A model generated the notes under the pieces. The model saw only the letters and a list, made by a program, of their open reading frames with translations. It had not been told where the DNA came from and did no database searches. 64,000 nucleotides of DNA from Candidatus Shapirobacteria bacterium (lineage in GTDB: Bacteria > Patescibacteriota > Microgenomatia > UBA12405), in assembly GCA_041658955.1 (NCBI GenBank), contig JBAZZE010000003.1, positions 3,842 through 67,841 of the forward strand. The letters are read 5' to 3'. Both the position numbers and the translations under genes were made by a program. Shown here one piece after another: positions 1 through 64,000 of the stretch. Within the stretch, counting starts at the first letter, position 1. Every line of letters starts with the position of its first letter.

Positions 1-1863
1 AGCGATTGGACTGGGAGAATAGTTGTAGAGGTTTTTGACGTCGGTGGCGGATAGGCCACGGTTATAAACACGAACTTCATCCAAACTTCCGCCAAAATAG
101 TAACTTTGGCCAGGGTACATGGTACCTAAATTTAGTGAAGTCCCAGCACCGCCAGTGCGTTCGGTTCCGTAGCATTGACTCATCTCCTGACTTATTCCAT
201 TGATGTAGATTTTACTTTTACCAGTGTAGAGTCCGTTGTACATAACCAGAGTGACATGAACCCATTTGTTGGCTAATCCGGTGGGGTTAATACCGTAAGC
301 ATCGCTGGCACCGGTGTTGAAACCCATACAAGTAGAAATGGGAAACCAAAGTTCATAATAATTACTACTCCCACCGCGAAGGTTGACGGGAATCTTGCCC
401 ACAGTACCGTTCCAATACATCCAAAAACTAACGGTATTGTAACCACCGACGGTGGTGGTGATATTTGGTAAGGTGACACCGATGTAATCATTGGTGTTGT
501 CAAAGCTAGCTCCGATGCCAAACTTACCATTACTCCAAGTAGGAGAAGAGTCGCCGTTGCCTAAAGTAGCAGTACGGTTGTTACCAGAACTGTCGGCAAG
601 TGATGAACCAACTCCTTCGTCGAATTTGTAGTAGGCGATGAGTCCATCAGAAATTCCCTTAGTACTATTACTACCGAAATTTACACCAGAATCTGAAGAT
701 GATTGGCCGGAAATACCAGTGGTGTAATCTTGCTTAATTTGATTAGCAGTACGGGCATATGAGAACACTTTTGTCTCATCAATTTTGGCGTCAGTATTCC
801 AGCCATACATGGTTCCAAAAATTAAGGAACTGCTATTGTTGACACTCCCGGTCACAGAAGAGATGTCGTATTCATTACTTTGTTTGACACCGTTGACATA
901 AAATTTGACTCGATTGTTGGTTTTATCAAAAACCACAGATAACATAGCCCATTTGTTTTTTAGATCGGTGGGTTTGTAACCATTATCAAATGTTATTGAG
1001 GCATTGGTAACTAAATTAGTACCATCGCTATAACAAATGTTGATACCGTTGGCATTGTATCCATGACCAATATCCCATCCTGGGTGACCGGCTGAGTAAC
1101 AAGTGCCAGATTTGTAAGCCATGAACCAAGTCTTAGGATAAGTGAAGTCGCGATAGTTGCCCCACATCTGGACCGTAAAATTGCCGGTATCAAAGTCCAA
1201 TAGGCTATTATCATAGACTGTAACATTGGGGATAGAGGTACCTGGCATACTGACGCATTTTCCAGAGAGACAGTCACTATCTGAAGTCCAAGTGGTATTG
1301 GATGATAAGTAGCCGATTAAACTACGGTCACTACCGGAGTTGTTGATACTAGTACCGACACCTTCATCAAATTTGTACCAAAGAACAGGACCGCCACCAA
1401 TTTCCTCGGTGACGGGGGAACCAATCGAATAACTTGAGGCTACATTGCTAAAGTCGCTGTTACTAAATTCGTTGTCCGCTGAGGAGTTACCATAGTAAGC
1501 ATAGATGGTTTGGGCGCCAGCAGGGAAAGAATCAAAATTGATATGAAATGATACATTGGTTGTGCCTGTGCCTGAGACTATGTAGTAGTCGAGAAGTTGA
1601 CCGGACGCAGTGGTAAAACGAAAGTCGCCATTGTCCGGTTGAGATTTGGCGGTAGTGCCGATGTTGATGGAGGTGCTAATGTAGACGTTGGTCTCATCAA
1701 CTGAGTGGGTGGAGATATTTATCTGTTGACGATACATCCAGGCGTCATTGAACCACTCTGCAAGAATGGTAGTTGGTTTTTGTTGAATTCGAAGGAGAGC
1801 GACAATGCCGATGAGAAGAATAACGACGATAGTAAAGAGTGTTTTGTAAGAGAGGCGGGTCAC
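1..1863 (-). CDS. Giant LamG-repeat surface protein, paralog 1 (C-terminal part runs off window; GTG start inferred at 1863)
   Basis: Reverse-strand translation of 1-120 gives ...GGSLDEVRVYNRGLSATDVKNLYNYSPSPIA, the LamG-type terminal motif shared with the two downstream paralogs. Region 1380-1863 is ~85% nt-identical to 5880-6370. Translation from GTG at 1861-1863 gives VTRLSYKTLFTIVVILLIGIVALLRIQQKPTT, matching the MEKFSYKTLFTIVVILLIGIV N-termini of the paralogs. The frame is consistent at both ends; the ORF is not in the track because it runs off the window and lacks ATG. Confidence 0.55.
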   Translation of the reverse strand, partial: MTRLSYKTLFTIVVILLIGIVALLRIQQKPTTILAEWFNDAWMYRQQINISTHSVDETNVYISTSINIGTTAKSQPDNGDFRFTTASGQLLDYYIVSGTGTTNVSFHINFDSFPAGAQTIYAYYGNSSADNEFSNSDFSNVASSYSIGSPVTEEIGGGPVLWYKFDEGVGTSINNSGSDRSLIGYLSSNTTWTSDSDCLSGKCVSMPGTSIPNVTVYDNSLLDFDTGNFTVQMWGNYRDFTYPKTWFMAYKSGTCYSAGHPGWDIGHGYNANGINICYSDGTNLVTNASITFDNGYKPTDLKNKWAMLSVVFDKTNNRVKFYVNGVKQSNEYDISSVTGSVNNSSSLIFGTMYGWNTDAKIDETKVFSYARTANQIKQDYTTGISGQSSSDSGVNFGSNSTKGISDGLIAYYKFDEGVGSSLADSSGNNRTATLGNGDSSPTWSNGKFGIGASFDNTNDYIGVTLPNITTTVGGYNTVSFWMYWNGTVGKIPVNLRGGSSNYYELWFPISTCMGFNTGASDAYGINPTGLANKWVHVTLVMYNGLYTGKSKIYINGISQEMSQCYGTERTGGAGTSLNLGTMYPGQSYYFGGSLDEVRVYNRGLSATDVKNLYNYSPSPIA

Positions 1864-1882
1864 TAGGATAATCTTACCAATT

Positions 1883-4800
1883 TTACCTAAAATTTACTCC
1901 ACTACCGTTGTAGACAGATTTTATTTGAGTTTCAGTTAGAGCGTAGTTGTAGACGCGAACATCATCGACTTGACCGTCAAGATAGCGGGGTGAGGCATTG
2001 TCTACCCGACCAATATAGAAATTGGCGTTATCAGTGTCGACTACTGAAACGATAGAAGAGGTTTGTTCGGTATTGAGTACTCCATTTTTGTAAAGTCGAA
2101 TATAGCTACCACCTTTGAAGACACCGCAGTAATGATCCCATTGGCCAGTAGTTACTAGACCAGTACTCCCTTCAACACGACCACTAGCGTCTGCTCCGGG
2201 GTCGACTGCGAAACTAACAGTATCACTACGCCCACTAAGGGCGGCACTATCATCGACCCAAAGAAGCCAACCGCCAAGGCTACCAAGATAGCGAGAGACG
2301 ATAGCACCATCGGTAGTAACTGAGGATGGGCGATATTTTAACCAGCTACAGACAGAGGCTTCAGTGGCTCCTTCGATGGTGGGAACTGTCATGCCAATGT
2401 TTATAGAGTCATCGGAGCCATCCAGACTGATAGAGGAATTCATCTTACCACTGGCACCATTGGTCCACGCCGCTGAAGTGCCAACAGAACAAGTGCCAGG
2501 AGTGGTTTGAGATCCTGAAGCACCAACGGTAAGAGTACCGTGATTGGCCAGACCACTCCAGTCAGCGATCTGGGTGCCCTGACATTCGTCCATTTTCCAC
2601 CAACCAGTTGGACCACCATGGTTGTAGTCGTAAGCTATTTGGGCTGGGGTACGGGCATAGTCATAGATTCGAACTTCATCAATAGCACCATTAAAATCAT
2701 CAACTAAGTAGCTGTTTCTGGCATTACCAATAGAGATGTCGTCGTTGTTGGCTATTGAACCAGTGGTTATATCATTACCGGTATTAACTAAAACTCCATC
2801 GACATAGAGATAAGCCTTGTCAGCAGAAAAATCTCTAACCCCGACGAGGTGATGCCACTGACCATTGTTTAATGGGGTTGGTCCGGTAACGTCAAAACCG
2901 GTAACACCATCTCTTAAAGTTATACCAGGTGTCCGTGTAGTCGCAGATAGGTAAAGTCTAAAAGGTGATGCACCACTATTTGTTCCATGTTTGGCCAACA
3001 AACTGTCAGTACTAGCACTAGTATCAGTAGTCTTGAACCAAGTTTCGACTGTATATGAGTTATTATTTCCAATGTCGGTAGTAGTTGTAGTTTCAGCAAA
3101 TCTGATGACACCGTCATTATTGTTAAAGTTAATACCAGAACCAAATTTTCCGAGAATCCAGGTATTAGTTCCTGTCCAGGTTGTACTATCGTTGTTATTG
3201 CCACTAGTATCTTTAGCGCTGGTACCAGCCTTTTCATCCAATTTCCAATTGGCTACTGGTGGACTACAGGGTGATGTGTCACCGGGGACACAGTAATCTA
3301 GACTAGTAGTGGTGGCACCGATAGTTTGATTTGATGAGCCAAAGGTGAAAGAGGAGTTTTGATTGAGGTCTGTTTTGATCTCGTCTTGACTTAGTTGATA
3401 GTTAAATAATTTGAAATCGTCAATCACACCTGAAAAATAGTTGGTGCTATTTTTACCAATGTTGATGGCACTACCAGTCACAGTGGTGCCGATACTGACA
3501 ACTACATGCTGCCAGGTATTATCGGTTAAAGTGCTGGTACTAATACCGTTTATGCTAATAGTGGGCGAGGTAAAACCAGAAGCAAAAAGAGTGTTCCCAG
3601 TGGCGCCAATAGCTACAGTCGGACTAAGGGAAAAGAAGTGGTTGTTGGTTATTCCACTGGGTTTTATCCAAAAGGATACGGACTGAATATTATTTACGGT
3701 GGTACCAACACTAAGATAATCGTTGGCAGAAAAACTGAGTCCTTTATTGTTTTTTCCATCGACCCACGAAGGGGATGAATTACCAGTGGCCAAAGTCCCG
3801 TTTACAGTGCCACCTATACCCCAATTACTGGTGGTTGAGCCGTTACTTTCATCAAACTTGTAATAGATAGCCGGTTTACCGTTGCGTGGTGAGGTATTGG
3901 AATCACCCTGCATGTCTTGAAGAACTTGTTCTTGGGTGCGGGCGTAATTGTAAAGTTTGACATCGTCGATTTTGCCGTCAAAGTCAAAGGAGGCACTGTT
4001 GTTGACGGTGCCAATATAAGTACTGTCAGGTGATGAGATACCAACGGAATAATATGCCGAAATATCTTGTGACTCAATTAGCTTTCCGTCCTGATAAATT
4101 TTGGCTGTACCATTTCGCGAAGCGATAGAACAAATGTAATACCAGTTACCAACTGTTAGGGGGTTGCTTTGAATTTTAACTGTGGTTGCTCCAAGATCCA
4201 ACATAAATTCCATCTGACTCAAGGCATCCCATCGGAGTTCGTAGCCTAAATTTGGAGAGGTATTGTCACGGTGTTCAAAAGCACCGGCAAACTCTGGACC
4301 GGTGGTTTCTGGGTTTAGCCATAGACAGACGGAAAAATCGTTTTTAACCATATCGTGCTCATCACTATCAGGAATGTTGACCCATTGATTACTGCTACTT
4401 TCAAAATCGAGGGCAGATCCAACCTTGCCAGTTATCCAAGTTGGTGAACCGTTAAAAGAAGAGCTGTTGTGACTTTTACCACTACTATCATAGGCGGTGG
4501 TTCCACTTTTTTCATCAAACTTCCAATAGCCAACTGGACCTGGAGCGTAGTTATAGAGATTTTTGACATCAGTAGAGGAAAGCGCGCGGTTATAGAGTTT
4601 GACCTCATCAATAGTTCCTTTGAAGTAATGTCCGGGGTCGGTGGCGTGATGGGTACCAATTCCCCAAGTGCTTGCCTCAGCAGTCCAGTTGCCAGTAGTA
4701 ACATTGCAAGTATTACTTAAAACACCATTAATATAGACTTTTTGAGTTTTGCCATCGGTTGTTCCAATGAGGTGATACCAGGTGTTGGCGGCAAGAGAAG

Positions 4801-6394
4801 TGCTGTAGGAGGTACTACAAACACTGCCTCCGGCAGACCTGAAAAAAGCGACAACTGTACCAGCATCGTTTTGGATATCGAATCCTTCTTCTTGATAATT
4901 TCTCATTATAATCGAGTACCACTCAGTACTTACTGCAGGAATCGAGGACATATTTATCCAAGCAGATATTGTTCCCTTATCTGCTCCTAGTGGAATTACT
5001 TGACCAGTAATGTAGTCGTTTCCACCGAAACTAGTTCCTATACCGAATTTTCCGCCTATCCAAGATGGGGCGGAGGTTCCACTACCAAAGGTTAGTGTCC
5101 GTGAATTCCCAGAACTATCTGCACTTGTTGAACCGACACCTTCTTCAAACTTCCAATAGCCAACTAGTCCATCAGATAAGCCTTTGGCACTATTACCACC
5201 AATATTGACTGAAGAGTTTGCTGAGGATTGGCCGGTATTAGAAGAGGTGAAGTCTTGTCTTATTTGAGTAACTGATCTGGCGTAGGAATATAGCTTTATT
5301 TCATCAATAATAGCGACAATGAAATCTTGGCTATCGGATTCAGAGCCAACCCTAAGACTTTGAGTGTTGACACCAATATCGTTGATATTTCCTAACGTCC
5401 CAGTTTGGGAAGCATTTGATTTGGCACCGTTAATATAAATATCAGTGTTGGAAGTGGAGTTATTGTCAAAAATAATTACGAAGTGTGTCCAAGTATTTGC
5501 GGTGATGGCTGATGTTTTTGTAAGTTGAAATTGATCGGTACCATCAGAAAAATAAACATCCAGTGTTCCGGTGGATGCTAGTCTAATATCGTAACCACTA
5601 GTGCCGGCAGTGGTGGAAGTTTTTTTGGCTAGAATAGTACCGGTGCTTGTCAGGGGACTCCTAATCCAGAGAGAAATAGTGAAGTTGGTGCCATCGGAAA
5701 ATTCTTGAATAGAGTTGTCGCCTAAATTTATATTGTCGTTACCATCAAAAGATAAACAATTACCAGAAATACATTGATCAGAAGTTAGCCAACTGGGTGA
5801 GGAGTTGCCTGTATTTAAGGATCCATTATTGTTTCCAGTTGAAGAATCAAAGGCAGTAGTGCCAGTACCCTCATCAAACTTATACCAAGCCACCGGACCA
5901 CCACCAATTTCTTCAGTAACAGGGGAGCCAATAGAATAACTTGAAGCAACTGTAGAAAAGTCACTATTACTAAATCCGTTGTCGGCAGAGGGGTTACCAT
6001 AGTAAGCATAGACAGTCTGGGCACCAGCGGGGAAACTATCAAAATTGATATGGAATGATATATTGGTTGTGCCTGCACCGGAGACTATGTAGTAGTCGAG
6101 CAGTTGGCCAGAGGAGGTAGTAAAACGAAAGTCGCCGTTGTCAGACTGAGACTTAGCTGTGGTACCGATATTGACTGAAGTACTAATGTAAACATTGGTC
6201 TCACCAACAGAATGTGTAGAAATATTTATAGCTTGACGATACATCCAGGCGTCATTGAACCATTCAGCTAAAACAGAGGTTGGTTTTTGTTGAATTCTTA
6301 TCAGGGCGACAATGCCAATCAGAAGAATAACAACAATAGTGATTAAAGTTTTGTAAGAAAATTTTTCCACTTTATCTAAAGGTTGCTGAACCAT
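1883..6394 (-). CDS. Giant LamG-repeat (Laminin_G_3/concanavalin-like) surface protein, paralog 2; N-terminal TM anchor
   Basis: 1503-aa ORF. It contains about 6-7 repeats of the W[YW]KFDE...D.SG..N.G.L...P.W..G..G.AL.F.G..D.V...(D[DE]V[KR][IL]YN[RY]AL...[EQ][IV]) LamG pattern. It has an N-terminal hydrophobic helix. An alternative GTG start at 6370 would give MEKFSYKTLITIVV, identical in style to paralog 3, and would sit 1 nt after the upstream stop. Confidence 0.7.
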   Translation of the reverse strand: MVQQPLDKVEKFSYKTLITIVVILLIGIVALIRIQQKPTSVLAEWFNDAWMYRQAINISTHSVGETNVYISTSVNIGTTAKSQSDNGDFRFTTSSGQLLDYYIVSGAGTTNISFHINFDSFPAGAQTVYAYYGNPSADNGFSNSDFSTVASSYSIGSPVTEEIGGGPVAWYKFDEGTGTTAFDSSTGNNNGSLNTGNSSPSWLTSDQCISGNCLSFDGNDNINLGDNSIQEFSDGTNFTISLWIRSPLTSTGTILAKKTSTTAGTSGYDIRLASTGTLDVYFSDGTDQFQLTKTSAITANTWTHFVIIFDNNSTSNTDIYINGAKSNASQTGTLGNINDIGVNTQSLRVGSESDSQDFIVAIIDEIKLYSYARSVTQIRQDFTSSNTGQSSANSSVNIGGNSAKGLSDGLVGYWKFEEGVGSTSADSSGNSRTLTFGSGTSAPSWIGGKFGIGTSFGGNDYITGQVIPLGADKGTISAWINMSSIPAVSTEWYSIIMRNYQEEGFDIQNDAGTVVAFFRSAGGSVCSTSYSTSLAANTWYHLIGTTDGKTQKVYINGVLSNTCNVTTGNWTAEASTWGIGTHHATDPGHYFKGTIDEVKLYNRALSSTDVKNLYNYAPGPVGYWKFDEKSGTTAYDSSGKSHNSSSFNGSPTWITGKVGSALDFESSSNQWVNIPDSDEHDMVKNDFSVCLWLNPETTGPEFAGAFEHRDNTSPNLGYELRWDALSQMEFMLDLGATTVKIQSNPLTVGNWYYICSIASRNGTAKIYQDGKLIESQDISAYYSVGISSPDSTYIGTVNNSASFDFDGKIDDVKLYNYARTQEQVLQDMQGDSNTSPRNGKPAIYYKFDESNGSTTSNWGIGGTVNGTLATGNSSPSWVDGKNNKGLSFSANDYLSVGTTVNNIQSVSFWIKPSGITNNHFFSLSPTVAIGATGNTLFASGFTSPTISINGISTSTLTDNTWQHVVVSIGTTVTGSAINIGKNSTNYFSGVIDDFKLFNYQLSQDEIKTDLNQNSSFTFGSSNQTIGATTTSLDYCVPGDTSPCSPPVANWKLDEKAGTSAKDTSGNNNDSTTWTGTNTWILGKFGSGINFNNNDGVIRFAETTTTTDIGNNNSYTVETWFKTTDTSASTDSLLAKHGTNSGASPFRLYLSATTRTPGITLRDGVTGFDVTGPTPLNNGQWHHLVGVRDFSADKAYLYVDGVLVNTGNDITTGSIANNDDISIGNARNSYLVDDFNGAIDEVRIYDYARTPAQIAYDYNHGGPTGWWKMDECQGTQIADWSGLANHGTLTVGASGSQTTPGTCSVGTSAAWTNGASGKMNSSISLDGSDDSINIGMTVPTIEGATEASVCSWLKYRPSSVTTDGAIVSRYLGSLGGWLLWVDDSAALSGRSDTVSFAVDPGADASGRVEGSTGLVTTGQWDHYCGVFKGGSYIRLYKNGVLNTEQTSSIVSVVDTDNANFYIGRVDNASPRYLDGQVDDVRVYNYALTETQIKSVYNGSGVNFR

Positions 6395-9300
6395 TATTTA
6401 TGATGCTTTTAATTTGGGTTTCGGTAAGGAGGTAGCCGTAATAGCGGAAGTCATCAATCTTCCCAGTGGCTTCTTCTGTACCATCACCATTGGAACCAAA
6501 GGCAAGATTATTATTAGTATTGGGAACTGTAAGGTTAGCAGTGCCACCCCAGGAACCAGTTAATAACTTACCATTGTGATAGAGGCGAATGGAGGAGTCG
6601 TCGCCACTAGTGTAAGCCACTGCGTAGTGGTTCCAGGTGCCAACATTGACGACATTTTGATTACCACTATAGCAGTGGACACTGGTATTGACTACACAAA
6701 ATTCTAAGGAACCATCGGAATAAATTTGAGTATACCAACCGTTACCACCGATATTTTTACCAGCATAAGTGTCGTAGGTGCCGGCACCGGGAAGACTGGT
6801 TGGATTAAACCAGTAAGCAATAGAAAAACTGTCGCTTGAACCGATATCGAGTGAGCCTTTGGATTCAGATTCGGTTACGGCAGCTAGGTCATCGTTGCCG
6901 TCAAAATTAAGAGAACCATTGATTTTGCCACTAGCACCGTTGGTCCAAGCAGCTGCAGTTCCACTGTTACAAGTACCAAGAGAAGTTTGAGTACCGGCAG
7001 CACCGATGGAAATGACTCCGGTATAACCTGTGCCCATAGAGTTGTGAATTATGGATCCTTGGCATTCGTCAAACTTGTACCAGACTAGTGGACCGCCTTG
7101 ATTGTAGTCAAGGCCAACTTGGGCAGGAGTACGGACATAATTGTAAATCCGGAGATCGTCAATATCGCCTTTCCAAGGATAGGTGACTCCGGTAGTATGA
7201 GCACCAATAGTGGCTCGAGTCGAGCTGAGGGCACCGGTATAGGCACCGAGGGCGGTATCAGTATCGGTGAGGAGGCCGTTACAATAATGAACCACCTTGC
7301 CGGCGGTTTGATCCCAAGACATAGCTATAAAAATATAACCAGTATCAGTCAGAGCGCAATCAAGACTGGTTTCGTTAGTGGCAGCGGCAGTATAGAGAGT
7401 ATTTAAACTTCCGTCAGAGGCTTTACGAATGGTGATCATATTATTTACATCGGCCCCGATGGTAAGAACTTGATGTTGAACTCCATCTCCCCAGACACCG
7501 TCGCCAACCCTAAACCAGGCAGTGACAGTACCTTGGTTGCCACTAAAAAGGCTAGCAAGATTGGCTGAATAGATATTTATATAATCGTTTGAGCCATCAA
7601 AATTTAGGGCCGAACCGTTTTTACCGGGAACCCAATCGTCACTGGTCATGCTTCCATTGGCAACACCGTTATTACCATTTCCAGAAGTGTCGGGGAGAGT
7701 AGAGGGAGTCCCAACATTGGTATCAAAATTCCATTCACCGATGGGAGCATTACAAAGAGCAGTATCGCCGGGAATACAGTATTTTAGACTGGTGGTAGTA
7801 GCACCAATGGTTTGAACAGTTTGGCCTGATTGAATGACTGAATTGCGATTATAGAGTTGTTTGATTTCATCAGAATTTAGGGCGTAATTGTAGACATTAA
7901 CTTCATCAATTTTTCCGATTGTATAGTTGCCACCAGCGGGCTGAGTACCAATACGAAGATTTTTGGCGTTAGCAGTCATCGTGGTATGGGTGGCTATTGT
8001 ATTAGTACGGTCAACGCCATCAACATAGACTCGGCAGGATGTTCCGGTTTTGGCGGCTACGAGGTGATGCCAAGTACTATCGGCAAGTACATATCCAGTG
8101 GCTGTATAGGTGTCATTAAAACCAGTAGTATTTGCAGTACGACAATAAACTTCGCCAGCATTTCCAATTAGAAGGGCATAACCACCATCACTACTAGCGT
8201 CAGTTTTGGAAATAATATATTCATTGGTACCGCCACTACGAGAGACCCAAGCACTTAGGGTAAAGTCATCGGTAAAATCGAGATAATTATTGTCCGATAT
8301 TTGGACATAATCACCACCATCAAAAGAGAGAGCTTGGTCGGAGCGACCGACAGTCCAGGCTGGGGAGGCGGTGCCAGCGCCGAAAGTACCAGTAAAATTA
8401 TTTCCAGATGAATCGTTGGCTAGAGTGCCGGAATTTTCTTCAAACTTGAGATTGATTATGGGGGTTAATGGTTTGCCATTACCCATGTCTTCCCTGATTT
8501 GGGATTTAGTACGGACATAATTATAAATTTTGACATCATCTAACTGAGCATTGACTGTATTTACAGCAGCTCGTGATCCGATACGTAAGTTTTGACCACT
8601 GCTGGTGATAATAACCATACCAGTAGCACCAGTATCAAGGTGACCGTTGACATACAGACTGGCAGCTCCATCACTGGTAATAGTGGCGCTAAGAAAAGAC
8701 CAAGTGTCGAGGCTAAGAGTATTGGGTGAAGTAAGCTGAAGATAGGTTGAGCCATTGCCGATGCGAAGGCGAGGCGTGCGACTGCTTTGCCAACCTAGTG
8801 AATAACCAGCGTTGTTGTTAGTCCGGTCAATGACATAGACATCTCCTGGTGGGGTATCAAGAGGTCTAACCCAAGCAGAAAGGGTTACATTGCCGGTTAA
8901 GTTGAAATCAGTACTAGTCGACTCCAAATAATCATTGGAGCCATCGAAAGTTCCACCTTTACCGATTTTTCCAACTGAGCCGCCAGTGGGACCGGTACTG
9001 GCAGGACAGGAGCGGAGGTGGTGATCATATCCAGAACTGTCCATCGCGGTATTGGTGGAACAATTATTATTCCAGGAAGCTTCTTCCATTTTCCAATGAC
9101 CGATAGGGCCAGGGGCATAGTTATAAAGAATTTGCATTTCTGAGGGTGATAGGGATCGATTATATAACCTAATATCATCGAGTAATCCCGAGAATTCACT
9201 ACCACTATTACCTCGTCTGCCGATTAGTAGAGAGGTTGTAAGAGCCGTGGGGGCTTGAGTAACATTTGAGTTAAAGTAGCCAGTTTTTACTCCATTAACA

Positions 9301-11627
9301 TAAAAAGTGGCTTTGTTTGTGGCTGAGTTATCAAAAACTACTGCAACGTGATACCAAGTATTGGCAAAGACACTGTTACTTGAAGAACAAACAGAGGCGG
9401 CTTGATTATTTGTTTCGTAACATACTCGACCACCGGCTTGAAGGTAAAAATTGTAAGCGTTGGTTGTGTCACCTGAACCATCTTTGCTTATGATATATTC
9501 CTCACCTGCAGATAGATCATTACTATTGACCCAGGCACTGATAGTGAAATTTGTAGTTACATCAAGGCTATTTGAGTCTACAGCAGTAGCGTAATCCGTT
9601 GTCCCATTGAGTGAAAGTCCAACTCCAAATTTGGAAAGAGTTGACCATTCTGGAGCAGATGAACCGGCGGCAAAGGTAACTGTGTTGGTACCACCCGATG
9701 AGTCGATGACGGTTGTCCCGGTATTTTCATCCATTTTCCACCAACCAACGAGACCATTGGAAAGGGTGTCATTGAGGTCACGACCGACTTTGACACCACT
9801 ATCGGCGTTATAACTGTTTTTTATTTGGGAGTCTGTTCGAGCATAATCGTAAAGTTTAACCTCGTCAATAACTCCCTTAAATGCGGCAGTATTTCCGTCT
9901 GAACCTATTTGGAGATCTGAATTACTAGCGTATAAAGTATCACCACCTGTAGGTAAATTTGAACCACCTGTTAGATTTGAACCATTGACATAAATCTTAA
10001 GACTGGCCCCGTTCCTAACACCAACAACGTGATACCAGGTGTTTTTGGCCATAGTAAAAGTTGTGGGTCGAGTGAAAGCGTTGTAACCGGACCCTGAAGC
10101 GTTCACCCAGGCAAATGTAAACCTATTTTCGCTGGAGGTATAATCAGCTTGGAGTTCATACGATTCCCAAGGACTACCACCGTGTTTTTTCATAATAATA
10201 ACTTCGCGGCCACCGGGGACTTCAGACGGCAAAGCGTGAAGATAGACCCAAGCCTCGACTGACATGTTGGCCGAGGGCCGGAGAATACTATTGTCACCAG
10301 ATTTAGTAAAACGATTTCCAAGACCATCAAATTGAAGAGCATTGTCATATTTCCCTATAGTCCAAGATGGCAAGGTGGTGGAAGTACCGCCGGTTTCAAT
10401 AACGCCATCAAATCGATTAGGGCTAGAGTCATAGGCAGAAGTACCAATATTTTCATTGAATTTCCAATAAGCGACTGGCTCAGTATTATTGTTTTCAGTG
10501 GGTATAGTGGCACTAAAAAATGTAGATGGTGAATTTTGGTTGTTGTGTTCGGTACTGACCCAAGTGGTTGACCGGACGGATTTTGAAACACGAACTTCAT
10601 CGATAAGACCATTGGCGTCTGTTGGCCAAGAAGTAGTGCCACCAAGCATAAAACTGGCTGACGATGAACCGGGATCGACGGTTCGACTAACTTCGGTGCC
10701 ACCAACTGCACCATTGATATACATATAGTCAGTGTCAGATGTAGAGTTGTGAACACCGGTGATGTTGTACCAGGTTCCAGTAGTGACAGAGCCAGCACCA
10801 CCGAAGGTGCCGTATTCACTACCGTTAATATAGCTGATGCCCATACTGGTAGTGTTGTCATAAAAATACCAACCGGTACCATTTTCTTTACCTAACCAAT
10901 CATGCCAGCCTAAGGAGGTAGCTTTGACCCAAAAACTGGCACTAAGATCAGTAACGGTTTGACCGTTTTTGCTGGGAAAGTTGCTACTTAAATTAGTATC
11001 AGTGCGAAAAAGATCTCCTGCTTGAGTAAAACTGGCAGCTGTACCAATTTTACCGGTAGCATTGCTCACTGTTCCGGAAATTGCCAAATGGTTGTTATTG
11101 CTAGTGGAATCATAGCGGGTAGTGCCAACCTCATTTAGATGCCAAACACCAACATAATTGCTGTCCCAAACATTATTTTTACCGAATTCGAAAGCAGCGT
11201 CATAGTCAGTGGCACCGGAATTTCCATAATAAATATAAATAGAGGTGTCGACGGTCGAGGAGAGGGTCCCAGAGTATTTGAAATATAATTCACCAGCATC
11301 AGTGGCAGAATCATAATAAACTACTTCACGAGGTAGCTCGGTAGTGCCATCACTTTTAGTGACTCGAATATCACGAGCATCAGTTTGATTGACATGGGCA
11401 TGAAAATCTGCCGGAAGACTGGCGAGACTTACTAGGATAGGAAAATCAGTTTGGTCGGCAGAAACCTTGGTGTGGTCTATGGTTAGCATTAACCGATTGG
11501 TCCAACCAGTGTGATACCAAGCGGCTTCAACTGTGGTTGGTTTAGTTTGGATGCGAATTAAAACGACAATTCCAATCAGCAAAATTACGACAATGGTAAA
11601 CAGGGTTTTATACGAGAACTTTTCCAC
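6372..11627 (-). CDS. Giant LamG-repeat surface protein, paralog 3 (GTG start); N-terminal TM anchor
   Basis: 1751-aa ORF starting at GTG (plus-strand CAC at 11625-11627). N-terminus MEKFSYKTLFTIVVILLIGIVVLIRIQTKPTT. Repeated WKFNE/WWKMDE/HWKMEE ... DEV[KR][LV]YNYA[RL]T...I LamG-like units. The C-terminal ...LTETQIKSIINNGSATFR is shared with paralog 2. Confidence 0.7.
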   Translation of the reverse strand: MEKFSYKTLFTIVVILLIGIVVLIRIQTKPTTVEAAWYHTGWTNRLMLTIDHTKVSADQTDFPILVSLASLPADFHAHVNQTDARDIRVTKSDGTTELPREVVYYDSATDAGELYFKYSGTLSSTVDTSIYIYYGNSGATDYDAAFEFGKNNVWDSNYVGVWHLNEVGTTRYDSTSNNNHLAISGTVSNATGKIGTAASFTQAGDLFRTDTNLSSNFPSKNGQTVTDLSASFWVKATSLGWHDWLGKENGTGWYFYDNTTSMGISYINGSEYGTFGGAGSVTTGTWYNITGVHNSTSDTDYMYINGAVGGTEVSRTVDPGSSSASFMLGGTTSWPTDANGLIDEVRVSKSVRSTTWVSTEHNNQNSPSTFFSATIPTENNNTEPVAYWKFNENIGTSAYDSSPNRFDGVIETGGTSTTLPSWTIGKYDNALQFDGLGNRFTKSGDNSILRPSANMSVEAWVYLHALPSEVPGGREVIIMKKHGGSPWESYELQADYTSSENRFTFAWVNASGSGYNAFTRPTTFTMAKNTWYHVVGVRNGASLKIYVNGSNLTGGSNLPTGGDTLYASNSDLQIGSDGNTAAFKGVIDEVKLYDYARTDSQIKNSYNADSGVKVGRDLNDTLSNGLVGWWKMDENTGTTVIDSSGGTNTVTFAAGSSAPEWSTLSKFGVGLSLNGTTDYATAVDSNSLDVTTNFTISAWVNSNDLSAGEEYIISKDGSGDTTNAYNFYLQAGGRVCYETNNQAASVCSSSNSVFANTWYHVAVVFDNSATNKATFYVNGVKTGYFNSNVTQAPTALTTSLLIGRRGNSGSEFSGLLDDIRLYNRSLSPSEMQILYNYAPGPIGHWKMEEASWNNNCSTNTAMDSSGYDHHLRSCPASTGPTGGSVGKIGKGGTFDGSNDYLESTSTDFNLTGNVTLSAWVRPLDTPPGDVYVIDRTNNNAGYSLGWQSSRTPRLRIGNGSTYLQLTSPNTLSLDTWSFLSATITSDGAASLYVNGHLDTGATGMVIITSSGQNLRIGSRAAVNTVNAQLDDVKIYNYVRTKSQIREDMGNGKPLTPIINLKFEENSGTLANDSSGNNFTGTFGAGTASPAWTVGRSDQALSFDGGDYVQISDNNYLDFTDDFTLSAWVSRSGGTNEYIISKTDASSDGGYALLIGNAGEVYCRTANTTGFNDTYTATGYVLADSTWHHLVAAKTGTSCRVYVDGVDRTNTIATHTTMTANAKNLRIGTQPAGGNYTIGKIDEVNVYNYALNSDEIKQLYNRNSVIQSGQTVQTIGATTTSLKYCIPGDTALCNAPIGEWNFDTNVGTPSTLPDTSGNGNNGVANGSMTSDDWVPGKNGSALNFDGSNDYINIYSANLASLFSGNQGTVTAWFRVGDGVWGDGVQHQVLTIGADVNNMITIRKASDGSLNTLYTAAATNETSLDCALTDTGYIFIAMSWDQTAGKVVHYCNGLLTDTDTALGAYTGALSSTRATIGAHTTGVTYPWKGDIDDLRIYNYVRTPAQVGLDYNQGGPLVWYKFDECQGSIIHNSMGTGYTGVISIGAAGTQTSLGTCNSGTAAAWTNGASGKINGSLNFDGNDDLAAVTESESKGSLDIGSSDSFSIAYWFNPTSLPGAGTYDTYAGKNIGGNGWYTQIYSDGSLEFCVVNTSVHCYSGNQNVVNVGTWNHYAVAYTSGDDSSIRLYHNGKLLTGSWGGTANLTVPNTNNNLAFGSNGDGTEEATGKIDDFRYYGYLLTETQIKSIINNGSATFR

Positions 11628-11640
11628 AACTAATTATAGT

Positions 11641-12048
11641 CTAGTAGAACACCACTTTGACGGTTTGGGGAAGGTTTTGTTGGTTGTTACTGGCAGTGAT
11701 AGTTGCTTTTAGGGCAGTGTTAGAAGACAGGTCAAAAACTGCTTTACCTGTATCATCAGTGGTAGTTTGAACTGAGGTAATAGAAACTTTAGGGGAGGAA
11801 GTAAGGCTAACTGTTTGGTTGGGGACACCTAGACCTCGACCATCAAGTAAAAAAACGGTAACCCGAATTTGTTCTTTACCATCAGCTTTGGCTTGGAGAG
11901 GAGAAGAAAAAAGATAGGAATTACCATATGCAACTGAGCTACTACTGCCAGCAGCCCGACCCAAGAAAATAGTGGTACGAAAAACAAGAGCAAGTGAAGC
12001 TAGGAGAGTGAGAAGTAAAAAAATAATAATGACAATCGGTCGGCGCAT
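11641..12048 (-). CDS. Small secreted/anchored Ig-like hypothetical protein
   Basis: 135-aa ORF with N-terminal signal/TM (MRRPIVIIIFLLLTLLASLALVF). The remainder is Ser/Thr-rich and beta-strand-like. It sits 13 nt upstream of the LamG paralog 3 start. Confidence 0.4.
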   Translation of the reverse strand: MRRPIVIIIFLLLTLLASLALVFRTTIFLGRAAGSSSSVAYGNSYLFSSPLQAKADGKEQIRVTVFLLDGRGLGVPNQTVSLTSSPKVSITSVQTTTDDTGKAVFDLSSNTALKATITASNNQQNLPQTVKVVFY

Positions 12049-12051
12049 ATA

Positions 12052-12870
12052 TTAGAGTATAGGGTATCTGGTAAGTGGATAGTAAAAAACCGCCGGTAAA
12101 TATCGAGGTTGAGCGGTAGGGTGAAGGTAAAGATAAAGAAGATAAGCAAAAAGTAAAACTGTGCTAAGAAATAAAGGAACAATAATTAAGATGTTAAATT
12201 GTTGAGGTAGGCTATAGGTAATGGTATTGGATTTGGGACTAGCTAGAGTAGCAAAATCAACGGTACTAAAAAGTCGATAATCACTACTGAGTGAGGTAGG
12301 AATATTAAGATTATAGTTACCGTTAATATCGGTTTTGGTAGAAAATACCGGTAATCCAAAAGCTTGGGCTGGAACTGGAAGAATAGGAGCCTTGGCGTTG
12401 GTTTGGTAGAGGAAGACATTGATAGTTGAAAAAGGAATGCTTTGTCCTGAGGCGGCAGTAGTACTGTTGGCTTTTATGGTTTCCGAATCGATAGTGATAG
12501 TGGGAGGGAGAATAATTGGTCCAATATTGGTGAGATAGTTGGTATCAGGTGGGGGTGGAACACAGACTGGGTTGGTGTGGCGGAGGTCATCATCGACTGC
12601 TAAGAGGCATAATTCTCCCGGATTTCTAGGAATAATGATGCGATCGAACTCGAAGTAGCCATTTTCCTTGGCATAAGTAACATCATAGACTTTGGAACTA
12701 CTCAATTCGACTCGAGCTAGGGGAGAGGTAAAGCCATAAATGGCAACTCGACTTTCTTCAATTGAACCAGAAACGGTGACTCCCTTTTGAGCTGAAGAAG
12801 CGGCAACACTTAGATGTGGGGAAAAGGTACCAACAATTAAAGTGAAGGCTGCAAAAAAATATTTAAGCAT
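12052..12870 (-). CDS. Surface protein with CnaB/carboxypeptidase-regulatory-like beta-sandwich motifs and C-terminal TM anchor
   Basis: 272 aa. Signal peptide (MLKYFFAAFTLIVGTFSPHLSVAASS). Motifs GYFEFDRI and TDINGNYNLNIP are typical of CnaB/CarboxypepD_reg folds. C-terminal hydrophobic segment LIIVPLFLSTVLLFAYLLYLYL. Confidence 0.4.
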   Translation of the reverse strand: MLKYFFAAFTLIVGTFSPHLSVAASSAQKGVTVSGSIEESRVAIYGFTSPLARVELSSSKVYDVTYAKENGYFEFDRIIIPRNPGELCLLAVDDDLRHTNPVCVPPPPDTNYLTNIGPIILPPTITIDSETIKANSTTAASGQSIPFSTINVFLYQTNAKAPILPVPAQAFGLPVFSTKTDINGNYNLNIPTSLSSDYRLFSTVDFATLASPKSNTITYSLPQQFNILIIVPLFLSTVLLFAYLLYLYLHPTAQPRYLPAVFYYPLTRYPIL

Positions 12871-12888
12871 TAATTAATTGTACACAGA

Positions 12889-13869
12889 TTAGCGATCTTT
12901 GTACTTTTTCTTCAAGGCTTCTAGCTCTTTCTCTAGTTCTTCGACTTGACCATCATCTTCATGTTTTGGTGCGGGCTGTTGACGTCTAACTAGGGTGTAG
13001 ATGACATAAGCAAGAATGAGAGCGGTGATGACTAGAGCAATTAGTCTCCATGGTATTACCCAGAAGAATAGAGTAGCAGAGATAGCTTGACCGGTAGTGC
13101 CATAACCAGCATTGAGAGTGGCAGTGTAACGTCCAAACAGCCATTTACGATTGAGAGTGTTTTCAAATCCACGAGCGGTGTTGGGGAAAATATTGGTAAG
13201 GTTAAGGGGGAGATCGGCAGTCTTACCACCGAGCCAGTTTTTGATAGCGATGCTTCCGGCGGGGGTGACATGAATATCGGAAAGATTAGCAACAATAGTT
13301 TTAAAATTAATTGGTCCAAATTCGGAAAAGCCTGGTGCAGAAAATTCAGTGACACGAGCGTCTTCTTTAATATCACCTGGTACAGTGATGTAGATCAAAG
13401 TACCGACATTAGTTTCGATAAAAGAACCGGTTTCAGTAAGTACGGATTCGTTTTTGGGACTGTGGAGAATCATAGAATAATGTCCACCGGAAAGTGCATC
13501 GTCAGGAGCAATTATGGTCATCATGATGGATCTGGTTTCACCGGGTTTTAGGCGAAAACTAGTGGGTGAGAGATGGATCCAGGAAGAAGCAGCCCAACGA
13601 TTACTGCTTTCGTCAAGATTTTCAAGTTGGAGTGGAGTACCTTCACTATCAGTAACGATAAAGTCTTTGCTGGTAGTGGTGATAACTCTTTCAGTCTTGG
13701 ATTCGTTACGGATTTTTAGTTCTTTAGTGACGGTTTCGCCGGGTTTGAGGGTAACTTCGAGTCGGGGAGGAATAGCACTAAGACCAGTAGCTGATTGAGC
13801 CTGAACATTAGTAGTGGTAAGTAATGAACTTCCGAAAAGAATTAGTAGGGGGAGGATTATTTTTTTCAT
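12889..13869 (-). CDS. DUF916/DUF3324-like (WxL-interacting-type) cell-surface protein with C-terminal TM anchor and charged tail
   Basis: 326 aa. Signal peptide. N-terminal segment LSAIPPRLEVTLKPGETVTKELKIRNESKTERVI, then WIHLSPTSFRLKPGETRSIMMTIIAPDDALSGGHYSMI; this resembles the DUF916/DUF3324 pattern of Firmicute Csc loci. C-terminal TM (WRLIALVITALILAYVIYTLV) followed by KHEDDGQVEELEKELEALKKKYKDR. The call is pattern-level only. Confidence 0.4.
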   Translation of the reverse strand: MKKIILPLLILFGSSLLTTTNVQAQSATGLSAIPPRLEVTLKPGETVTKELKIRNESKTERVITTTSKDFIVTDSEGTPLQLENLDESSNRWAASSWIHLSPTSFRLKPGETRSIMMTIIAPDDALSGGHYSMILHSPKNESVLTETGSFIETNVGTLIYITVPGDIKEDARVTEFSAPGFSEFGPINFKTIVANLSDIHVTPAGSIAIKNWLGGKTADLPLNLTNIFPNTARGFENTLNRKWLFGRYTATLNAGYGTTGQAISATLFFWVIPWRLIALVITALILAYVIYTLVRRQQPAPKHEDDGQVEELEKELEALKKKYKDR

Positions 13870-13870
13870 T

Positions 13871-15355
13871 TTAGAAGGTGGCAGTCGCTGTATAAACTAA
13901 TTTACTTTCATAATTACCAGCTCCTTGGGTGGTTGAAGCGGTAGCTCGGTAACAAACATAGGCTCGTTCAGTAGCAGAAGGAGTGGTGACATTTTTCATA
14001 ATTTCTTTAGCATTAGCAGTACCGTTTCCAAATGGTCGATAACCAGATTGATAGTTGAAGATGGTTGTACCAACATTTATGTTGTGCATGGTGTAACCCC
14101 AACCGGAAGCGGTATAGGTACTCCATAGAGCAGGAGTGGTAGTGGTACAACCGGCACCATTACAATCGGTATCAGGAAGGGTGTCTCCATCGGCAATATT
14201 TTGCATGGGACCATCTTCATAGACAGTGACCACATAACCATTATTAGCATTGGTGACACAAGAAAGTCGTTGGGCCAGATCGTTGGGTCCGGCTAGGACA
14301 AGAGAACCATAGGCCACGGCGGTAGCGGTAGTATTACCGGCATTTGTACCGAAGGCTGAAAGTCCACAGGGGGTAGCACCGACACCGACTCCGGTGGCAT
14401 CGATGATAAAGGTAAGAGTTGGGTCAATAGTAGCAGTCACCCGAACTGACTCGACAACTGCGATTTTACCTTGGGCAGTATCAGCGTCGATTACCAATGA
14501 ACCACTATCTAGGTGTCTGACATAGAAAGTGTAGACATCAGCATTTCCTTCAAAAGCGACCGTGTGGTTGGGAGAAGGATTGATAAGCTGGCTACCGGTG
14601 GCTAGGTCAGCTCCAATGGCCATAGAATAGCCAACACCGACTTGGTTGGTACCACCAACTCCGAGGTAACAAGAGATAATGTGATAAGAACTACCATTAA
14701 CAACTGTGGTTGTGCCAACACTATAAGCAGTGGTAACCCCAATTCCCCAGTTGGGACAGGTAACGTCAGTGACTTTTAGCCTTGTGCCCAGACCATTGGC
14801 GGTTGAAGATGGAGTAGTAGCACCAAGATCAAAACCATTTTGATCGGGAATACCATCGTTGTAAAGTTCACCAGTAGAGCTGGTAGCTTTGAGTAAGAAT
14901 TGCCAAAAACCGCCAGCAGCGTTTGATTGGGGAGTAAGACTAATAGTGTGAATAGCGGAACGAGTAGCAATAATGGCAGCGTTGATGAAAGCATTGCTTT
15001 GACCAATAGCGGTGTTTAACTCGATAGTTTGAGTATTACCAATGTCTTGAACGACATATTTAGTGAGAGGTCCGCTGATACCAACTCCAACTCCAGTGGT
15101 ACCAATGGCAATAGTATCGCCGACAAAAAGGTTGTTGGTAGTATTGCTAGGTAGTCCAGTGCTACCAACTTTAATGATGGAATCTCCAGTAGTAATAGGA
15201 GCGCTAATTCGGCCAAAATAAGATAGCTGAGAATTACTTAAAGTATCCTTGACAGAAGATGGTGGAAGAGAGCGGACTTTTTGTGGTTTAAAAATAGCAA
15301 ATGTACCAAAAGCTACCAACAAAATGGGTACTAAAATAACTAGTCGTCGTTTCAT
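13871..15355 (-). CDS. Secreted Thr/Gly-rich surface protein with WxL-like C-terminal motif
   Basis: 494 aa with an N-terminal signal/TM and Thr/Gly-rich beta-strand-like sequence. The C-terminus YRPF..(TVP)..STTQGAGNYESKLVYTATATF is homologous to the C-terminus of the 20477..21211 protein (YRPF...STTQAAGSYQSAIIFTAVPNY). This resembles the Y...L.W.L...P WxL motif with W replaced by F/Y. The stop is 1 nt from the start of the DUF916-like gene. Confidence 0.4.
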   Translation of the reverse strand: MKRRLVILVPILLVAFGTFAIFKPQKVRSLPPSSVKDTLSNSQLSYFGRISAPITTGDSIIKVGSTGLPSNTTNNLFVGDTIAIGTTGVGVGISGPLTKYVVQDIGNTQTIELNTAIGQSNAFINAAIIATRSAIHTISLTPQSNAAGGFWQFLLKATSSTGELYNDGIPDQNGFDLGATTPSSTANGLGTRLKVTDVTCPNWGIGVTTAYSVGTTTVVNGSSYHIISCYLGVGGTNQVGVGYSMAIGADLATGSQLINPSPNHTVAFEGNADVYTFYVRHLDSGSLVIDADTAQGKIAVVESVRVTATIDPTLTFIIDATGVGVGATPCGLSAFGTNAGNTTATAVAYGSLVLAGPNDLAQRLSCVTNANNGYVVTVYEDGPMQNIADGDTLPDTDCNGAGCTTTTPALWSTYTASGWGYTMHNINVGTTIFNYQSGYRPFGNGTANAKEIMKNVTTPSATERAYVCYRATASTTQGAGNYESKLVYTATATF

Positions 15356-15697
15356 TAATTATTGAACAAAATTTGCCTAATAATTAAAGATATGTCCTAT
15401 TTAGACTTGTGTCAATGGGTGGGTAGTCTTTATATAGTGAACTTTCCCACCCATTTTGTAAGTAATATAGTAGTAGTTAAGACAATTATTAGTTTTTTCG
15501 AAGCTATTTTATCTTTTCTCGATGTAAATCGAGAATAAAATCAAAATTGGTACAGTTTTTTTATTAAGAAAAATATGCTTTCGGTCCGGTGGACACTGGA
15601 CTTCATCAGCCCCGATAAACGGGATAGCATGACCACCTCCAGGGGATTCTCAAAAATCGAGAATTTACCCTAGGGGTGGAGAGCGTGTAGAGGAGGA

Positions 15698-16165
15698 TTA
15701 ATTGCCGGGGAGATAGTAGTAGAGATCGTCAACGATTTTGTCGAATTCGACATCTATTTCCATCGTGGACTGATCACTGTCGTAGTACTTCGGGTCGTAA
15801 TGCTCGACATCAACATCAGCAAGGATGTGCCATTCATTGTTGTCGCATACGTAACCGAGAGTAAACGAGTACCACCAGTCTTCCTGTTCCCAGTAGATGT
15901 CCCGGGAAGTGCTGTGGGCCAACTGTCCTTGTTCTTCCAGAGGAGTAACGAAGGTGCTGTAGGCATAAGTGTCCGCCGTCTTGGTTTCGAAGATGACGAA
16001 CAAATGATGCCCCAGCCAGTTGATGCCAAAAGCAGCGGCAAAAACGGCGGCAACCAGAATTACCTGGCGCAGAGACAAGCGGATCTCGGACAATTTCTTG
16101 GACATGGGGGGTCTCCTTATTGATGGTTGTATCTGAAAACTCGTGAGAGCTTTTACAGATTTCAA
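15698..16165 (-). CDS. Hypothetical membrane protein (likely start at internal Met, 16105)
   Basis: ORF in a visibly more GC-rich segment. Internal MSKKLSEIRLSLRQVILVAAVFAAAFGINWLGHHLF has a TM helix. The rest is a Trp/Tyr-rich acidic domain with no recognisable family. Confidence 0.35.
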   Translation of the reverse strand: MKSVKALTSFQIQPSIRRPPMSKKLSEIRLSLRQVILVAAVFAAAFGINWLGHHLFVIFETKTADTYAYSTFVTPLEEQGQLAHSTSRDIYWEQEDWWYSFTLGYVCDNNEWHILADVDVEHYDPKYYDSDQSTMEIDVEFDKIVDDLYYYLPGN

Positions 16166-16220
16166 CCATCAATATTTACACGCTAATTTTTAAAGAACTG
16201 ACGGATGGTTTATCGCAATG

Positions 16221-16244
16221 ATAAAAATCCGCCTTACAAAAGGC
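16221..16244 (-). terminator. Putative intrinsic terminator downstream of 16355..17356
   Basis: Minus-strand GCCTTttgtAAGGC followed by GGATTTTTAT. The adjacent perfect 16-nt palindrome CCCGAAAGCTTTCGGG (16254..16269) and the long imperfect inverted repeat CCGAACCCCTCC...GGAGGAGTTCGG (16288..16345) were also seen. Confidence 0.4.
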
Positions 16245-16354
16245 AGTTTTAACCCCGAAAGCTTTCGGGACTAAAAAACCTTTCCGAACCCCTCCCAAAC
16301 AAAACAAACAAATACATGTTTGCCGTGTTTGAGGAGGAGTTCGGTGAATAGGTT

Positions 16355-17356
16355 TTAGGAGTTGACTTCGGATACGGGCGCGGGAGAGATTGGTTGATCG
16401 ACAGGCTCAATCATCGTGGGACGAGTGAAGTTGCCGGGGATGAGGACAAAGCGCTGCAGGTTGATAGTCCCTGAAGCATAGGTGGTCTTGATAATGATTT
16501 CAGTATCCAGAGGAAGGTTGATTCCGGTGAATTCAGAAATATCATAGTCAGGATCAGCCCATTGAAACTCCCAGATCATTTGGTTTTGATCATCAAGATC
16601 AAAAATGCCATGAGTGGAAGTGCTTGGTCCAATATAACCCAAACCAGCCCAGCCAGTACCTTGATTGGTGCCGCGGATTTGAAAATCAATGATGCTCATA
16701 TCAGAATGACTGAGCTTTTTGCCAGTAAAAATCTCGACAGTAAAGCCGGATTCGTACCAGTTTTTGACTTGGTCAGTGGGATATTCAAACGAATAAACAC
16801 CAATGGAGGTGAGTTCTTCGTCGGAAGCCCAGCTTACTTCGCCATCAACTTTATGACAAAAACCACTGACTTCCAAATCGGGACGACTATCATCGCGCGC
16901 AGCCAAGTGACCATACTTGTTGAATACCCATACAGTGAGAGCTGATTGGGGAATGTCATCAAGTGTGGCATTGGCATTGACGGTGGTAATCGGATTGCCC
17001 CAGCGGTCATTGAGTGAGTCAACATCAATCCAGTTGATTGAGCTTTTATCGCCGAAAACGAACAGTTCCCAAACTTCGTGAATGTTTCCATTCTCGTAAG
17101 ATGAGGGGTGGCTGCTGTCTGCAGGGATTTGGGCTATCTCAACTTTGGCGTAGGCGAGGTCGCAGCCGCGGATTGATTGCCAATCATCAACAACAGGAGT
17201 GGGTATGCTGGTCGGTTCGACAGTGATGGGGGCAGGGGTGGCGGTTGGGTGGTAGGTGTTTTGGGCACCGGAGTAAAAGCCACTCAAGCCAACACTGGTC
17301 ATCAGTGCCAGAGCGATCAGGGTCATCAGAAGGCGACGAGCAAAATTTTGGGACAT
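16355..17356 (-). CDS. Secreted hypothetical protein (signal peptide)
   Basis: 333 aa with signal peptide (RRLLMTLIALALMTSVGLSGF) and a Pro/Thr linker. No recognised domain. Followed on the minus strand by a hairpin plus U-run (16221..16244). Confidence 0.45.
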   Translation of the reverse strand: MSQNFARRLLMTLIALALMTSVGLSGFYSGAQNTYHPTATPAPITVEPTSIPTPVVDDWQSIRGCDLAYAKVEIAQIPADSSHPSSYENGNIHEVWELFVFGDKSSINWIDVDSLNDRWGNPITTVNANATLDDIPQSALTVWVFNKYGHLAARDDSRPDLEVSGFCHKVDGEVSWASDEELTSIGVYSFEYPTDQVKNWYESGFTVEIFTGKKLSHSDMSIIDFQIRGTNQGTGWAGLGYIGPSTSTHGIFDLDDQNQMIWEFQWADPDYDISEFTGINLPLDTEIIIKTTYASGTINLQRFVLIPGNFTRPTMIEPVDQPISPAPVSEVNS

Positions 17357-17644
17357 GTTATCCTCCTCAGGATAGGGTTGGGGGTTGTGACAGTAAACCT
17401 AGCGGTTTGCTGGATTCAACCTCCAACCTTTTGTCTTTTCCTAAAACCTATTTGTTAATGTGCTCCTTCGACTCTTAGTTAGTCGCTCAGGATCTTCGAC
17501 CTAATTGAATGAGTAGCAAACGCAATGTTCGTATCTTCCAATTAAGTTAAGGTTATTATCTTATAATAGAGAGTTATATTCAGGACTTTTGAGAGACAAA
17601 AAACGGACAAAAGGGAGACATTTAGGTTTGTGTTATAGTGAGGT

Positions 17645-18583
17645 ATGGAGTTGCGAAAACAACAAGCTTATATCCAACTAAAAAAAGAATTAGACGAATG
17701 CCGGGGATTGGGAACTAATTTGTTGATAATTACCTTACCAGGTACTGGTATGGGGAGAATGATAAAAGAATATGGAGTTGATGTAGGTGAAAGTAAAGCA
17801 GTAGTGATAACCGATGAGACTTCCGAATTGGGATCCTATAACCTGATAAATTTTGATTGGGCTGATACAAATACACTTAACAAGGTCGAAAAAATTTTCA
17901 AAAAGGCCAAAACTGATCAGAAAATTGCAATCACTATAAATTATCCAACCTTGTTAAACGATGATAATTTACTAAAATCGTTCTTTATAAACCATACTTA
18001 TAGAAAATACTATTTTGGTTTAAGAAGCGAGGAAGATAGCAGTCGTTTGTGTCGAGAAATAAATAGTGAACTATCTAAAGAGGAAATATCCAATATCTAT
18101 AATCTTTCTGGTGGTTTGGCCCAGCTAATAAAATACCTAGTGGTAAATGGAACTGAAAAAAAAGATGGCGCCGAAATAATATTGGCTCCGGTGGTAAGGG
18201 CAGTGGTGGGTGTATCAGAAGAAGTTTTACAAAAATTGGGGATTTGGAATAAGGAGGGGTGGAGGGGTGAACTATTAAAGGCTTACAACAAAACAGTTAA
18301 AGGTATTGATATTCAAATTAATTTTGATTTGAGCTTTGAAGAGGATGGAAAATTGAATAAGCAGAAATTAACAAAATCAGAAAAACAATTATTGGAAAAA
18401 TTCATGGTAAATAATGGAAAGTTGACCAAAGAAGAAGTATCGGATATTAAGTGGGGAGAAGGAAAATATGATGAATTTTCTGATCAAGCCATAAATAAGC
18501 AATTGAGAAGGTTGTCGGAAAAACTGTCAATTTATACAATCCAAACAATTCCAAAAGTAGGATTTATTATTAAGAAAAAATGA
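17645..18583 (+). CDS. Transcriptional regulator with C-terminal OmpR/PhoB-type winged-helix DNA-binding domain and non-receiver N-terminal domain
   Basis: The C-terminus LTKSEKQLLEKFMVNNGKLTKEEVSDIKWGEGKYDEFSDQAINKQLRRLSEKL fits the Trans_reg_C pattern (LT..E..LL......G...s.eel...vWg.......r.vdvhI..LR.Kl). The N-terminal ~230 aa has no receiver-domain Asp pocket and contains a degenerate P-loop-like ITLPGTGMGRM. The stop overlaps the next gene start (ATGA). Confidence 0.5.
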   Translation: MELRKQQAYIQLKKELDECRGLGTNLLIITLPGTGMGRMIKEYGVDVGESKAVVITDETSELGSYNLINFDWADTNTLNKVEKIFKKAKTDQKIAITINYPTLLNDDNLLKSFFINHTYRKYYFGLRSEEDSSRLCREINSELSKEEISNIYNLSGGLAQLIKYLVVNGTEKKDGAEIILAPVVRAVVGVSEEVLQKLGIWNKEGWRGELLKAYNKTVKGIDIQINFDLSFEEDGKLNKQKLTKSEKQLLEKFMVNNGKLTKEEVSDIKWGEGKYDEFSDQAINKQLRRLSEKLSIYTIQTIPKVGFIIKKK

Positions 18584-19641
18584 GCGAAGTTCAGTACACA
18601 GAAAAAGGAATGCCGTTTTTAGTACCAGAAGTTAAACTGGAAGTGGGTGAGGCCTATTTTGTGGCAGTGGAAGGGATTGATGGTTATGAACCAAATTTTT
18701 GTATATTAGGACATCGTGATAAAGATGGTAGTCCGGTGTTTTTACCTTGTTTTGAGAAGGTGGTGGATGAGAATGGAAATCCAAATGAGCTGGCTCAATC
18801 AATGGGGATAAAAAGTTTTTCGGGAAAATGGTCGTTGCCAGAAGAATTGCGCTGGGAGATTTTTTCATCATTAGATGTGGTGCCACCGGTATTGGCGGTC
18901 GATAGAGTAATGAACGATCGGGGGTCTGATGATATTGGAAAATACCCACAATCTTTTGACAGAATGCCGACGCAAATGGTTGGGGTGGTAGCACCACCAC
19001 AAACCGGTAAGACAACAATTTTAACTTCAATGGCGATGGCCAGTGCGGGGGAAAGGCAAAAAGAAAGTAGTGTGAGGTTGGTGGATATGGATGATTTTTC
19101 ACCAGAGTCATTGACGGCTACAGTGGATTGGTTAATGGAACAAGGCTATGACAAGGGGACCAATTTAATAGAACTTCACGATGCGATTTTAGCGAGATTT
19201 ACTGAGTTACAAAAAACAGGAGCACCAAGACAAGTGAATCAAGAGAGAACATTAAAAAGTAGATTGAAATCGTTGAGGGAAAGGTATAGAAGTGAAGAAA
19301 TGACTCACTTAGAAAGAGATGGTGAATTACATAAGATGAGCTGGTTAGTAGATTTGCCGGGAACAAAAAGAGCTAGTGATCGACCAGCTGACGCATTTGA
19401 CTGGTTGAGATTAGCGATGCCATGTGTGGAAGTTTTTAAAGCAGGAGAAAATCTAAATACTTGGGAGCTACTGCTTAATTTTGCTTATATAAATAAACAA
19501 ATTGATCCAATAATGAGGGACTTTGAATATATGATTGCGGACATGGAAGTGTCTTTAGTAGGAATGACTAGAGCAGAGTTGGATCAGTTGGTTATGGGAA
19601 AAATGATAACCACTGAGCGAAAATTAGTTGACGCGGAATAA
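18580..19641 (+). CDS. P-loop NTPase of unknown family (Walker A and B present)
   Basis: Walker A VVAPPQTGKTTILTS (GxxxxGKT) and Walker B-like VRLVDMDDFS, with an N-terminal ~140-aa domain of unknown type. It is translationally coupled to the upstream regulator by a 4-nt overlap. Confidence 0.5.
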   Translation: MSEVQYTEKGMPFLVPEVKLEVGEAYFVAVEGIDGYEPNFCILGHRDKDGSPVFLPCFEKVVDENGNPNELAQSMGIKSFSGKWSLPEELRWEIFSSLDVVPPVLAVDRVMNDRGSDDIGKYPQSFDRMPTQMVGVVAPPQTGKTTILTSMAMASAGERQKESSVRLVDMDDFSPESLTATVDWLMEQGYDKGTNLIELHDAILARFTELQKTGAPRQVNQERTLKSRLKSLRERYRSEEMTHLERDGELHKMSWLVDLPGTKRASDRPADAFDWLRLAMPCVEVFKAGENLNTWELLLNFAYINKQIDPIMRDFEYMIADMEVSLVGMTRAELDQLVMGKMITTERKLVDAE

Positions 19642-19643
19642 GT

Positions 19644-20474
19644 CTACTTTTGGGTTTTTCGGATCAATGAGTAGATAAAACTACCGACAAAAATTCCAAA
19701 AATTATTAGGGAAAAAGGGAGGACATAAAAGTCGGCTGACTGATTGTTGATAGTGACGGTATAAACCCCAGGCCAAAATGGAGGATGGAGAACACAAGGA
19801 ACTGGATCGTTGTTGGAAAGACAAGCAATAGATCTATCTGAATGGGCCAGGACATTGTGAGGAAATAGTTCGGTTTCGGTGACAACTTGTCCACGGTGGG
19901 TGACAGTAATTTTACCGGTAGTTTTGGCAAAATAATCTGATTCATTACTGATAATTCCGTTAATGCTAACTCGGGGAAAGAAAATATCGGTGAAACGAGG
20001 TGTCAATTTGATACTAGTTGTTTTCAGGGTTGAGGGGGGATTTTCAGTATTAGAGGTGGAGATGAGCAAATGGGAGCCAAGACGACCGGTAGCTTGACCA
20101 CCAGTACTATCAGAATTAAGTTGACCACCCAAATCTTGATTGATAAAAAAAGTGAAATAATTATCACCTTGGGGAGTGGCGGAAGTTGATTTTATTTTAA
20201 GAACTAATTGGCGATTTTCAGAGGGGCGAAGGACAAATGATTGGTTAAGACGAAGATCAGAATTGGCCAGTGAAAATTCAAAATCAGGGGAAGTGGGGAC
20301 ACCCTCGTAACTGACGGCACCATCGGTACCTCGGGGTTGCCAGGGTAGAACTGAAGCAGAGACAACTAAAGGAGAACTACTATTGTTGATGACATTGTAG
20401 GCTTGAGTCAGAGTAATTCCAGGACGAGCGATTAGTTCGACTTGGGCTGGTTTGAGGGTGGTGTTGAATGGCAT
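19644..20474 (-). CDS. DUF916-like surface anchor protein paralog (C-terminal TM); no N-terminal signal peptide in ORF
   Basis: 276 aa. N-terminal TTLKPAQVELIARPGITLTQAYNVINNSSSPLVV resembles the LEVTLKPGETVTKELKIRNES segment of the 12889..13869 protein. C-terminal TM FYVLPFSLIIFGIFVGSFIYSLI + RKTQK. It starts 2 nt after the WxL-like gene stop. Confidence 0.4.
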   Translation of the reverse strand: MPFNTTLKPAQVELIARPGITLTQAYNVINNSSSPLVVSASVLPWQPRGTDGAVSYEGVPTSPDFEFSLANSDLRLNQSFVLRPSENRQLVLKIKSTSATPQGDNYFTFFINQDLGGQLNSDSTGGQATGRLGSHLLISTSNTENPPSTLKTTSIKLTPRFTDIFFPRVSINGIISNESDYFAKTTGKITVTHRGQVVTETELFPHNVLAHSDRSIACLSNNDPVPCVLHPPFWPGVYTVTINNQSADFYVLPFSLIIFGIFVGSFIYSLIRKTQK

Positions 20475-20476
20475 AT

Positions 20477-21211
20477 TTAGTAATTGGGTACAGCAGTAAA
20501 AATGATAGCGGATTGATAACTACCGGCAGCTTGAGTGGTGGAAATATTGGTTTTGTACGAAACCCGGGCGGAATGATTTTGAACAGGGACTGTTTCAGAC
20601 ATGGCCACTTTTCCGGTGGATGAGAAAGGTCGGTAAGCAGTAGAGCTACCAAAATAACCACTGGTACCAATATTGGTGGCAACTCCACTAGTATTAATAC
20701 CAATGACGTTATATCCAAAACCGTAAATTGACGCAGAAGTCCAAGTCTTGGCAGAGGTGGCAGTACAGTTTCCCAAGTCGCACCTAGTGTCAGGAATAGT
20801 GGTGCCAGAAGTTAGGGCAAGGGGGTGATTGTATTGGGTAAGGATTTGGTAGCCGTGACCAGAAGGTGTAGAGATGGTAATGATATTGGTAGCGGTAGAA
20901 GCGACGCCAGCAGTGAGAGTGCCTAGATTTATATCAAGGTTATCGATAACAAATGATAATTGATTAAAGGTTTCGTAAATATATTGAAAACCTGATTTGA
21001 CCTTATAACCGGCACTTTGGTAGGGTCCGGGAGCGTTTTGACCGACAGTGTCAGTCAATGAATAATTGGTTGAAACTTTTTTACCGGAGGTGATATTAAA
21101 ATTGCCCCAATCGATGATGTAGGAGGCAGAAGTAAAGTGCTGAGCTAGAGCTTTGGGGGAGACCAAAAACAAATAAACGATAACTAGAATGAGAAAACTA
21201 ATTTTCTTCAT
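20477..21211 (-). CDS. Secreted WxL-like surface protein paralog
   Basis: 244 aa. Signal peptide MKKISFLILVIVYLFLVSPKALA. Gly/Thr-rich beta-like body. C-terminus ...YRPFSSTGKVAMSETVPVQNHSARVSYKTNISTTQAAGSYQSAIIFTAVPNY is homologous to the 13871..15355 C-terminus. Confidence 0.45.
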   Translation of the reverse strand: MKKISFLILVIVYLFLVSPKALAQHFTSASYIIDWGNFNITSGKKVSTNYSLTDTVGQNAPGPYQSAGYKVKSGFQYIYETFNQLSFVIDNLDINLGTLTAGVASTATNIITISTPSGHGYQILTQYNHPLALTSGTTIPDTRCDLGNCTATSAKTWTSASIYGFGYNVIGINTSGVATNIGTSGYFGSSTAYRPFSSTGKVAMSETVPVQNHSARVSYKTNISTTQAAGSYQSAIIFTAVPNY

Positions 21212-21854
21212 CTTCGGAACTAATTTCGGTAGTTAATTTCTGGGACGAGTTGAGAAGAGAGTGAGCGCTATCTTTGATTTTTTTAATTTGAGTTTTTTGG
21301 GTATAGGTTAGGGGTGAACTTTGAAGCTGGGAAGCAAGGTCAATTATAGTAGTAATACCAGTTTTGAATTTTAGATTAATCCAGAGCAGGAAGTCGGTTT
21401 CATCACGGGCAATAGTATTTATAGACTTGGTAGCAGAGGCGGATTCCCGACTGACCAACCAAACTAGGGGAGTAATAAAAAGGAGAGAAGTGAGGGAAAG
21501 TAGAGAAGAAGGATTACTCAAGGTTTGACCAAGGAGTAGGACTAGGACTAATGAAAAAAGAAGCGAAAAAATAGGGGAAATAGTGAAGGAAGCTGAAAAA
21601 AGTAAAAAATAGATTAAAAAGTAAAATGGTGAGGTAAGCCCACCGGTAGTAAAGACAATAAGAGAAGCAACCAGAGAAATTAGAGGGACAGTAGAAAGAT
21701 TAAGGCGGTTAAATAGGATAAAAAGTATGACTGATAAGGCTATTAATTGGGGTGCGTAATGAGATAAGGAAGTTAGAGAAATAACAAAGGCAACTACCGG
21801 AGAGAGAAAGAGGAGAAATAAGGTAGGATTTCTTTGCATATACCAGTTTAGCAT
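21198..21854 (-). CDS. Polytopic membrane protein (5-6 TM) of unknown function, first gene of WxL-like trio
   Basis: 218 aa with multiple hydrophobic helices and a C-terminal soluble, acidic tail. It overlaps the downstream WxL-like gene by 14 nt. Confidence 0.45.
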   Translation of the reverse strand: MLNWYMQRNPTLFLLFLSPVVAFVISLTSLSHYAPQLIALSVILFILFNRLNLSTVPLISLVASLIVFTTGGLTSPFYFLIYFLLFSASFTISPIFSLLFSLVLVLLLGQTLSNPSSLLSLTSLLFITPLVWLVSRESASATKSINTIARDETDFLLWINLKFKTGITTIIDLASQLQSSPLTYTQKTQIKKIKDSAHSLLNSSQKLTTEISSEDEEN

Positions 21855-21873
21855 TTTAGAGTATATTGGTAAT

Positions 21874-22518
21874 GTGTACGAAAACTCACAAAAGTTTGGA
21901 GTTATGGACGGAATGTTGGCAGTTGGTTTGGCGTTGATTACAGTTGGTGTAGGACTGGGAATTAAGTCAAAAGTTGATAAAACTAAGGTGGAATTAATTA
22001 AGGGTAAAGAGGCAGAAACTGTTACACAAGGTTATAATAAAGTAACCTTTGATATATCAGGTGAGGTGCTAAAACCAGGGGTTTATCGGTTAAGTGGAGA
22101 TTCTAGGATTAGCGATGCGATGGTGGTTGCGGGAGGATTGTCAGCAAATGCGGATAGAGATTGGGTGGAGAAAAATATCAATCGAGCCAAAAGAATAAAT
22201 GATGGGGAGAAAATTTATATTCCTAAAAAATCTGCAAACTTTGATCTTCAAACTTCAAACCAAATATCAAACAACAAAACAAAAGAAATTATTAAAACAG
22301 AACAGGTATTGGGAAGCATGAGCGGTGGGGTGATAAATATAAATATTGCAGGTGTCGAGGAACTTGATAAATTAGAAGGAGTAGGGCCGTCAATCGCTGC
22401 TAAAATAATTGAATATCGCGTAAAAAATGGGGGTTTTCGAAATATTAATGAATTGAAATTAGTTTCAGGAATTGGGGATAAAATGTTCGAAAAATTTAAA
22501 GATAAAGTGGGAATATGA
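21874..22518 (+). CDS. comEA: Competence protein ComEA (TM + SLBB + helix-hairpin-helix DNA-binding)
   Basis: N-terminal TM. SLBB-like VTFDISGEVLKPGVYRLSGDSRISDAMVVAGGL...GEKIYIP. C-terminal HhH pair INIAGVEELDKLEGVGPSIAAKIIEYRVKNGGFRNINELKLVSGIGDKMFEKF. Confidence 0.8.
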   Translation: MYENSQKFGVMDGMLAVGLALITVGVGLGIKSKVDKTKVELIKGKEAETVTQGYNKVTFDISGEVLKPGVYRLSGDSRISDAMVVAGGLSANADRDWVEKNINRAKRINDGEKIYIPKKSANFDLQTSNQISNNKTKEIIKTEQVLGSMSGGVININIAGVEELDKLEGVGPSIAAKIIEYRVKNGGFRNINELKLVSGIGDKMFEKFKDKVGI

Positions 22519-23510
22519 AATGGAGGCGAGTGGTTTTCGTAATGTTTTTTACTTGGTTTTTGATATTTGGCAGTAAATCAAAAATGTTGGGGGTAATAAA
22601 TGATTGCCTTCCATATAAAGAAGCGGGACTATTATCTGGAATAATCTTGGGAGATAAGACAGATTTTCCAAAAGATTTTGAAACTCAATTAATTAATAGC
22701 GGACTAATTCATCTAGTGGTGGTGTCGGGTAGTAATGTGATGTTGTTGATAGGAGGTGTGATAGAGAATTTGGCGTCATGGGTGGGGCGGAAGTGGGCCA
22801 TAATTTTTGGATTGGTGTTGGGGTGGAAGTATGCAATAATGGTCGGTTGGGAGGTGCCGATAGTGCGGGCGACGTTACTGCTGTCGATCATGTATTTTGC
22901 GCAACTTGTGGGGAGAAAATATAATTTGGTTAGGGGACTTCTGCTGTCAGTTTTAATAATGATAGTTGGTGAACCAAGGGTAATAGCCAGTGTCAGTTTT
23001 TGGCTATCGATAATGGCGTTTTTGGGAGTAATTACTGCCAAAAAATTTATGCTAACAAATCCAATTATTTTTCCGGTGGCGAGGTCTGCTTTGGTGACTT
23101 GTGCCAGAGGTGGATTTCGCTTCACTTTAGATAAAGTTATTAGAGAAATTCTTCAATCATTTAGGGAAACTGTTTGGATAATGATTTGGATTACACCGAT
23201 CTTAGCGCAAATATTTGGAAAAATAAGCTTAATATCGCCACTAACCAATGTCTTGGTTTTGGGATTGGTAGGGGTAGTGAGCGTGGTGGGAGCGATGGGG
23301 ATTATATTGGGGATGTGGTGGTTAACTTTGGGAAAAATGGTATTGTGGCTAACAATTCCGACTTTAAGTTATTTACGAAAGGTGGCAGAGTGGGGTGGGG
23401 GAAGTAGTGGATTAGAGATTGAATTTAATTGGTGGATTTTAGCGGGATATTATTTGATTTTAGGTTATTGGTTAATTAAAAAAAAGAAACATAATATCGA
23501 TTTCTTGTAA
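22515..23510 (+). CDS. comEC: ComEC/Rec2 competence (DNA channel) domain - N-terminal half of a split ComEC
   Basis: Signature GLIHLVVVSGSNVMLL (compare GLSHLLAISGLHV of the ComEC Competence domain). Multiple TM helices. A 4-nt overlap with comEA. The ORF ends immediately before intergenic repeat elements. Confidence 0.7.
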   Translation: MKWRRVVFVMFFTWFLIFGSKSKMLGVINDCLPYKEAGLLSGIILGDKTDFPKDFETQLINSGLIHLVVVSGSNVMLLIGGVIENLASWVGRKWAIIFGLVLGWKYAIMVGWEVPIVRATLLLSIMYFAQLVGRKYNLVRGLLLSVLIMIVGEPRVIASVSFWLSIMAFLGVITAKKFMLTNPIIFPVARSALVTCARGGFRFTLDKVIREILQSFRETVWIMIWITPILAQIFGKISLISPLTNVLVLGLVGVVSVVGAMGIILGMWWLTLGKMVLWLTIPTLSYLRKVAEWGGGSSGLEIEFNWWILAGYYLILGYWLIKKKKHNIDFL

Positions 23511-23580
23511 CCATTTTTTATTGTCGAGAATGAATGTGCGACGCACGTTCAAACAGACAATAAAAAAGATTACTGCGAAC
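23502..23580. repeat. REP-like hairpin element, copy A
   Basis: TTCTTGTAACCATTTTTTATTGTCGAGAATGAATGTGCGACGCACGTTCAAACAGACAATAAAAAAGATTACTGCGAAC. Nested inverted repeats TTATTGTC/GACAATAA, TGAA/TTCA and GTGCG/CGCAC. Both ends are A/T runs. Confidence 0.7.
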
Positions 23581-23603
23581 TCGCTATTTGTAACAAATAT
23601 TTT

Positions 23604-23786
23604 CAAACTCAAACACATTTCCTCCGTGGACCGATAATCGGGCTAGCAAGGTTAACTGAAACCACCACATCATTTTTAAGTCGAACCGATAGTCTGCCGA
23701 CTTGAATGATCCCATGCGCACGTCCGGCAGCTATCTGCATTCTCGTCGGCTACCAACCGAAAACAAGCCGACTGCGAAAACTTCTT
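23604..23786 (+). ncRNA. Conserved structured intergenic element B, copy 1 (candidate ncRNA or cis-regulatory RNA)
   Basis: Shares two blocks with 47205..47336: AAACTCAAA(C/G)ACATTTCCTCCGTGGACCGATAATCGG, and CATCTGCATTCTC-[hairpin]-TGCGAAAAC(T/C)TC. The hairpin is GTCGGCT...AGCCGAC here and GAAGACC...GGTCTTC in copy 2, which are compensatory substitutions. Confidence 0.45.
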
Positions 23787-23820
23787 TTAAAAACGATATG
23801 GTGTTTTCAAATAAATACAA

Positions 23821-24606
23821 ATGAAATATAAGTGGTGGCTGATAACTAGCTTAGTAGTTTTATTGTTAATGGTGTGGCAATTCAACCGTGATACTGGGGT
23901 GAAGGTGGTGTTTTGTGATGTAGGACAAGGCGATGGGGCGTTGATAATAAGCGGTAGTTTTCAGATGTTGATTGATGTTGGTGGTGGTAATCAGAAAATG
24001 CTCCAGTGTTTATCGAGGCACTTGCCGTTTTGGGATAAAACTATAGAAACAGTGGTAATTAGCCACTGGGATGCGGATCATAGTGGCGGACTACCAGGTA
24101 TTTATCGTTATTATAAGATTGAAAAACTATATAGTAATCAACTGTCGTCGGGGGACGGTGAACAAAAATTTTACCCAACTAAAGTATCAGAAAATGATGT
24201 CATTAGATTTGATGGGATAGATTTTGAAATACTTAATAAAGTAGTTGAAGGTGGCGACCCAAATGAAAATTCACTAATCGGAGTACTTAGTTATAAGGAT
24301 AAAAAAATATTAATGATGGGAGACGCTACTAGCGAAGCTGAACAAAGATTGGTGTGGCAAGGAATCCTTCGACAAGCTCAGGATGGAAAAGGAATAGATA
24401 TTTTAAAAATAAGTCATCACGGATCGGATAGGGCGACTTCGCCAGAATTACTTGATGAGGTCAACCCAGAAATGGCGATAATTTCAGTGGGTAAAGATAA
24501 TAAATTTGGTCACCCAGCAAAAACGGTAATAAAAAGACTGGAAGAGAGGGGTATAAAAATCAATAGAACCGATAATATGGGAGATGTAACGGTTACATAT
24601 GAATGA
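23821..24606 (+). CDS. ComEC C-terminal metallo-beta-lactamase-fold domain encoded as separate ORF
   Basis: N-terminal TM. Motifs VVFCDVGQGDGALII, ISHWDADHSGG (HxHxDH-type), LMMGDATSEAEQ, ISHHGSDRATS and NKFGHPAKTVIKRL, typical of the ComEC Lactamase_B domain. Confidence 0.65.
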   Translation: MKYKWWLITSLVVLLLMVWQFNRDTGVKVVFCDVGQGDGALIISGSFQMLIDVGGGNQKMLQCLSRHLPFWDKTIETVVISHWDADHSGGLPGIYRYYKIEKLYSNQLSSGDGEQKFYPTKVSENDVIRFDGIDFEILNKVVEGGDPNENSLIGVLSYKDKKILMMGDATSEAEQRLVWQGILRQAQDGKGIDILKISHHGSDRATSPELLDEVNPEMAIISVGKDNKFGHPAKTVIKRLEERGIKINRTDNMGDVTVTYE

Positions 24607-24674
24607 AATTGGTTGTATATATAGAGAAAAAAGTGTAAATTTAATATAGAAAAGTTGTAATTAATAAATCAAAA

Positions 24675-27600
24675 GTGCTGCTTCTTAAAAGACCAGTTTT
24701 AATGGGGGTTGTATTAGGGGTCTTTTTAGGGAGCCTTGTAGGTTGGGGGTGGTGGAGAGTATCGACTAAGGTTGAAGCAACAGATCGGACAATCACCAGT
24801 CGAGCTGATTTTGATCAAGGTTTGTTTGATAATACTGAAAGTAAAAGTAAGGAAGGAGAACTGAGACTAAAAGCCGGTGGTACTTGGGGAGCAAGGGTAT
24901 GGCAGATGCCAAAGGTAGGGATGACCAACCAAACAGGAATTGTCTCCGATGGAACCCACTTGTATATGTTGGCTGGTCAGGATAGGTATTTTGCTAAATA
25001 CATTCCAAATGAAGATCGATGGCAACAATTGGCCAATGCGCCACATGCTGCCTCGGTGGGGACTGATTTGGTGGTTGAGGGTGATTATATTTATGCAATT
25101 TTTGGGTCTTACACTAAGAACTTCAGTCGATACACGATCTCGACTGATACTTGGGTGAATATGGATGATGCCCCAGATTTGCTATACGATGGAGCTAGTT
25201 TGGGAACGGATGGAACCTATATTTATCTACTACGAGGGTCGTATACATCAGATTATTGGCGGTATAATCCATCAAATAATACATGGCTTAGTCTAGCGGC
25301 TCCACCAGCGACGATTGGAAGGGGGGCTAGCCTTTCATATAAGAATGGTTATTTTTATACGCCTAGAGGTGATTCAAACTTATTTTACAAATATGAAGTT
25401 GCCACAAATTTGTGGACTACTTTGCCAAATATACCGGCACCAAGTATCTCATATGCAGCTCACAACTCGGATATATTTGGAAATGCTTTGTATTACAACT
25501 TGGACTATGGGACGACAGCTTTTTACAAATTTGATTTGGGAACTACGTCTTGGTCAACACTACCGGGCTTGCCATGGCCATCTTATTACGTGGGTTTGGT
25601 GGGGGTGGGTGACACGGCTACTGGTCATGTATATGTTTTTCGAGGAAATGGTTCAGTCGATTTTTGGAAATATAATCCACGGACAAATAGTTTTGAGGGT
25701 TCGGTGGACACACCGAATGCTCCTAGTACAGGAGCAGACTTGCTTTATGATGGAAATTATCTGTATTTAAACCGAGGGGCAAATTCGACGAATATGTATC
25801 GGTACCAAATTGGAGGAACCTGGAAAACAATGGCAGATGCGCCGGCTGCTATGGGTGATGACACTAAAGGAATACAGGCTGGAGGATCGTTTTATTATAT
25901 TCGAGGGTCGGGGACGACTGCATTTTTTAAATTTGATCCGGCGATTGGGGCTAACGGGACTTGGACATCGATGTTGGGTACACCGGCCACAGCCAACTAC
26001 GGGGCGTCAGTAGTTTATCCAGGTAGTGGTAATTATATGTACGCAACCAGAGGTGCTTTGACACGAACTTTTTGGAGATACACAATTGGGGCAGGGGAAA
26101 CGTGGAGTGACGCGGCGGCGGCTGACTTACCAGATAATGCTGAAGCTGGGTATGGAGCTAGACTGGCGAGTGATGGAACAGATATCTATTACATGCCAGG
26201 AAGTGGAATGAGCAAACTTTATAAATACACTATCGGAACAACAACTTGGTCAGAAATTTCTGACATTCCCTTTTCGCCTTACTATGGGTCAGATATAAGC
26301 TACTATAACGGCAAATTGTACTTTTTGGCGGGTTACTATAAACCAGACTTTTGGGAATATACCATCGCCACCTCATCATGGAGAAGATTGGCGCCAACTC
26401 AAGATTATGGAGCCACAGAGATTGGTCCTTGGGCTGGTGCATCAATTGAATCATTGGGTAATGGTACTTTTTATGTAATTTTAGGAAATGGGGTGACAAG
26501 ACTTTTGACCTATACCGTAGATGCAAACAATTACCCAGTAAGTGGTGGGTGGACTAGTAAAGCCTTAGATTTATCATATGTAGCTTCGTGGAGTGGTCTG
26601 TCAATACAATCTTCACTGCCAGGAGACTCGTCAATTAGCTGGACAAGTCGAAGTAGTAGCGATCAAATAACTTGGAGTGACTGGATTGCTGGAGTGGGGA
26701 GTAGCATTGGGAGTCCGGTGGGAAGGTATCTTCAAGTTGGAGTAACCTTGGTATCGACGAGTGATCGGACAAATACGCCAAAGTTACTAGATATTCAAGT
26801 AAGTTATATTGGTGATACTGGAGTACCGACTAATCCATCAACGGTGGTGGGGGTGTCACAACAAGTATCGGGAGTGGGTCTGACATCGGCAGAAAGTTAT
26901 GGTTACCAAGCACCATATTTTAGTTGGAGCGGTGCGACTGACACTCAGACTTCAATTGCCGGATACTATGTTTATTTTGGAACTGGATCAAGTGCTTCAC
27001 CGGTGACCGAGGGAAATTATCAAACTGCGAGCAACTATCTAGTGACTACACCAATGGATCAGACGACTTACTATTTGAGATTGGTGACAGTTGATTCTGC
27101 TGGTAATAATTCAGCGGCAACTACAGCTTTTGTTTACACCTACAATGGAATTGCACCACCGATTACGATAACAAAGACAACTACAGCAGACTTTGGAGTG
27201 GGAACTACCAGCGCCGTGGATGTAAGTGGTGACAAGATAAAACTACAAGGTAAAGCAGGTTTTTGGGAGCAAGAGAGAATAAGCAGCCTGCCTGCAGGGA
27301 TATATTTAGGTGGTGACATGGCTTACAAAAGTAGCACTAATAAAATCTATTTATTTAGAGGCTACAATTCGAATACTTTTTATATTTATGACTTGACTAC
27401 CAATACAGTATCGGTGGGTCCGACAGCGCCAGGGGCAGTGTATTATGGTGGAGGTATGGTGGAAGGACCGGGTAATTACTTATATGCTATGAAAGGCTTA
27501 GTAACCAATTCTTTCTGGAGATTTGATGTGGGGACAACTACCTGGTCAGATGTAGCAGCGGCTGATTTACCACAGACTATATCGTATGGAGGATCGCTGG

Positions 27601-30600
27601 AATATGATGGCAGCCGATTTATTTATGCCACGCGAGGGTCGGGTGATGATGCCTTAATGAGATATGACACAATTGGTGACATCTGGGAAATGATGGCCAA
27701 TGCTGATTTTAATGCTCCAATAAATCAACCCAATAACACCATAAACGATGGTTCAGATATGGCTTATGATGGAAACGATACGTTGTATGTAATGCAGGGT
27801 GGTGGAAGAGATGGTTTTGCTGGATATAGTATTTCCACCAATACCTGGTTAACTCTTACTGATTTACCGATGTTTTCCGGGGCAGGTTCACAAATTGAAT
27901 ATGATAGTACTACCAATGCTATTTATTATGTTGCTGGTAGTGGTCGAAATTTTGTCTACAAATACGACATTGCGTCTCAATTGTGGAGTGATCTAGCAGA
28001 GACTCCAATGGCTGTAGGTGGAGGAGCTTCACTTAAAAAAATTGGAGGAAACTTATATTTGACAGTAGGTAACGGTTCGTTAGCGGTTTATAAGTACAAC
28101 ATCAATAAAAATATGTGGCTAATTCCGACCGTTGGTTTATTCGGTGGCTGGTTTAGAGGTAGTGATAGTCGCACTTTTGGATATGGGGCGGACATTGTAA
28201 AAGGGGATGGAAATAATATGTATTTAGTTAGAGGAAACTTTGACAATCTATTTGTCCGTTACAATTCAGTGACAGGAGTAGCGACTAGAATGGCCGATGT
28301 TCCTGCAGGCATGACTTCAGGTACGAAATTGGTTTATGATAGTGTTCATAACCGGATTTATGCAACCGTGGGGTCATATTATCGAAAGTTTTTTGTCTAT
28401 GATGTGGCCAGTGATACTTGGTCGGAAGAAGTAAATGATCCGCCGCCACTTGATAGTGCTGAGGGAAGTTCGATGGTGTTCAATGCTACAGATAGATATA
28501 TTTATTGGCTTCGAGGTGCTGGAACCCAGAGTTTCTATCGGTTCAACACTGAAGGCGTGGGGACTAGTAAATGGAGCATTTTGCCAAATACGGGATTGTC
28601 GATGAGCTATGGAGCTGATATGGTTTTGAAAAATGATTATATTTATACATTACGCGGTTCAAACACCACTGGATTTTTGAGATACGGTCCGTTGTCGGTA
28701 GGGGCGACTTGGTCAAATACGGCAGTGGCTGATTTACCAACCGGAGCCAATATATATAATGATGGATTCTTAGTTGATCTGGGTGGCGACTACTTAATGG
28801 CTTGTCGAGGTGGTAATCAAAACACCTGTTACCGTTACTCAATTACTGGAGATAGCTGGTCAGTAGTGACTAGCGCCACATCGCCATATATTTACACTGG
28901 AGGAGCAGGGGCAGTTAACTCGAGTGGCGAAAAAATGTTGGTGATAGCTGGAAATGGACAATTAAATACTATGTCTAATGGGTTGTATAGCTATGTAATT
29001 GAAAGTGAAAATTCGTCTTATGAAGAAAGTGGTGAATATATATCACCAGTCCATGACTTAACAGCAGTTTACAAATTTGCAAACTTAAGCATAGATGTTA
29101 CTTTGCCTGATAATACAGGACTTTCTGTATATACAAAATCATCGGCAGATAACTCGACTTGGGGAGACTGGACGGTAGCTTCTGAACAAAAAATTGTGGG
29201 TACCAATAGGAGTTTTAAGATAAACTCAACAACAGCGAGGTATTTACAGATTAAGTTGGCAATGACTTCGAGTGATGGAGTTAGGTCGGGAACAATAAAT
29301 AGCTACACAGTAAATTATTATCAAGATACAACAGAGCCAACAAACCCGACACTATTATCTGGGTATACCAATAGTGGGATGGGGACAACTTTAGTAAGTG
29401 GTGTCTGGAATAATTCGACTGCGCCATATTTCGGATGGAGTGGGGCGAGCGATGGAGCAAATGGTTCGGGGGTAGAGGGATATTATGTTTATTTTGGAAC
29501 CGGAGAAACGGCAAACCCGGTAACTTTAGGGACTTACACCACAGGAACATCTTTTATAGGAACAACCATGGTTTCAGGAGAAACTTATTATTTCAGACTT
29601 AAAACAAAAGATAGTGCTGATAATGTCAGCACGGATGTAGGAACAACTTTGGTTTATAAACTTGATAACACCGCCCCAGAAAACCCGACGGCTGTTTTGG
29701 CTAATCCACCAGGGTATACGACAATCGATAACTTTACTTTCACATGGGGAGCGGGCACAGATAGCTCTTCAGGGATTGCGGCATATTGTTATAAAACCGG
29801 TGCTAGTAGTGGTCCTCTAGCGACAGAACAATGCATTACTGATGTAGGAGTAACTGGGATAACTGGGATCACCAAATATCAAACTGATGAAAATATTTTT
29901 TACTTAAGAGTTAAAGATACGGCTGGCAACTTCGCCAGTAGTTCATTGACAGCAATTTATAAGTTTTCAGGAACTGCTCCAAGCCGACCAATGAACTTAA
30001 GAATGACTTACCCGGATGTGGGGACTAGCAACACGGTTAATGATTTTGCTTTTGCTTGGGATCAACCAGAAAGTTTCTTGGGAGCGGCTGCCAACCTAGT
30101 TTATAAATACTCAATAAACGAAGAACCAACGCCAAGTAATGTGAGTACAGTGGGGACGAATGTCCGATACTTAAGTCGAAGCCAATATGCCTCGCGTAGC
30201 GGAGTAAATACTATTTATGTGGTGGTATCAGACGAAGCTGGAAATATGGCAGTCACCGATGGAAAGTACACCAACTATGCCAGTTTGGATTTTGAAGCAT
30301 CAACTTCAGCTCCAGGAATTGGTAGAAACTTAGATATCTCTGATGTGTCAATTAAAGAAACTAGTAGTTGGAGATTAGCATTGACTTGGGATGCGCCTGA
30401 GGCATCTGGATCAGGTATCGCTAATTACCGGGTATACAGAAGCACTACTGCTGGAGCCTCTTGTACTTCAAGTATGGACAATTTTGGTGGAACAAACGGC
30501 TTTATATCGACAACGACTACCACATCGTATATTGACACAGAACTATTGCAGTCAAAATATTATTATTGTGTCAAAGCTTGTAATTCAACAGACCAGTGTG

Positions 30601-31880
30601 GGGCGCCAAGCTCAACTGTAGCCTTGCTACCAGATGGTAAGTGGCGAGTACCACCAACATTAACTGCAGAACCGGCGGCAAGTGTAAAAACAAAGACGGC
30701 GACAATTACCTGGTCGACAAATCGTAAGGGTAATTCATTTGTAAAGTATGGTAAAAGTGCTGGAGATTATGGTGAAGAAGTTGGATCATCAGATCTTTTG
30801 AGTGCCCATGAAATTGCTCTTACTGGCTTGGACCCGGGAACTACTTATTATTACAAAGCGACATGGACAGATGAGGATGGAAATACTGGCGAATCAACGG
30901 AGTATAGTTTTAAAACTAACCCGGCACCAATTGTGTCAACCGTTAAGATTGTTGACGTTGGATTGTATTCTGTTTATGTAAAATTTGGATTGAACCATGC
31001 ATCAAAAGCAACTATTCAATACGGTAAAACTACAGCGTATGGTTCGGTGGCTGAGTTAACCACATCAACTGCAGAATCGACTTATTCTGAAAAACTAGAT
31101 AGTTTGGAAGAGGGTACAAAATATCACTTAAAAATCGTGGCAGAGGATGAAGAGGGTAACAAATTTACATCGGATGATTATGAATTTGCGACTCTGCCAA
31201 TGCCTAAGATTGAGGGAGTAAAAATCCAGCAAGTAAAAGGAATGGCGAGTGCCACGATTATGGCGTCCTGGAAAACAAATACTGGAGTATCGTCGATTGT
31301 GAGTTATTACCCAGAGGGGAGACCAGAAATGACCAGAGATCAGGTTACTTTGACGCTAGGGTTGAATCACCAGATGCTAATTAAGGACCTGTTGGATGCG
31401 ACTGATTATGTAATATTGGTACGAGGTAAAGATCAAGTTGGAAATGAAGCTAAAATGAGTACCAACAAATTTAAAACTTCAACTGATCTTCGACCACCCT
31501 TAATTACTGATATGCGGGTAGAAGGGGCAGTGAGTGGAGTTGGTGAAGCGACCAAAGCCCAGATAATTGTTTATTGGAATACTGATGAGCCATCGACTGG
31601 CCAAGTTGAGTTTGGTGAAGGAACTGGTTCTGATTATCCCAATAGAACTCAAGAAGATGGAAACTTCACCCTGAATCACGTAGTAACTATTACTGACTTG
31701 AAACCTTCTCAGGTATATCATTTAAGAATAGTATCTAAAGACAGAATTGGTAACCAAGTGGAGTCATTTGATAATGTGACGGTAACACCAAAGGCAACCA
31801 AATCAGCACTCGACCTGGTGGTTAACAGTTTGTCTAAGAGTTTCGGATTCTTTGGAAGTTTAGGAAAAATAGCCCAATGA
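24675..31880 (+). CDS. Giant (2401 aa) membrane-anchored surface protein: about 40 Kelch-like beta-propeller repeats followed by FN3-like domains
   Basis: N-terminal TM. Long array of ~48-aa repeats of the form Y.Y...G.....F..Y.......W..L...P (e.g. IYLLRGSYTSDYWRYNPSNNTWLSLAAPPA). At least four C-terminal FN3/PAP-N-like units (ATITWSTNRKGNSFVKYGKSAGDYGEE...TGLDPGTTYYYKA). The stop overlaps the ABC ATPase start (ATGA). Confidence 0.7.
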   Translation: MLLLKRPVLMGVVLGVFLGSLVGWGWWRVSTKVEATDRTITSRADFDQGLFDNTESKSKEGELRLKAGGTWGARVWQMPKVGMTNQTGIVSDGTHLYMLAGQDRYFAKYIPNEDRWQQLANAPHAASVGTDLVVEGDYIYAIFGSYTKNFSRYTISTDTWVNMDDAPDLLYDGASLGTDGTYIYLLRGSYTSDYWRYNPSNNTWLSLAAPPATIGRGASLSYKNGYFYTPRGDSNLFYKYEVATNLWTTLPNIPAPSISYAAHNSDIFGNALYYNLDYGTTAFYKFDLGTTSWSTLPGLPWPSYYVGLVGVGDTATGHVYVFRGNGSVDFWKYNPRTNSFEGSVDTPNAPSTGADLLYDGNYLYLNRGANSTNMYRYQIGGTWKTMADAPAAMGDDTKGIQAGGSFYYIRGSGTTAFFKFDPAIGANGTWTSMLGTPATANYGASVVYPGSGNYMYATRGALTRTFWRYTIGAGETWSDAAAADLPDNAEAGYGARLASDGTDIYYMPGSGMSKLYKYTIGTTTWSEISDIPFSPYYGSDISYYNGKLYFLAGYYKPDFWEYTIATSSWRRLAPTQDYGATEIGPWAGASIESLGNGTFYVILGNGVTRLLTYTVDANNYPVSGGWTSKALDLSYVASWSGLSIQSSLPGDSSISWTSRSSSDQITWSDWIAGVGSSIGSPVGRYLQVGVTLVSTSDRTNTPKLLDIQVSYIGDTGVPTNPSTVVGVSQQVSGVGLTSAESYGYQAPYFSWSGATDTQTSIAGYYVYFGTGSSASPVTEGNYQTASNYLVTTPMDQTTYYLRLVTVDSAGNNSAATTAFVYTYNGIAPPITITKTTTADFGVGTTSAVDVSGDKIKLQGKAGFWEQERISSLPAGIYLGGDMAYKSSTNKIYLFRGYNSNTFYIYDLTTNTVSVGPTAPGAVYYGGGMVEGPGNYLYAMKGLVTNSFWRFDVGTTTWSDVAAADLPQTISYGGSLEYDGSRFIYATRGSGDDALMRYDTIGDIWEMMANADFNAPINQPNNTINDGSDMAYDGNDTLYVMQGGGRDGFAGYSISTNTWLTLTDLPMFSGAGSQIEYDSTTNAIYYVAGSGRNFVYKYDIASQLWSDLAETPMAVGGGASLKKIGGNLYLTVGNGSLAVYKYNINKNMWLIPTVGLFGGWFRGSDSRTFGYGADIVKGDGNNMYLVRGNFDNLFVRYNSVTGVATRMADVPAGMTSGTKLVYDSVHNRIYATVGSYYRKFFVYDVASDTWSEEVNDPPPLDSAEGSSMVFNATDRYIYWLRGAGTQSFYRFNTEGVGTSKWSILPNTGLSMSYGADMVLKNDYIYTLRGSNTTGFLRYGPLSVGATWSNTAVADLPTGANIYNDGFLVDLGGDYLMACRGGNQNTCYRYSITGDSWSVVTSATSPYIYTGGAGAVNSSGEKMLVIAGNGQLNTMSNGLYSYVIESENSSYEESGEYISPVHDLTAVYKFANLSIDVTLPDNTGLSVYTKSSADNSTWGDWTVASEQKIVGTNRSFKINSTTARYLQIKLAMTSSDGVRSGTINSYTVNYYQDTTEPTNPTLLSGYTNSGMGTTLVSGVWNNSTAPYFGWSGASDGANGSGVEGYYVYFGTGETANPVTLGTYTTGTSFIGTTMVSGETYYFRLKTKDSADNVSTDVGTTLVYKLDNTAPENPTAVLANPPGYTTIDNFTFTWGAGTDSSSGIAAYCYKTGASSGPLATEQCITDVGVTGITGITKYQTDENIFYLRVKDTAGNFASSSLTAIYKFSGTAPSRPMNLRMTYPDVGTSNTVNDFAFAWDQPESFLGAAANLVYKYSINEEPTPSNVSTVGTNVRYLSRSQYASRSGVNTIYVVVSDEAGNMAVTDGKYTNYASLDFEASTSAPGIGRNLDISDVSIKETSSWRLALTWDAPEASGSGIANYRVYRSTTAGASCTSSMDNFGGTNGFISTTTTTSYIDTELLQSKYYYCVKACNSTDQCGAPSSTVALLPDGKWRVPPTLTAEPAASVKTKTATITWSTNRKGNSFVKYGKSAGDYGEEVGSSDLLSAHEIALTGLDPGTTYYYKATWTDEDGNTGESTEYSFKTNPAPIVSTVKIVDVGLYSVYVKFGLNHASKATIQYGKTTAYGSVAELTTSTAESTYSEKLDSLEEGTKYHLKIVAEDEEGNKFTSDDYEFATLPMPKIEGVKIQQVKGMASATIMASWKTNTGVSSIVSYYPEGRPEMTRDQVTLTLGLNHQMLIKDLLDATDYVILVRGKDQVGNEAKMSTNKFKTSTDLRPPLITDMRVEGAVSGVGEATKAQIIVYWNTDEPSTGQVEFGEGTGSDYPNRTQEDGNFTLNHVVTITDLKPSQVYHLRIVSKDRIGNQVESFDNVTVTPKATKSALDLVVNSLSKSFGFFGSLGKIAQ

Positions 31881-32719
31881 CGACAATAGCAAAACAAACT
31901 AGTAATAAAGGAAAGGATGTTTTTGAAAATCTAGTAGTGGCCCAAGGAATTCGGAAAAGTTTTGATGTGGGTAATCAAGTGGTGGAAGTGCTCAAGGGGA
32001 TAGATTTAAAAATAAACAAAGGTGATTTTGCGATTATTTTTGGACCATCGGGTTGTGGAAAGTCGACCTTATTGCACACACTACTTGGTTTGGAAAAACC
32101 TTCTGAAGGTAAGGTAATCATGGAAGGTAAAGATTATTATGGAATGGGTGATGATGAGATTGTGACTTTCCGAAAAAATAACATTGGGATAGTTTTTCAG
32201 CAGCCGATCTGGATTAAGTCGCTGAATGTAATGGAGAATGTCTGTGTGCCAAATAGGCTGCGAGGGTTAACTCAGGAGGAAGCTGAGGAAAAAGCGATGA
32301 TCTCACTTCGTAAAGTAAAGCTTGAAGGTTGGCATGAATATCATCCAAATTCTTTATCTTCGGGACAACAACAGAGGGTTAGTTTGGCACGGGCACTGAC
32401 TATCGATCCACTGATACTGGTAGCCGATGAGCCGACGGGAAACTTAGACACAGTTTCGGGAGACGAGCTGATGGAACTGCTACGGGCTTTGAATCAGGAT
32501 GAGGGAAGAACGGTAGTAATGGTAACTCACGACTTGGAGTATTTGCGCTATGCCACAAAACTTTTCCATATTATTGATGGACTGCTGGTTGAGGAAATAG
32601 ATGAAAAAGGAGCGAAGAAATTGGCTGGGAGTCTGCGGAATAAAAAGGGTAAGCGAGGCGAGGAAACGGTGAGGAACAGTGATTATTTAAAAACCAGTGG
32701 TAAAAAATATGTCAGTTAA
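31877..32719 (+). CDS. ABC transporter ATP-binding protein (MacB/LolD/FtsE-like)
   Basis: Walker A GPSGCGKST. Signature LSSGQQQRVSLARAL. Walker B LVADEPTGNLD. H-loop VMVTHD. Confidence 0.85.
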   Translation: MTTIAKQTSNKGKDVFENLVVAQGIRKSFDVGNQVVEVLKGIDLKINKGDFAIIFGPSGCGKSTLLHTLLGLEKPSEGKVIMEGKDYYGMGDDEIVTFRKNNIGIVFQQPIWIKSLNVMENVCVPNRLRGLTQEEAEEKAMISLRKVKLEGWHEYHPNSLSSGQQQRVSLARALTIDPLILVADEPTGNLDTVSGDELMELLRALNQDEGRTVVMVTHDLEYLRYATKLFHIIDGLLVEEIDEKGAKKLAGSLRNKKGKRGEETVRNSDYLKTSGKKYVS

Positions 32720-34796
32720 TATAGCGCTAATTACCAATAATATTCGTAGTATACCTAAAGCGGCTAAAGGTCTCTTGGCAACTATCTGGTCTAATGTAAT
32801 TTTTATTTTACTACTGTTCTTATATTTATTGAAAAAACTTTGTGACAAATTTGGAAAGATTCTGGGATTGAAGCAAATGTCTAATTTGAGTAGTTATATA
32901 ATGAGACGAATTGATCGGAGCGGTGGTGGTCAGGTGTCGAGATTATATATGGTGGAACTTGCCCTGAAGAATTTGAGAGCTAAAAAGGTCAGGGCGATGG
33001 TGACAATCGGAGGAGTAGCGGTAGGGGTAGGAGCAATCGTGTTTTTAGTATCTCTTGGATATGGACTAGAGCGGATGGTTATTTCAAAAGTAGCCCGGCT
33101 TGACGAACTGAAAATGTTAGATGTGGGTTTGGGTGAGGTCTCTAGTTTGAAAATGAATGACGAATTTGTAAAAAAAATTAGTGAAATTGGTGATGTGGAC
33201 GAAGTGATTCCGGTGGTAGGAATGGTGTCAAAAGTCAGGTTCAAAAACTCAGTGTCAGATATTATGGCATTTGGGGTGGACCAGAGATACATTAAAGCAG
33301 TTGGTGTAAAAATGTTAACTGGTGCTGAATTTAAAGATAAAGATATGGGCTACAAATTCGGTGAAGGAACAGTAGCGGGAGTAAGCCAGGAGATAATTAA
33401 AGCTAACGTTGGGGATAGGGTTGATAAAGGGATTTATAGACTCAACACCGTGGGAGGCGAAAAGTTAAGTGTTTATGAAAAATGTGATAGTTCCAGTGAA
33501 AATTTGGGTTATATGATGAGAGTTGAGGGTGGGGTGGTAGGAGAAAAAATTTGGGGTGAATCTTATCACTTGGGTGGAGATAGTAATACCTATGTAGAAG
33601 ATGAGGTAACTGGAAAGGAATTATCACCTTGGGTTCGTCTAAAAACTTCTCTATGGCAAGTGGATGACAGTGGGATTGCTATCCCAATTTTGGATGATAG
33701 TGGTTCCCAAAAATGGGTTATTGGTTGTGTTCGGGATAAAGGATTGAAAAAAGAGAGTGGAGAAGAGCTAGGTAGTTTTAAATCTTTAAATGAATATCTG
33801 ATGGGAGTCGGTGGTGGTTCAGTATTGGGAGAATCAACCAGTTCAGCAACACCGTCGGCATTAATCGCTTCAACCGCGTCTGAATCAGCAATCGCCAAGC
33901 TGTTTGATGTAGTGGTGGCCACTGACTCAGCTGGAGTAGAGTGGGTGGAATTAAAAAAGACTGGGGATAGTGCCAAGCCAAAAGAAGATTTGGCATATAA
34001 CGACTTGCCGTCGGGTGAAGCGTATGTCAGTTCGGGGTTGGTAAAAATGTTTGGGATGGATAAACAATCGATTTTGGGACAAAAATTTGGGGTGTCATAC
34101 ATCATTCCTGATGGACTAATCCCAGGATCTAGTGGGCGAACCCAATCACAAGAGACAGATTACACGGTTAAAGCGGTAGTTGATGATGACACGTCAAACT
34201 ATTATTATTTCCAGATTGGAGATGCCAAGAAGTTGGGGGTAAAAAATTATTCCCAAGTAAAGGTGTTAACTAAAGACCAAGGAAAGGTACTGGGGGTTCG
34301 GAAAACTATCGAAAGTAGTGGGTTTAGAACTATGAGTACATTGGATACGGTGGCTCAAATTGAGAATTTATTTGCAACACTACGACTTTTATTAGGATTT
34401 TTGGGAACTATCGCTCTAGCAGTGGCTTCGTTGGGAATGTTTAACACCATGACAGTGTCGTTATTGGAACGGACTAGAGAAGTAGGGGTAATGAAAGCAA
34501 TGGGAATGCAGATTGCTGAAGTAAGAGAACTTTTCTTGGCGGAATCGATGATCATGGGAGTAGGTGGAGGGGTGATGGGAATATTGCTAGGCTATTTAGG
34601 TGGTCGAATATTATCATTAATACTTAGTTCGGTATCGATGTTTAAGGGGCAGGGAGTAATTGATATTAGCTATATACCCTGGTTTTTTGTAACCTTTATT
34701 TTGACGATTAGCTTTGTAGTAGGAATAATCACCGGTTGGTATCCTTCAAAGAGAGCGACCAAGATTTCAGCCTTAAATGCGCTAAGGTACGAGTAA
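32697..34796 (+). CDS. ABC transporter permease, FtsX/MacB family with large extracytoplasmic domain (true start probably 32877-32950)
   Basis: N-terminal LALKNLRAKKVRAMVTIGGVAVGVGAIVFLVSLGY is a typical MacB start. C-terminal FtsX domain LLLGFLGTIALAVASLGMFNTMTVSLLERTREVGVMKAMGM... Confidence 0.75.
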   Translation: MVKNMSVNIALITNNIRSIPKAAKGLLATIWSNVIFILLLFLYLLKKLCDKFGKILGLKQMSNLSSYIMRRIDRSGGGQVSRLYMVELALKNLRAKKVRAMVTIGGVAVGVGAIVFLVSLGYGLERMVISKVARLDELKMLDVGLGEVSSLKMNDEFVKKISEIGDVDEVIPVVGMVSKVRFKNSVSDIMAFGVDQRYIKAVGVKMLTGAEFKDKDMGYKFGEGTVAGVSQEIIKANVGDRVDKGIYRLNTVGGEKLSVYEKCDSSSENLGYMMRVEGGVVGEKIWGESYHLGGDSNTYVEDEVTGKELSPWVRLKTSLWQVDDSGIAIPILDDSGSQKWVIGCVRDKGLKKESGEELGSFKSLNEYLMGVGGGSVLGESTSSATPSALIASTASESAIAKLFDVVVATDSAGVEWVELKKTGDSAKPKEDLAYNDLPSGEAYVSSGLVKMFGMDKQSILGQKFGVSYIIPDGLIPGSSGRTQSQETDYTVKAVVDDDTSNYYYFQIGDAKKLGVKNYSQVKVLTKDQGKVLGVRKTIESSGFRTMSTLDTVAQIENLFATLRLLLGFLGTIALAVASLGMFNTMTVSLLERTREVGVMKAMGMQIAEVRELFLAESMIMGVGGGVMGILLGYLGGRILSLILSSVSMFKGQGVIDISYIPWFFVTFILTISFVVGIITGWYPSKRATKISALNALRYE

Positions 34797-34809
34797 GTTA
34801 TAATATGGT

Positions 34810-35040
34810 ATGTTCTTCGATGAGGTTAGGGCAACCCAGTTTAGATTGGAGGCATACTTTAAGGGTGAATTAGTAGCATTGAGAGTACGGGGGAGTAGTG
34901 GATGGAAAAGTGTACCCTTAGAAAGACCGGTGTCTGATCAGGAAATGGTGTGGAAACAAGCGAGTTTACCAGAACCAAGAAAAGCTACAGCAAAACCCAG
35001 ACCCGAGCCGGAATATGTAGATTTTAAGGACGCGCCCTAA
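34810..35040 (+). CDS. Small hypothetical protein (doubtful)
   Basis: 76-aa ORF directly after the permease. No motif recognised. It is convergent with the downstream gene. Confidence 0.2.
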   Translation: MFFDEVRATQFRLEAYFKGELVALRVRGSSGWKSVPLERPVSDQEMVWKQASLPEPRKATAKPRPEPEYVDFKDAP

Positions 35041-35042
35041 GA

Positions 35043-36014
35043 TTATTTTACAGAGTTGTAGATTTGGCGGGATATATCGCTGATAGTCTTGGTTAGTACA
35101 TTGAAATTGTTACCTCGGGTCATGATACAGACTAAGTATGGTTTTGCGGGAAGATAAACTATGCCACAATCATGAAGTTGCTTAACACCAGTTTCATTGT
35201 AACTACGTTCGCCATATTTGTGAGCAATACTGACTGATGGATCAACACCAGCAGCGAGAGCGTCTTTATATTGACTTTGACTAAGAATATTGAGGGCTAT
35301 TTCAGAATACTTGGGATTAAGATATGAAGCATTGTAGAGAATCCGGAAAAATGATGCATATGATTTGACGGAAAGAATATCACCGTTGGGGTTGGTAAAT
35401 CCAAGACTGATGTCGACCCCTAGGTCAGCGAAGACTTTGACCAAAAATTGGTTATCAATATTGGCAAGTAACAAATCGTAAGCCTGGTTATCAGATTGAA
35501 CTATTAAATTGTTAATCATCTGACTAACAGTATATTTTTGATTTGGGACCATTGTAGTTTTTGGAGCGATATTTTGGGCATATTCTGATGCTGAAGGTGT
35601 AGCAATAAGTTCTTTTTCGAGAATTGAAGGGTCAGTTTCAGCCATTTTAAAATAGGCGATCATTAGGGGAACTTTTATCAAACTTGCTGGGGAAAAAAGC
35701 TCATTTTGGTTGATACCAAACCAAGGTCCATTGTTCATATCCCGGTAATAGACAGAGACGTGAGAAAGTTCTTTGGATTTTACTTTTTGATCGATATATT
35801 GGTTAAGTTTGTTGCGGAGCTGATCAAGGTTGGTATCAGTACTAACAGCATCGGTATCACATTCGAGTAAAGGGTTGATATATTTGTAACCAGCTGGGAG
35901 TCGGGATTCGGTGAATAGATTTAATTTATTAGGTGTTTTGGAGATTGATGCAGATAGAAAACCGGCAACGTAAATGACAATTCCTAAAAATAAGAATAAG
36001 GCCACTTTCTTCAT
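35043..36014 (-). CDS. Class A beta-lactamase-like serine hydrolase (secreted/anchored)
   Basis: Signal/TM. SxxK at FSPASLIKV. SDN at VQSDNQAYDLL. K[TS]G-like HKYGE region. Overall length is ~300 aa as in Beta-lactamase2. Confidence 0.55.
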   Translation of the reverse strand: MKKVALFLFLGIVIYVAGFLSASISKTPNKLNLFTESRLPAGYKYINPLLECDTDAVSTDTNLDQLRNKLNQYIDQKVKSKELSHVSVYYRDMNNGPWFGINQNELFSPASLIKVPLMIAYFKMAETDPSILEKELIATPSASEYAQNIAPKTTMVPNQKYTVSQMINNLIVQSDNQAYDLLLANIDNQFLVKVFADLGVDISLGFTNPNGDILSVKSYASFFRILYNASYLNPKYSEIALNILSQSQYKDALAAGVDPSVSIAHKYGERSYNETGVKQLHDCGIVYLPAKPYLVCIMTRGNNFNVLTKTISDISRQIYNSVK

Positions 36015-36053
36015 TATGCCTGTAAGTATAAACGATTGTGATAGAATAGGGAA

Positions 36054-36089
36054 ATGAAAATGTTATCTGTTTCCCTACTTCTTAGCTAA
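36054..36089 (+). CDS. Candidate Leu-rich leader peptide MKMLSVSLLLS (attenuator ORF upstream of leuS)
   Basis: ATG AAA ATG TTA TCT GTT TCC CTA CTT CTT AGC TAA. Four of eleven codons are Leu, with three consecutive Leu codons before the stop. AGGGA lies 3 nt upstream of the ATG. It is followed immediately by alternative GGGGG/CCCCC and GCCCCC/GGGGC+U7 hairpins. Confidence 0.4.
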   Translation: MKMLSVSLLLS

Positions 36090-36096
36090 TTTTTTT

Positions 36097-36135
36097 GGGG
36101 GAACTGTAATGGCCCCCATGAGGGGCTTTTTTTAT
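36097..36135 (+). promoter_or_regulatory. Antiterminator/terminator pair of the leuS leader (intrinsic terminator GCCCCCatgaGGGGC + TTTTTTT)
   Basis: Sequence: TTTTTTTGGGGGaactgtaatgGCCCCCatgaGGGGCTTTTTTT. GGGGG (36097-36101) can pair with CCCCC (36112-36116) as an antiterminator. The competing hairpin GCCCCC(36111-36116)/GGGGC(36121-36125) is followed by U7, which is the terminator. Confidence 0.5.
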
Positions 36136-36377
36136 ATATATGAGCATTCAAAAACTAGTTGAACTTAGATGTGAGAATTGTGGTGGGGTGGGGATTGCTG
36201 AAGCTGGTCAGATAGGGGCATTGCGGACTAGAGTAGCTGGAAGCCACTTGGGTCATCGATTGAGTGAAGTACCTTATGTAGCAGCGACTGATGATGCTCA
36301 ACTAGCAGCGACAACTATTGTCAGCCGTCGATCTGGTATATTTGTTTATAGTTCTAGTAATCCAAGTTAAATTGACT

Positions 36378-38822
36378 ATGGAAGAAATCAAAAAGTTTAA
36401 AACTATTGAAGATAAGTGGATAAAATGGTGGGAAGATCACAAAGATCTGTATCGGGCTGTCGATGATTCGTCAAAAGAAAAAAAATACGTCTTGGTAGAG
36501 TTTCCTTACCCAAGTGGTTCAGGACTACATGTGGGGCATGCTTTTTCCTTTACGGGAGGGGATGTCCAGGCTCGGTTTAAACGAATGCAAGGCTATAATG
36601 TTCTGTTTCCCATGGGATGGGATGCTTTTGGGTTACCAACTGAAAATTACGCGATTAAGATGAAGAGGAAGCCACAAGAGGTAACCAAAGAGAATACAGA
36701 TGTATTCAAGAGCCAGATGAAGCAATTGGCTTTTTCATTTGATTGGAGTCGAGAAGTAAACACAACTGATCCGACTTATTACAAATGGACTCAGTGGATA
36801 TTTGTTCAACTATTTAAGAAAAATCTTGCCTACAAACAGGAAATGCCAATAAACTGGTGTCCGTCATGTAAGATAGGCCTGGCTAACGAAGAAGTATTGA
36901 ATGGGAAATGTGAGCGCTGTGGTACCGAAGTGAGCCGGAGAAATATATCACAGTGGGTGGTTAAGATTACTGATTATGCCGATAGGTTGGCAATGGGCTT
37001 AAAAGACACTAATTTTATTGATAAGGTTAAAACAGCTCAGGTTAACTGGATTGGGAAAAGCGAAGGAGCCAAGATAAGGTTCGCAGTAAAGGACAGAAAG
37101 GAGACTTTGGAAGTGTTTACGACTCGACCGGACACGCTTTATGGAGCGACTTTTATGGTAATAAGTCCAGAACATAAGCTGGCTGTTGATCTAGCTGAAT
37201 CTAACAAAGATATCAAAGACTATCTAAATGAAACCAGAAAAAAGAGTGACATGGAGAGAACTGATCTTAATAAGGATAAAACAGGCGTATTTTCTGGTCT
37301 TTATGCGATTAATCCGGTGAATGATAAGGCAATACCGATTTGGATATCTGACTTTGTATTAGCTAGTTATGGAACAGGAGCGATTATGTCAGTGCCAGCT
37401 CATGATGAGCGTGATAATGCTTTTGCTAAGAAATTTGGCTTGGAAATTATACAAGTGATCAAACCCAATGAAGTATCAGAAGCAGATAAGCCAGAGACTG
37501 ATTGCTATGTTGGTCCTGGAACAATGATAAATTCAGGTGACTTGGATGGGATGGAGTGGTCGGAGGCAAAAGCAAAGATGATTGAAAGGTTGAAAAAGAT
37601 AGGTATTGGAGAAGCATCAAATAGTTATCATTTGAGGGACTGGATATTTAGCCGGCAACACTACTGGGGTGAGCCTATTCCGATGGTTGATTGCCCTAAG
37701 TGTGGTTGGGTGCCAGAAAAAGAGGAAAACTTACCAATCGTACTACCAGAGGTAGAAGCTTATGAACCGACGGATGATGGGTTGAGTCCACTATCTAGAA
37801 TCGAAAGTTTTGTGAATTGTAAGTGTCCTGAGTGTGGTGGAGATGCTAAAAGAGAAACGGATACCATGCCAAACTGGGCTGGATCAGATTGGTACTTTAT
37901 GAGATATATGGATCCAGATAATGCTACTAAATTGGTAGACTTTGATCTATTAAAAAAGTGGGGTCCAGTCGATATTTACATCGGTGGAGATGAACATAAC
38001 ACGCTTCATTTGCTATATTCACGATTTATTTATCAGTTTTTGTACGACTTAGGAATATTCCCTAAAGAGTTGCCAGAGCCATACTACAGAAGAGTATCTC
38101 ACGGAGTTATTTTGGGACCTGACAATCAGAGAATGAGTAAATCGAAAGGGAACGTGATTGTGCCAGAAACGGTGGCTGATATGTATGGTGTAGATGTGGT
38201 TCGAATGTATCTAATGTTCATGGGACCGTTTGAGGGGACGATGGCTTGGAACGAAAAGACACTGATGGGAGTCAAGAGGTTTTTAGATAGGTTTGAAAAG
38301 TACGTTATTAAGCAGAGCCAGAGTAATTCTGATAGCAGTAGTGTTGTTAAAGTGATAATAAATAAGTTAGTTGATGGAGTAACTAAGGACTTGGAGAACT
38401 TTGGTTACAATACAGCCATAGCGAAGTGTATGGGGGCTTTGAACGAATTAGAGAAGTCGGAATCAATTTCTGCTGATGATTTATCCAAGTTAGTTAGAGT
38501 AGTGGCTCCACTGGCACCTTATATGGCCGAGGAACTATGGTCCAACATAAATAGAGATACTGGAGAGTATAGCTCAGTTCATGCATCGAGCTGGCCAGTC
38601 GTAGAAGAGCAATACTTAGTAAGCGATGAGGTCACTGTGGTAGTGGCTATCAATGGCAAATTAAGAGATCAACTGGTAGTTGATAGAGAAAAGGCTAATG
38701 ATGAAAAAGCGATGTTGGAGCTAGCAAGGGGATCAGAGAAAATCAAAGCATGGCTTGTAGGCAAACAAATAGTTAAGGAGATCTTTGTACCAGGCCGAAT
38801 GGTGAACATTGTTGTTGCTTAG
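36378..38822 (+). CDS. leuS: Leucyl-tRNA synthetase
   Basis: HIGH motif (GLHVGHAF). KMSKS (RMSKSKGN). CP1 editing and Zn-binding CxxC motifs. The start was chosen at MEEIKKFKTIEDKW (the track ORF starts 60 nt earlier in the leader). Confidence 0.9.
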   Translation: MEEIKKFKTIEDKWIKWWEDHKDLYRAVDDSSKEKKYVLVEFPYPSGSGLHVGHAFSFTGGDVQARFKRMQGYNVLFPMGWDAFGLPTENYAIKMKRKPQEVTKENTDVFKSQMKQLAFSFDWSREVNTTDPTYYKWTQWIFVQLFKKNLAYKQEMPINWCPSCKIGLANEEVLNGKCERCGTEVSRRNISQWVVKITDYADRLAMGLKDTNFIDKVKTAQVNWIGKSEGAKIRFAVKDRKETLEVFTTRPDTLYGATFMVISPEHKLAVDLAESNKDIKDYLNETRKKSDMERTDLNKDKTGVFSGLYAINPVNDKAIPIWISDFVLASYGTGAIMSVPAHDERDNAFAKKFGLEIIQVIKPNEVSEADKPETDCYVGPGTMINSGDLDGMEWSEAKAKMIERLKKIGIGEASNSYHLRDWIFSRQHYWGEPIPMVDCPKCGWVPEKEENLPIVLPEVEAYEPTDDGLSPLSRIESFVNCKCPECGGDAKRETDTMPNWAGSDWYFMRYMDPDNATKLVDFDLLKKWGPVDIYIGGDEHNTLHLLYSRFIYQFLYDLGIFPKELPEPYYRRVSHGVILGPDNQRMSKSKGNVIVPETVADMYGVDVVRMYLMFMGPFEGTMAWNEKTLMGVKRFLDRFEKYVIKQSQSNSDSSSVVKVIINKLVDGVTKDLENFGYNTAIAKCMGALNELEKSESISADDLSKLVRVVAPLAPYMAEELWSNINRDTGEYSSVHASSWPVVEEQYLVSDEVTVVVAINGKLRDQLVVDREKANDEKAMLELARGSEKIKAWLVGKQIVKEIFVPGRMVNIVVA

Positions 38823-39584
38823 ATCACTAGGCATAGTCTGTCATAACTTAGAAGCTGTCATAACGTGAATTTAGCAATCTACGCTTTTTTCTGCTACGAC
38901 TTTAAAAGTAGCAAATAAATGGAAACTTCCAAGTATCAATTGATGTAAGACAAAAGCGTTGTAAAGTATTTTAGGGTGAATGGCTTACAAGCTAAACAAT
39001 GAGTAAGAGATGATGATGGTTTAGCTTCAGATGGTAAATGGAATATTTAGATATAGTCGATATGGAGAGGTGGCTGCGGACAAAAAACTCAAGCAAAAAT
39101 GGTTAGCGTGTAAACAGTTTTACCAAAAAACTACTTACTTGAGGAGAATAATGTACCTAAATTCGGAGATTGTGATGGAGATAAGATTTATTAGATATAT
39201 TTAAGCAAGTTTAATATTTTGACTAAATGCGGTGATAATATGAAAGGAAATTTTGATAATAATCAAAAAAATATCTGCGGTTATATTCGGAGAAGTAGCG
39301 GAGAAAGAAGTTGTGTAAAGCTAAAAAGTGCGGAATATGAGAGTGAAAAATTTAAAAAACTATTATTTTTATTTAAAATCGACTAATGATCGTTGTTTCA
39401 TGAAATGAAGGAATATATTTCAAAAATTTAGATCCTAAAGTTTTTTTGTTAAAAAGTTTTTTATAAAAATGAAAATTCTGATGTTAAACTTTTTTTGGGG
39501 GATGATGATATTCCGATTGATAAAATCATCACGTTGCGAAGCTCTAGTGCGATTAGTGCGAAAATAACGTTTTATTTTATACTT

Positions 39585-39656
39585 GTATCCCCAGGCAGAA
39601 TCGAACTGCCATTTAAGGTTTAGGAAACCTCCGTTCTATCCATTGAACTATAGGGA
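39585..39656 (-). tRNA. tRNA-Arg (anticodon CCT)
   Basis: The reverse complement folds as a cloverleaf. Acceptor GTCCCTA/TGGGGAT. D-arm GTTC-AATGGATA-GAAC. Anticodon stem GAGGT/ACCTT with loop TTCCTAA (anticodon CCT). T-arm GGCAG-TTCGATT-CTGCC. Discriminator A. No encoded CCA. Confidence 0.8.
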
Positions 39657-39694
39657 CAGGCAAACTCAACCATATGAAAATATGGTGGAATTTG

Positions 39695-39768
39695 TCGGGG
39701 ATACTGGATTCGAACCAGCAACCTCACGATCCCGAACCGTGCGCGCTAGCCAATTGCGCCAATCCCCG
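39695..39768 (-). tRNA. tRNA-Pro (anticodon CGG)
   Basis: Reverse complement. Acceptor CGGGGAT/ATCCCCG. D-arm GCGC-AATTGGCTA-GCGC. Anticodon stem CACGG/TCGTG with loop TTCGGGA (anticodon CGG, G37). T-arm GCTGG-TTCGAAT-CCAGT. Discriminator A. Confidence 0.8.
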
Positions 39769-40188
39769 TTTTTTGACAAGCTCAAGTTTTGGGCCTATCT
39801 ATTAGAGAATAAGGTAGTCCATATTCTCTTGTTTCATATTATACCGTGGTGGGAGTTTTTTAGGTCCGTTTATTGTTACAGGATAGAATGATAATGTTCT
39901 ATTTATATATATAAAGTTTATATTTGATGGTTATGTATATACAAACATAAGAATTGTGTGTTGGTTATTTAGCAAAAAACTATACTGAGTGCTAAGTCTT
40001 TTTTTGTTAATAATACTTGGTGAGATGAGCAAATATGTGTATATATATAAACTATAGTATTGAAGACCATTGAACCTTTGAGTTTGCTAGGCACGAAATG
40101 GTTTTTCTATATTAGGGGACTAAGTTTGTTCTTTTGCCGTACAATTGCTGTACTTGACTAAATAAAAAAAAGTATCTAGACTGATGTT

Positions 40189-40605
40189 ATGAATGACACA
40201 GCAAGAAATACCCGTACTCTGATCGTCAGTTTTGTTTTTGCAATTATGGCTTTGATTCCTCTTCGTTTTGTAGAAGTTGGACAAATGATTCAAGACCAAC
40301 CCATGGTTTTAGGAGAGCAAGTCCAAAATTCTCCTGAAGTTGTTTTACCAGAAAGTGGTGTTAGCGAAGAAGCGGTTTTAGAGGCTCCTTATAATGAAAT
40401 AGAATATGGTCAACAAAGTCAGCCGGCTGAGGAAGTTCTAGGAGAAGAGACCCAAGTAAGCGAAAGTGAATGCATTCCTGCAGACGAAGCTAGATCGGTT
40501 TTAGCTGAATATGAGACAAAGTTAAGTGAAGGTGGCTCGAATGGTGAAGAAACTGATCAAATGGTCAGTGAGATGATCAGCATCGAATCGATGATGTGTA
40601 AATAA
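40189..40605 (+). CDS. Small membrane-anchored acidic hypothetical protein
   Basis: 138 aa. N-terminal TM (LIVSFVFAIMALIPL). Glu/Gln-rich tail. Confidence 0.35.
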   Translation: MNDTARNTRTLIVSFVFAIMALIPLRFVEVGQMIQDQPMVLGEQVQNSPEVVLPESGVSEEAVLEAPYNEIEYGQQSQPAEEVLGEETQVSESECIPADEARSVLAEYETKLSEGGSNGEETDQMVSEMISIESMMCK

Positions 40606-40935
40606 CTATTTTATCCTTTCAATTAGCATGACAGCATCTGTTTTGGCCCTTCTTTTGTCTTCGAACAGGATTCTTCCGATATCGACACGATACACAAGGC
40701 AGGTAACTTGATGCTTTCTTTCCATATACCGGACTAGTCCGGTGGCTTCACCTCTGCTTTTGACAACACCGATACCACCCCAGCCACTCCACGGGCCTTT
40801 GCCTTCGACTATTTGTTCAGGTGGTAAACGAACCCAAGTGTTCTCTTCGTATTCAAGAATGTTTGGATTCTGGCGCAGTCCCAGGGATTTTAAATCTGAA
40901 GTGACTACTTTGAAGAATTCCTTTTGGGCCATCAA
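40606..40935 (-). CDS. Hypothetical protein
   Basis: 109-aa ORF with a 4-nt overlap with the upstream PEGA gene. No recognisable motif. Confidence 0.3.
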   Translation of the reverse strand: MMAQKEFFKVVTSDLKSLGLRQNPNILEYEENTWVRLPPEQIVEGKGPWSGWGGIGVVKSRGEATGLVRYMERKHQVTCLVYRVDIGRILFEDKRRAKTDAVMLIERIK

Positions 40936-42155
40936 CGAATTGTGACGGCGTAAAGATTTTCAGTTGATCCAGTGAATGGGGCGGTCAGAGTGATAATCTT
41001 GTTGCCATCAAACCAAGGTAGGGTTACTTCAGGTCGGAAGTTGCCAGCGTAGATGGTTACTTGGTTGGTAGCGTCATAATCAGCTGCCTTAAGCTCTTGA
41101 TTAGTTAGATAAACAACATTACTAGAAGAAGGCAGCCAATAGGGATTCTGAACCTCAGTAGGCGAACCTAGACGGTAATTTGTGTCTTCTTTTAGGTCAT
41201 AAATATAATAATCACCGATGGCTAGACTGCGAGTTTGAGTTTGAGTACTTTGAGCTGGAGGAGCGGTGGCTAGTATTTGAGGTATGGTGGCAGACTGGGT
41301 GGCTTGATAGAGGACCTTGTCTTCAAGAGTAGTAAAAGCAATCTTTTGTCCGGAGACCGTGGAGATAAAAGGCTTAAGTTCTTCAGGTAGACGATCAAGT
41401 TTACTGAGAATTATTTCTTTATCCTGGGTGGCCCATGTTTGGCGGATAAGTGGTAAACGAGGGGTGACATCAACTAAAGTTTTGGAATCAATAGTAGTGG
41501 CTAAGTTAAGTAAATATTTGACACCACTTTTAAAAGTAGCAATAACTTCCATAGAATTGGGAGAAAACTCATATGAAGCTTTGGACCAATCAACAGAAAG
41601 TGTGTTGGTGGCGATTTGGCGGGGGGTGTTCTTGGTTAGATAAAGTGGATTGGCACTTAACTCAATTAGATATAGTCCATTGTTGGCGGTAGCTGAGGAA
41701 GAAGCAACAGCATAAATGACCCGACTTTTATCAGGACTAACTTCAGGGTTGATGACTCCAGTGTGAGTAATTGGTTTGAGGTCAGGAGTTGAGCGGAAAA
41801 GTTGGGAATCGGTTTGATAGACAATTTCTGCCTTAATCTTGATGGTTTTTTGCCAATTAAAGTAACCATCTTTAATGATTTTTACGACATAATCACCAGG
41901 AGTTAGGTTTATAGTATCGTCAGTAGCTGTAATTAGAGAATTGTTGATATAGACGCTAGCACCTTTGGGACGGGAGGTGGCGGAGAGTAATCCGGTGGGG
42001 TTGAGGGTTAAACCACCAGGTTGAAGTGAAGGTCGGTAGCCACGGGCGAGGAGAGTCACTCCCCAGGTACTTAATACCACAAAGAAGAATACAGATAAGA
42101 CGATACTTAGGCTTTTCTTCTCGCTTTGGGACAGCATGATAGTATTATAAACCAA
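40932..42155 (-). CDS. PEGA-domain membrane-anchored protein with beta-propeller-like C-terminal region
   Basis: N-terminal TM. PEGA-like GASVYINNSLITATDDTINLTPGDYVVKIIKDGYFNWQKTIKIKAEIV. Divergent from mreB. Confidence 0.5.
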   Translation of the reverse strand: MVYNTIMLSQSEKKSLSIVLSVFFFVVLSTWGVTLLARGYRPSLQPGGLTLNPTGLLSATSRPKGASVYINNSLITATDDTINLTPGDYVVKIIKDGYFNWQKTIKIKAEIVYQTDSQLFRSTPDLKPITHTGVINPEVSPDKSRVIYAVASSSATANNGLYLIELSANPLYLTKNTPRQIATNTLSVDWSKASYEFSPNSMEVIATFKSGVKYLLNLATTIDSKTLVDVTPRLPLIRQTWATQDKEIILSKLDRLPEELKPFISTVSGQKIAFTTLEDKVLYQATQSATIPQILATAPPAQSTQTQTRSLAIGDYYIYDLKEDTNYRLGSPTEVQNPYWLPSSSNVVYLTNQELKAADYDATNQVTIYAGNFRPEVTLPWFDGNKIITLTAPFTGSTENLYAVTIR

Positions 42156-42230
42156 GAATAGGGATTATAGAGGAGGTGGGTAGGGTTTTGGCTGTACGAG
42201 TCTGTTAACAAATATTGGTAGAATGTAGTA

Positions 42231-43232
42231 ATGAAACTGTTTAAGAAATTAGGAATTGATTTGGGCACGGCTAATTCGGTGGTCTGGGAAGAAGGGGTGG
42301 GAGTGGTTTTGAATGAACCAACCGTGGTGGCAGTAGGAGTTGATGATCGAAAAATTCTGGCGGTTGGAGCTGAAGCTAAGAAAATGTTGGGGAAAACACC
42401 GGAATATATTGAAGTTATCCGACCAATGGAAGATGGAGTAATTGCTGACTATGAAGTAACTGAAGCAATGATGAGGTATTTTTTGAAGCAAGTAATGGGT
42501 CGGGGATGGATCATGGGTCCAGAGGTAATGGTTTGTGTCCCGGCAGGAGTAACTCAAGTCGAACAAAGAGCAGTCATGGACGCAACTATTTCAGCTGGAG
42601 CAAGAAAAGCCTATCTTATCGATGAACCATTGGCTGCGGCGATTGGGGCCAAGATTCCGGTATCGGAACCTTATGGCAATATGATTGTGGATATTGGTGG
42701 TGGTGCGGCGGAAGCGGCTGTAATTGCCTTGGGTGGAGTGGTAACTCACAAGACAGTTCGGGTAGGTGGAGCAAAAATTGATGGAGTTATCGCCGAATTT
42801 TTGAGAAGAAAGCATAATTTGATAGTTGGAGAGCAAACATCAGAGACTATAAAGATAAAAATCGGAAGTGCGATTAAGTTAAAGCGGCCTGAGACGATGG
42901 AGGTCAGTGGCCGGGATTCGGTGTCGGGACTACCACGGATGGTAGTTATTGACTCCGATCAAATTCATGAGGCGATATCGCCAATGCTTAGTAGCATCAT
43001 CATGGTGATCCGAGACACTTTGGAAATTACGCCACCAGAGTTGGTGGCCGATATCGCTGACCGGGGGATAGTGCTTTCCGGAGGTACATCACTTCTACGA
43101 AACTTTAATGTCTTAGTGACTCGAGAAATTGGGGTGTCAGCACACGTCGCTCCGGAACCGCAATTTTGTGTAATTAAAGGAACTGGGATTGCCCTGGAAA
43201 ATCTAGACGTTTACTGGCGGGCGATACGTTGA
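42231..43232 (+). CDS. mreB: Rod shape-determining protein MreB (actin-like ATPase)
   Basis: N-terminus LGIDLGTANSVVW. Phosphate-2 region VMVCVPAGVTQVEQRAVMDA. Adenosine region DIGGGAAEAAV. C-terminal VLSGGTSLLRNF. Confidence 0.9.
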   Translation: MKLFKKLGIDLGTANSVVWEEGVGVVLNEPTVVAVGVDDRKILAVGAEAKKMLGKTPEYIEVIRPMEDGVIADYEVTEAMMRYFLKQVMGRGWIMGPEVMVCVPAGVTQVEQRAVMDATISAGARKAYLIDEPLAAAIGAKIPVSEPYGNMIVDIGGGAAEAAVIALGGVVTHKTVRVGGAKIDGVIAEFLRRKHNLIVGEQTSETIKIKIGSAIKLKRPETMEVSGRDSVSGLPRMVVIDSDQIHEAISPMLSSIIMVIRDTLEITPPELVADIADRGIVLSGGTSLLRNFNVLVTREIGVSAHVAPEPQFCVIKGTGIALENLDVYWRAIR

Positions 43233-43626
43233 TCTAGTAGGATAATAAGTCTTGTAATAGTTTTTATTTCAAATAATTTAGTTATCAGTTTTTTAGCTTT
43301 TATATCATTATAACTGCAGTTTTGTTTTTTGATTAATAAATCGACTAACTCTTAATCTTTACCCTAGATTATGGATTATTTTGTGAGTAAATGTTTTATT
43401 CATAATGACTATATTTAGCCTAAGGTTAATAACAGAATTATTGGCTTATAGAAAATTGGGTAAACTGAGGTGATATAGTTAACAAGCTATGCTTGTAGTA
43501 TATTGATTATATAGGGTAAGGTGATAGCAAGTGATATAGTTTTTTGACAAGAAAAGTCGAGAAAAAAAAGAAGAGGAGTGTTAAAATGAAATTAGATAAT
43601 GTTTGATATAGTTCATAAACAAAAAA

Positions 43627-44475
43627 ATGGCGATGAAGCGTAAAAAAATGGATAGATCTACATACAAAAGTGGCCTATCTAATTGGGATATCTTTGGTAC
43701 TCCGATGTTTGGCAGAGATAGGTTTGCTCTGCTAAAACTAGTGGGTAGTCTACCGGAGAATGCTCAGGCATGGATTGCGACGGTAAATCCAGAATTTGTG
43801 ATGAAAGCCCAAGAGGATATGGATTTTATGAGAATACTCCAAAATAGGACGACTTACAATGTGGCTGATGGGGTGGGATTGTTGTGGGCAAAAGAGGTTT
43901 TGAAGGTAAAAAGTAGTCAAGTTTTAACCAGAATTGGGAAGAGATTAGTTAAGGGTTTTCTGGTTGGAATGGAAGTGATTGGGGGGAGAAAAATGGATGG
44001 ACTTATCTCGGGTGCTGACCTAATTGATAGTCTATGTAAGGAAGCGGCAGAGAATAATAAGTCAGTATTTTTCTTAGGTGGTTGGGGGGACCGGGGAGCT
44101 AGAAGTGCAGCATTGTTTAAAAAGAAATATCCCACGCTAAAAGTGTCTGGTAGTTATGCTGGTAATCGAGTGGGTGAGGATGAAAAGACCTTGAAGGTGC
44201 TATCTGAATACAAAATTGACTATTTATTCGTGGCTTATGCCATGAAGACACAAGAAGAATGGATTAATCGCAACTTGGACAAGCTTAAAATAAGATTGGT
44301 AATGGGGGTGGGGCGAAGTTTTGACTATTATTCAGGAGATTTGCGCCGAGCACCCACATGGGTACGTAAAATGGGTTTTGAATGGCTATATTCTCTTATT
44401 ATGGAACCTAAAAGGTGGAAGCGACAATTGGCTTTGCCGAGGTTTATTGGTAAGGTTTTGGTGTCTGATAGGTAG
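43627..44475 (+). CDS. WecB/TagA/CpsF-family glycosyltransferase (N-acetylmannosaminyltransferase-like)
   Basis: Motifs ATVNPEFVMKA, DGVGLLWA, FFLGG, and GVGRSFDYYSGDLRRAPTWVRKMGFEWLYSLIMEPKRW, which is the characteristic C-terminal signature of the family. Confidence 0.75.
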   Translation: MAMKRKKMDRSTYKSGLSNWDIFGTPMFGRDRFALLKLVGSLPENAQAWIATVNPEFVMKAQEDMDFMRILQNRTTYNVADGVGLLWAKEVLKVKSSQVLTRIGKRLVKGFLVGMEVIGGRKMDGLISGADLIDSLCKEAAENNKSVFFLGGWGDRGARSAALFKKKYPTLKVSGSYAGNRVGEDEKTLKVLSEYKIDYLFVAYAMKTQEEWINRNLDKLKIRLVMGVGRSFDYYSGDLRRAPTWVRKMGFEWLYSLIMEPKRWKRQLALPRFIGKVLVSDR

Positions 44476-44493
44476 GGGTGGTAATATGAGTGT

Positions 44494-45003
44494 ATGAGTC
44501 AAGATGTAAAAGATCCTATTCAATATGTTGAGTCAGGTTCTCTGACTCCGGATAAATATTTGACACCAAGGGCGACTGAGGTAATGGTAAGACTGCCAGG
44601 TGAAAAAATAACATCTGAACTATTTCCCCAATTATTGGCAGAACTTGATGGATTTAAGGATGATCAAGAAATGATTAGGAATGCGTGTGGGCATGCTGAA
44701 CACTTTTTTGCACCAGACGTTGACTTTGGTAACACCACTTGTGAGTCGGTGAGCTATGATCCAGGAGGTTTAATTGGATTAAAATTTGACAATCCTCGAT
44801 TGCAGGCAATAGTGATCCAACCGGATGATGATGGAGATGGAAAGTGCCGTCTTCAAGTTGTAGCCGATGGTATGAGGCATGAATATAAGATGCAAGGTGG
44901 GACCTTGGTGAGTGGGTTTAATGAGAAAATTGCCGAAGAATCCAGAACTTATCAAATGTTGGCGCACTTAGGTGTCGATGTGGCCAAGATGAATGATAAA
45001 TAA
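44494..45003 (+). CDS. Hypothetical protein
   Basis: 169-aa ORF in an operon-like position between the glycosyltransferase and the J-domain gene. No motif recognised. Confidence 0.35.
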
Positions 45004-45005
45004 CA

Positions 45006-46097
45006 ATGACGTACAAGGACTATTATGAGATTTTAGGTGTTGGTAGAAAAGCATCGGATGATGATATTAAGGCTGCATATAGAAAATTAGTCAAAATAAC
45101 ACATACTGATATTTACCCTGAAAAAGAAGAGGAATTTAAAGAACTCAATGAAGCATATGGGGTATTGAGTGATGTTGATAAACGAGCAAGATACGATCGA
45201 TTTGGAAAAGAAGGCTTGAAGCAGGGTTTTGTACCTCCGGCTGATGGTTTTGGTGATTTTTGGAGTGAGTTTGGGGTTGGTGGTGGTATGTTTGGCGATA
45301 TTTTGCGGAGTATGTTTAGCGGTGATAAGGCTGAGCAAGCAAGAGCTAGACAGAGGGCAGAAGAAATGTTGAAGGATTTACAGGCTCAACAGGAGCGGAC
45401 AAGAACCGAGGGTGCGACTCGAACTACGGTAAATCGTCCATCAAATGACCATCCAAAATCAACAAGGTCAGCTCAACCAAATATAAAATTTGGGTTAGGA
45501 GACATTAAAATTCCTGAAGAAGAGTTTAGTCTTATGGCTGGACTAACTAAGATCGAAGGTATGAGAGGGCCGGTAACCTTAGAACATGATGAATATCGAA
45601 TTTTGAAGGACAAGATGGGCAATACTCGGGTTGAGGTAAAGATGTCTCGGTTTATAAAAGATGGTAGAACTGAAGTTCGGGTGGGTAAACCAGGTACCTT
45701 TGAGACTTTTAATAAAACACGGAAAGATTGGGTTGATGCTAGTTGGATAGATCAGGGAAATGTGATGGGAGCCGATATGCCCAAAAATTATCGAAGTTTA
45801 ATTGGATTAGTTAATCAAGTGGCTTTAACAATTTCCCATCAGGATGAACTGACCGATGTAACGATAACTAGCTTAAACATTGCTGCCCGGGTGAGTTTCC
45901 CGGATGATCGGAAGAGAGAGGTGGAGGGTGATCGTCTTCGCCAGGAATTGGTGATTGAATCGGGAAAATGGTTGTTTACTGGGGTTGATGATGAAGTTAA
46001 GCCGAAAAATATGCCAGTAGAGGGTGGTATGGCTTCCAAGCCTAAGTCGGCACCAATAAATCTAAATGAAGGTTTGAAGATGCGTAGGAAAACTTAG
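45006..46097 (+). CDS. J-domain protein with degenerate HPD motif (HTD), non-DnaJ C-terminal region
   Basis: N-terminal [63 protein letters not shown] is a J-domain with HPD replaced by HTD. There is no CxxCxGxG zinc finger. Confidence 0.6.
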
Positions 46098-47155
46098 TTG
46101 AACTTACCAAGAAATTTTATTTCTGGGATGAGTTCAAAGCCAAACTTTTCACGGACCATATCTTGAACATATTTGACTAAATTGTAGAAATCAGCCGCTG
46201 TGGCAGTACCGGTGTTGATAAAAAAGTTGCTATGTTCGTTAGAAATCTTGGCACCGCCGATACTAAAACCTTTTAAAGACAGTTCATGGTCGATAATCCA
46301 ACCGGTGGATTTTTGTTCACCCCAGATTTTTTGACAAATTTCCAGGGAAGGATTGGCAAAAGCACTACCGGGGGAAGCCATAGATTGAACTTTGGATTTT
46401 TGAGCGATCCAGGCCTTATAGACTTCCATGGCTTTATTGGTGTCGCCTCGGAAGAGCTTAAGGGTGACGGAAAGAACGATAAGATGGGGATTTTTTTGGA
46501 ACATACTGGTTTCGTATTTCCAGTTGAGCTTATCTTTTTTTAATAGTTCGGTTTTTCCGGTTTTAAGGTTAAATACCTTGATAGTGTCGGTGTAATCGGA
46601 AAAATGGTAGCTACCACCATGAATATTTTGATAGACAGCACCACCCACTGTACCGGGAATATAACCAAACCATTGAAGTCCGGTAAGACCGGCAGAAATG
46701 AGTTGGGTAATGGCAAATGGCAGGGGGGTGCCGGCTTGAATAGTAACTTCTTGGTAGGGTAGGTGAGACTCATCATAATCAAGACGGGTAAAGTCCAAAT
46801 ATTTTTGAGGTTCGTTTTCATTTCTTTGGGCATAAGTGACCTTGAAGTTTGAATCTGGTTCGTGAATCCGAGGGTGAATGTCGATTTTATTGGCTTTGTT
46901 GACAATGGTTAATCCGGGAAGGCCGGCGTCAGAGATGACGACATTGGAACCAGAACCCAGGATGGTGAAGGGTAATTCGGGGTGATTATGGAGAAATTTG
47001 AGAAGATCGAAGAGTTCACTTTGTTTGGTGGCGATGGCGAAAAGTTCAGCATTACCACCGAGATGAAGGGTGTTGTAGTTAGACAAAGAATGATTTTCAG
47101 CGACGAACATGCCAGTGTGGACTTGTTGGAGTTCTTCAAATAGGGGGTGAGACAT
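46094..47155 (-). CDS. murB: UDP-N-acetylenolpyruvoylglucosamine reductase
   Basis: FAD-binding N-terminus [11 protein letters not shown]...[21 protein letters not shown]-terminal [19 protein letters not shown]...GSAFANP, typical of MurB. Confidence 0.85.
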
Positions 47156-47204
47156 AGCTTTATTATACTAAATTAAATCTAGACGATTCTTATTTTTGTG
47201 TTGC

Positions 47205-47336
47205 TTCAAACTCAAAGACATTTCCTCCGTGGACCGATAATCGGCTATCCTCCTTAATCCCAAGCGCGTGTACCGCCGTCATCTGCATTCTCGAAGACCT
47301 CCATACAAAAGAAACAGGTCTTCTGCGAAACCTCCA
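47205..47336 (+). ncRNA. Conserved structured intergenic element B, copy 2
   Basis: See copy 1. This copy lacks the ~80-nt insert present in copy 1. It contains the palindrome CCGATAATCGG. Confidence 0.45.
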
Positions 47337-47775
47337 CTTTGGAAACGTCTTTGAGTTTTATTTGATCAAAATTAACTTTTAATGAATTTTAATAAACACC
47401 TTAAATTACGATATTAATATATATTAAATCTTGGAGTAAAATAATATAGGTAAAGATGTGGATAGGTGTGGATAAGTATATACAGCCTGTAATATTAATA
47501 GGATAATGTTCGATAGCGAAGGGGAGGAACTGTTTCGTCAGTTGGGGGTATATAGTGTGGAGTTTCAGGACAGTTTATTTTGCAGCGATTACATTCACTT
47601 CGAGTGACGATGACAGCGTCTTCGAATTCGGTGAGGTGATGAATCTTAAGTAAATCTCGTTCAATTTTAGCGCTAGAGCAGAAGACTATTTGTTCAGATA
47701 TAATTTTGACCCTTGTCAGAATATCAAAACGGGAAATTCATGCAACTGGCAAAAATTCTAGAAAACTTGTAACCG

Positions 47776-47846
47776 TTTTTCTCACTCGAAGTCAAGTGTG
47801 CGACGCACGTTGAACCTCGCTCGAAAAAAGTTACTGCGTTTTCTTT
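47776..47846. repeat. REP-like element, divergent/partial copy B'
   Basis: CTCACTCGAAGTCAAGTGTGCGACGCACGTTGAACCTCGCTCGAAAAAAGTTACTGCG keeps the inner TCAA-GTGCGACGCAC-TTGA core and the AAAAAAG(A)TTAC tail. The outer arm is degenerate. Confidence 0.5.
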
Positions 47847-47900
47847 TAGAATTTTTGACAAATTTCAGCTTCAATCCTATCTACTTGATAAAATAGTTAA

Positions 47901-48743
47901 ATGAAACGGGGGATAAGACTGGCAATTATTTTAGGTCTACTAGTGGGAATGGTAATTGTATTGGTAGCTTGGAGAATAAATGCCGATCCTAAGGTGGCAC
48001 CGATTGTCCGAGTTATCGAGCCAACTCCGACAGTAGTGGTAGAAAAACCGCTGAAATTTGTGGTGATGTCGGATATTCATATGAACTGGACTGATTGGCG
48101 GAAGTTTTTGGCCAAAGTGAAACCAAGTGGTCAGATGGTGTTGGTGACTGGAGATATGACATCGCTTGGGAAGAAAAATGAATTACTGGCAGCCAAAAAA
48201 GTATTAGATGAGTCGGGAGTGAAATATGCGGTCATTCCGGGAAACCATGACATGTGGGAATCAGATCGGATTAAGACTAGCCTTTTTAACGAAGTCTTTG
48301 GAAAGGAATACCGAAGTGTTCGGCTTGAAGGTAGAAAATTTATCATGATTAATAATGGTCGAGCGACAGGATTAGGAACAGTTCAACGGGCATGGTTAGA
48401 GAATGAAGTAAAAGAATGTACGGTAGTAAAGTGTATTGCTCTGATGCATATGCCCTTAAATCATGGAATATCAGCCCATATCATGGGAGAGAAAAACAAA
48501 AAAGTAACTGAGGAGGTAGGGGAATTAATGAAACTTTTGAAAGCGAATAATGTAATGGACATTATAGCTGGACATCTGCATTATTCCGGGTCATATGAAT
48601 TGGATGGTCTACGAACTTATCTTTCTGGTGCAGTGACTCGGGAGCGCAACACTCAAACTCCACGGTACACCCAATACACAATGACTGGCGATCAACTTCA
48701 GGGATTGGTGGTAGTTGGAGAAGAAAATGAAATAGGTGATTAG
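47901..48743 (+). CDS. Calcineurin-like metallophosphoesterase (membrane-anchored)
   Basis: N-terminal TM. Motifs VVMSDIHMN, VLVTGDMTSLG, VIPGNHDMWE and IAGHLHYSG are the MPE signature. Confidence 0.7.
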   Translation: MKRGIRLAIILGLLVGMVIVLVAWRINADPKVAPIVRVIEPTPTVVVEKPLKFVVMSDIHMNWTDWRKFLAKVKPSGQMVLVTGDMTSLGKKNELLAAKKVLDESGVKYAVIPGNHDMWESDRIKTSLFNEVFGKEYRSVRLEGRKFIMINNGRATGLGTVQRAWLENEVKECTVVKCIALMHMPLNHGISAHIMGEKNKKVTEEVGELMKLLKANNVMDIIAGHLHYSGSYELDGLRTYLSGAVTRERNTQTPRYTQYTMTGDQLQGLVVVGEENEIGD

Positions 48744-48766
48744 TTTCTTTGTAGTTATAATTAGTC

Positions 48767-49240
48767 ATGATATTGGGTATTGATCCAGGGTTAGAAAACA
48801 CCGGTTGGGGAATTATAGAGGAGAATAAAAATGGTGGATATAAGTTGGTTGACTGTGGGGTAATAGTGACAAGTAATAAAAAAAGTTATCCGGAAAGACT
48901 CAAAGAAATCTACGACAGTCTTTTGGAAATAGTAAAGAAAAATAAAATAACCGAGATGGCGATGGAGAGTTTGTTTTTTGCCAAAAATAGTTCGTCGGCG
49001 ATCAGGGTGGCGGAAGCCATTGGGGTGATAAAACTTTGTGGAATAAATAACGGACTAGACCTGGTGGAATACACCCCATTACAAGTAAAAATGGCGTTGG
49101 TGGGATTTGGAAGGGCTGAAAAAGAACAAGTGGAAATTATGGTGCGGACTGAGCTATCCCTAGAAGAGGAGATTAGCCCTTCGCATGCGGCAGATGCGGT
49201 GGCAGTAGCCCTGACACAAGCGTTTACAATGAAAGTATAG
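48767..49240 (+). CDS. ruvC: Holliday junction resolvase RuvC
   Basis: MILGIDPGLENTGWGII (catalytic Asp). ...AMESLFFAKN (Glu). C-terminal HAADAVAVAL. Confidence 0.85.
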   Translation: MILGIDPGLENTGWGIIEENKNGGYKLVDCGVIVTSNKKSYPERLKEIYDSLLEIVKKNKITEMAMESLFFAKNSSSAIRVAEAIGVIKLCGINNGLDLVEYTPLQVKMALVGFGRAEKEQVEIMVRTELSLEEEISPSHAADAVAVALTQAFTMKV

Positions 49241-49317
49241 TGTAATTTATATTACATTATTTCTAAACAAACTCTCATATTATTTTAAGTTGAAGTAAAA
49301 GCTACTTAATACTTGAA

Positions 49318-49397
49318 TTCTCGTAACCATTTTTTATTGCCGAGAATCAATCTGGTTGTCCAGGTTGAAACAGTCAATAAAAAAGATTACTTCGAAT
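49318..49397. repeat. REP-like hairpin element, copy C (between ruvC and ruvA)
   Basis: TTCTCGTAACCATTTTTTATTGCCGAGAATCAATCTGGTTGTCCAGGTTGAAACAGTCAATAAAAAAGATTACTTCGAA. The architecture is the same as copy A, with the inner palindrome replaced by CTGG/CCAG. Confidence 0.7.
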
Positions 49398-49503
49398 TCA
49401 GTATTAATCCACCAAACGAATTAACTAACTGTTAAACAGTTCTTTCAAAATAAGATATATGTTTCGTCTTTCCTTCGGGGGTGGGTAAATGTTATGATGA
49501 GCT

Positions 49504-50067
49504 ATGATCAGTAGCCTCCGAGGCAAGGTGAGTCGAATTAGTCAAAATCAGGTAGAGATTGATGTGGGTGGAGTAGGATATTCAGTCTTCATGGGAAGAC
49601 ATAATTTTATTGAAGACCAAGAAGTAAAAGTGTTTACTTTTATGGCAGTTTCAGAAAATGATATGAGTCTTTATGGATTCGAGAAGTTCGAAGATCTTGA
49701 TCTTTTTAAAATGATGATTACTGTATCTGGAGTTGGTCCAAAGTCAGCGGCTCATATTTTGGCGAGCACGACTGGAACCGAGATAGTTAAAGCAATCGGG
49801 GATGCTGATGTTGAATTTTTCAAAAAACTAAAAGGGATTGGTTTAAAAACGGCTCAAAGAATTATCGTTGATCTTAAATCAAAAATTGGGGGGTTGGGAG
49901 TACTTGATTTGAAAGATAGTTTGCCACTGTTGGAAGATGATGTAGTGCTGAGCTTACAACAGCTTGGGTTTGAAAAGAAAGAAATTGAAAAAGTAGTCAA
50001 GAGAATTCCGGCGGAGTTAGAAGAGTTGGAAGAGAGGATTAGTTGGTGCTTAACAAATATCAAATAA
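49504..50067 (+). CDS. ruvA: Holliday junction DNA helicase RuvA
   Basis: MISSLRGKV...[11 protein letters not shown]-fold. HhH motifs [16 protein letters not shown] and [15 protein letters not shown]-terminal domain III. Confidence 0.85.
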
Positions 50068-51026
50068 TGACTGACAAAAACCTGGATCCAAAACTAAAGC
50101 CGGAAGATAAAGAAATTGAACTATCGATTCGACCAAAGGGACTTTCAGAATTTATTGGTCAACAAAAATTAAAAGATCAGCTCGACATATTTATTCGGGC
50201 GGCCAAGTCACGAGGGGAACCTCTTGACCATATTTTGTTTTACGGACCTCCGGGTCTTGGTAAGACTACTCTGGCCATGCTTTTATCAGGGGAGATGGGA
50301 TCGAATATTAAAATTACTTCTGGTCCAGCATTGACGAGAGCGGGTGACCTAGCATCCATTCTGACAAGCCTTAAGAAAGGCGATTTTTTATTCATCGATG
50401 AAATTCATCGACTCAACAAAATTGTTGAGGAGACGCTTTATAGTGCGATGGAAGACTATGCTCTCGATATTGTCTTGGGTAAAGGTCCATCGGCAAGGTC
50501 GGTTCGATTGAAATTACAAAAATTTACAATTGTCGGAGCGACGACTCGGATAGGTCTGATTAGTAGTCCAATGAGAGACCGGTTTGGAATGGTTCAGCAA
50601 ATTGATTTTTATGAAGAACAAAATTTAAAAGATATTGTGGAGCGGACAGCCAAAGTACTGGGTGTAGAAATCGAAACCCTGGCTGCCCGAGAAATTGCCA
50701 AGAGGTCGAGAGGTACTCCGAGAATTGCTAATCGACTTTTAAAGAGAGTTAGGGATTATGCTCAAGTGGCAGGTGATGGAAAAATAAATTGGAAAGAATC
50801 AAAGGAAGCACTTCTAAAATTGGGGGTAGATGAGTTAGGTTTATCTGATGCAGATAGGAGGTATTTGGATGTGGTCAAAAACCAGTATGGTGGAGGACCG
50901 GTGGGGGTGGAAAATATTGCGGCGGCATTGACTGAAGATGTAGAAACCATTACCGATGTCTATGAACCGTTTTTGATGAAGAAGGGGTTGGTGAAGAGAA
51001 CTCCTCGAGGAAGGGTGACGAGTTAA
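50043..51026 (+). CDS. ruvB: Holliday junction DNA helicase RuvB
   Basis: AAA+ Walker [12 protein letters not shown]. Walker [11 protein letters not shown]. Sensor/arginine finger and winged-helix C-terminus. A 25-nt overlap with ruvA. Confidence 0.9.
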
Positions 51027-51045
51027 CTTATTACAATAAAACCTA

Positions 51046-51127
51046 TCAAGTTCTCGTAACCATTTTTTATTGCCAAGAATCAAGTGTGCGACGCACGTTG
51101 AAACAGGCAAAAAAAAAGATTACTTCG
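51046..51127. repeat. REP-like hairpin element, copy D (after ruvB)
   Basis: TTCTCGTAACCATTTTTTATTGCCAAGAATCAAGTGTGCGACGCACGTTGAAACAGGCAATAAAAAAAAGATTACTTCGAA. Arms TTATTGCC/GGCAATAA, TCAA/TTGA and GTGCG/CGCAC. Confidence 0.7.
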
Positions 51128-51202
51128 AACTTGAAGCTTTATATAAATTGCGAAAACTACCCTCCGGAAATGTATTTGACATTGAATTTGTTATTTTCGG
51201 AA

Positions 51203-51823
51203 CTATAGTGACGGTGTTTTAATTAGTTCCATTTGGTTGAAGTCTGCAATCGGAACGACAGTGGTTTTGTCGGGAATTATGTGAACATCTTTGTTGACCC
51301 AAAGGAATACACCATTAAAATTGAAAGGTTCGGTGTAGTCATGGCCTACAAAAGCGAATAGAGTTGTTTCTTCGTCCGGTGCAAAACACCTGAACGAATC
51401 GTTGACTCCAACCGCCCGACCATGGTCAGCTAGGACTACGTTACTATTTGGTGCTGATGTACCAATGGGGTAGTCTACTTCATGAGTTTTGGCAAATGCC
51501 GAGGTGTGAATTTCGGGGCCATCTCCGATCGTATAGCTAAAGATAGTGGCAACACCTCTGCCTGTATCTACATGACTTATTGTTCCAGCACCAAACTCTT
51601 TTTCACCAATCACTTTCTGCAATCGAGTAATATCGAATTGATGTTTTTCTAACCAATGATCACCGGGCCAACCGCTATAAGTAGGTTCTTTACTAACTCC
51701 AAGTCGACGCTTGATACCTTCTACTGAAAACGCTTTTGGAACTGGTTTTACAGTTACTTTATCGAATGATGCCATGATTGGATTATACCGCAGTGTTTCT
51801 ATGGAACAAAAAAAGTCGAACAT
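51203..51823 (-). CDS. Hypothetical protein (beta-rich, possibly cupin-like); probable start at MASFDK
   Basis: 206-aa ORF with no confident motif. It sits between REP-like copy D and the excisionase-like gene. Confidence 0.3.
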   Translation of the reverse strand: MFDFFCSIETLRYNPIMASFDKVTVKPVPKAFSVEGIKRRLGVSKEPTYSGWPGDHWLEKHQFDITRLQKVIGEKEFGAGTISHVDTGRGVATIFSYTIGDGPEIHTSAFAKTHEVDYPIGTSAPNSNVVLADHGRAVGVNDSFRCFAPDEETTLFAFVGHDYTEPFNFNGVFLWVNKDVHIIPDKTTVVPIADFNQMELIKTPSL

Positions 51824-51873
51824 AGCAATACAAGTTTGTAATAAGGTATAGTTTGATAGAGCAATAAAACAGA

Positions 51874-53181
51874 TTATCTACGGGTGATGAGAGTGTTACC
51901 AAGGACTTCGGCGGTGTTACCACTGCTGATTAATAACAAAGAAATATTCAAATGAGGGATAACTAGTTTGCCTCCACGAGAATAAGTGTGACAAACCATC
52001 TTAAGAGGTATGTTTGCTGGAAGAGTGGCGACTGGCCTATCTTCGTTGGTGGAGCGGAGCTGGTCGGTTAACAACTTGTGTAGAACAGCTATTTTAGGGT
52101 TGGCACTAGGGTCAGATTTACTCAACCTGACTTTAGTCTGTTCGTATTTGTTTTTTAATTTAATCAATTTAGCGGTAGCTTCATCATCTAGACCACCTTT
52201 TTCCAGCCAAGAGTTTACTTGCATGAGAGTCGGCTTAAATACTTGAGCCCGGTTGAAGAGTTCTAAGGCTATTTCCTGGGAGATCCCTAATTCTCTTAAT
52301 TGAGAGACCGCTAAGGCAATAATTTGAGGGTGAGCTGATTCACGGGAACACCAAAGTTGTTGATGGCTTTGAAGCAGTATCTGATAACCCTGATTCAGGG
52401 TGCCAACTAGTTGATAACCAATTTCCAAGTAATCATTAAGACGGGTACTATTGGCGATACTAATAGAGACGCCAACTCCATAAGGGTTGTTTGGTTCATG
52501 CACTGAAGAGACATCAATCTTTCCAACTGACTTAATATTCTCGGAAATTTGGGCTGAGATAGGTTCAAAAAGATCGGCAAATAATAGACTAACTGGGGAA
52601 TAGAATTTTAGAATTTGGGCAGGGGATGGTTCAACCCGATCGTTTGATGAGGGGACCGGGGGATAGGCAATGTGAAGATGGTTAAAAGGATCGGATGGAG
52701 GACCGGCACTTTGACCTAATTGATTATCTTTTGGGGTGTAGCCAAATAGTTGGAAAATAACTGGGTGAATTTTAGTGTTGTTGTAAAGGTGCCAATAAAC
52801 AGCACTAACACCTGATGCCAGTGAACGGACAGTTTTTTTATTTAGACCTTTTGGGGTAATTTCTGCAGTTAGATTTTGACTCCAGACATTGTAATGGGCG
52901 GGAGTGTCTCCACGGTGAACGAAATCTAATTCATGATCGGCACTAACTACTCGACCATTAGTATGTGGTGAGTAAACTGGACAGACAATGATACTTTCAT
53001 CGTTTGGATTGAGAGCGTGGACATTTTCTTGTTGTAGTCCGGTCCAAAAAGCATGTCTACCTTCAGCTGTATCCATGTTATTAACAAGATCTTTTCTCTG
53101 ACCTTGAGGTGGTACAACAATTTGGCTGAGAATTATTTTGTCTGGTAAATGACTGATGGCTTCGGAAACTGTTTTTACCAT
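51874..53181 (-). CDS. Hypothetical protein, 435 aa
   Basis: Long ORF with no signal peptide. It contains NHLHIAY (an incomplete HIT/GalT-like His motif). Not assignable to a family. Confidence 0.35.
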   Translation of the reverse strand: MVKTVSEAISHLPDKIILSQIVVPPQGQRKDLVNNMDTAEGRHAFWTGLQQENVHALNPNDESIIVCPVYSPHTNGRVVSADHELDFVHRGDTPAHYNVWSQNLTAEITPKGLNKKTVRSLASGVSAVYWHLYNNTKIHPVIFQLFGYTPKDNQLGQSAGPPSDPFNHLHIAYPPVPSSNDRVEPSPAQILKFYSPVSLLFADLFEPISAQISENIKSVGKIDVSSVHEPNNPYGVGVSISIANSTRLNDYLEIGYQLVGTLNQGYQILLQSHQQLWCSRESAHPQIIALAVSQLRELGISQEIALELFNRAQVFKPTLMQVNSWLEKGGLDDEATAKLIKLKNKYEQTKVRLSKSDPSANPKIAVLHKLLTDQLRSTNEDRPVATLPANIPLKMVCHTYSRGGKLVIPHLNISLLLISSGNTAEVLGNTLITRR

Positions 53182-53293
53182 AAGTAGGGGTATTATACTG
53201 TAGAACCAAAAAAGGAGCCAGCGATTAGACTGACCCCTTAGAAGGTAAGGTTAGAATTGCCAGAGCCAACTTGCGTTGGCCAAGGCAATAAAT

Positions 53294-53551
53294 TTATTCC
53301 GTTTGAATCCCCAACAGCCAGAGTACGGCTTCTTTGCGGTAACGGCGATCACCGCGGGCGTTGATGCGGATGGCGGGCAATTTGCCACGCTTACCCCAAC
53401 GCTTGATGGTCAACTTTGATACACGGAGTAGGTCGGCAACTTCAGCGACGGTTAGAAGGTCGGGGAGGTTATCGATACTAACTCCATTAATTTTTTTTGG
53501 AGCAGGATTTTGTTTCACAAGTTTGTCTTGTGATGGGGTTTGATCTTCCAT
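53294..53551 (-). CDS. Excisionase/AlpA-family helix-turn-helix DNA-binding protein
   Basis: LTVAEVADLLRVSKLTIKRWGKRGKLPAIRINARGDRRYRKEAVLWL fits the HTH_17/Xis pattern (LT..E.A..L.VS..TI.R....G.lPa.ri.....rfr..dv..wl). Confidence 0.55.
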   Translation of the reverse strand: MEDQTPSQDKLVKQNPAPKKINGVSIDNLPDLLTVAEVADLLRVSKLTIKRWGKRGKLPAIRINARGDRRYRKEAVLWLLGIQTE

Positions 53552-53726
53552 TGGGTGGCTCCTCTTGTATCAATGTAATGGTTAACTGTATTCATTAAAA
53601 CATATTGCATACTAGTAGGTCAATAATGAAAAAAATAAATTTGGGGATTATTTTATTAATGAATGGTAAATGGGGGTAAAAGGAAATTTTTTCCAAACAG
53701 AAGGAGGCTTAGTGTAGAATTATTTT

Positions 53727-54722
53727 ATGAGTGAATACAAAATAGCTTTCTTCGGTGTCAAAAGTTGGGAAAGAAAAATTATTGAAGAACAGATAATAAA
53801 TCTAGATGCGACTGGGGTGGGAATTTTTGCGGATGAACTACATGAGAATATTGAGATGGCTAAGAAGTATGACATTGTCTCAGTGTTTGTCTATTCAAAA
53901 CTAACAAAAGAAGTATTGGATAAACTACCCAACTTGAAAATGATTGCAACCCGATCGACAGGGGTCGATCACATTGACTGTAGTGAATGTGATAAAAGAA
54001 AAATTGTGGTGAAGAATGTACCGACTTATGGATCAAATACCGTCGCTGAATACACTATCGCTTTACTGTTAGCGGTTGCCAAAAGAATTGTGCCAGCTCA
54101 TCAGTCAGTGGAAGATGCTGAGTTTAGTCCTGAAGGCCTGACCGGGCTTGATGTCTTTGGTAAGACTTTGGGGGTAATTGGAGCGGGTCGGATTGGTCAA
54201 AATGTGATTAAGATCGCCAGAGGTTTGGGGATGAAAATTATTGCAGTGGAACGGACTCGGGATGAGAAGTTGGCCAAGAAACTGCATTTTAAATATGTGA
54301 CCTTAGAAGAATGTTTGGCGCAATCAGATTTTCTAACTCTACACGTACCAGCGATTCCTGAGACAAGGCATATGATTAACCTGAAGAACATTAAGTTGAT
54401 GAAAAAGGGTTCGGTGTTGATCAACACCTCTCGAGGTAAAGTAGTGAAGACTGAAGCGATTGTGTGGGCCTTGGCTAACAAGATTCTGTGGGGAGCCGGT
54501 CTTGATGTGACCGAGGATGAAGACTTGCTGGAAAGTGTAGCGATGGTGTCGAGCACTAAACCAACCAAAGATGATTTACAGGAAGTTTTGACTTTCCATT
54601 TATTACGCGATCGGGATGATGTGGTGTTTACTCCTCATAATGCTTTCAATACTCAAGAGGCGATTGGGCGAATTGTGGCGACGACAGTGGAAAACATTAG
54701 GGCTTTTGCTAAAGGTGAATAA
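53727..54722 (+). CDS. D-isomer-specific 2-hydroxyacid dehydrogenase (D-lactate dehydrogenase-like)
   Basis: NAD-binding LGVIGAGRIGQNV. Catalytic region LHVP...NTSRG...D. C-terminal FTPHNAF. Confidence 0.8.
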   Translation: MSEYKIAFFGVKSWERKIIEEQIINLDATGVGIFADELHENIEMAKKYDIVSVFVYSKLTKEVLDKLPNLKMIATRSTGVDHIDCSECDKRKIVVKNVPTYGSNTVAEYTIALLLAVAKRIVPAHQSVEDAEFSPEGLTGLDVFGKTLGVIGAGRIGQNVIKIARGLGMKIIAVERTRDEKLAKKLHFKYVTLEECLAQSDFLTLHVPAIPETRHMINLKNIKLMKKGSVLINTSRGKVVKTEAIVWALANKILWGAGLDVTEDEDLLESVAMVSSTKPTKDDLQEVLTFHLLRDRDDVVFTPHNAFNTQEAIGRIVATTVENIRAFAKGE

Positions 54723-54743
54723 ATTTGTATAATGTAGGAACCT

Positions 54744-55832
54744 ATGAAGTTTGTAATCATGGCCGGTGGTACCGGCAGCAAGCTCTGGCCAATTAGCCGA
54801 GCCAAAGACCCCAAGCAGTTTATAAAAATAGTAGGAGAAAAAACACTCTTCCAACTGACAGTAGAATCGCTTCTAAAGCGATACACTGTCCAAGATATTT
54901 TTGTATCGACGACCGAAGATTTGGTTCATTTTGTCGAAGATCAAACACCAAACATTCCCAAAGAAAATTATATTATCGAGCCGATGGCGAGAGATACTGG
55001 TCCGGCGTCGTGTTTTGCGATGGCAAAAGTGGCGGCTAAGTATCCCGATGAGGTGGTTTATTTTTATGTCCAGGCAGTGTGTACCCGAGAACCAGCTGAG
55101 AAATTTTTGGACATGATTGAGGAAATGGAGAAGTTGGTAAACAAAGAAGGAAAGTTAGTTACTGGCACAATTTTGCCAAAATACATTGAGACAGGAAGTG
55201 ATTTGATGAAGTTGGGTGATAAACAAGAATTGGGCAAGGGAATGAATGCTTATCAAATAAAAGAATTCATAAATGTAGTTAAGGAACGGATGACCATGGA
55301 GCAAGTGGGGGAGATTGCCAGAAATAATACGGTAGGAACTCATACTAATCATTTGACTTGGAAGCCAAAATTATTTTTTGAGGCAGTAAAAAAATATCGA
55401 CCAGATTGGTTGGCGGTAGTTGAGGAGCTCAAGGCGGTTTTTGGAAAAGAAAATGAAAAAGAATTGGTGGCAGAAATTTATGCTAAGTTTGAAAAAGGTC
55501 GAGTTGAACTGATGACAACAGAATTAATTAAAGATGGGTTAATGATGGCAGTCGAATTGCCTTTTGATTGGGCGCATATCACCACTTGGGATGATGTTTA
55601 TCGCTACCGACGAAGTCGGGGATTGCCAGAGATTGAGGGTAAGGTAATGGAACTAGAGAGTAATGAAAACTTGGTGTTATCAAACGGTAAAAAATTAATA
55701 GTGTTGGCCGGTATGAATGAAATGGTGGTGGTGGAAACAGATGATGCCATCTATATATCACCACGATCAAAATCAAATAAGGTCAAAGATGTGACCGACA
55801 AGTTGGCAGAGACAAATCCGGAACTACTCTAA
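54744..55832 (+). CDS. Sugar-phosphate nucleotidyltransferase (mannose-1-phosphate guanylyltransferase-like)
   Basis: N-terminal MAGGTGSKLWPISRAKDPKQF, the GMP-family signature. Confidence 0.7.
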   Translation: MKFVIMAGGTGSKLWPISRAKDPKQFIKIVGEKTLFQLTVESLLKRYTVQDIFVSTTEDLVHFVEDQTPNIPKENYIIEPMARDTGPASCFAMAKVAAKYPDEVVYFYVQAVCTREPAEKFLDMIEEMEKLVNKEGKLVTGTILPKYIETGSDLMKLGDKQELGKGMNAYQIKEFINVVKERMTMEQVGEIARNNTVGTHTNHLTWKPKLFFEAVKKYRPDWLAVVEELKAVFGKENEKELVAEIYAKFEKGRVELMTTELIKDGLMMAVELPFDWAHITTWDDVYRYRRSRGLPEIEGKVMELESNENLVLSNGKKLIVLAGMNEMVVVETDDAIYISPRSKSNKVKDVTDKLAETNPELL

Positions 55833-56138
55833 CTATCTTGAGGGACTAAAATCGACATCAAGAACTGGGTCACCGGCACGATTTTTGAAGGTAAGAGAGA
55901 TTTTTTCATCAACATGAAGTGAGTGGCCACCAAAGTCACAAACCAATTTTCCATCAGCATCAAAGACTTGGACATCGGCTGGGATATTTATGAGAGAGGC
56001 TCGGCCAGTATCAGAGAGCTTAAAACCGGTGAGTGAGGCGTCTTGCCCTGGTTCATTCAGCTGGGGGAGCAGTCCATTTCGGACAGTCCCTAATGTGGTT
56101 GCTTGTTCGCCGCTACGTAGAGATAATGTTGATGCCAT
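55833..56138 (-). CDS. Hypothetical small protein (doubtful)
   Basis: 101-aa ORF antisense to no other gene. No motif recognised. Confidence 0.2.
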   Translation of the reverse strand: MASTLSLRSGEQATTLGTVRNGLLPQLNEPGQDASLTGFKLSDTGRASLINIPADVQVFDADGKLVCDFGGHSLHVDEKISLTFKNRAGDPVLDVDFSPSR

Positions 56139-56299
56139 GGGATATTATAACATATTTATATCCTATAGTAAAATTTAGGTAGGAAATTGTGGCTAGTCTA
56201 GCTTCAGGGAAAAGTTTATAGGGGCGGGAACAAAGTTATTATAAACATAAAAAATAAGAAATCCATTGATTTGGTTTTACTTCTGCCTAGAATGGGAGG

Positions 56300-57886
56300 A
56301 TGAAGTATATTTTTGTAGTTGGTGGAGTAGTTTCAGGTTTGGGAAAAGGAATCGTGGCATCTTCCATAGGAATGCTATTAAAGTCATGTGGCTACAAAGT
56401 GAACATGATTAAAATAGACCCATATTTGAACGTCGATGCTGGAACGATGCGACCTCAGGAGCATGGAGAAACTTTTGTAACTGATGATGGTGGAGAAATT
56501 GATCAAGATCTGGGAAACTATGAACGGTTTTTGAACCAAAGTTTTTCTAAAGACAATAATATTACTTCTGGGAAAATCTATAAAACCATTATTGATAATG
56601 AACGGGCGTTTAAGTATGAGGGAAGAGATGTGGAGATGATCCCTGATGTCCCCAACGAAGTTAAAAGGCGATTTTATGAATTGGAAAAGGGTTATGATTT
56701 TGTGGTGGTGGAAGTCGGCGGGAGTACTGGAGATATTGAAAATCTGCCTTTTTTGTACGCAGCGAGAGAAGTTGGTCGAGAGCGAAAGGCGATGTATGTG
56801 ATGGTGTCGTATGTGCCGTTTTTGAAAAATATTGGAGAACTAAAAACTAAACCAACTCAGCAAGCAATATCTGAACTGCGGTCGACAGGAATTACTCCGG
56901 ATATTTTGATTACTAGAAGTGAAATTGGATTGGATGCTCCGAGAAGAGAGACCTTGGCACGAAGATGTTTTCTGGAAGATGACGCTATTTTTGATGATGC
57001 GGATTGTGACTCAATTTATAGAGTACCAATGGTTCTGGAAAAACAGGGAATCCTTAAAAAGATTTTTAAAGTATTTAAGATTAGAGGTAAAAGTGCTGAG
57101 CTAAAAGAATGGAAAAAAATATTGAAGAAAAAAACCAAGACGGTCAAGATTGCTCTAGTAGGAAAATATGTCAATCACGGTGGAGGAAAACACGCTGATG
57201 TTTATGTGTCGGTGATGGAAGCCTTAAAACACGGAGCCATAGCGAATGGGGTTGATCTACAAGTCGATTCGATAGATGCGAATGACCTTGATGTAAAAGA
57301 ACTGAAAAAATATAAAGGGATTGTGGTGCCTCAAGGATGGGGAAGTCGGGGAGCGGAGGGGATTATTCGAGCGGTCACAGTAGCCAGAGAAAATAAAATA
57401 CCTTACTTGGGGTTATGTTATGGAATGCAGATGGCGGTGATTGAATTTTCTCGAAATGTATTGGGTCTAAAAGATGCCAACTCTGAGGAAGTAGATAGTA
57501 AGACCAAAAATCCGGTAGTACATGTAATGCCGGATCAGAAAAAATATTTGGAAGCGCATCAGTACGGAGGCACCATTCGACTTGGGAGTTGGAAATGTAA
57601 ATTAGTAGAAGGGACAAAACTTCAAAAAATCTATGGTGTGGGTGAAGTTGGGGAACGACACCGACATCGCTATGAGGTAAATAATGACTATCGGGAGAAG
57701 TTAGAAAAAGCGGGGATGAAGATTAGTGGAACGAGTCCAGATGGTCACTTGGTAGAAGCAATAGAATTACTCAATCATCCATTTTTCGTGGCAACGCAGT
57801 TTCATCCGGAATATAAGTCCCGACCGCTGGATCCACATCCAATCTTTGCGGAGTTTGTAAAACAAGTAAAAGCTAGAAGAGGGTGA
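56300..57886 (+). CDS. pyrG: CTP synthase
   Basis: N-terminus MKYIFVVGGVVSGLGKGI. Synthetase domain. C-terminal GATase with GLCYGMQ (Cys nucleophile) and the HRHRYE..N motif. Confidence 0.9.
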   Translation: MKYIFVVGGVVSGLGKGIVASSIGMLLKSCGYKVNMIKIDPYLNVDAGTMRPQEHGETFVTDDGGEIDQDLGNYERFLNQSFSKDNNITSGKIYKTIIDNERAFKYEGRDVEMIPDVPNEVKRRFYELEKGYDFVVVEVGGSTGDIENLPFLYAAREVGRERKAMYVMVSYVPFLKNIGELKTKPTQQAISELRSTGITPDILITRSEIGLDAPRRETLARRCFLEDDAIFDDADCDSIYRVPMVLEKQGILKKIFKVFKIRGKSAELKEWKKILKKKTKTVKIALVGKYVNHGGGKHADVYVSVMEALKHGAIANGVDLQVDSIDANDLDVKELKKYKGIVVPQGWGSRGAEGIIRAVTVARENKIPYLGLCYGMQMAVIEFSRNVLGLKDANSEEVDSKTKNPVVHVMPDQKKYLEAHQYGGTIRLGSWKCKLVEGTKLQKIYGVGEVGERHRHRYEVNNDYREKLEKAGMKISGTSPDGHLVEAIELLNHPFFVATQFHPEYKSRPLDPHPIFAEFVKQVKARRG

Positions 57887-57894
57887 TGCAATTC

Positions 57895-58782
57895 TTAGCT
57901 GCTAAGGTAATCTAATTTGGAGAAATCTTTATAAAGTGACTTAAATTTAGGATCTTTATCGTGTATGTTGGTTATTACTAGATAACGTGACCAACTCATT
58001 GGCAAATCTTCTTTGAAAACAACATAAGCAGAAATATGTAGAATTATTGCTATTATTTTATTATTTTTAACTTTTTCCCAAAGATTTTTGTTTGAGTCTA
58101 CAAATTTTCTAAGTTCATCTGATAAAAATTCATTTACAGTGTTTTCATTTGGTGTTTTTATATTTTTCGAACCATTTGTAAATGCTCTCGTAATTGAAAT
58201 AGCGATGATACCTCGCGATTTTTTGTGAATATAAAGCGTTTTAACTAACTGATTTTTAGCATCATTAATAGCGCGATCCAATCCATTGTTTGAAAATATT
58301 CTTTTACACTCTATGCAGTAGGATTTTCCGTTGGCTTGCACGACTATATCTGGATTGGGGTCATAAAGTTTGCAGTAAAAACCTCGACTTTCCATGTCTG
58401 CGAGTAGGCTTAGTTCAAATAAAGCGTTTCTTGGTTGATTATTTTTATTATTTTCTTCAGTTGGAAGTAGTGGACCTGATAATAATATTTCAAACTTACT
58501 TTTCAAAATTCTACCGTCTTGTCTATTGGGGTTAATATTTTTCAGAATATTGTCCAATTCCATAATTTCGTTAAGTGAGTAGTAAACTTCATTCTTTTCG
58601 CTGTTTTCCAATAAGTATCGTTTTTTTAACTCGGGACTATTCGCTAGTTTGATCAGATTTTCAAGGTGTCCATACGCAAGGTGAACTCTATCAGCTCGGT
58701 TAATTTGAATGCCGAGCTGTAATAAAAGTTTGTCAAGTATATCTCGTCCGACTAATAGTTCTTCGTAACTTTTTATTATCAT
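57895..58782 (-). CDS. AT-rich hypothetical protein with PD-(D/E)xK nuclease-like signature
   Basis: 295-aa ORF in a markedly AT-rich segment. YDPNPDIVVQANGKSYCIECKRI gives D...(E-C-K), i.e. a PD-x(n)-(D/E)xK arrangement. Convergent with pyrG (8-nt gap). Confidence 0.4.
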   Translation of the reverse strand: MIIKSYEELLVGRDILDKLLLQLGIQINRADRVHLAYGHLENLIKLANSPELKKRYLLENSEKNEVYYSLNEIMELDNILKNINPNRQDGRILKSKFEILLSGPLLPTEENNKNNQPRNALFELSLLADMESRGFYCKLYDPNPDIVVQANGKSYCIECKRIFSNNGLDRAINDAKNQLVKTLYIHKKSRGIIAISITRAFTNGSKNIKTPNENTVNEFLSDELRKFVDSNKNLWEKVKNNKIIAIILHISAYVVFKEDLPMSWSRYLVITNIHDKDPKFKSLYKDFSKLDYLSS

Positions 58783-58802
58783 AAAAATAGTGAATTATAC
58801 AA

Positions 58803-58830
58803 AAATCCCCCGCCGGAGCGGGGGATTGAA
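58803..58830 (-). terminator. Intrinsic terminator after rplL
   Basis: Minus strand: TCCCCCGCtccgGCGGGGGA followed by TTTTTGT, about 20 nt after the rplL stop. Confidence 0.6.
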
Positions 58831-58849
58831 GTTTTAAGATTAGATAATC

Positions 58850-59233
58850 TTATTTGAGTTCGACAGTTGCGCCTGCAGCTTCGAGTTTAGTCTTAGCATC
58901 AGCAGCAGCGTCTTTCTTCATGGTACCCATGTCTGCGGGAGCAGCATCGACCATGTCTTTAGCTTCTTTGAGTCCGAGTTCTGGTTTGAATTCGCGGACT
59001 ACTTTGATAACAGCGATTTTGTTAGTACCAGCATTGGTGATAACAACATCGAATTCGGTCTTCTCTTCAGCAGCAGGAGCGGCTGCACCAGCAGCGGCAC
59101 CAGCAGCAGGAGCTGCGGCCATAGCGACGGCTTTAACGTCGAATTTTTCTTCTAAAGCTTTGACCAGTTCGGATAATTCCATTACTGAAAGTTCAGCAAT
59201 TTGGTCGAGAATTTTGGTTAATTTTGCGTCCAT
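58850..59233 (-). CDS. rplL: 50S ribosomal protein L7/L12
   Basis: N-terminal dimerisation domain. Ala-rich hinge [21 protein letters not shown]-terminal domain with [11 protein letters not shown]...[13 protein letters not shown]. Confidence 0.9.
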
Positions 59234-59263
59234 TTTTTTTATTAATTAATAAATGATTAATAA

Positions 59264-59779
59264 CTATTTTTTATCAGCTATAGCCTTGAGGGTCATAACT
59301 AATTGAGTTTGGTTGTAGCGCATAGCATAGACCATTCTCTCGAGAGGATTTCGAAGTCCACCAACGAGCTGAGCTAGTAAAGTGGATTTTGAAGGAAGGG
59401 AGATGAACTTTTTAAGATCATCGACAGAAAGAAGTTTGCCTTGGTAGATACCATATTTGAAGAAAGTTTTTTCAGAACTCTTGTTGACAGCATCAATCTC
59501 TTTTAGGGGAGCGATCTCATCATCATTGCTATAGGCAATAGCGGTTGGTCCGACTAATTCTTCAGGAAGGGCAATACCCATTTTAAGAAGAGCACGGAAA
59601 ATAAGGGAGTTTTTGGTGACTTCGAGGGCTCCACCATTCTCACGGACCTTGTCGCGAAGAGCGACGACACCGGCAGCGTTTAAACCTTGGTATTGGACGA
59701 GAGCGGCTGATTTGGCGCTATTAAGCTTAACGACGACTTCGTCGACCTTGGCGATTTTGTTGGTTTTGGCTTTTGACAT
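59264..59779 (-). CDS. rplJ: 50S ribosomal protein L10
   Basis: MSKAKTNKIAKVDEVVVKLNSAKSAALVQYQGLNAAGVVALRDKVRENGGALEVTKNSL is the typical L10 N-terminal domain. Immediately upstream of rplL. Confidence 0.85.
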   Translation of the reverse strand: MSKAKTNKIAKVDEVVVKLNSAKSAALVQYQGLNAAGVVALRDKVRENGGALEVTKNSLIFRALLKMGIALPEELVGPTAIAYSNDDEIAPLKEIDAVNKSSEKTFFKYGIYQGKLLSVDDLKKFISLPSKSTLLAQLVGGLRNPLERMVYAMRYNQTQLVMTLKAIADKK

Positions 59780-59789
59780 ATTTTGAATA

Positions 59790-59825
59790 AAAAAAAGCTC
59801 ACCGATGAGGTGAGGCTAGATAAAA
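59790..59825 (-). promoter_or_regulatory. Hairpin + U-run immediately upstream of rplJ start (candidate L10 leader attenuator)
   Basis: Minus strand: CCTCACCtcatcGGTGAGC followed by TTTTTTTT, then ATTCAAAATATG (rplJ start). The position matches a leader attenuator better than the end of the upstream gene. Confidence 0.35.
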
Positions 59826-59935
59826 GTATCTAAATTTGGCCTCGGCGGGAATTACTATTCAGATAGACTGAACAAACCTGCTGTCTTCGGTAGAACAAGG
59901 GATATTGTAACAGAAAAAAAACAAAAGAATAGGGG

Positions 59936-60229
59936 TTACTGACTTTTTGGGCGTGATATGTCGGCTAACTCACTAGCCAACTCGTCAAATGAGATTGATC
60001 TTCTTTTGACTACACTACCGGCTACCCGTCCGCCATCAGCAGTAAATAATGCTCCAACTCCGGTACTTTCGTCGATTAGTGTGTACGAGCCGTTTTCATG
60101 AGTGAGTCTAGAGACAATTCCAGCAACTTGGCCGTCGACCATAGTTACTTGATAATCTAATTTTCCGGTGTCATAAGGACCGTTGTTAACATTACCGCCG
60201 GGTAGAATTAAGACGTTTTTTCCTGCCAT
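59936..60229 (-). CDS. Hypothetical small protein upstream of rplJ
   Basis: 97-aa Gly/Val-rich ORF. It is neither rplK nor rplA. Confidence 0.3.
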   Translation of the reverse strand: MAGKNVLILPGGNVNNGPYDTGKLDYQVTMVDGQVAGIVSRLTHENGSYTLIDESTGVGALFTADGGRVAGSVVKRRSISFDELASELADISRPKSQ

Positions 60230-60399
60230 GGGGTATTATAATTCTAAGAGTGGTTTAAGTCAAGTTATCTCAATAGTTAGGTATATTTTATATATTAGTA
60301 AGAAGATCGTTTGGCTAATTCTAAACGTAAACTGGCGATTCTGAATGAGTTGTAGTGATTTCTAAATAAGTGATTGGGTATTAGGTAGTAAAATAAGGA

Positions 60400-61425
60400 G
60401 TGAGTAAATGGGTAGCTTTGATACTAATAATAATTGGGCTGTTGGTGGGTGGGTACTTTTTCTATAATAGCCGGACAAAAATAATTGATCCAAAAGGAAT
60501 TGGCGGTGTTAGTCAAAATCTTTTTTTAGAAAAATATGACTTTGATAGCCTCCGAAAACGGGTTCCAGTAGCCTCAGAAATTCAGATACTAGGTCCGATA
60601 AAAGAAATAGAAGACCGGCGAGCAAATCTAGATATCAAAGAAAAATATACCTTTACTACCCGAGAGATTAGCTTTGAAAGTGAGGGAAAGAAAATATCAG
60701 GGATGATCAACTATATGCCAGAGCGGAGTAGCTTGAGTCCAGTGATAATAATGGTACGAGGGTACGCTGAAAAGATAGGATATTATCCTGGTTCGGGTAG
60801 CTGGCGGATGGCCGATGAGCTAGCCAAACAGGGTTATGTGACCATTAGCTTGGATTTTTTGGGTTATGCCAATAGTGAGGGTGAATCAACAGATATGTTG
60901 GAAGCTAGATTTCATAAAGTAGTTGAGGTACTGGATCTACTAGAGTCGGTTAAGAGAATTCCTTGGGTTGATAAAAACCGAATTGGATTTTGGGCGCATA
61001 GTAATGGTGGTCAAATTGTGATGTCAGTATTGGAAGTGACTGGGGAGAGGTACCCCACAGTCATGTGGGCGCCAATGACCCAGTCGTTTCCCGATAGTGT
61101 TCTGTCAACCATTGATGAGGGAAGTCCAGTAAAGGATGCAATTGATGAGTTTCAAAAACATTATGATGCACGGAGATACGCATTTGATAGTTATTACCAA
61201 TGGATAAATTCCCCGGTAATTATAATGCAGGGAACTAAGGATGAATGGGTGGAGGTTAGCTGGCAAGAGGGGGTGGTGAATAAACTTAAAAACCTTGGAA
61301 AAGAAGCGGAATTAGTGATCTACCCTGGGGCCGATCATAACCTCAAAAACACAGCCGAAAAAGCTTGGGAAAGTGCCGTTGGAAAAAGTATCGACTTTTA
61401 TGCGGAAAATATGAAAAACAGGTGA
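60400..61425 (+). CDS. Alpha/beta-hydrolase (dienelactone hydrolase/S9 peptidase-like), membrane-anchored
   Basis: N-terminal TM. Nucleophile elbow GFWAHSNGGQIV (GxSxG). Downstream acid and His residues (...GADHNL). Confidence 0.6.
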   Translation: MSKWVALILIIIGLLVGGYFFYNSRTKIIDPKGIGGVSQNLFLEKYDFDSLRKRVPVASEIQILGPIKEIEDRRANLDIKEKYTFTTREISFESEGKKISGMINYMPERSSLSPVIIMVRGYAEKIGYYPGSGSWRMADELAKQGYVTISLDFLGYANSEGESTDMLEARFHKVVEVLDLLESVKRIPWVDKNRIGFWAHSNGGQIVMSVLEVTGERYPTVMWAPMTQSFPDSVLSTIDEGSPVKDAIDEFQKHYDARRYAFDSYYQWINSPVIIMQGTKDEWVEVSWQEGVVNKLKNLGKEAELVIYPGADHNLKNTAEKAWESAVGKSIDFYAENMKNR

Positions 61426-61454
61426 TATAATTACGGGTTATTTTCGAAGTAACC

Positions 61455-62264
61455 ATGACAAATTTAAAGTTATTAGTAATCGGTCATTTGGCGCGGGATG
61501 TGGTCAAGACAAAAACGGGGACGGGTGAGTTTTGGGGAGGAGCTGGATATCACGTGGCAATGGCTGCAGCAATGTTTTTACCGGCGGGAGAGGTTGTTTT
61601 AAAAAGTAGCGCCGGAAAAGATTTTAATAAAAAAATACTGATTGAAAAAGGAATAAATTCTAACTATTTGAAAATTAATGAAAGTGAAAATTGTGATAAG
61701 CATTTTTTAGATGAGTCGACTGAAAAGCGAGAATATTTTTCAGAAGGGATATTGAGTGAAGAAATTGATCTAATGGATTTGGAACCAATTATTGAAGAAA
61801 TCGGATGGATTCATTTGGCGTCTTCACCACCAAAACAACAACTAAAGTGGTTGTCTCAAATAAAGAGTTTCGGAAGAGGGGATATTTTAATTTCAGCAGA
61901 TACTTTTGATACTTTTGCTGCGGAAACTCCAGATAAGGTCCATCAAGTTTTTGAACAATGTACTTTGGGTTTTCTGAACCAAGGGGAGTGGTCAAATTTA
62001 AATGCTCAGGACATGAAGATGAAGTTAATTCGTAAGTTGGGTGAAATGGGCGCTGAGATTTTTGAAAATGGTGAAAAAATCCTAGGCGTAGAGTGTGAAA
62101 GAGAGGTGAAAGTAGCTGATACTACCGGGGCAGGAGAAGTGGTGGCGGGGGTTTATTTGGCTAAGAAAATATTGGGTGTACCAGACGACGAAGCTTTGCG
62201 TGAAGCAATAAAAATGGCGACAAAATCAGTTGAGAATTTTGGGACAGATCATTTGAGAACTTAG
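61455..62264 (+). CDS. PfkB-family carbohydrate/nucleoside kinase
   Basis: N-terminal VIGHLARDVV. C-terminal anion-hole motif DTTGAGEVVAG (DTxGAGD). Confidence 0.6.
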   Translation: MTNLKLLVIGHLARDVVKTKTGTGEFWGGAGYHVAMAAAMFLPAGEVVLKSSAGKDFNKKILIEKGINSNYLKINESENCDKHFLDESTEKREYFSEGILSEEIDLMDLEPIIEEIGWIHLASSPPKQQLKWLSQIKSFGRGDILISADTFDTFAAETPDKVHQVFEQCTLGFLNQGEWSNLNAQDMKMKLIRKLGEMGAEIFENGEKILGVECEREVKVADTTGAGEVVAGVYLAKKILGVPDDEALREAIKMATKSVENFGTDHLRT

Positions 62265-63235
62265 TGATCGGCTTCGACTATCTGTTTATAGTAGACACAA
62301 ACTGGGACGTAGCGATTGTTAGCGGGGAAGACTAATCCAGTTTGGACAGCAGGACAGGAAAGGTGTTGGTATTTTTTAGCATACGCTCGAGCATTGGTCA
62401 TGTCAGTATCAACTCGGTCCTCATAGACCCGACCGAGGGATAGTTCTTTTGATTTAGTGGTAAAACAACAACCATAGAAATAACCATCTGGATATAATTC
62501 GACTTTAACAGGATCGGCAATAAAACATTTGTAATCGTAGTTCTTTTTAATTTCTTCAAATTCTTTTTTGGTGACAAAAAGCAGGGGATAACGAAGCCCC
62601 ATATTTTTGGTTTTAGAATTGGCTGTAATAATTTTCTTGGCGTCAATCCATTGTTTTGGATTAATGAGAAAATCCTGATTGAAATTGGCAGTACCGGTAT
62701 TATTGATGAAATTAAAGCTCATTCGCTTGACCCCAAGATCATCAAGAAGCTTAATGGCGGCAGCAATTTCGGTGATATTGTATTTATGGACGGTGTAAAC
62801 CACTTCAACTCGAAATCCAGATGGGACACAGTATTTGATACTTTTAATGACCTGATCGTAAACACCCTTACCGCGAAGATCGTCGTTAGTTTTGGCTGTA
62901 GCTCCATCAAGACTGAAGGTGACTTTATCGACCAACTTGGGGTCAAACTTGGTGAAGATGTGGCTGTTGGTACCATTGGTACTAACTCCGACAGTATAAC
63001 CAAGTGATTTAGCTTCTCTTATAGTAGGTAAAAAGTAAGGGGATAGGCAAGACTCACCACCGGTAACTTCGACATGGCGGAAGTCTTTGTCGATAAAATG
63101 AGCTAAAGCAGTTTTAATCTGCTTCCAATTTAGAAACTCATCATTTTGAGGTGAACCTTCGATAAAGCAATGCTTACAACGAAGATTACACTTGTTGGTG
63201 AGATAAATGGCAATTCTTTTTGCGTCAATTTGCAC
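62261..63235 (-). CDS. Radical SAM protein with C-terminal Cys-rich auxiliary region
   Basis: CxxxCxxC at NKCNLRCKHCF. GGE motif VEVTGGESCL. Additional C-terminal cysteines (GCCF, SCP, PVCV) suggest an auxiliary-cluster domain. Confidence 0.65.
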   Translation of the reverse strand: MQIDAKRIAIYLTNKCNLRCKHCFIEGSPQNDEFLNWKQIKTALAHFIDKDFRHVEVTGGESCLSPYFLPTIREAKSLGYTVGVSTNGTNSHIFTKFDPKLVDKVTFSLDGATAKTNDDLRGKGVYDQVIKSIKYCVPSGFRVEVVYTVHKYNITEIAAAIKLLDDLGVKRMSFNFINNTGTANFNQDFLINPKQWIDAKKIITANSKTKNMGLRYPLLFVTKKEFEEIKKNYDYKCFIADPVKVELYPDGYFYGCCFTTKSKELSLGRVYEDRVDTDMTNARAYAKKYQHLSCPAVQTGLVFPANNRYVPVCVYYKQIVEADH

Positions 63236-63264
63236 GAGTTAAATTCAATGGTATAATTGGGGTT

Positions 63265-63837
63265 ATGAAGATATATTTTACCGCATCTCTGCGTGGAAAG
63301 AAAGAGTTTGGGAAAAATTACATTTCAATTGTGAATAGTCTTACCAAACAAGGGAATAAAGTCTTTTCAGATCATATTATTAAGTTCGAACCGGAAAGTT
63401 TGGGAGTGCAAAGTAAAGAAGAAGCCAAAAAAAATTACGACCGAATTTTATCCTCGATTAAAAAATCTGATGTATTTGTGGCTGAAGTTTCAACTCAAAG
63501 TTTATCGGTAGGTCACGAGGTAACTGAAGCTATGGCTCTCAACAAACCCATGATTATTCTCTACTCTGGTGATAATCGACCAGGGCTTCTGTTTGGATCG
63601 GTTTACGATAAGATGCAAATCATTCAATACACAGTTGATAGCAAACTAGATGAAGTACTTTCTAAGGCTGTTGATGATGCTATGAGACATGCTGATGTCC
63701 GTTTCAACTTTTTTGTGAGTCCTAAGATTTTGGCATACCTTGACTGGGTAGCTCAAAAAAGAATGATTCCCCGCTCAGTATATTTACGAAATCTCATTGA
63801 AAAAGAAATGAGAAAAAATAAGGAATTTAACGGATAG
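63265..63837 (+). CDS. Nucleoside 2-deoxyribosyltransferase-like domain protein with RHH-like C-terminal tail
   Basis: The start was chosen at MKIYFTASLRG. SDVFVAEVSTQSLSVGHEVTEAMALNKPMIILY matches the Nuc_deoxyrib_tr pattern (DvvvA.l......G...E.G.A.a.gKPvi). The C-terminal SPKILAYLDWVAQKRMIPRSVYLRNLIEKEM looks ribbon-helix-helix-like. Confidence 0.4.
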   Translation: MKIYFTASLRGKKEFGKNYISIVNSLTKQGNKVFSDHIIKFEPESLGVQSKEEAKKNYDRILSSIKKSDVFVAEVSTQSLSVGHEVTEAMALNKPMIILYSGDNRPGLLFGSVYDKMQIIQYTVDSKLDEVLSKAVDDAMRHADVRFNFFVSPKILAYLDWVAQKRMIPRSVYLRNLIEKEMRKNKEFNG

Positions 63838-63839
63838 TA

Positions 63840-64000
63840 ATGGAGATTGTCTTTGACTTTGATGGAACTATTGCCGATACCTTTGATGCTGCTGTAAAAA
63901 TTCTCAACCGACTAGCGCCGGAGTATGGCTATGAGCCAGTTACTGAAGAAATGCAAAAAGAATTCAAGCGGTTAGGTACCAAAAAAGCCATGAAAGCATT
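63840..64000 (+). CDS. HAD-superfamily hydrolase (N-terminal fragment, continues beyond window)
   Basis: Motif I VFDFDGTIADT (DxDGT). Confidence 0.6.
   Translation, partial: MEIVFDFDGTIADTFDAAVKILNRLAPEYGYEPVTEEMQKEFKRLGTKKAMKA

Follow-up and report, generated by a model that had tools for sequence, protein, structure and literature searches.

Attachment to host cells is the presumed way of life of CPR bacteria, and Pam pili are donor-strand-exchange pili of these bacteria. The locus described here raises the question of whether a long string of cell-surface genes in a CPR genome represents a new locus type or a version of such a pilus. The string lies in a window of 64,000 nucleotides (the whole stretch of DNA that was analysed). 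A first-pass annotation had proposed seven consecutive same-strand genes from position 15355 down to position 1 in a small-genome bacterium, and had regarded their combination as not a described locus type. Seven minus-strand ORFs were indeed found, with intergenic gaps of, in order, 1, 18, 3, 13, 1, and 19 nt, the last three preceding giants A, B, and C. The host is a CPR bacterium with a small genome, Candidatus Shapirobacteria, as indicated by a protein carrying that name (P0121) that is 100% identical to the 326-aa protein of the window. The claim of novelty, however, was not upheld; the core of the locus most probably belongs to a described type, the pam pilus operon of CPR bacteria, represented in a 2026 preprint and in NCBIfam models. 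The gene string most likely encodes half of such a pilus system and, after it, three giant surface proteins with lectin repeats, and the locus is most likely a divergent variant of a known system (Table 1). For the whole region, we consider a Pam pilus system of Microgenomatia type, to which adhesin genes are attached, to be the likely interpretation.

Table 1. Coordinates of the features discussed in the text (window positions; sizes as encoded in the window)
Feature	Position	Strand	Description
LamG giant C, partial, 621 aa in window	1..1863	-	GTG start; runs past window start
LamG giant B, 1503 aa as longest ORF	1883..6394	-	Architecture of giant A
LamG giant A, 1751 aa	6372..11627	-	N-terminal TM/signal anchor, DUF2341, 7 Laminin_G_3 units
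Small Big_1 protein (Ig domain of invasin/intimin type), anchored at N terminus, 135 aa	11641..12048	-	Pfam Big_1, E 7.9e-17
C-terminally TM-anchored protein, 272 aa	12052..12870	-	TM helix 221-251
Membrane-anchored PapD/WxLIP-like chaperone, 326 aa	12889..13869	-	Signal peptide, two beta-sandwich domains
Probable two-domain major pilin of Pam type, 494 aa	13871..15355	-	Signal peptide, N-terminal beta-sandwich domain, linker, C-terminal domain
Interdomain linker of pilin, residues 298-312, IAVVESVRVTATIDP	14420..14464	-	Candidate donor strand
Insert between operon halves, 4.3 kb	15356..19643		155-aa and 333-aa ORFs (-); 312-aa and 353-aa ORFs (+)
Promoter-like site TTGACA-17-TATCTT	15387..15415	-	32 nt upstream of pilin start codon
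Second PapD/WxLIP-like chaperone paralogue, 276 aa	19644..20474	-	C-terminal TM helix 245-272
PamT-like single-domain (tip) pilin, 244 aa	20477..21211	-	NCBIfam NF058579 (CPR_pilus_PamT), NF058581
Polytopic membrane protein, 218 aa	21198..21854	-	Several hydrophobic segments; 14-nt overlap with PamT-like gene

The 244-aa protein links the locus to Pam pili as a single-domain pilin homologous to PamT. It aligns over its full length with NF058579 (E 3.6e-12; residues 4-244 on model positions 4-241 of 241) and also matches NF058581, the Pam_pilin_C model (E 2.1e-5). Both models are matched by 45 of its 46 orthologues, with best E-values of 1.9e-14 and 2.1e-11, respectively. The scores of the window protein (46.2 bits for PamT and 24.6 bits for Pam_pilin_C) lie under the curated NCBIfam cut-offs of 240 bits for the PamT equivalog and 55 bits for Pam_pilin_C, as does every other NCBIfam Pam match from the window and the orthologues. 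The C-terminal domain of the 494-aa protein (about residues 314-494) is homologous to this 244-aa paralogue (26% identity, E 2e-17). Orthologues of the 494-aa protein, which come from Shapirobacteria, Woesebacteria, and other Microgenomates-group/Patescibacteria metagenome-assembled genomes, match NF058581 in 22 of 37 cases, and the window protein itself has no match to this model at an E-value of 10 or below. Fold searches with the pilin returned generic beta-sandwich matches only, with low TM-scores, from a PDB set that held no PamA or PamB structure. Homologues of PamA in Microgenomatia have previously been found by language-model search only, at ∼21% identity (bioRxiv 10.64898/2026.03.03.709456). 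Collectively, the sequence comparisons place both the 494-aa and the 244-aa proteins in the Pam pilin family at a sub-threshold score.

The interdomain linker of the 494-aa protein is a candidate donor strand. The AF2 model consists of two all-beta domains with a highly conserved linker left unplaced between them (residues 303-311, pLDDT < 50, in the monomer). Among the 12-mers of the pilin, this linker ranks second in conservation, with a mean of 0.88 versus 0.70 for either domain, and V304, V306, A308, and I310 alternate in it with polar residues. For Pam pili, the linker is reported to be the donated strand and to rank likewise among the most conserved regions (bioRxiv 10.64898/2026.03.03.709456).

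PapD/FimC-fold chaperones with a C-terminal TM helix, as in PamC and PamD, are also present. The 326-aa protein has a signal-peptide-like N terminus, a TM helix at residues 262-296, and a conserved charged cytoplasmic helix as its tail, and it matches the solved structure of an Enterococcus WxLIP. Its earlier description as a DUF916/DUF3324-like anchor is correct for the TM helix and charged tail and agrees with the structure and profile comparisons, but the Pfam DUF916 score (16.1 bits) falls short of the cut-off of 27.3. The 276-aa protein is similar to it over the full length (21% identity, E 2e-6). According to a hydrophobicity scan only (not SignalP), the 276-aa chaperone and about 40 of its 49 orthologues lack an N-terminal signal peptide, which makes the second chaperone of this clade a poor fit to an extracytoplasmic chaperone.

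The 272-aa protein, apparently composed of two small beta domains as judged from its sequence and from weak Pfam matches, appears to correspond in position and architecture to PamR, the terminator/anchor of the Pam pilus; among 81 fetched loci, 49 have its gene immediately after the chaperone gene. Its proposed CnaB-like nature receives a weak hint from weak CarboxypepD_reg matches in 20 of 39 orthologues, but the window protein itself has no match. Five orthologues also match a NOMO transthyretin-like domain (best E 5e-6). The weak matches of the family are transthyretin-like and not of the RbmA-like FnIII fold described for PamR. The 135-aa protein, with a hydrophobic segment at residues 1-30, had rightly been called a small Ig-like protein. 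The Big_1 gene occupies the same position in about 38 related loci and is the conserved last gene of the pilus core.

Comparison with related Microgenomatia explains why the window contains the system in two pieces. In most of 77 GTDB loci, the order tm-pamT-chap2-pilin-chap1-anchor-Big_1 is contiguous, and in most related loci the gene of the second chaperone adjoins that of the pilin (e.g., at 9025/10001 in locus L009). The genes at 19644-21211 had been taken for a duplicate of the pilin/chaperone pair; the paralogy is real (E 2e-17 and 2e-6), but the module has not been duplicated. This stretch holds the tip-pilin/chaperone half of an ancestral operon, and most relatives have it contiguous with the other half, that of the pilin and its chaperone. 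The first gene of this ancestral operon encodes the 218-aa polytopic protein, which has no family match in Pfam or NCBIfam; about 50 related loci keep this gene immediately upstream of the PamT-like one. The operon is split by the 4.3-kb insert, which stands outside the pilus system and has a weak Trans_reg_C match as its sole Pfam match. Inserts of other content interrupt this chaperone-pilin junction in two further loci, L001 and L006. The promoter-like site lies in an AT-rich intergenic region and is the top consensus match (10/12) within 11000-22500; by this consensus match only, it probably marks the start of a transcription unit.

[quoted passage not shown] The window shares with it a CPR lineage, a pilin of two domains that are joined by a conserved linker and of which the C-terminal one is probably of Pam type, a PamT-like pilin of one domain, two proteins of PapD fold that each have a TM helix at the C terminus, a C-terminally anchored protein with apparently two small beta domains, and a gene string that encodes no usher or other trans-envelope machine. 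It differs in its class (Microgenomatia), with sequence similarity at sub-threshold level only, and in having one major pilin where Pam has three. The window adds a conserved polytopic membrane protein at the start of the core and the Big_1 protein at its end, and includes LamG giants in the gene string. Its second chaperone is without a signal peptide, where N-terminal ones are expected on all components of a Pam system, and the weak matches of its anchor are transthyretin-like, whereas PamR has two RbmA-like FnIII domains. ATP synthase genes, the neighbourhood typical for Pam (bioRxiv 10.64898/2026.03.03.709456), were absent among the scanned ORFs of the window.

If the findings from cryo-EM and AlphaFold on Ca. 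Mycosynbacter amalyticus carry over by analogy, the pilins would be exported by Sec, and the open C-terminal Ig-like domain of each would be capped by the membrane-tethered chaperones. The PamT-like protein would nucleate the tip, and the 494-aa subunits would then polymerise as the linker (residues 298-312) of each inserts into the C-terminal domain of its neighbour, until the 272-aa TM-anchored protein halts elongation and tethers the fibre to the membrane. We infer from the same analogy that the 494-aa subunits could form extracellular filaments by donor-strand exchange, for which the conserved linker with its alternating residues gives indirect support; no filament has been seen in a member of the Microgenomatia.

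Two other fibre systems are instructive for comparison. Unlike the chaperone-usher pili of Gram-negative bacteria (Pap/Fim, Csu, and CFA/I), the window system lacks both an outer membrane and an usher (no Pfam or NCBIfam usher family was matched among genes in 1-21854), its chaperone is membrane-tethered, its pilin has an additional N-terminal domain, and its candidate donor strand is an internal linker rather than an N-terminal extension. The Tat-fimbriae (tafi) of haloarchaea carry TafC, a LamG tip adhesin, on a donor-strand fibre (PMC11821415). They resemble the window system, as interpreted here, in the association of a LamG lectin domain with such a fibre in a cell without an outer membrane, and in a membrane protein, TafF, that terminates and anchors the fibre. 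TafC, however, measures 38 kDa and combines a pilin-like domain of its own with a single LamG domain, whereas the window LamG proteins have 1500-1750 aa, seven LamG units, and DUF2341 but no pilin domain; tafi are also exported via Tat, not Sec.

The giants themselves agree with their initial description as LamG units behind one N-terminal TM helix. Each of the three has one N-terminal hydrophobic helix, and both complete giants show the same architecture of an N-terminal DUF2341 followed by tandem Laminin_G_3 units, with seven units each (E 6.7e-151 over 7 stretches in giant A, where DUF2341 has E 3.1e-6, and E 1.8e-122 over 7 stretches in giant B). The partial giant C contains DUF2341 and two Laminin_G_3 units by Pfam. 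Giant B probably starts at the GTG at 6370, which gives 1495 aa. Giants A and B are 32% identical. In its first ~150 aa, giant C shares 84 to 90% identity with giant B, against 24 to 46% over most of the rest, and a DNA repeat (1350-1649 versus 5857-6156) is 81% identical. The lectin arrays of the giants diverge fast, and the N-terminal module is kept.

How these proteins relate to the pilus is the point on which alternative explanations differ. Of 45 informative species, 11 have a same-strand LamG giant no more than 1.5 kb downstream of the pilus core, and 5 others have one within 6 kb; at the position directly after the core, the remaining species carry another gene or none. The coupling is neither unique nor obligatory, and the giants fill a recurrent but optional adhesin slot. 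Such giants might be functionally independent neighbours, common in CPR bacteria, that landed here by chance and then duplicated in tandem, which we regard as rather unlikely. This would fit the 29 of 45 related species with no LamG gene within 6 kb, the variable contents of the slot (a 645-aa SpaA/CarboxypepD_reg-like protein in L003, nothing in L004), the single giant in the closest relative against three here, and the frequency of DUF2341-bearing giant proteins in Patescibacteria (PMC11809585). It fits poorly with same-strand adjacency at gaps of 1-19 nt, which are too short to house a promoter or terminator of their own, and with the recurrence of direct adjacency in 11 species whose pilins are 35 to 82% identical to that of the window. 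At the other extreme, the giants could be physical parts of the pilus, either alternative membrane-proximal anchors or fibre-attached adhesins, whose N-terminal module donates a strand to the pilin C-terminal domain. The TM leader kept in all three giants, the DUF2341 module conserved between B and C (84 to 90% identity) while the arrays diverge, and the N-terminal ~190 aa that are best conserved in relatives (46 to 51% identity in L026 and L055 versus about 30% elsewhere) point in this direction, as does the TafC precedent of a LamG adhesin joined to a donor-strand fibre. The giants, however, lack a Pam-pilin-like domain, and their matches to the TafC family NF052521 (199.5, 146.2, and 39.3 bits, below the cut-off of 410) align only the LamG part (~150-370). 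We consider this explanation improbable. Most likely, the giants are co-expressed, N-terminally anchored or secreted lectin-type adhesins, a role that we infer from adjacency only; as such, they would bind glycans on the host-cell surface after contact by the pilus.

The remaining alternative concerns the core and follows the first-pass annotation, which had called the pilins WxL-like. The WxL/Csc clusters of Firmicutes encode a small and a large WxL protein, a WxLIP (DUF916-DUF3324-TM), and an LPXTG protein (PMC9772566, PMC10599100; PDB 9i1y), and WxL proteins are regarded as peptidoglycan binders, not pilins. The locus could accordingly specify a non-filamentous surface complex in which the 494-aa and 244-aa proteins are large and small WxL-like wall-binding proteins, kept on the envelope by a WxLIP-like (DUF916/DUF3324) membrane protein, and which as a whole displays the LamG giants as adhesins. 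The structural match of the 326-aa protein noted above is in keeping with the WxLIP-like part. The WxL domain itself did not materialise: Pfam WxL (PF13731) is unmatched at E ≤ 1 by either protein or by their 37 and 46 orthologues, hhalign of the Pam C-terminal domain against eight WxL domains gave E-values of 0.097 to 0.22 with probabilities below 1%, and the two Trp-x-Leu motifs are absent, with Y/F-x-V/I/A at their places. In addition, neither the 272-aa nor the 135-aa sequence shows an LPXTG motif, TM helices form the ends of the anchored proteins where the Firmicutes system uses LPXTG and sortase, and no sortase was seen in the string (in a scan that was not exhaustive). Together with a CPR rather than a Firmicutes host and the cryo-EM evidence that the homologous M. 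amalyticus family builds filaments, these results make a WxL/Csc-type complex unlikely and favour the Pam pilus.

A broader relationship between the two systems is possible, though less likely than not. CPR Pam pili and Firmicute WxL/Csc clusters may be branches of one ancient monoderm system, with PamC/D corresponding to WxLIP and the Pam C-terminal domain to the WxL domain, in which a membrane-tethered PapD-fold protein complements and hands over subunits with a C-terminal open beta domain. If so, WxL proteins may do more than bind peptidoglycan and may use donor-strand exchange to polymerise or to dock, chaperone-assisted strand-exchange fibres would be older than the outer-membrane usher, and the LamG giants would be the exchangeable adhesin cargo of the Microgenomatia variant. 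WxL is never mentioned in the Pam preprint (bioRxiv 10.64898/2026.03.03.709456), and our literature searches found no paper connecting WxL with pili or CPR bacteria; the match between the chaperone and the WxLIP structure joins two literatures without mutual citation and bears on the function of WxL clusters in gut Firmicutes. The Pam pilus was recognised only in 2026, from one cultured Saccharimonadia species. The locus offers a sequence-anchored view of its Microgenomatia version, with a widely conserved seven-gene core and a variable downstream slot that often holds giant lectin arrays, a combination that makes hypotheses of host recognition testable. The chaperone fold superfamily extends to about 9,800 cluster representatives at 50% identity.

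The ORF listing and translation placed seven minus-strand genes in an unbroken row from 15355 down to position 1, with spacers of 1, 18, 3, 13, 1, and 19 nt in that order, so that the gene string reported in the first-pass annotation is, as an observation, largely correct. A promoter-like site (15415..15387) lies in an AT-rich spacer 32 nt 5′ of the pilin gene and is the top consensus match between 11 and 22.5 kb. A hydrophobicity scan found signal-peptide-like N termini in the 494-, 326-, 135-, and 244-aa proteins, a C-terminal TM helix in the 326-, 272-, and 276-aa proteins, and a single N-terminal TM helix in each of the giant LamG proteins. The 135-aa protein carries a Big_1 domain (Pfam, E = 7.9e-17), while no Pfam family was found for the 494-, 272-, 244-, and 276-aa proteins. 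Searches of PDB sequences, whether started from the pilin, the PamT-like protein, or the chaperone and its profile, returned nothing relevant.

Features of the pilus locus and its surroundings (positions in the window unless a related locus is named)
Feature	Position	Strand	Remarks
LamG giant C	1-1863	-	partial, GTG start
LamG giant B	1883-6394	-	1503 aa as longest ORF; an equivalent GTG at 6370
LamG giant A	6372-11627	-	1751 aa, GTG start
Big_1 protein	11641-12048	-	135 aa
Anchor	12052-12870	-	272 aa
Chaperone 1	12889-13869	-	326 aa
Pilin	13871-15355	-	494 aa
Insert ORFs	15356-19643	-	155 aa and 333 aa, secreted or membrane
Insert ORF	15356-19643	+	312 aa, weak Trans_reg_C match
Insert ORF	15356-19643	+	353 aa, P-loop-like motif (GKT) in sequence
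Chaperone 2	19644-20474	-	276 aa
PamT-like protein	20477-21211	-	244 aa
Polytopic membrane protein	21198-21854	-	218 aa
ComEA, ComEC, and metallo-beta-lactamase-fold genes	21874-24606	+	divergent from the PamT sub-operon
Kelch/FN3 giant	24675-31880	+	2401 aa
Reversed Big_1, Phage_int_SAM-like ORF, and giant in relatives	L001 18039-21485; L003 14980-19883; L004 13707-21527

The core of the gene string is most likely a divergent Pam pilus operon. The Pam pilus was named from two filaments of Ca. Mycosynbacter amalyticus solved by cryo-EM, in which PamA, PamB, and PamE are two-domain pilins whose N-terminal domain is a beta-sandwich and whose C-terminal domain is a truncated Ig-like fold, joined by a linker strand that each subunit donates to the next (preprint 10.64898/2026.03.03.709456). 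PamA and PamB were among the most abundant proteins. The tip pilin PamT has a single domain, PamC and PamD are PapD/FimC-like chaperones with C-terminal TM helices, PamR is a C-terminally anchored terminator, and the system works without an usher (10.64898/2026.03.03.709456). Homologues are reported from CPR only, chiefly Saccharimonadia and Microgenomatia, and those of Microgenomatia were detected solely through a language-model search (10.64898/2026.03.03.709456). The window comes from a Candidatus Shapirobacteria genome of the Microgenomates/Patescibacteria radiation, a Shapirobacteria MAG encodes a protein 100% identical to chaperone 1, and the named pilin orthologues are all "hypothetical" proteins from Shapirobacteria, Woesebacteria, or Patescibacteria-group MAGs. 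The Pam system itself is known, although only very recently described; what is new here is the divergent variant.

The 244-aa protein is a full-length match to the NCBIfam model "CPR-type pilus protein PamT" (E = 3.6e-12); a second match is to "Pam pilus system pilin subunit," and every Pam HMM score lies well under the NCBI cut-offs; both models are matched by 45 of the 46 PamT-like orthologues. Homology to the PamT-like protein extends over the C-terminal 180 residues of the pilin (26% identity, E = 2e-17), and 22 of 37 pilin orthologues match the Pam pilin C-terminal model. Within the window, this domain is confined to the pilin and PamT-like genes and is absent from the LamG giants. The AF2 model of the pilin shows two all-beta domains, the C-terminal one at a pLDDT of ∼88. 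The interdomain segment 298-312 (IAVVESVRVTATIDP) ranks second in conservation along the protein (0.88, versus 0.70 in either domain), its hydrophobic and polar residues alternate, and the AF2 monomer leaves the linker unplaced (pLDDT < 50 at residues 303-311), all of which is as expected for a donated strand and makes this segment a candidate donor strand. The 272-aa protein, with its C-terminal TM helix, sits where a PamR-like anchor is expected and is a candidate for that role; weak transthyretin/CarboxypepD_reg-type matches occur in 20 of 39 orthologues (NOMO transthyretin-like, best E = 5e-6). ATP synthase genes, said to be typical Pam neighbours, were not found among the ORFs scanned in the window. 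Some genomes have an extra copy of the two-domain pilin gene at a second site (L016, L028, L038, and L045), away from any chaperone or anchor gene; L028, for instance, comes from the genome that also contains L007. Such copies suggest that the main operon serves further variants of the pilin.

All window proteins were mapped onto 77 related loci from GTDB species representatives and four loci fetched earlier (L001 to L081). The usual order, found as one contiguous operon in most genomes, is polytopic membrane protein, PamT-like protein, chaperone 2, pilin, chaperone 1, anchor, and Big_1 protein (gene starts at 7768, 8300, 9025, 10001, 11534, 12532, and 13218 in L009). In the window, the two halves of this operon are 4.3 kb apart, with unrelated ORFs between them. 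The first-pass annotation had taken the genes at 19644-21211 for a duplicate of its WxL-like/DUF916-like pair; since the operon is contiguous in most relatives, they are instead the tip-pilin/chaperone half of the same machine. The closest relatives, L001 and L006, carry other inserts at the same junction, which may therefore be an insertion hotspot. The gene of the 218-aa polytopic membrane protein shares 14 nt with the PamT-like gene and, in ∼50 relatives, keeps its place at the head of the operon. The protein has no family, shows a faint HisKA-region likeness to ArcB (E = 0.025), and is a candidate assembly platform or regulator; its kind is absent from the Pam preprint description (10.64898/2026.03.03.709456).

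The gene string had been interpreted as a surface apparatus built on the WxL/DUF916 pair of Firmicutes. The idea of a surface apparatus, the DUF916/WxLIP-like anchored partner, the LamG arrays, and the CPR host all stand; the rest of that interpretation is superseded by the Pam reading. The published WxL cluster encodes two WxL proteins, one small and one large with a C-terminal WxL domain, together with a DUF916-DUF3324-TM protein, a strand of which is inserted into WxL by AlphaFold (PMC9772566, PMC10599100), a logic closely parallel to that of Pam. For comparison, a DUF916 N-terminal consensus, serving solely as a retrieval probe, was used to collect genuine WxL clusters of Enterococcus gilvus, E. 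innesii, and Listeria from plasmid-collection records, and profiles of 8 aligned WxL domains and 3 WxLIPs were compared with ours by hhalign. The resemblance of the anchored partner to DUF916 proved real: chaperone versus WxLIP is moderately significant (E = 5.9e-6, 85% probability), the alignment spanning 99 columns of the DUF916 domain, and chaperone 1 matches Pfam WxLIP_PGBD (DUF916, PF06030) under the cut-off (E = 0.012).

The proposed WxL-like secreted partner and Cna_B-like protein fared otherwise. Pfam and NCBIfam searches found no WxL, Cna_B, or DUF3324 domain in the window proteins, and Pfam WxL was not matched at E ≤ 1 among 37 pilin and 46 PamT-like orthologues. The hhalign comparison of the Pam C-terminal domain with WxL was not significant, whether untrimmed or trimmed (E = 0.097-0.22, probability < 1%). 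The best of these non-significant paths runs co-linear along the entire domain, with conserved blocks paired as follows: "LSFxIdxLxIxFG" with "LSIDFASSLDFG," "sTPsgxGYqI" with "VTDNRGTxxGWTL," and, at the C terminus, "AGxYqnxIxFTAvP" with "YxTTLTWxLxDxP." A WxL resemblance of the secreted partner is thus an interesting possibility, but the locus does not belong among the WxL clusters. The Pam preprint mentions neither WxL nor DUF916 (10.64898/2026.03.03.709456), and our literature searches found no paper linking the two systems.

A whole-library profile search recovered 9,788 representatives of the chaperone superfamily at E ≤ 1e-3; the best 150, all with E ≤ 1.6e-48, offered no link to the WxLIPs of Firmicutes. 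The size of this superfamily suggests that Pam-type machinery is a major, still barely described feature of these bacteria. Chaperone 2 has a ∼240-aa beta domain and a C-terminal TM helix, and it fits an exported chaperone poorly: an N-terminal signal peptide is missing from it and from ∼40 of 49 orthologues of the Shapiro/Woesebacteria clade, while distant orthologues have one (L059, L062, L065, L069, L074, L075, and L081). A read-through or frameshift fusion with the PamT-like protein is unlikely, since orthologues differ in the stop-to-start gap (-1 to 8 nt) and keep no constant frame. In chaperone 1, the TM segment is followed by a strongly conserved cytoplasmic helix (residues ∼300-326, KVEELEKELExLKKKYQDRK), and L312, L316, L319, K320, K322, Y323, and D325 are invariant among 38 sequences of the family. 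This helix, left unexplained by the published Pam model (10.64898/2026.03.03.709456), hints at a cytoplasmic partner or regulation.

The LamG repeats noted earlier were recovered by Pfam, with DUF2341 and seven Laminin_G_3 stretches in each of the complete giants A and B (E = 6.7e-151 and 1.8e-122). DUF2341 giants are frequent in Patescibacteria (PMC11809585), and in the haloarchaeal tafi, TafC is a known case of a LamG adhesin borne by a donor-strand fibre (PMC11821415); the NCBIfam TafC match of our giants covers the LamG part only and is under the cut-off. A type IV prepilin-like leader was considered for the giants and rejected, as inspection found no G|F...E motif. Among 45 loci with enough downstream sequence, a LamG giant lies within 1.5 kb downstream of the core on the same strand in 11 and within 6 kb in 5 more. 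In L003, the slot after the Big_1 gene holds a 645-aa SpaA/CarboxypepD_reg-like protein, and in L004 the string ends there. The sister genome has one LamG giant (1372 aa), versus three in the window genome. The coupling of LamG giants to the pilus core is recurrent yet facultative, and from adjacency only we read them as adhesins transcribed with the core and occupying an optional cargo slot.

Giants B and C are 84 to 90% identical over their first ∼150 residues (TM leader and DUF2341), versus 24 to 46% over most of the rest; a DNA repeat joins 1350-1649 in giant C with 5857-6156 in giant B, and giant A shares only the leader with both. This pattern is that of a module conserved for anchoring or targeting ahead of lectin arrays that diverge fast. 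In B and C it may have arisen by recent tandem duplication, after which the lectin arrays diverged rapidly, or by gene conversion of the 5′ module.

The genes for ComEA (SLBB and HHH_3), a ComEC "Competence" protein, and a metallo-beta-lactamase-fold protein are also present in L003 and L004, so that the proximity of DNA-uptake genes to the pilus operon is conserved in this group. Beyond them lies a giant that combines Kelch and FN3 repeats with a purple-acid-phosphatase N-terminal-like domain; the Woesebacteria locus L004 encodes a 2370-aa protein of the same Kelch/FN3 content at the equivalent position. Downstream of the pilus core, relatives carry a second Big_1 gene in reverse orientation, a small ORF resembling Phage_int_SAM, and a giant (in L004, 3190 aa with Peptidase_S74), which probably corresponds to the "tail fibre-like protein" named as a conserved neighbour in the Pam preprint (10.64898/2026.03.03.709456); the corresponding region here would lie beyond position 1. 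Many GTDB representatives with the operon (e.g., L008, L016, L018, and L019) bear the title "uncultured Gammaproteobacteria" or "Pseudomonadales," and a single one that of "Candidatus Methanoperedens," evidently placeholder or wrong names on these MAG records.

Follow-up and report, generated by a model that had tools for sequence, protein, structure and literature searches.

Three tandem DUF2341-LamG genes in a Shapirobacteria contig: a probable case of old N-module conversion under constraint, with mostly leaderless-type GTG starts

The window analysed here is the whole 64,000-nucleotide stretch of DNA, whose closest relatives are found in Microgenomates/Shapirobacteria. Three large, co-oriented genes, termed P1, P2 and P3, lie in tandem on its minus strand (Table 1), each encoding an N-terminal Sec signal peptide or anchor, one DUF2341 beta-sandwich and 6-7 LamG (concanavalin-like lectin) domains. 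The setting is chromosomal and of CPR type, with ComEA/ComEC, LeuRS, MreB, RuvABC and MurB encoded in the window. The remainder of P1 was taken from an overlapping JGI contig (L092), which is 100% identical to positions 1-621 of the window and continues the reading frame. It can be observed on the same contig that the array ends with P1 and therefore holds exactly three genes. Against Pfam, Laminin_G_3 (PF13385, gathering score 27.6 bits) reached 109 bits in P1 (two stretches in 621 aa), 405 bits in P2 and 497 bits in P3. DUF2341 (PF10102, COG MJ1470; gathering score 23.4 bits) was matched near the N-terminus of P1 and P3 at 28.8 and 28.0 bits, respectively; the P2 score of 20.9 bits falls under the cut-off, and over this domain P2 is 88% identical to P1. 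These matches agree well with an earlier note on this DNA, in which a tandem triplication of LamG paralogs was described. The C-terminal motif LTETQIKS..NGS..FR, reported there as common to the genes, is present in P2 and P3 and is in fact family-wide, the conserved tail of the family being ...IDDVRxYNYxLTxxQxKxxYNGGxxNF[RK]. The note's term "triplication" is an oversimplification, since the N-module of P3 is of another subtype, which split off anciently. Searching for exact copies of the P3 sequence, begun with either V or M, returned no match. Assignment to the TafC family fimbrial proteins (NF052521) was rejected, since scores of 39, 146 and 199 bits against an NCBIfam cut-off of 410 bits reflect partial, LamG-level similarity only. 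P1-P3 are an ordinary example of a widespread, uncharacterised gene family.

Table 1. Genes and sequence features of the array and the adjoining cassette, in window positions.
Feature	Positions	Strand	Description
P3	6372..11627	minus	1751 aa, GTG start, signal peptide/anchor, DUF2341 type-2 N-module, 7 Laminin_G_3 stretches, conserved C-terminal tail
P2	1883..6370	minus	1495 aa from GTG 6370 (1503 aa from ATG 6394); signal peptide, DUF2341 type-1 N-module, 7 Laminin_G_3 stretches
P1	1..1863	minus	Codons 1-621 of a gene whose full product has 1506 aa; GTG start; cut by the window edge
Big_1 (Ig-like) protein, 135 aa	11641..12048	minus	Cassette member
272-aa protein	12052..12870	minus	Signal peptide, two transthyretin-like domains, C-terminal TM; cassette member
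326-aa WxLIP_PGBD-like protein	12889..13869	minus	Signal peptide, C-terminal TM; cassette member
494-aa secreted protein	13871..15355	minus	No Pfam domain; first cassette gene; hundreds of homologs
P1 copy of the 5' module	1360..1863	minus	Signal peptide + DUF2341, codons 1-168
P2 copy of the 5' module	5867..6370	minus	Identical to the P1 copy at 81.1% (nt) and 88% (aa)
P3 N-terminal hydrophobic segment	11523..11627	minus	Codons 1-35
P1 LamG unit 1 core	760..1350	minus	aa 172-368; cassette of different origin
P3 stop / P2 start junction TAA-A-GTG	6368..6374	minus	No -10-like box; candidate termination-reinitiation site
Alternative P2 ATG	6392..6394	minus	Chosen by the gene caller on contig L001
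In-frame ATG of P1, codon 43	1735..1737	minus	A start here would remove the signal peptide
TATAAT box	11633..11638	minus	5 nt upstream of the P3 GTG, in the 13 nt that separate the Big_1 gene from P3
TAAGAT -10-like box	1871..1876	minus	7 nt upstream of the P1 GTG, within the 19 nt between P2 and P1

The array is located at the end of a gene cassette whose conservation extends across Microgenomates and was seen at no fewer than 15 loci. The order of the cassette is the 494-aa protein, the WxLIP-like protein, the 272-aa protein with two Ig domains, the small Big_1 protein, the LamG gene or genes, and a reverse-oriented Big_1 gene. At locus L006, the cassette matches at 76, 77, 67 and 66% at the amino acid level, and both this locus and L086 carry a single LamG gene. 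The closest genomes have one LamG gene at this place; in this lineage the LamG genes have expanded from one to three, giving one type-2 gene (P3) and two of type 1 (P2 and P1). Against PF06030 (WxLIP, DUF916), the 326-aa protein reaches 16.1 bits (E = 0.012), short of the cut-off of 27.3 bits; PF06030 is matched by 13 of the 14 members of its family, with a best E of 5e-7. No Pfam match to a WxL domain was found in the LamG, Big_1, 494-, 326- and 272-aa proteins or their families, and the 494-aa family gave no Pfam match at all. The structural model of the 494-aa protein has a pLDDT of 68.6 (80-91 in the C-terminal domain), and the weak multi-domain beta-sandwich matches returned by Foldseek, to SafDAA (E = 6e-5, TM 0.13), the TasA fibre (TM 0.35) and CsuE, may serve as leads rather than assignments. 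Literature searches yielded no description of this cassette.

All three genes begin with GTG. In P3, the GTG at 11627-11625 follows an in-frame TAA after two non-start codons, and in P2 the GTG at 6370-6368 lies one nucleotide past the P3 stop codon TAA (6374-6372), both as proposed in the earlier note; a P2 start at ATG 6394 would, as also stated there, overlap P3 by 23 nt. The stop codon of P2 (1885-1883) is followed by a 19-nt spacer and then by the P1 GTG at 1863. P1 had been said to have no in-frame ATG, which is incorrect, as one is present at codon 43 (1737-1735) and is used by the gene caller on L001. Comparison with homologs nevertheless favours GTG, the sole start candidate in at least ten of them (at loci L006, L002 with two genes, L007, L026, L010, L025, L029 with two genes, and L056), each with a TAnnnT box at 6-7 nt upstream. 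ATG 6394 for P2 and Met43 for P1 are likely mis-annotations and are corrected here.

A start is regarded as leaderless-type when a -10 box ends about 5-10 nt before the start codon and there is no Shine-Dalgarno sequence. By box position, P3 and P1 match this pattern; P2 has no box; the upstream TATAAT sequence of P3 is nearly the same before its L006 homolog. Such -10-like boxes precede 20 of the 43 genes in the window, against a background of 3.2%, and only four genes have an SD-like sequence. A generic promoter scan of the region gave 46 hits versus 34.9 +/- 6.1 in shuffles, which is not clearly above expectation, and the promoter and terminator scan inside the array likewise did not exceed that of the shuffles; the boxes are best read as pattern matches. 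The proposal of translational coupling through the whole array fits the step from P3 to P2, but P3 and P1 each have their own -10-like box 5-7 nt before the GTG. Judging from the junction, P2 would probably be translated by reinitiation 1 nt after the P3 stop, and P3 and P1 would be translated from leaderless-type starts. Literature searches returned nothing on leaderless initiation in CPR bacteria. The gene starts of the window largely fit the leaderless-type pattern, with conserved GTG starts, a point of relevance to gene calling in such MAGs.

The first part of P1 closely resembles that of P2. Positions 1380-1863 and 5887-6370 are 79.8% identical, and the best 492 nt (1360-1851 versus 5867-6358) reach 81.1%, well beyond chance (blastn E = 8e-135). 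Below position 1350, identity falls to about 30%, the random level, indicating a sharp block edge. The identity block of the earlier note is therefore real and sharply bounded, but at 80-81% rather than about 85%. In the pairwise alignment, divergence is not uniform along the genes: the N-terminal identity block is present, and the rest of P1 and P2 and all of P3 are far more diverged, as had been stated. P3 shares with the other two only its first 35 or so codons, its DUF2341 region being of another subtype; over the first 50 codons it is 62-68% identical to P1 and P2 in amino acids, with saturated synonymous sites. Within the P1/P2 block, pS is 0.61 [0.50-0.71], pN is 0.08 and four-fold sites are only 43% identical. 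Since synonymous sites are close to saturation, the block is not recent, contrary to the recent duplication suggested before. The contrast in pS between tract and body is weak (0.61 versus 0.66-0.86), and the confidence interval for the block overlaps some between-genome values. The age of the P1/P2 conversion is imprecise, with synonymous sites near saturation.

Beyond the N-module, the LamG bodies display a different history. Residues 166-621 of P1 match other proteins better than they match P2. All-against-all comparison of the units revealed no recently duplicated or exchanged LamG units among P1, P2 and P3, pairs being 30-44% identical and positionally collinear, and the direct-repeat families D2-D6 correspond to conserved motifs at LamG unit boundaries. 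Whole LamG units have been replaced between P1 and P1x, the P1 ortholog from a relative that is about 80% identical. For the core of P1 unit 1, identity is 58-66% to the LamG domains of secreted proteins, prepilin-like ones among them, and 16-34% to P1x; the whole unit is 33% identical to unit 1 of P2. Domain shuffling, as raised earlier, is supported for whole units between P1 and its ortholog, and was not seen among the three paralogs.

The distances among P1, P2 and P1x form a mosaic. In the N-module, P1 and P2 are 88% identical in amino acids, compared with 49-69% to other genomes. In the three-way comparison, which rests on one partial ortholog (L091), N-module identity is 88-91% for P1-P2 and 88% for each of them to P1x; over residues 80-165, amino acid identity and pS are 91% and 0.53 for P1-P2, 88% and 0.60 for P1-P1x, and 88% and 0.56 for P2-P1x. 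Over the proteins as a whole, N-module included, identity is 46% for P1-P2, 72% for P1-P1x and 48% for P1-L006. Moreover, paralogs of the same genome pair with each other in the N-module tree in eight genomes. In L002 and L029, the tandem paralogs agree at 100% along 5' tracts of 500-800+ nt with abrupt ends, pS being 0.00 over the first 120 codons and then rising to 0.5-0.8. Because related genomes hold such identical tracts between tandem paralogs, 5' homogenisation is a recurrent process in this family. These tracts and the mosaic distances uphold the idea of gene conversion acting on the signal peptide and first domain, and the mosaic history of P1 and P2 fits old gene conversion combined with strong purifying selection. 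The N-module would be conserved family-wide by purifying selection and periodically overwritten by gene conversion among tandem paralogs. The last homogenisation of P1 and P2 would be old (dS about 1), roughly of the age of the split from the sister species that is about 80% identical, and their LamG bodies would have separated much earlier than the N-modules, with orthologs changing further by replacement of whole LamG units. Taken together, a lineage-expanded array of DUF2341-LamG adhesins with old N-module conversion, constraint and mostly leaderless-type GTG starts is the best joint explanation, and we regard it as probable.

Constraint might also act by itself: all three genes would then be ancient paralogs that were never homogenised, with the 5' block alike through stronger purifying selection on the signal peptide and DUF2341 than on LamG. 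No part of the family is better conserved than the N-module (49-69% across genomes versus about 37% for whole proteins), and both the low pN of the block and its nearly saturated synonymous sites accord with such selection. Constraint of this kind does not readily explain why the P1 N-module falls to 68% against L006 and to about 63% against L086, yet the bodies are about as distant in P1-L006 (48%) as in P1-P2 (46%). Furthermore, strong constraint between orthologs applies to the LamG bodies as well (78-100% amino acid identity at pS about 0.6); the 22-50% identity of the P1 and P2 bodies therefore points to a much older split than the 88-91% of the N-module implies. The pairing within eight genomes, two of them with zero synonymous differences, also opposes this explanation, which we consider unlikely.

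The N-termini read V-[ET]-[KR]-[FL]-S-Y-K-T-L..., with a K/R-containing n-region, a hydrophobic core of approximately 20 aa and, some 35 residues from the start, a signal peptidase I site of AxA type. Alanine occupies position -1 in 56 of 59 family members, and position -3 is V, A, T, I or S in 57 of 59. From this pattern we infer Sec export with predicted cleavage of the signal peptide. The AlphaFold model of the N-module (pLDDT 69.6) displays a beta-sandwich preceded by a helix (residues 6-27). In a Foldseek search of the PDB, no match had an E-value under 0.03 and TM-scores did not exceed 0.3, and PDB sequence searches with the N-module profile and the 326-aa protein gave chance-level matches only. 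We infer an adhesin role for P1-P3 on the basis of the LamG lectin folds, of LamG subtypes common with prepilin-like proteins, and of the literature (PMC11809585; PMC4858521). DUF2341 would dock the proteins to a conserved envelope partner, while the variable LamG arrays would bind differing surface glycans or host ligands, as adhesins of an episymbiotic cell. A wider proposal, possible though doubtful, is that the cassette represents an undescribed surface adhesion apparatus of episymbiotic CPR, made up of the 494-aa, WxLIP-like, two-Ig and Big_1 proteins and one to three LamG giants. The DUF2341 N-module would be both its docking handle and the homology handle for homogenisation, and the exchanged LamG arrays, including units shared with pilin-like proteins, would set host or ligand specificity.

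The proteins could instead be tip adhesins or accessory parts of a type IV pilus-like filament, rather than members of a wall- or membrane-docked complex of WxLIP type. DUF2341 proteins in archaeal T4P loci are proposed tip adhesins (PMC4858521), LamG unit 1 of P1 is 62-65% identical to LamG domains of the prepilin-like proteins P0029 and P0030, and the fold matches of the 494-aa protein, although weak, include the fibre and pilus subunits TasA, Saf and CsuE. Those matches have TM-scores of 0.35 or below, however, and neither the window ORFs searched against Pfam nor the Pfam listings of the inspected syntenic loci yielded a pilus ATPase, PilC or prepilin peptidase. A class III signal consists of a short basic leader ending in Gly, followed by a hydrophobic segment with Glu at +5. 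The N-termini have no such G/FTLIE-type motif and no N_methyl Pfam match, and carry the AxA-type site instead; a prepilin identity was rejected for this reason, and a pilus-like filament seems quite improbable.

Should the duplication be recent, or conversion of the 5' module ongoing, the array would be an active domain-shuffling or phase-variable locus. The sharp edge of the P1/P2 block and the presence, in the relatives L002 and L029, of truly recent 5' tracts with 100% identity could be taken in this sense. At the window itself, however, pS and four-fold identity are barely unlike those of between-genome comparisons, and P1 is as distant from P2 as from its ortholog in a species about 80% identical. 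Repeat scans found no tandem or simple-sequence repeats, and inverted repeats amounted to two pairs at chance level, separated by over 9 kb; with all copies being intact full-length reading frames, the phase variation suggested in the earlier note finds no support. Contig L001 and the window agree at 100% over 9 kb, so that no population variation is visible. Recent or ongoing exchange is very unlikely here. An assembly artefact, in which the tandem copies and junctions would stem from a collapsed or chimeric metagenome assembly, has a negligible chance of being correct. The source is metagenome-derived and repeats can mislead assemblers, but at 80% identity the repeat has diverged too far to be collapsed or wrongly joined. 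Positions 648-9686, with both junctions and both N-modules, recur at 100% identity in a separate assembly (ENA ERZ27249449, k141_1553481), and the identical JGI contig extends P1 in frame. In addition, none of the three ORFs is interrupted, and many genomes contain tandem arrays of this kind.

For the question of how CPR/Patescibacteria recognise their hosts and attach to them, the locus offers a clean example of a widespread syntenic cassette. Its variable members, with copy numbers of one to three, swaps of whole LamG units among close relatives and 5' modules homogenised from neighbour to neighbour, behave as expected of specificity determinants. The advance is incremental, as paralogous surface proteins in tandem, gene conversion and starts other than ATG are familiar phenomena.

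Large DUF2341 proteins in archaeal type IV pilus loci have been proposed as adhesins (Makarova et al. 2016, PMC4858521), and P1-P3 resemble them as large, DUF2341-containing putative adhesins. They differ in that they lack a prepilin signal, that pilus assembly genes were not found in the vicinity, and that their context is a bacterial, CPR one. In Patescibacterium danicum, giant DUF2341 proteins were inferred to act in host attachment, and reshuffling of their domains by homologous recombination was speculated (PMC11809585). Like those giants, P1-P3 are very large exported CPR proteins that combine DUF2341 with repeated adhesion-type domains. The P. danicum proteins, however, are of FhaB type and exceed 4000 aa, whereas P1-P3 are LamG arrays of 1500-1750 aa with a defined conserved N-module, a C-tail and a five-gene neighbourhood; moreover, recombination is documented by sequence comparison for the family of P1-P3. 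The WxL/Csc clusters of Firmicutes, made up of WxL proteins, a DUF916/WxLIP membrane protein and a small anchored protein, are also similar: the present neighbourhood has a WxLIP_PGBD-like protein (signal peptide, C-terminal TM), a small Ig-like protein and larger secreted proteins in a co-oriented, tightly packed arrangement. Here, unlike in those clusters, the large proteins are of DUF2341-LamG rather than WxL type, the WxLIP score is sub-threshold and the organism belongs to the CPR. A further comparison in terms of concerted evolution is provided by Rhs/CdiA-type families, which have a conserved N-terminus and a variable C-terminus, and by pilin cassette recombination. The present locus differs from these in having no silent or orphan cassettes, toxin/immunity pairs or dedicated recombination sites, all copies being full-length with intact starts. 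It resembles them in that a conserved N-terminal module for delivery or docking stays uniform as the distal part grows diverse, with recombination breakpoints at module boundaries.

Three ORFs, designated P1, P2 and P3 and all on the minus strand, occupy the initial 11.6 kb of the window, and their start and stop geometry agrees exactly with the coordinates first described. By Pfam, each encodes a single DUF2341 domain close to the N-terminus and, after it, Laminin_G_3 (LamG) repeats, namely seven stretches in P2, seven in P3 and two within the in-window part of P1. An overlapping JGI contig (L092), 100% identical to window 1-621, extends P1 in frame up to a TAA, so the full-length protein is 1506 aa; a reverse-oriented Big_1-like gene comes next, and the array therefore consists of exactly three genes. 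The C-terminal motif that the earlier note recognized is indeed common to P2 and P3, and its consensus, ...GQIDDVRIYNYALTxEQIKxxYNGGAVNF[RNQK], occurs in essentially all homologs, not in these two alone. An assembly artefact, the other possibility raised, is contradicted by L001, a 9039-nt contig from a separate assembly (ENA ERZ27249449, k141_1553481) with 100% identity to window 648-9686, which takes in both gene junctions and both N-modules (the signal peptide plus DUF2341). The left end of the array is independently confirmed by L092, and copies as far apart as those of P1 and P2 (80% identical) would not collapse during assembly.

Coordinates of the array genes, their N-terminal hydrophobic segments and the upstream cassette
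Feature	Position	Strand	Remark
P3	11627-6372	-	1751 aa
P2	6394 or 6370 to 1883	-	1503 or 1495 aa
P1	1863 to beyond left edge	-	621 aa inside window
N-terminal hydrophobic segment, P1	1759-1863	-	
N-terminal hydrophobic segment, P2	6266-6370	-	
N-terminal hydrophobic segment, P3	11523-11627	-	
Conserved four-gene cassette	11641-15355	-	upstream of array, co-oriented

The block shared by the 5' ends of P1 and P2 is real and sharply bounded, as blastn gave 81.1% over 492 nt (1360-1851 vs 5867-6358, E = 8e-135), and identity per 60-nt window is 0.73-0.85 within it and ~0.3 below position 1350. The ~85% originally reported is too high, the measured value being about 80% (79.8% over the limits first proposed, with the offset corrected to 4507). 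As protein, the block is 88% identical across 165-170 residues. P3, which carries a second type of N-module, has in common with P1 and P2 the first ~35 codons only; amino acid identity over the first 50 codons is 62-68% with synonymous sites saturated, and the DUF2341 region is 20-30% identical to its counterparts, confirming that P3 is far removed from the other two beyond the N-terminus. It should be noted that the related loci L006 and L086 have a single type-1 LamG gene at the array position, so that the three genes here represent a lineage-specific expansion in which a type-2 gene (P3) is combined with two type-1 genes; a triplication as a simple event is unsupported.

The age of the block was assessed from Nei-Gojobori counts of synonymous and non-synonymous differences, with a bootstrap interval for pS. 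Within the block, pS reaches 0.61 (bootstrap 0.50-0.71) against a pN of 0.08, and no more than 43% of four-fold sites agree; outside it pS is 0.66-0.86. The block therefore does not stem from a recent duplication or conversion, as had been proposed. In the N-module, P1 and P2 are 88% identical to each other, against 69% for L006, the nearest of the other genomes, and 49-68% for further homologs, while the overall protein identities of P1 to P2 (46%) and to L006 (48%) are similar. Immediately after the N-module, residues 166-621 of P1 show 44% identity to the protein P0021, 62% over 180 aa to the prepilin-like P0029 and 36.6% to P2. A further reference is P1x, a partial P1 ortholog on contig L091 from a relative ~80% identical in nucleotides, with the same downstream gene as P1. 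Over N-module residues 80-165 the three are equidistant (aa identity/pS: P1-P2 91%/0.53; P1-P1x 88%/0.60; P2-P1x 88%/0.56). Apart from two replaced units, the bodies of P1 and P1x are 66-100% identical (mostly 78-100%) at a pS like that of the N-module, so the LamG bodies are strongly constrained between orthologs, yet those of P1 and P2 are mostly 22-54% identical; their split thus long predates the last common ancestor of the N-modules. Judged by the N-module and body distances, the downstream matches of P1 and its positional ortholog, constraint alone is unlikely to explain the block. The pattern is the one expected if the module was converted or replaced long ago and has been under purifying selection since, and the mosaic distances among P1, P2, P1x and L006 back the suggestion of gene conversion at the level of the N-module.

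A scan of species-representative genomes revealed tandem pairs or triplets of such LamG genes in many Patescibacteria. The N-module tree joins paralogs of one genome in eight cases, namely the window, L002, L029, L033, L043, L046, L053 and L062. The tandem paralogs of L002 (8513-14869) share a 100%-identical tract between the start codon and +500; in L029 (2209-9950) the corresponding tract extends from -400, or further upstream, to +400. Each tract ends abruptly; in both genomes pS is 0.00 over the first 120 codons, then rises abruptly to 0.5-0.8. Such tracts mark very recent gene conversion. L033 and L053 are intermediate, with pS of 0.38 across the first 60 codons. Judging from this recurrent pairing and the identical tracts, 5'-module homogenisation is a family trait, of which the window probably shows an old instance.

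Within the array, the LamG units of P1, P2 and P3 are collinear and all 30-44% identical, and unit comparison found none recently exchanged among the three genes. Domain shuffling is instead supported between orthologs, since P1 and P1x differ drastically in two entire units (P1 aa 180-363, 16-34%; aa 1064-1268, 28-46%), each flanked by 78-100% identical segments. P1 unit 1 has a core (window 760-1350, minus strand) that matches LamG domains of the prepilin-like, PilV-annotated P0029/P0030 and of ~700-aa secreted proteins at 58-66% identity; the equivalent P1x unit (L091:~280-780) is unrelated to this core at 16-34%. At aa 1064-1268, outside the window, P1 has kept an L006-like unit (59.5%) and the changed copy is that of P1x. 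Breakpoints fall at the conserved motifs WYKFDEG (unit start) and IDExxxY (unit end); apart from these motifs (direct-repeat families D2-D6) the array has no repeated DNA. Phase variation is unsupported.

Near the N-terminus, Ala directly precedes the conserved xWW[ND]xWxYR motif in 56 of 59 family members and position -3 is V/A/T/I/S in 57 of 59, typical of a signal peptidase I site ~35 residues from the protein start. The segment previously called a TM is thus likely to be a Sec signal peptide that is cleaved off, which would leave DUF2341 at the start of the mature protein. A pilin identity for P1, P2 and P3 is ruled out, as there is no class III signal. P1 was said to lack an in-frame ATG; one exists at codon 43 (1737-1735) and was picked by the gene caller on L001, but would delete the hydrophobic N-terminus. 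The proposed GTG starts are backed by homologs in which GTG is the sole candidate: L006, L002 (two genes), L007, L026, L010, L025, L029 (two genes) and L056. In seven of these, GTG lies 0-3 codons past an in-frame stop; the two L029 copies have 63 codons upstream, holding one more in-frame GTG. A TAnnnT hexamer ends 6-7 nt 5' of GTG in every GTG-only homolog, the annotated L086 start is GTG-VEKYSYK, and several JGI proteins have V as first residue. P2 possibly starts at ATG 6394 instead of GTG 6370, as longer n-regions occur in some homologs, but its GTG-VEKFSYK agrees with both P3 and L086.

Under a criterion of at least 5/6 matches to TATAAT ending 4-11 nt before the start codon, 20 of 43 window genes have such a box (for example 46094-47155, 48767-49240 and 53727-54722) against a background of 3.2%, with a modal spacing of 5-6 nt; a Shine-Dalgarno-like motif precedes only 4 of 43. 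Initiation in this CPR genome may therefore be mostly of the leaderless type. P3 has TATAAT + 5 nt, near-identical to the sequence before the L006 gene, and P1 has TAAGAT + 7 nt; no such box precedes P2, which, with the GTG start, begins 1 nt past the P3 stop. We infer that P3 and P1 would be expressed from internal leaderless-type promoters and P2 by termination-reinitiation, so that translational coupling is retained only from P3 to P2 and is unsupported for the array as a whole, P3 and P1 having their own boxes. A -35/-10 pair (TTGACA-17-TATCTT) lies ~30 nt upstream of the first cassette gene (494 aa) at 15387-15415 (-), and the promoter/terminator scan found no terminators within the array, making read-through transcription possible. 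A terminator-like hairpin lies 3' of the gene preceding the cassette, at 16247-16276 (-); together with the promoter-like pair it suggests a transcription unit beginning at the cassette.

The cassette encodes four proteins. The first, of 494 aa, is secreted, lacks any Pfam domain and has hundreds of homologs (82% identity in L086). The second (326 aa) combines a signal peptide with a C-terminal TM, the third (272 aa) has a pair of transthyretin-like domains and likewise a C-terminal TM, and the last is a Big_1 protein of 135 aa. In the 326-aa family, 13 of 14 members match WxLIP_PGBD (best E 5e-7), the window copy being sub-threshold. L006 keeps this gene order (76/77/67/66% aa), as do at least 14 further loci; the cassette, syntenic across 15 or more Microgenomates loci, might form a surface complex not described before. 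Loci L088, L089 and L090 show 93-96% nucleotide identity to window 11406-19559; these strain variants derive from ERZ27249449 and JGI 3300014208 and 3300037810, and L091 is also from 3300014208, so several related populations co-occur. Downstream of the array in L002 (17107-21731) and L086 (19127-21485), a small ORF weakly resembling Phage_int_SAM stands just before another giant gene of ~2100 aa; the equivalent region lies past the window's left edge. The remaining window is ordinary CPR chromosome (ComEA, ComEC, LeuRS, MreB, MurB, RuvABC, CTP synthase, two tRNAs), and all genes tested have their nearest relatives among Microgenomates, Shapirobacteria and Woesebacteria. The tRNA genes, Arg(CCT) and Pro(CGG), adjoin at 39585-39768 (-). 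A GTG-started giant ORF at 24675-31880 (+) encodes 2401 aa with Kelch and fibronectin-III/Ig-like domains, and genes for an ABC-transporter ATPase and an FtsX/MacB-type permease lie 3' of it.

The LamG proteins may act as surface lectin-like adhesins, in which the conserved DUF2341 end would dock onto a conserved envelope partner and the LamG arrays would supply variable binding. DUF2341 has been predicted to belong to type IV pilus-like systems (PMC4858521) and is found in large Patescibacteria proteins, presumed to be adhesive, whose domains were speculated to undergo reshuffling (PMC11809585); beyond these, no mention of the domain was found in the literature.

Follow-up and report, generated by a model that had tools for sequence, protein, structure and literature searches.

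A winged-helix pseudo-ATPase and its translationally coupled orphan P-loop NTPase as a candidate autoregulated transcription-control module of Microgenomates

We analysed a two-gene operon, g1–g2, within a 64-kb window (the whole stretch of DNA under study, 64,000 nucleotides). We found that g1 encodes a DNA-binding protein with a winged helix and g2 a P-loop NTPase, that the two genes are conserved as neighbours, and that an array of direct repeats, phased with the promoter, precedes g1. The reading that we favour, and regard as modestly probable, is that g1–g2 is an autoregulated, lineage-specific transcription-control module of Microgenomates (CPR), in which the g2 NTPase controls the assembly of g1 on the phased repeats. 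The features of the locus are listed in Table 1.

Table 1. Features of the g1–g2 locus (positions in the window)
Feature	Position	Strand	Description and basis
Divergent left gene	16355..17356	-	ORF, 333 aa; N-terminal hydrophobic segment, Pro/Thr-rich linker
Leader of divergent left gene	17376..17463	-	Conserved block A (17440-17463) and 11-bp hairpin
Blocks C (TTCCAATTAAGTTAAGGTTATTATCTTATAATA) and D (TTATATTCAGGACTTTT)	17536..17590	+	AT-rich; -10-like hexamers; TATTAT/ATAATA dyad
Operator-like array	17582..17621	+	GGAC at 17582; GACA at 17595, 17606 and 17617 (GAGACAA / CGGACAA / GAGACAT); 11-bp period
Extended -10, TGtTATAGT	17631..17639	+	Ends 5 nt before g1 ATG
g1	17645..18583	+	ORF, 312 aa; DNA-binding protein: AAA+-like pseudo-ATPase domain with helical lid (~aa 1-218), OmpR/PhoB-type winged helix (~aa 221-312)
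g1 vestigial Walker A, PGTGMGRM, aa 32-39	17738..17761	+	Column frequencies, 73 sequences
g1 recognition helix, aa 280-293, SDQAINKQLRRLSE	18482..18523	+	Invariant or near-invariant columns; helix in AF2 model
g2	18580..19641	+	ORF, 353 aa; orphan P-loop NTPase: beta-rich N-terminal domain (~aa 1-125), minimal P-loop core with helical insert (aa 130-285), two long C-terminal helices
g2 Walker A, APPQTGKT, aa 138-145	18991..19014	+	G143 invariant, K144 near-invariant, 19 sequences
g2 'VRLVDMDD', aa 165-172	19072..19095	+	Strand 2 (165-169) and DxD motif; D171 invariant
g2 'WLVDLPG', aa 254-261	19339..19362	+	Strand 254-258; D258 and G261 invariant, P260 near-invariant; probable Walker B / DxxG

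Both reading frames, and the ATGA by which they overlap, had been placed correctly in the initial annotation. There is no Shine–Dalgarno sequence ahead of g2, and the same 4-nt overlap joins the two genes in 15 of 28 non-redundant pairs. The pair also proved to be conserved as neighbours elsewhere: a g2 homologue lies directly 3′ of the g1 homologue in 25 of the 26 loci with room for it, in Shapirobacteria, Woesebacteria and other Microgenomates, frequently with two copies in one genome, and one paralogue (L018) has no g2 at all. The distance matrices of g1 and g2 correlate (r=0.79, a value reached by 0 of 2000 Mantel permutations). Chance falls far short of explaining the pairing.

Within the window, g1–g2 is the sole plus-strand unit from 1.8 to 21.8 kb, counting ORFs of at least 140 aa; it had been described as such for 0–21.8 kb, which holds from 1.8 kb onwards. 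Surface-protein operons, noted earlier on both sides of the pair, are there and encode giant proteins with LamG repeats, as well as secreted or membrane proteins that are paralogues. Among the loci compared, the only universal linkage is that of g1 to g2; a right-hand three-gene cluster with ComEA/ComEC adjoins the pair in ~6 loci, and elsewhere the pair has various housekeeping genes as neighbours. It is chromosomal, and neither a transposase nor an integrase is linked to it in 25 loci. A phage or plasmid origin was rejected, as no relatives were found in IMG/VR (searched with g1), INPHARED or PLSDB (tblastn; 72,556 plasmids). An origin of replication at the locus was likewise rejected; cumulative GC skew rises monotonically, with no turn.

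The AF2 model of g1 is confident (pLDDT 94.3), and we found 74 full-length homologues. That g1 has no receiver domain was borne out: none of 73 family members matched Response_reg, the CheY-like receiver of two-component response regulators, and the N-terminal domain has instead an AAA+-like alpha/beta P-loop fold with a C-terminal helical lid. Foldseek matched it in the PDB to FtsH, RuvB, Rix7, TnsC, Cdc48, Cdc6/Orc1, DnaA and MuB (E from 8e-6 to 6e-4, probability ~1.0). The GTGMGRM sequence, previously described as a degenerate P-loop, is a vestigial Walker A within this fold. Across the 73 sequences G33 and G35 are conserved, the position of the Walker A lysine (GxxxxGK[ST]) is taken by Y (23), R (22) or H (22), and the Ser/Thr position is hydrophobic (L, F, Y or M); the Walker B strand (aa 93–98) is followed by N or S instead of the D or E expected from hhhhDE. 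Lacking both the Walker A lysine and the Walker B acid, the domain is predicted to be incapable of hydrolysing ATP by the canonical route. A glycine-rich loop, H117, Y119 and K163 are conserved.

The OmpR/PhoB-type winged helix that had been recognised at the C terminus of g1 is real. Pfam Trans_reg_C (PF00486) aligned with aa 241–308 of g1 (E=2.7e-4; 21.4 bits, where the gathering score is 26.2) and matched 48 of 73 family members at E≤0.1, the best at E=7.8e-10. The family profile also matched the DNA-binding domain of SaeR in the PDB (E=2e-4). The AF2 model, with pLDDT 85–96 in this region, has the effector topology in full, namely an N-terminal beta-sheet (strands 223–225, 230–233 and 236–241), a1 (helix 244–255), a strand (259–261), a2 (262–270), the recognition helix a3 (280–293) and a C-terminal beta-hairpin wing (297–302 and 306–311). 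No stretch of the family is more conserved than the recognition helix. This helix is altered in two paralogues that have no upstream repeats (SDLAIGK in L018 and SDQAIGQ in L020); in L007 and L014 the helix is conserved, yet repeats are absent within 140 nt.

Operator-like repeats, for which the initial annotation had proposed to search upstream of g1 (17400–17644) and in a second gap (21855–21873), were found in the former as the 11-bp-phased array. The latter is merely 19 bp long, and the GGACAAA array occurs nowhere else in the window, where other phased repeats are no more frequent than chance would give and fall within ORFs. Across loci, 2–4 direct GGACAAA repeats with an 11-bp period precede g1 (spacing of 11 bp in 23 of 30 cases), and the proximal repeat lies 17–20 or 26–28 nt ahead of the extended -10. 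When 736 kb were scanned on both strands for GACA-N5-7-GACA, 29 of 64 matches fell within 80 nt upstream of g1 starts. The -10 hexamer is preceded by TG in 18 of 24 loci and ends 5–6 nt before the g1 start in 19 of 24. Since it ends so close to the ATG, the g1 mRNA is predicted to be leaderless or nearly so. The same layout of -10 and start was seen at other genes in the window. We also considered whether GGACAAA might be a generic -35 element and rejected this identity: the repeats are missing from the window's other promoters of leaderless type, and the window as a whole shows no enrichment of the heptamer. The phased repeats are most likely g1's own binding sites.

Two AT-rich blocks beside the array, C and D, are as conserved as the array itself and are also unique in the window; they are retained in ~18 loci whose proteins share only 30–50% identity. 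In the g1-proximal module neither Rfam nor RNAalifold (0 pairs) found a consensus RNA structure, and the module therefore acts as DNA. On the opposite strand, the leader of the divergent left gene forms a hairpin just upstream of an AGGAGG ribosome-binding site (17417–17428 pairs with 17376–17387), which is supported by covariation: 98.8% of cells are paired, 7 of 11 pairs have compensatory changes, and in 500 shuffles the observed value is never reached. A homologue of the left-gene protein, 54% identical, occupies the same position in L021, and an unrelated family with a TM segment and a PT-linker does so in ~13 other loci. It is possible that the left gene is co-regulated with g1, because the two have in common a control region of ~290 nt that is conserved in many loci.

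We found no regulon targets beyond the g1 promoter, either in the 64-kb window or in a metagenome scan with the module pattern. The scan gave 15 loci, of which 8 had the module followed by g1–g2, 3 had it followed by IS fragments and 4 were unrelated chance matches. In L011, L013 and L015 a gene is inserted or placed between an extra module copy and g1; these copies, and that in L039, seem to stem from rearrangement of the operon or from insertions and do not suggest a regulon. The initial annotation had tentatively read the pair as an NTPase-controlled DNA-binding module governing the adjacent loci. The first part of this model is reasonable for a receiver-less winged-helix protein with a conserved, translationally coupled NTPase partner. 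Control of the flanking surface operons, except perhaps that of the divergent left gene, is not supported, as only g1 and g2 are universally linked, the neighbours vary and the repeats are confined to one promoter of the window.

The model of g2 has pLDDT 82.4 and pTM 0.84. As its description as an orphan implied, the protein falls outside known families: there is no significant match in Pfam, NCBIfam or PADLOC, and Foldseek found no PDB or BFVD structure at E≤0.001. When 1.84 billion representatives were searched exhaustively with HMMER, 20 relatives emerged, only 4 of them close; a word-indexed profile search with an 8-sequence alignment found nothing further, and a Pfam scan of 10 divergent members gave noise only. 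The Walker A noted earlier is confirmed by the conservation of G143 and K144. LVDMDD, however, had been taken for Walker B; it is a DxD (D169/D171) after the second strand, which we read as switch-I-like and resembling that of SIMIBI NTPases, and DLPG is the better candidate, probably a Walker B / DxxG (switch II) motif. By these motifs g2 looks like a catalytically intact P-loop NTPase.

The affinities of g2 within the P-loop proteins are less clear-cut. The general SIMIBI motif set (Walker A, a DxD/DTFR-type switch I and an hhhhDxxG switch II) is invariant in g2 in all three parts, and non-significant matches to FtsY, SRP54, HypB and MeaB, with ATP_bind_1 in one member (7.5e-4), are of this class. 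The deviant Walker A of ParA/MinD (KGGxxGK[ST]) is absent, g2 having (A/G)PPxxGK[ST] with Pro at the position of the signature lysine, and CbiA, ParA and AAA_31 Pfam matches are absent from the family. Of the features of TRAFAC GTPases (Era, Der, dynamin-like), g2 has G1 and DLPG and gives weak matches to MMR_HSR1 and, in 5 of 19 members, Dynamin_N, but no conserved NKxD follows DLPG, after which there is one short strand. Alignments by hhalign with E. coli reference proteins were weak and anchored on the P-loop only (HypB 43%, MinD 13%, Adk 1.6%); that with MinD, of low probability, pairs aa 138–171 of g2 with 10–40. Comparison of the g1 and g2 profiles gave no homology beyond the P-loop (5% probability).

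According to the model that we favour, the winged helix of g1 would read GGACAAA-like half-sites, head to tail every 11 bp, at about -28, -39, -50 and -62 from the predicted start of a leaderless extended -10 promoter, where they would replace a -35 element in a pho-box layout. The AAA+-like domain may be a platform for oligomerisation and partner docking, in the receiver's place. g2, which would be translated from the same mRNA via stop–start coupling, is proposed to bind g1, and NTP binding or hydrolysis would switch the assembly of g1 on the repeat array on or off. The assembly state would in turn set transcription of the operon, by activation or by repression, and perhaps that of the divergent left gene. 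Our guess is that g2 is a switch NTPase rather than a kinase.

Several features of this arrangement have counterparts in known systems. OmpR/PhoB-family regulators usually bind direct repeats with a 10–11 bp period. g1 resembles PhoB, SaeR and WalR in the topology and sequence profile of its effector domain, and its putative operator, a head-to-tail 11-bp direct repeat abutting or overlapping the -35 region, resembles the pho box. Unlike them, g1 lacks a receiver with its phospho-acceptor Asp, and no histidine kinase gene is linked to it; an AAA+-like pseudo-ATPase with its lid forms the N terminus, and the partner gene encodes a P-loop NTPase. An OmpR-type winged helix and a P-loop (STAND) NTPase module are combined in one protein in SARP / AfsR-type large ATPase regulators, where a BTAD domain and an active NB-ARC come after an N-terminal winged helix. 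In contrast, g1 has the opposite domain order, no BTAD match among 73 members and a dead P-loop. A parallel to the proposed logic, in which a small NTPase tunes the activity or oligomerisation of a DNA-binding regulator with an AAA+ fold, is FleQ–FleN (and Soj–DnaA), FleN being a MinD-type ATPase that controls the AAA+ transcription factor FleQ (PMC8528422, PMC10723142). This likeness is one of logic and not of established homology: FleQ, which carries a Fis-type HTH, is itself active as a sigma-54 activator; the Walker A of FleN is of the deviant kind that g2 lacks; and the genes of neither system are translationally coupled.

In TubR–tubC–TubZ and ParR–parC–ParM, phased direct repeats overlap the promoter of a small autoregulating DNA-binding protein with an adjacent NTPase (PMC6009700, PMC7762940), and the order of genes and sites at g1–g2 is that of these type III and type II par loci. 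g1–g2 might accordingly be imagined as a partition (segrosome)-like or initiator-like machine that organises DNA, with g1 coating the repeats (a centromere, or iterons by the AT-rich stretch), g2 as motor or loader NTPase and autoregulation as a by-product. g1 does share its fold and its order of AAA+ module, lid and C-terminal DNA-binding domain with Orc1/Cdc6, RuvB and DnaA (alignments with RuvB and Orc1/Cdc6 span ~330–395 columns); its phased repeats directly adjoin conserved AT-rich blocks; and the motifs and weak alignments of g2 lean to SIMIBI or ParA/MinD-like NTPases. We nevertheless hold this reading to be quite improbable. There are just 2–4 repeats, precisely phased to the -10 element, and the pair lies on chromosomes, amid housekeeping genes that vary from locus to locus, with 0 matches in 72,556 plasmids, whereas type II/III systems reside on plasmids or prophages. 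g2 is a P-loop protein, neither tubulin- nor actin-like, and lacks the deviant lysine of ParA/MinD. g1, unlike initiators, is predicted not to hydrolyse ATP, its winged helix is of the OmpR type with an N-terminal beta-sheet, and it occurs in 1–2 copies per genome, at promoters in varied contexts and away from any turn of the GC skew. A bolder form of the model, which we consider unlikely, is that a dead Orc1/DnaA-like AAA+ protein, g1, forms a head-to-tail polymer on the 11-bp-phased repeats beside the AT-rich element, driven by g2. The two proteins and the ~110-bp conserved module would then make up a new kind of nucleoprotein switch, found only in Microgenomates, which replaces histidine-kinase/receiver logic or serves as a minimal segregation- or initiation-like machine.

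It is also conceivable, though unlikely, that g2 is a P-loop kinase that phosphorylates g1, or a small-molecule ligand of its pseudo-ATPase pocket, as a functional stand-in for a histidine kinase. The best structural neighbours of g2, all non-significant, are adenylate kinase, dephospho-CoA kinase and (d)NMP kinases, its minimal core of 4–5 strands has a helical insert between strands 2 and 3 like NMP-binding domains, and g1, with its conserved glycine-rich loop, H117, Y119 and K163, may still bind a ligand. These structural matches all have probability ≤0.5 and E>0.03, however, adenylate kinase fares far worse than MinD and HypB in hhalign, and we identified no kinase-specific lid or substrate motifs in g2. 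The initial annotation had raised a defence or abortive-infection module as its alternative; such a module, or a toxin–antitoxin-like one, would have an NTPase effector restrained by its DNA-binding partner. A two-gene operon of unassigned function with an NTPase, in several copies per genome and with IS and gene insertions adjoining the module, might fit this description, and weak nSTAND and DO-GTPase Pfam matches were seen. Yet in PADLOC-DB v2 g1 had no match and g2 only mad8, over the P-loop region (E=0.0017, 15.9 bits), with 0 matches above any curated threshold, and nuclease, protease, TIR, SIR2 and pore effector domains are all absent. The two proteins diverge in step across Microgenomates, the promoter and array are conserved, the neighbours are housekeeping genes and not defence islands, and viral and plasmid databases hold no relatives, all of which makes a role in defence very improbable. 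Least credible to us is a relic or accessory of a mobile element, with g1 as a TnsC/MuB/IstB/TniB-like AAA+ target selector and g2 as its helper. Foldseek did match g1 to TnsC and MuB, one family member has a weak TniB Pfam match, and insertions adjoin the module in L013, L015 and L039. Set against this, 0 of 25 loci have a linked transposase or integrase, g1 lacks the ATPase residues essential to such regulators, and the pair keeps conserved chromosomal positions and a conserved promoter.

The genomes of CPR/Patescibacteria are tiny and encode very few regulators, these bacteria remain largely uncultured, and to our knowledge little is known about how their genes are regulated. If the favoured model is true, g1–g2 would represent a new way of controlling an OmpR-type DNA-binding domain, in which a pseudo-AAA+ platform stands in for the phospho-receiver and a separate NTPase does the work. 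g2 defines a P-loop family without a relative in Pfam, NCBIfam or the PDB. The phased GGACAAA repeats, together with the extended -10 of a promoter that is predicted to be leaderless, are a clear cis-element and offer an entry point for defining a regulon in these bacteria.

The open reading frames of g1, an OmpR-type winged-helix protein, and g2, a P-loop NTPase, were recovered by ORF calling with the coordinates and ATGA overlap reported in the initial annotation, and no other plus-strand gene was seen from 1.8 to 21.8 kb when ORFs of 140 aa and longer were considered, in agreement with its description of the pair as the sole plus-strand unit. As g2 lacks a Shine-Dalgarno sequence (aagaaaaaATGA), translation of g1 and g2 is probably coupled. 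An identical g1 protein in NCBI is titled 'helix-turn-helix domain-containing protein [Candidatus Shapirobacteria bacterium]', a taxon placed within the Patescibacteria group, Microgenomates group.

Homologous loci were collected by exact-protein look-up, a GTDB species genome scan and a metagenome scan. In profile searches, 25 of the 26 loci with room for a second gene had a g2 homologue directly 3′ of the g1 homologue and in the same orientation, which bears out co-occurrence of the pair across genomes; g2 was directly downstream in all eight new metagenome loci carrying g1. Of 28 non-redundant pairs, 15 overlap by 4 nt, and in most others the two ORFs meet within a few nt. Sequence divergence is faster in g2 (mean identity 20%) than in g1 (36%), and their distance matrices correlate (r=0.79, matched by 0 of 2000 permutations). 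Several genomes in the GTDB scan have two copies of the pair. Record titles name Shapirobacteria, Woesebacteria and the 'Microgenomates group', and within the reach of these searches the family is restricted to Microgenomates.

We analysed the domain organization of g1. Pfam Trans_reg_C matches its residues 241-308 (E=2.7e-4, slightly below the gathering score) and 48 of 73 full-length homologues (best E=7.8e-10), and the family profile matches the DNA-binding domains of SaeR, CssR and WalR in PDB. In a confident AlphaFold2 model from the 73-sequence alignment (pLDDT 94.3), residues 223-311 adopt the canonical topology of an OmpR/PhoB effector, in line with the winged helix noted initially, and residues 1 to ~218 form an alpha/beta domain with a helical lid. 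Foldseek matched the latter to AAA+ proteins, namely FtsH, RuvB, Rix7, TnsC, Cdc48, Cdc6/Orc1, DnaA and MuB, as well as the STAND proteins CED-4 and Avs5 (E 8e-6 to 6e-4). Alignments with RuvB and Orc1/Cdc6 cover the entire g1 chain, so the three-domain order is common to them and g1. The GTGMGRM described as a degenerate P-loop is indeed a Walker A remnant: across the 73 sequences the lysine position is Y, R or H, the Ser/Thr position is hydrophobic, and N or S, not an acid, follows the strand at whose end Walker B is expected. The absence of these residues marks g1 as a predicted pseudo-ATPase. The recognition helix, FSDQAINKxMRRL, is the most conserved stretch of the family.

Close homologues of g2 are rare (4 in an index of 5.8 billion proteins); an exhaustive search with HMMER through 1.84 billion representatives gave 20 relatives, all of 190-386 aa. 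g2 has no significant match in Pfam, NCBIfam, PADLOC or PHROGs, nor any Foldseek match in PDB or BFVD at E<=0.001; its top structural neighbours, all non-significant, are nucleotide kinases, FtsY/SRP54, HypB and RadA. The AF2 model (pLDDT 82.4, pTM 0.84) has a beta-rich N-terminal domain, a minimal P-loop core in which ~65 helical residues are inserted after strand 2, ahead of a hairpin and strand 3, and two long helices at the C-terminal end, after the core. Invariant residues are G143/K144 (Walker A, PPQTGKT), D171 (VDMDD), D258/G261 (WLVDLPG) and several N-terminal positions. The Walker A assignment therefore stands; LVDMDD, initially taken for Walker B, is re-assigned as switch-I-like, and DLPG becomes the candidate Walker B/DxxG. 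The motif spacing (hhhhDxD ~25 aa after Walker A and hhhhDxPG ~87 aa beyond that), weak profile alignments with HypB, MinD, FtsY and MeaB, and a weak GPN-type ATP_bind_1 match lean toward the SIMIBI class, tentatively. The NKxD motif is missing, as is the signature lysine of ParA/MinD. Profile-profile comparison detected no homology between g1 and g2.

The DNA upstream of g1 is strikingly conserved among loci whose proteins share only 30-50% identity, and contains direct repeats where a search for operator-like repeats had been advised. The module reads, 5′ to 3′, block C, block D, repeats, extended -10, ATG.

Features of the gene pair and its control region
Feature	Position	Strand	Description
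Block A	17440-17463	-	GCACATTAACAAATAGGTTTTAGG on minus strand; within conserved 5′ leader (17376-17463) of divergent gene
11-bp hairpin	17417-17428 pairs with 17376-17387	-	after block A, just upstream of AGGAGG site
Block C	17536-17568		upstream of g1; TTCCAATTAAGTTAAGgTTATTATCTTATAATA
Block D	17574-17590		upstream of g1; TTATATTCAGGACTTTT
cGGACAaa direct repeats	GACA 17595, 17606, 17617		2-4 per locus; preceded by GGAC 17582
Extended -10	17631-17639		TGtTATAGT; g1 ATG 5 nt further on
g1	17645..18583	+	312 aa ORF
g2	18580..19641	+	353 aa ORF; overlaps g1 by ATGA

Among 24 distinct upstream regions, successive GACA cores are spaced by 11 bp in 23 of 30 cases and by 22 bp in 4, and the proximal core begins 17-20 or 26-28 nt upstream of the -10 hexamer. 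Over 736 kb of loci (both strands), 29 of 64 GACA-N5-7-GACA matches lie within 80 nt before g1; the phased array occurs once in the window, upstream of g1. Three loci (L022, L023, L027) have an inverted GGACAnnTTTGTCC-type variant, and two of the repeat-less paralogues (L018, L020) have altered recognition helices. The one in L018 (5935-6936; contig CAZCYZ010000003.1, which also carries a complete pair in L012) is solitary, with no g2 downstream and RuvA next on the other strand; it lacks the module, its helix reads SDLAIGK, and it could have diverged into a regulator of some other target. The module has no RNA family match and no consensus RNA structure, which points to a role as DNA, not RNA. 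Blocks C and D, conserved to the same degree as the repeats, are AT-rich, with a perfect TATAAT, one TATATT and a TATTAT/ATAATA dyad (17536-17590); an upstream promoter, a second factor site or an unwinding element are candidate roles.

In 19 of the 24 regions, 5-6 nt separate the -10 hexamer from the start codon, so g1 mRNA is probably leaderless. The layout TGnTAnnnT-N5-7-ATG precedes at least six other window genes, all without GGACA repeats. Given several such starts without Shine-Dalgarno sequences (42231, 44494, 47901, 49504 and 63265 on the plus strand, 56138 on the minus), leaderless mRNAs seem common in this genome; strong AGGAGG sites occur at other genes, such as 16355..17356.

Extra module copies do not mark an obvious regulon. 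In L011 an upstream operon gene separates the copy from g1; in L013 (4790-4950 and 5870-5980) a 312-aa gene of no known function is inserted between; in L015 (3930-3990 and ~5900-6000) an AAA_14/DUF4143-like ATPase gene and another intervene; and in L031, L039 and L041 IS transposase fragments follow the module. In all but L011 the break falls invariably just past the GGACAAA repeats, pointing to a hot spot for insertions there.

The proposal that the pair governs the adjacent surface loci found support for the immediate left gene only: this gene, divergent at 16355..17356 on the minus strand, has a conserved control region in common with g1 and may be co-regulated. No gene besides g1-g2 is universally linked across loci. 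The left half of this 288-bp region is conserved too. Its hairpin, in nine loci, pairs in 98.8% of cells, and 7 of its 11 pairs carry compensatory changes, values reached by 0 of 500 shuffles; the leader has no Rfam match and could be a cis-regulatory RNA not recognised so far. Every product of the divergent gene has a TM or signal segment and a Pro/Thr linker; these proteins belong to at least two unrelated families. A right-hand three-gene cluster with ComEA/ComEC neighbours the pair in ~6 loci, and GroEL, PPDK, sigma-70, transketolase and NUDIX genes in others.

Elsewhere in the window, two adjacent giant paralogues (1883-6394 and 6372-11627, minus strand; 1503 and 1751 aa) share 32% identity; both contain ~7 Laminin_G_3/concanavalin-like lectin repeats and a DUF2341 domain and are probably surface adhesins. 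The flanking 'surface' loci (12889-15355 and 19644-21211, minus strand) are weakly paralogous: a 244-aa protein matches the C-terminus of a 494-aa protein (26% identity, E=4e-16) and a 276-aa protein weakly matches one of 326 aa (E=5e-5), all four with zero Pfam matches. ComEA (SLBB and HHH_3) and a split ComEC occupy 21874-24606 (Competence-domain gene 22515-23510, separate Lactamase_B gene 23821-24606), followed immediately by a 2401-aa ORF (24675-31880, plus strand); in L002 (5156-7973) a 23S_rRNA_IVP-family gene separates ComEA from the Competence gene. The whole window (1-64000) has positive GC skew and thus contains no origin or terminus. Skew and GC content both change near 18 kb (GC 0.42-0.445 and skew mostly 0.04-0.12, with 0.27 at 12-14 kb, to the left; 0.36-0.43 and mostly 0.15-0.38 to the right), a change that does not track how genes are oriented at 19.6-21.8 kb.

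OmpR/PhoB proteins usually bind head-to-tail direct repeats. In the best supported reading, g1 is a transcription factor of the OmpR type and would bind the repeats phased at 11 bp in its own promoter, which are placed much like a pho box. Its dead AAA+-like domain may mediate oligomerisation and dock g2, whose NTPase cycle would switch the g1 assembly. This is parallel in logic to the control of the AAA+ regulator FleQ by FleN, a MinD-type ATPase (PMC8528422, PMC10723142).

Less likely, the pair could be a partition-like or initiator-like nucleoprotein machine, as the layout resembles tubC-TubR-TubZ (PMC6009700); however, the repeats are tightly phased to the promoter, GC skew is monotonic, and the pair is absent from the plasmids searched. 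A more remote reading makes the pair a mobile-element accessory akin to TnsC/MuB, but no transposase linkage was found across loci. Alternatively, g2 could be a P-loop kinase that targets g1 or its ligand. The defence or abortive-infection module considered in the initial annotation gained no positive evidence from defence-model and phage/virus database searches.

Our literature search found no publication describing this family; databases name g1 as a generic HTH/wHTH protein and leave g2 nameless. In kind, g1 is an OmpR-family regulator; the new architecture is the pseudo-AAA+ domain replacing the receiver, with an orphan NTPase as partner, and the system is readily testable.
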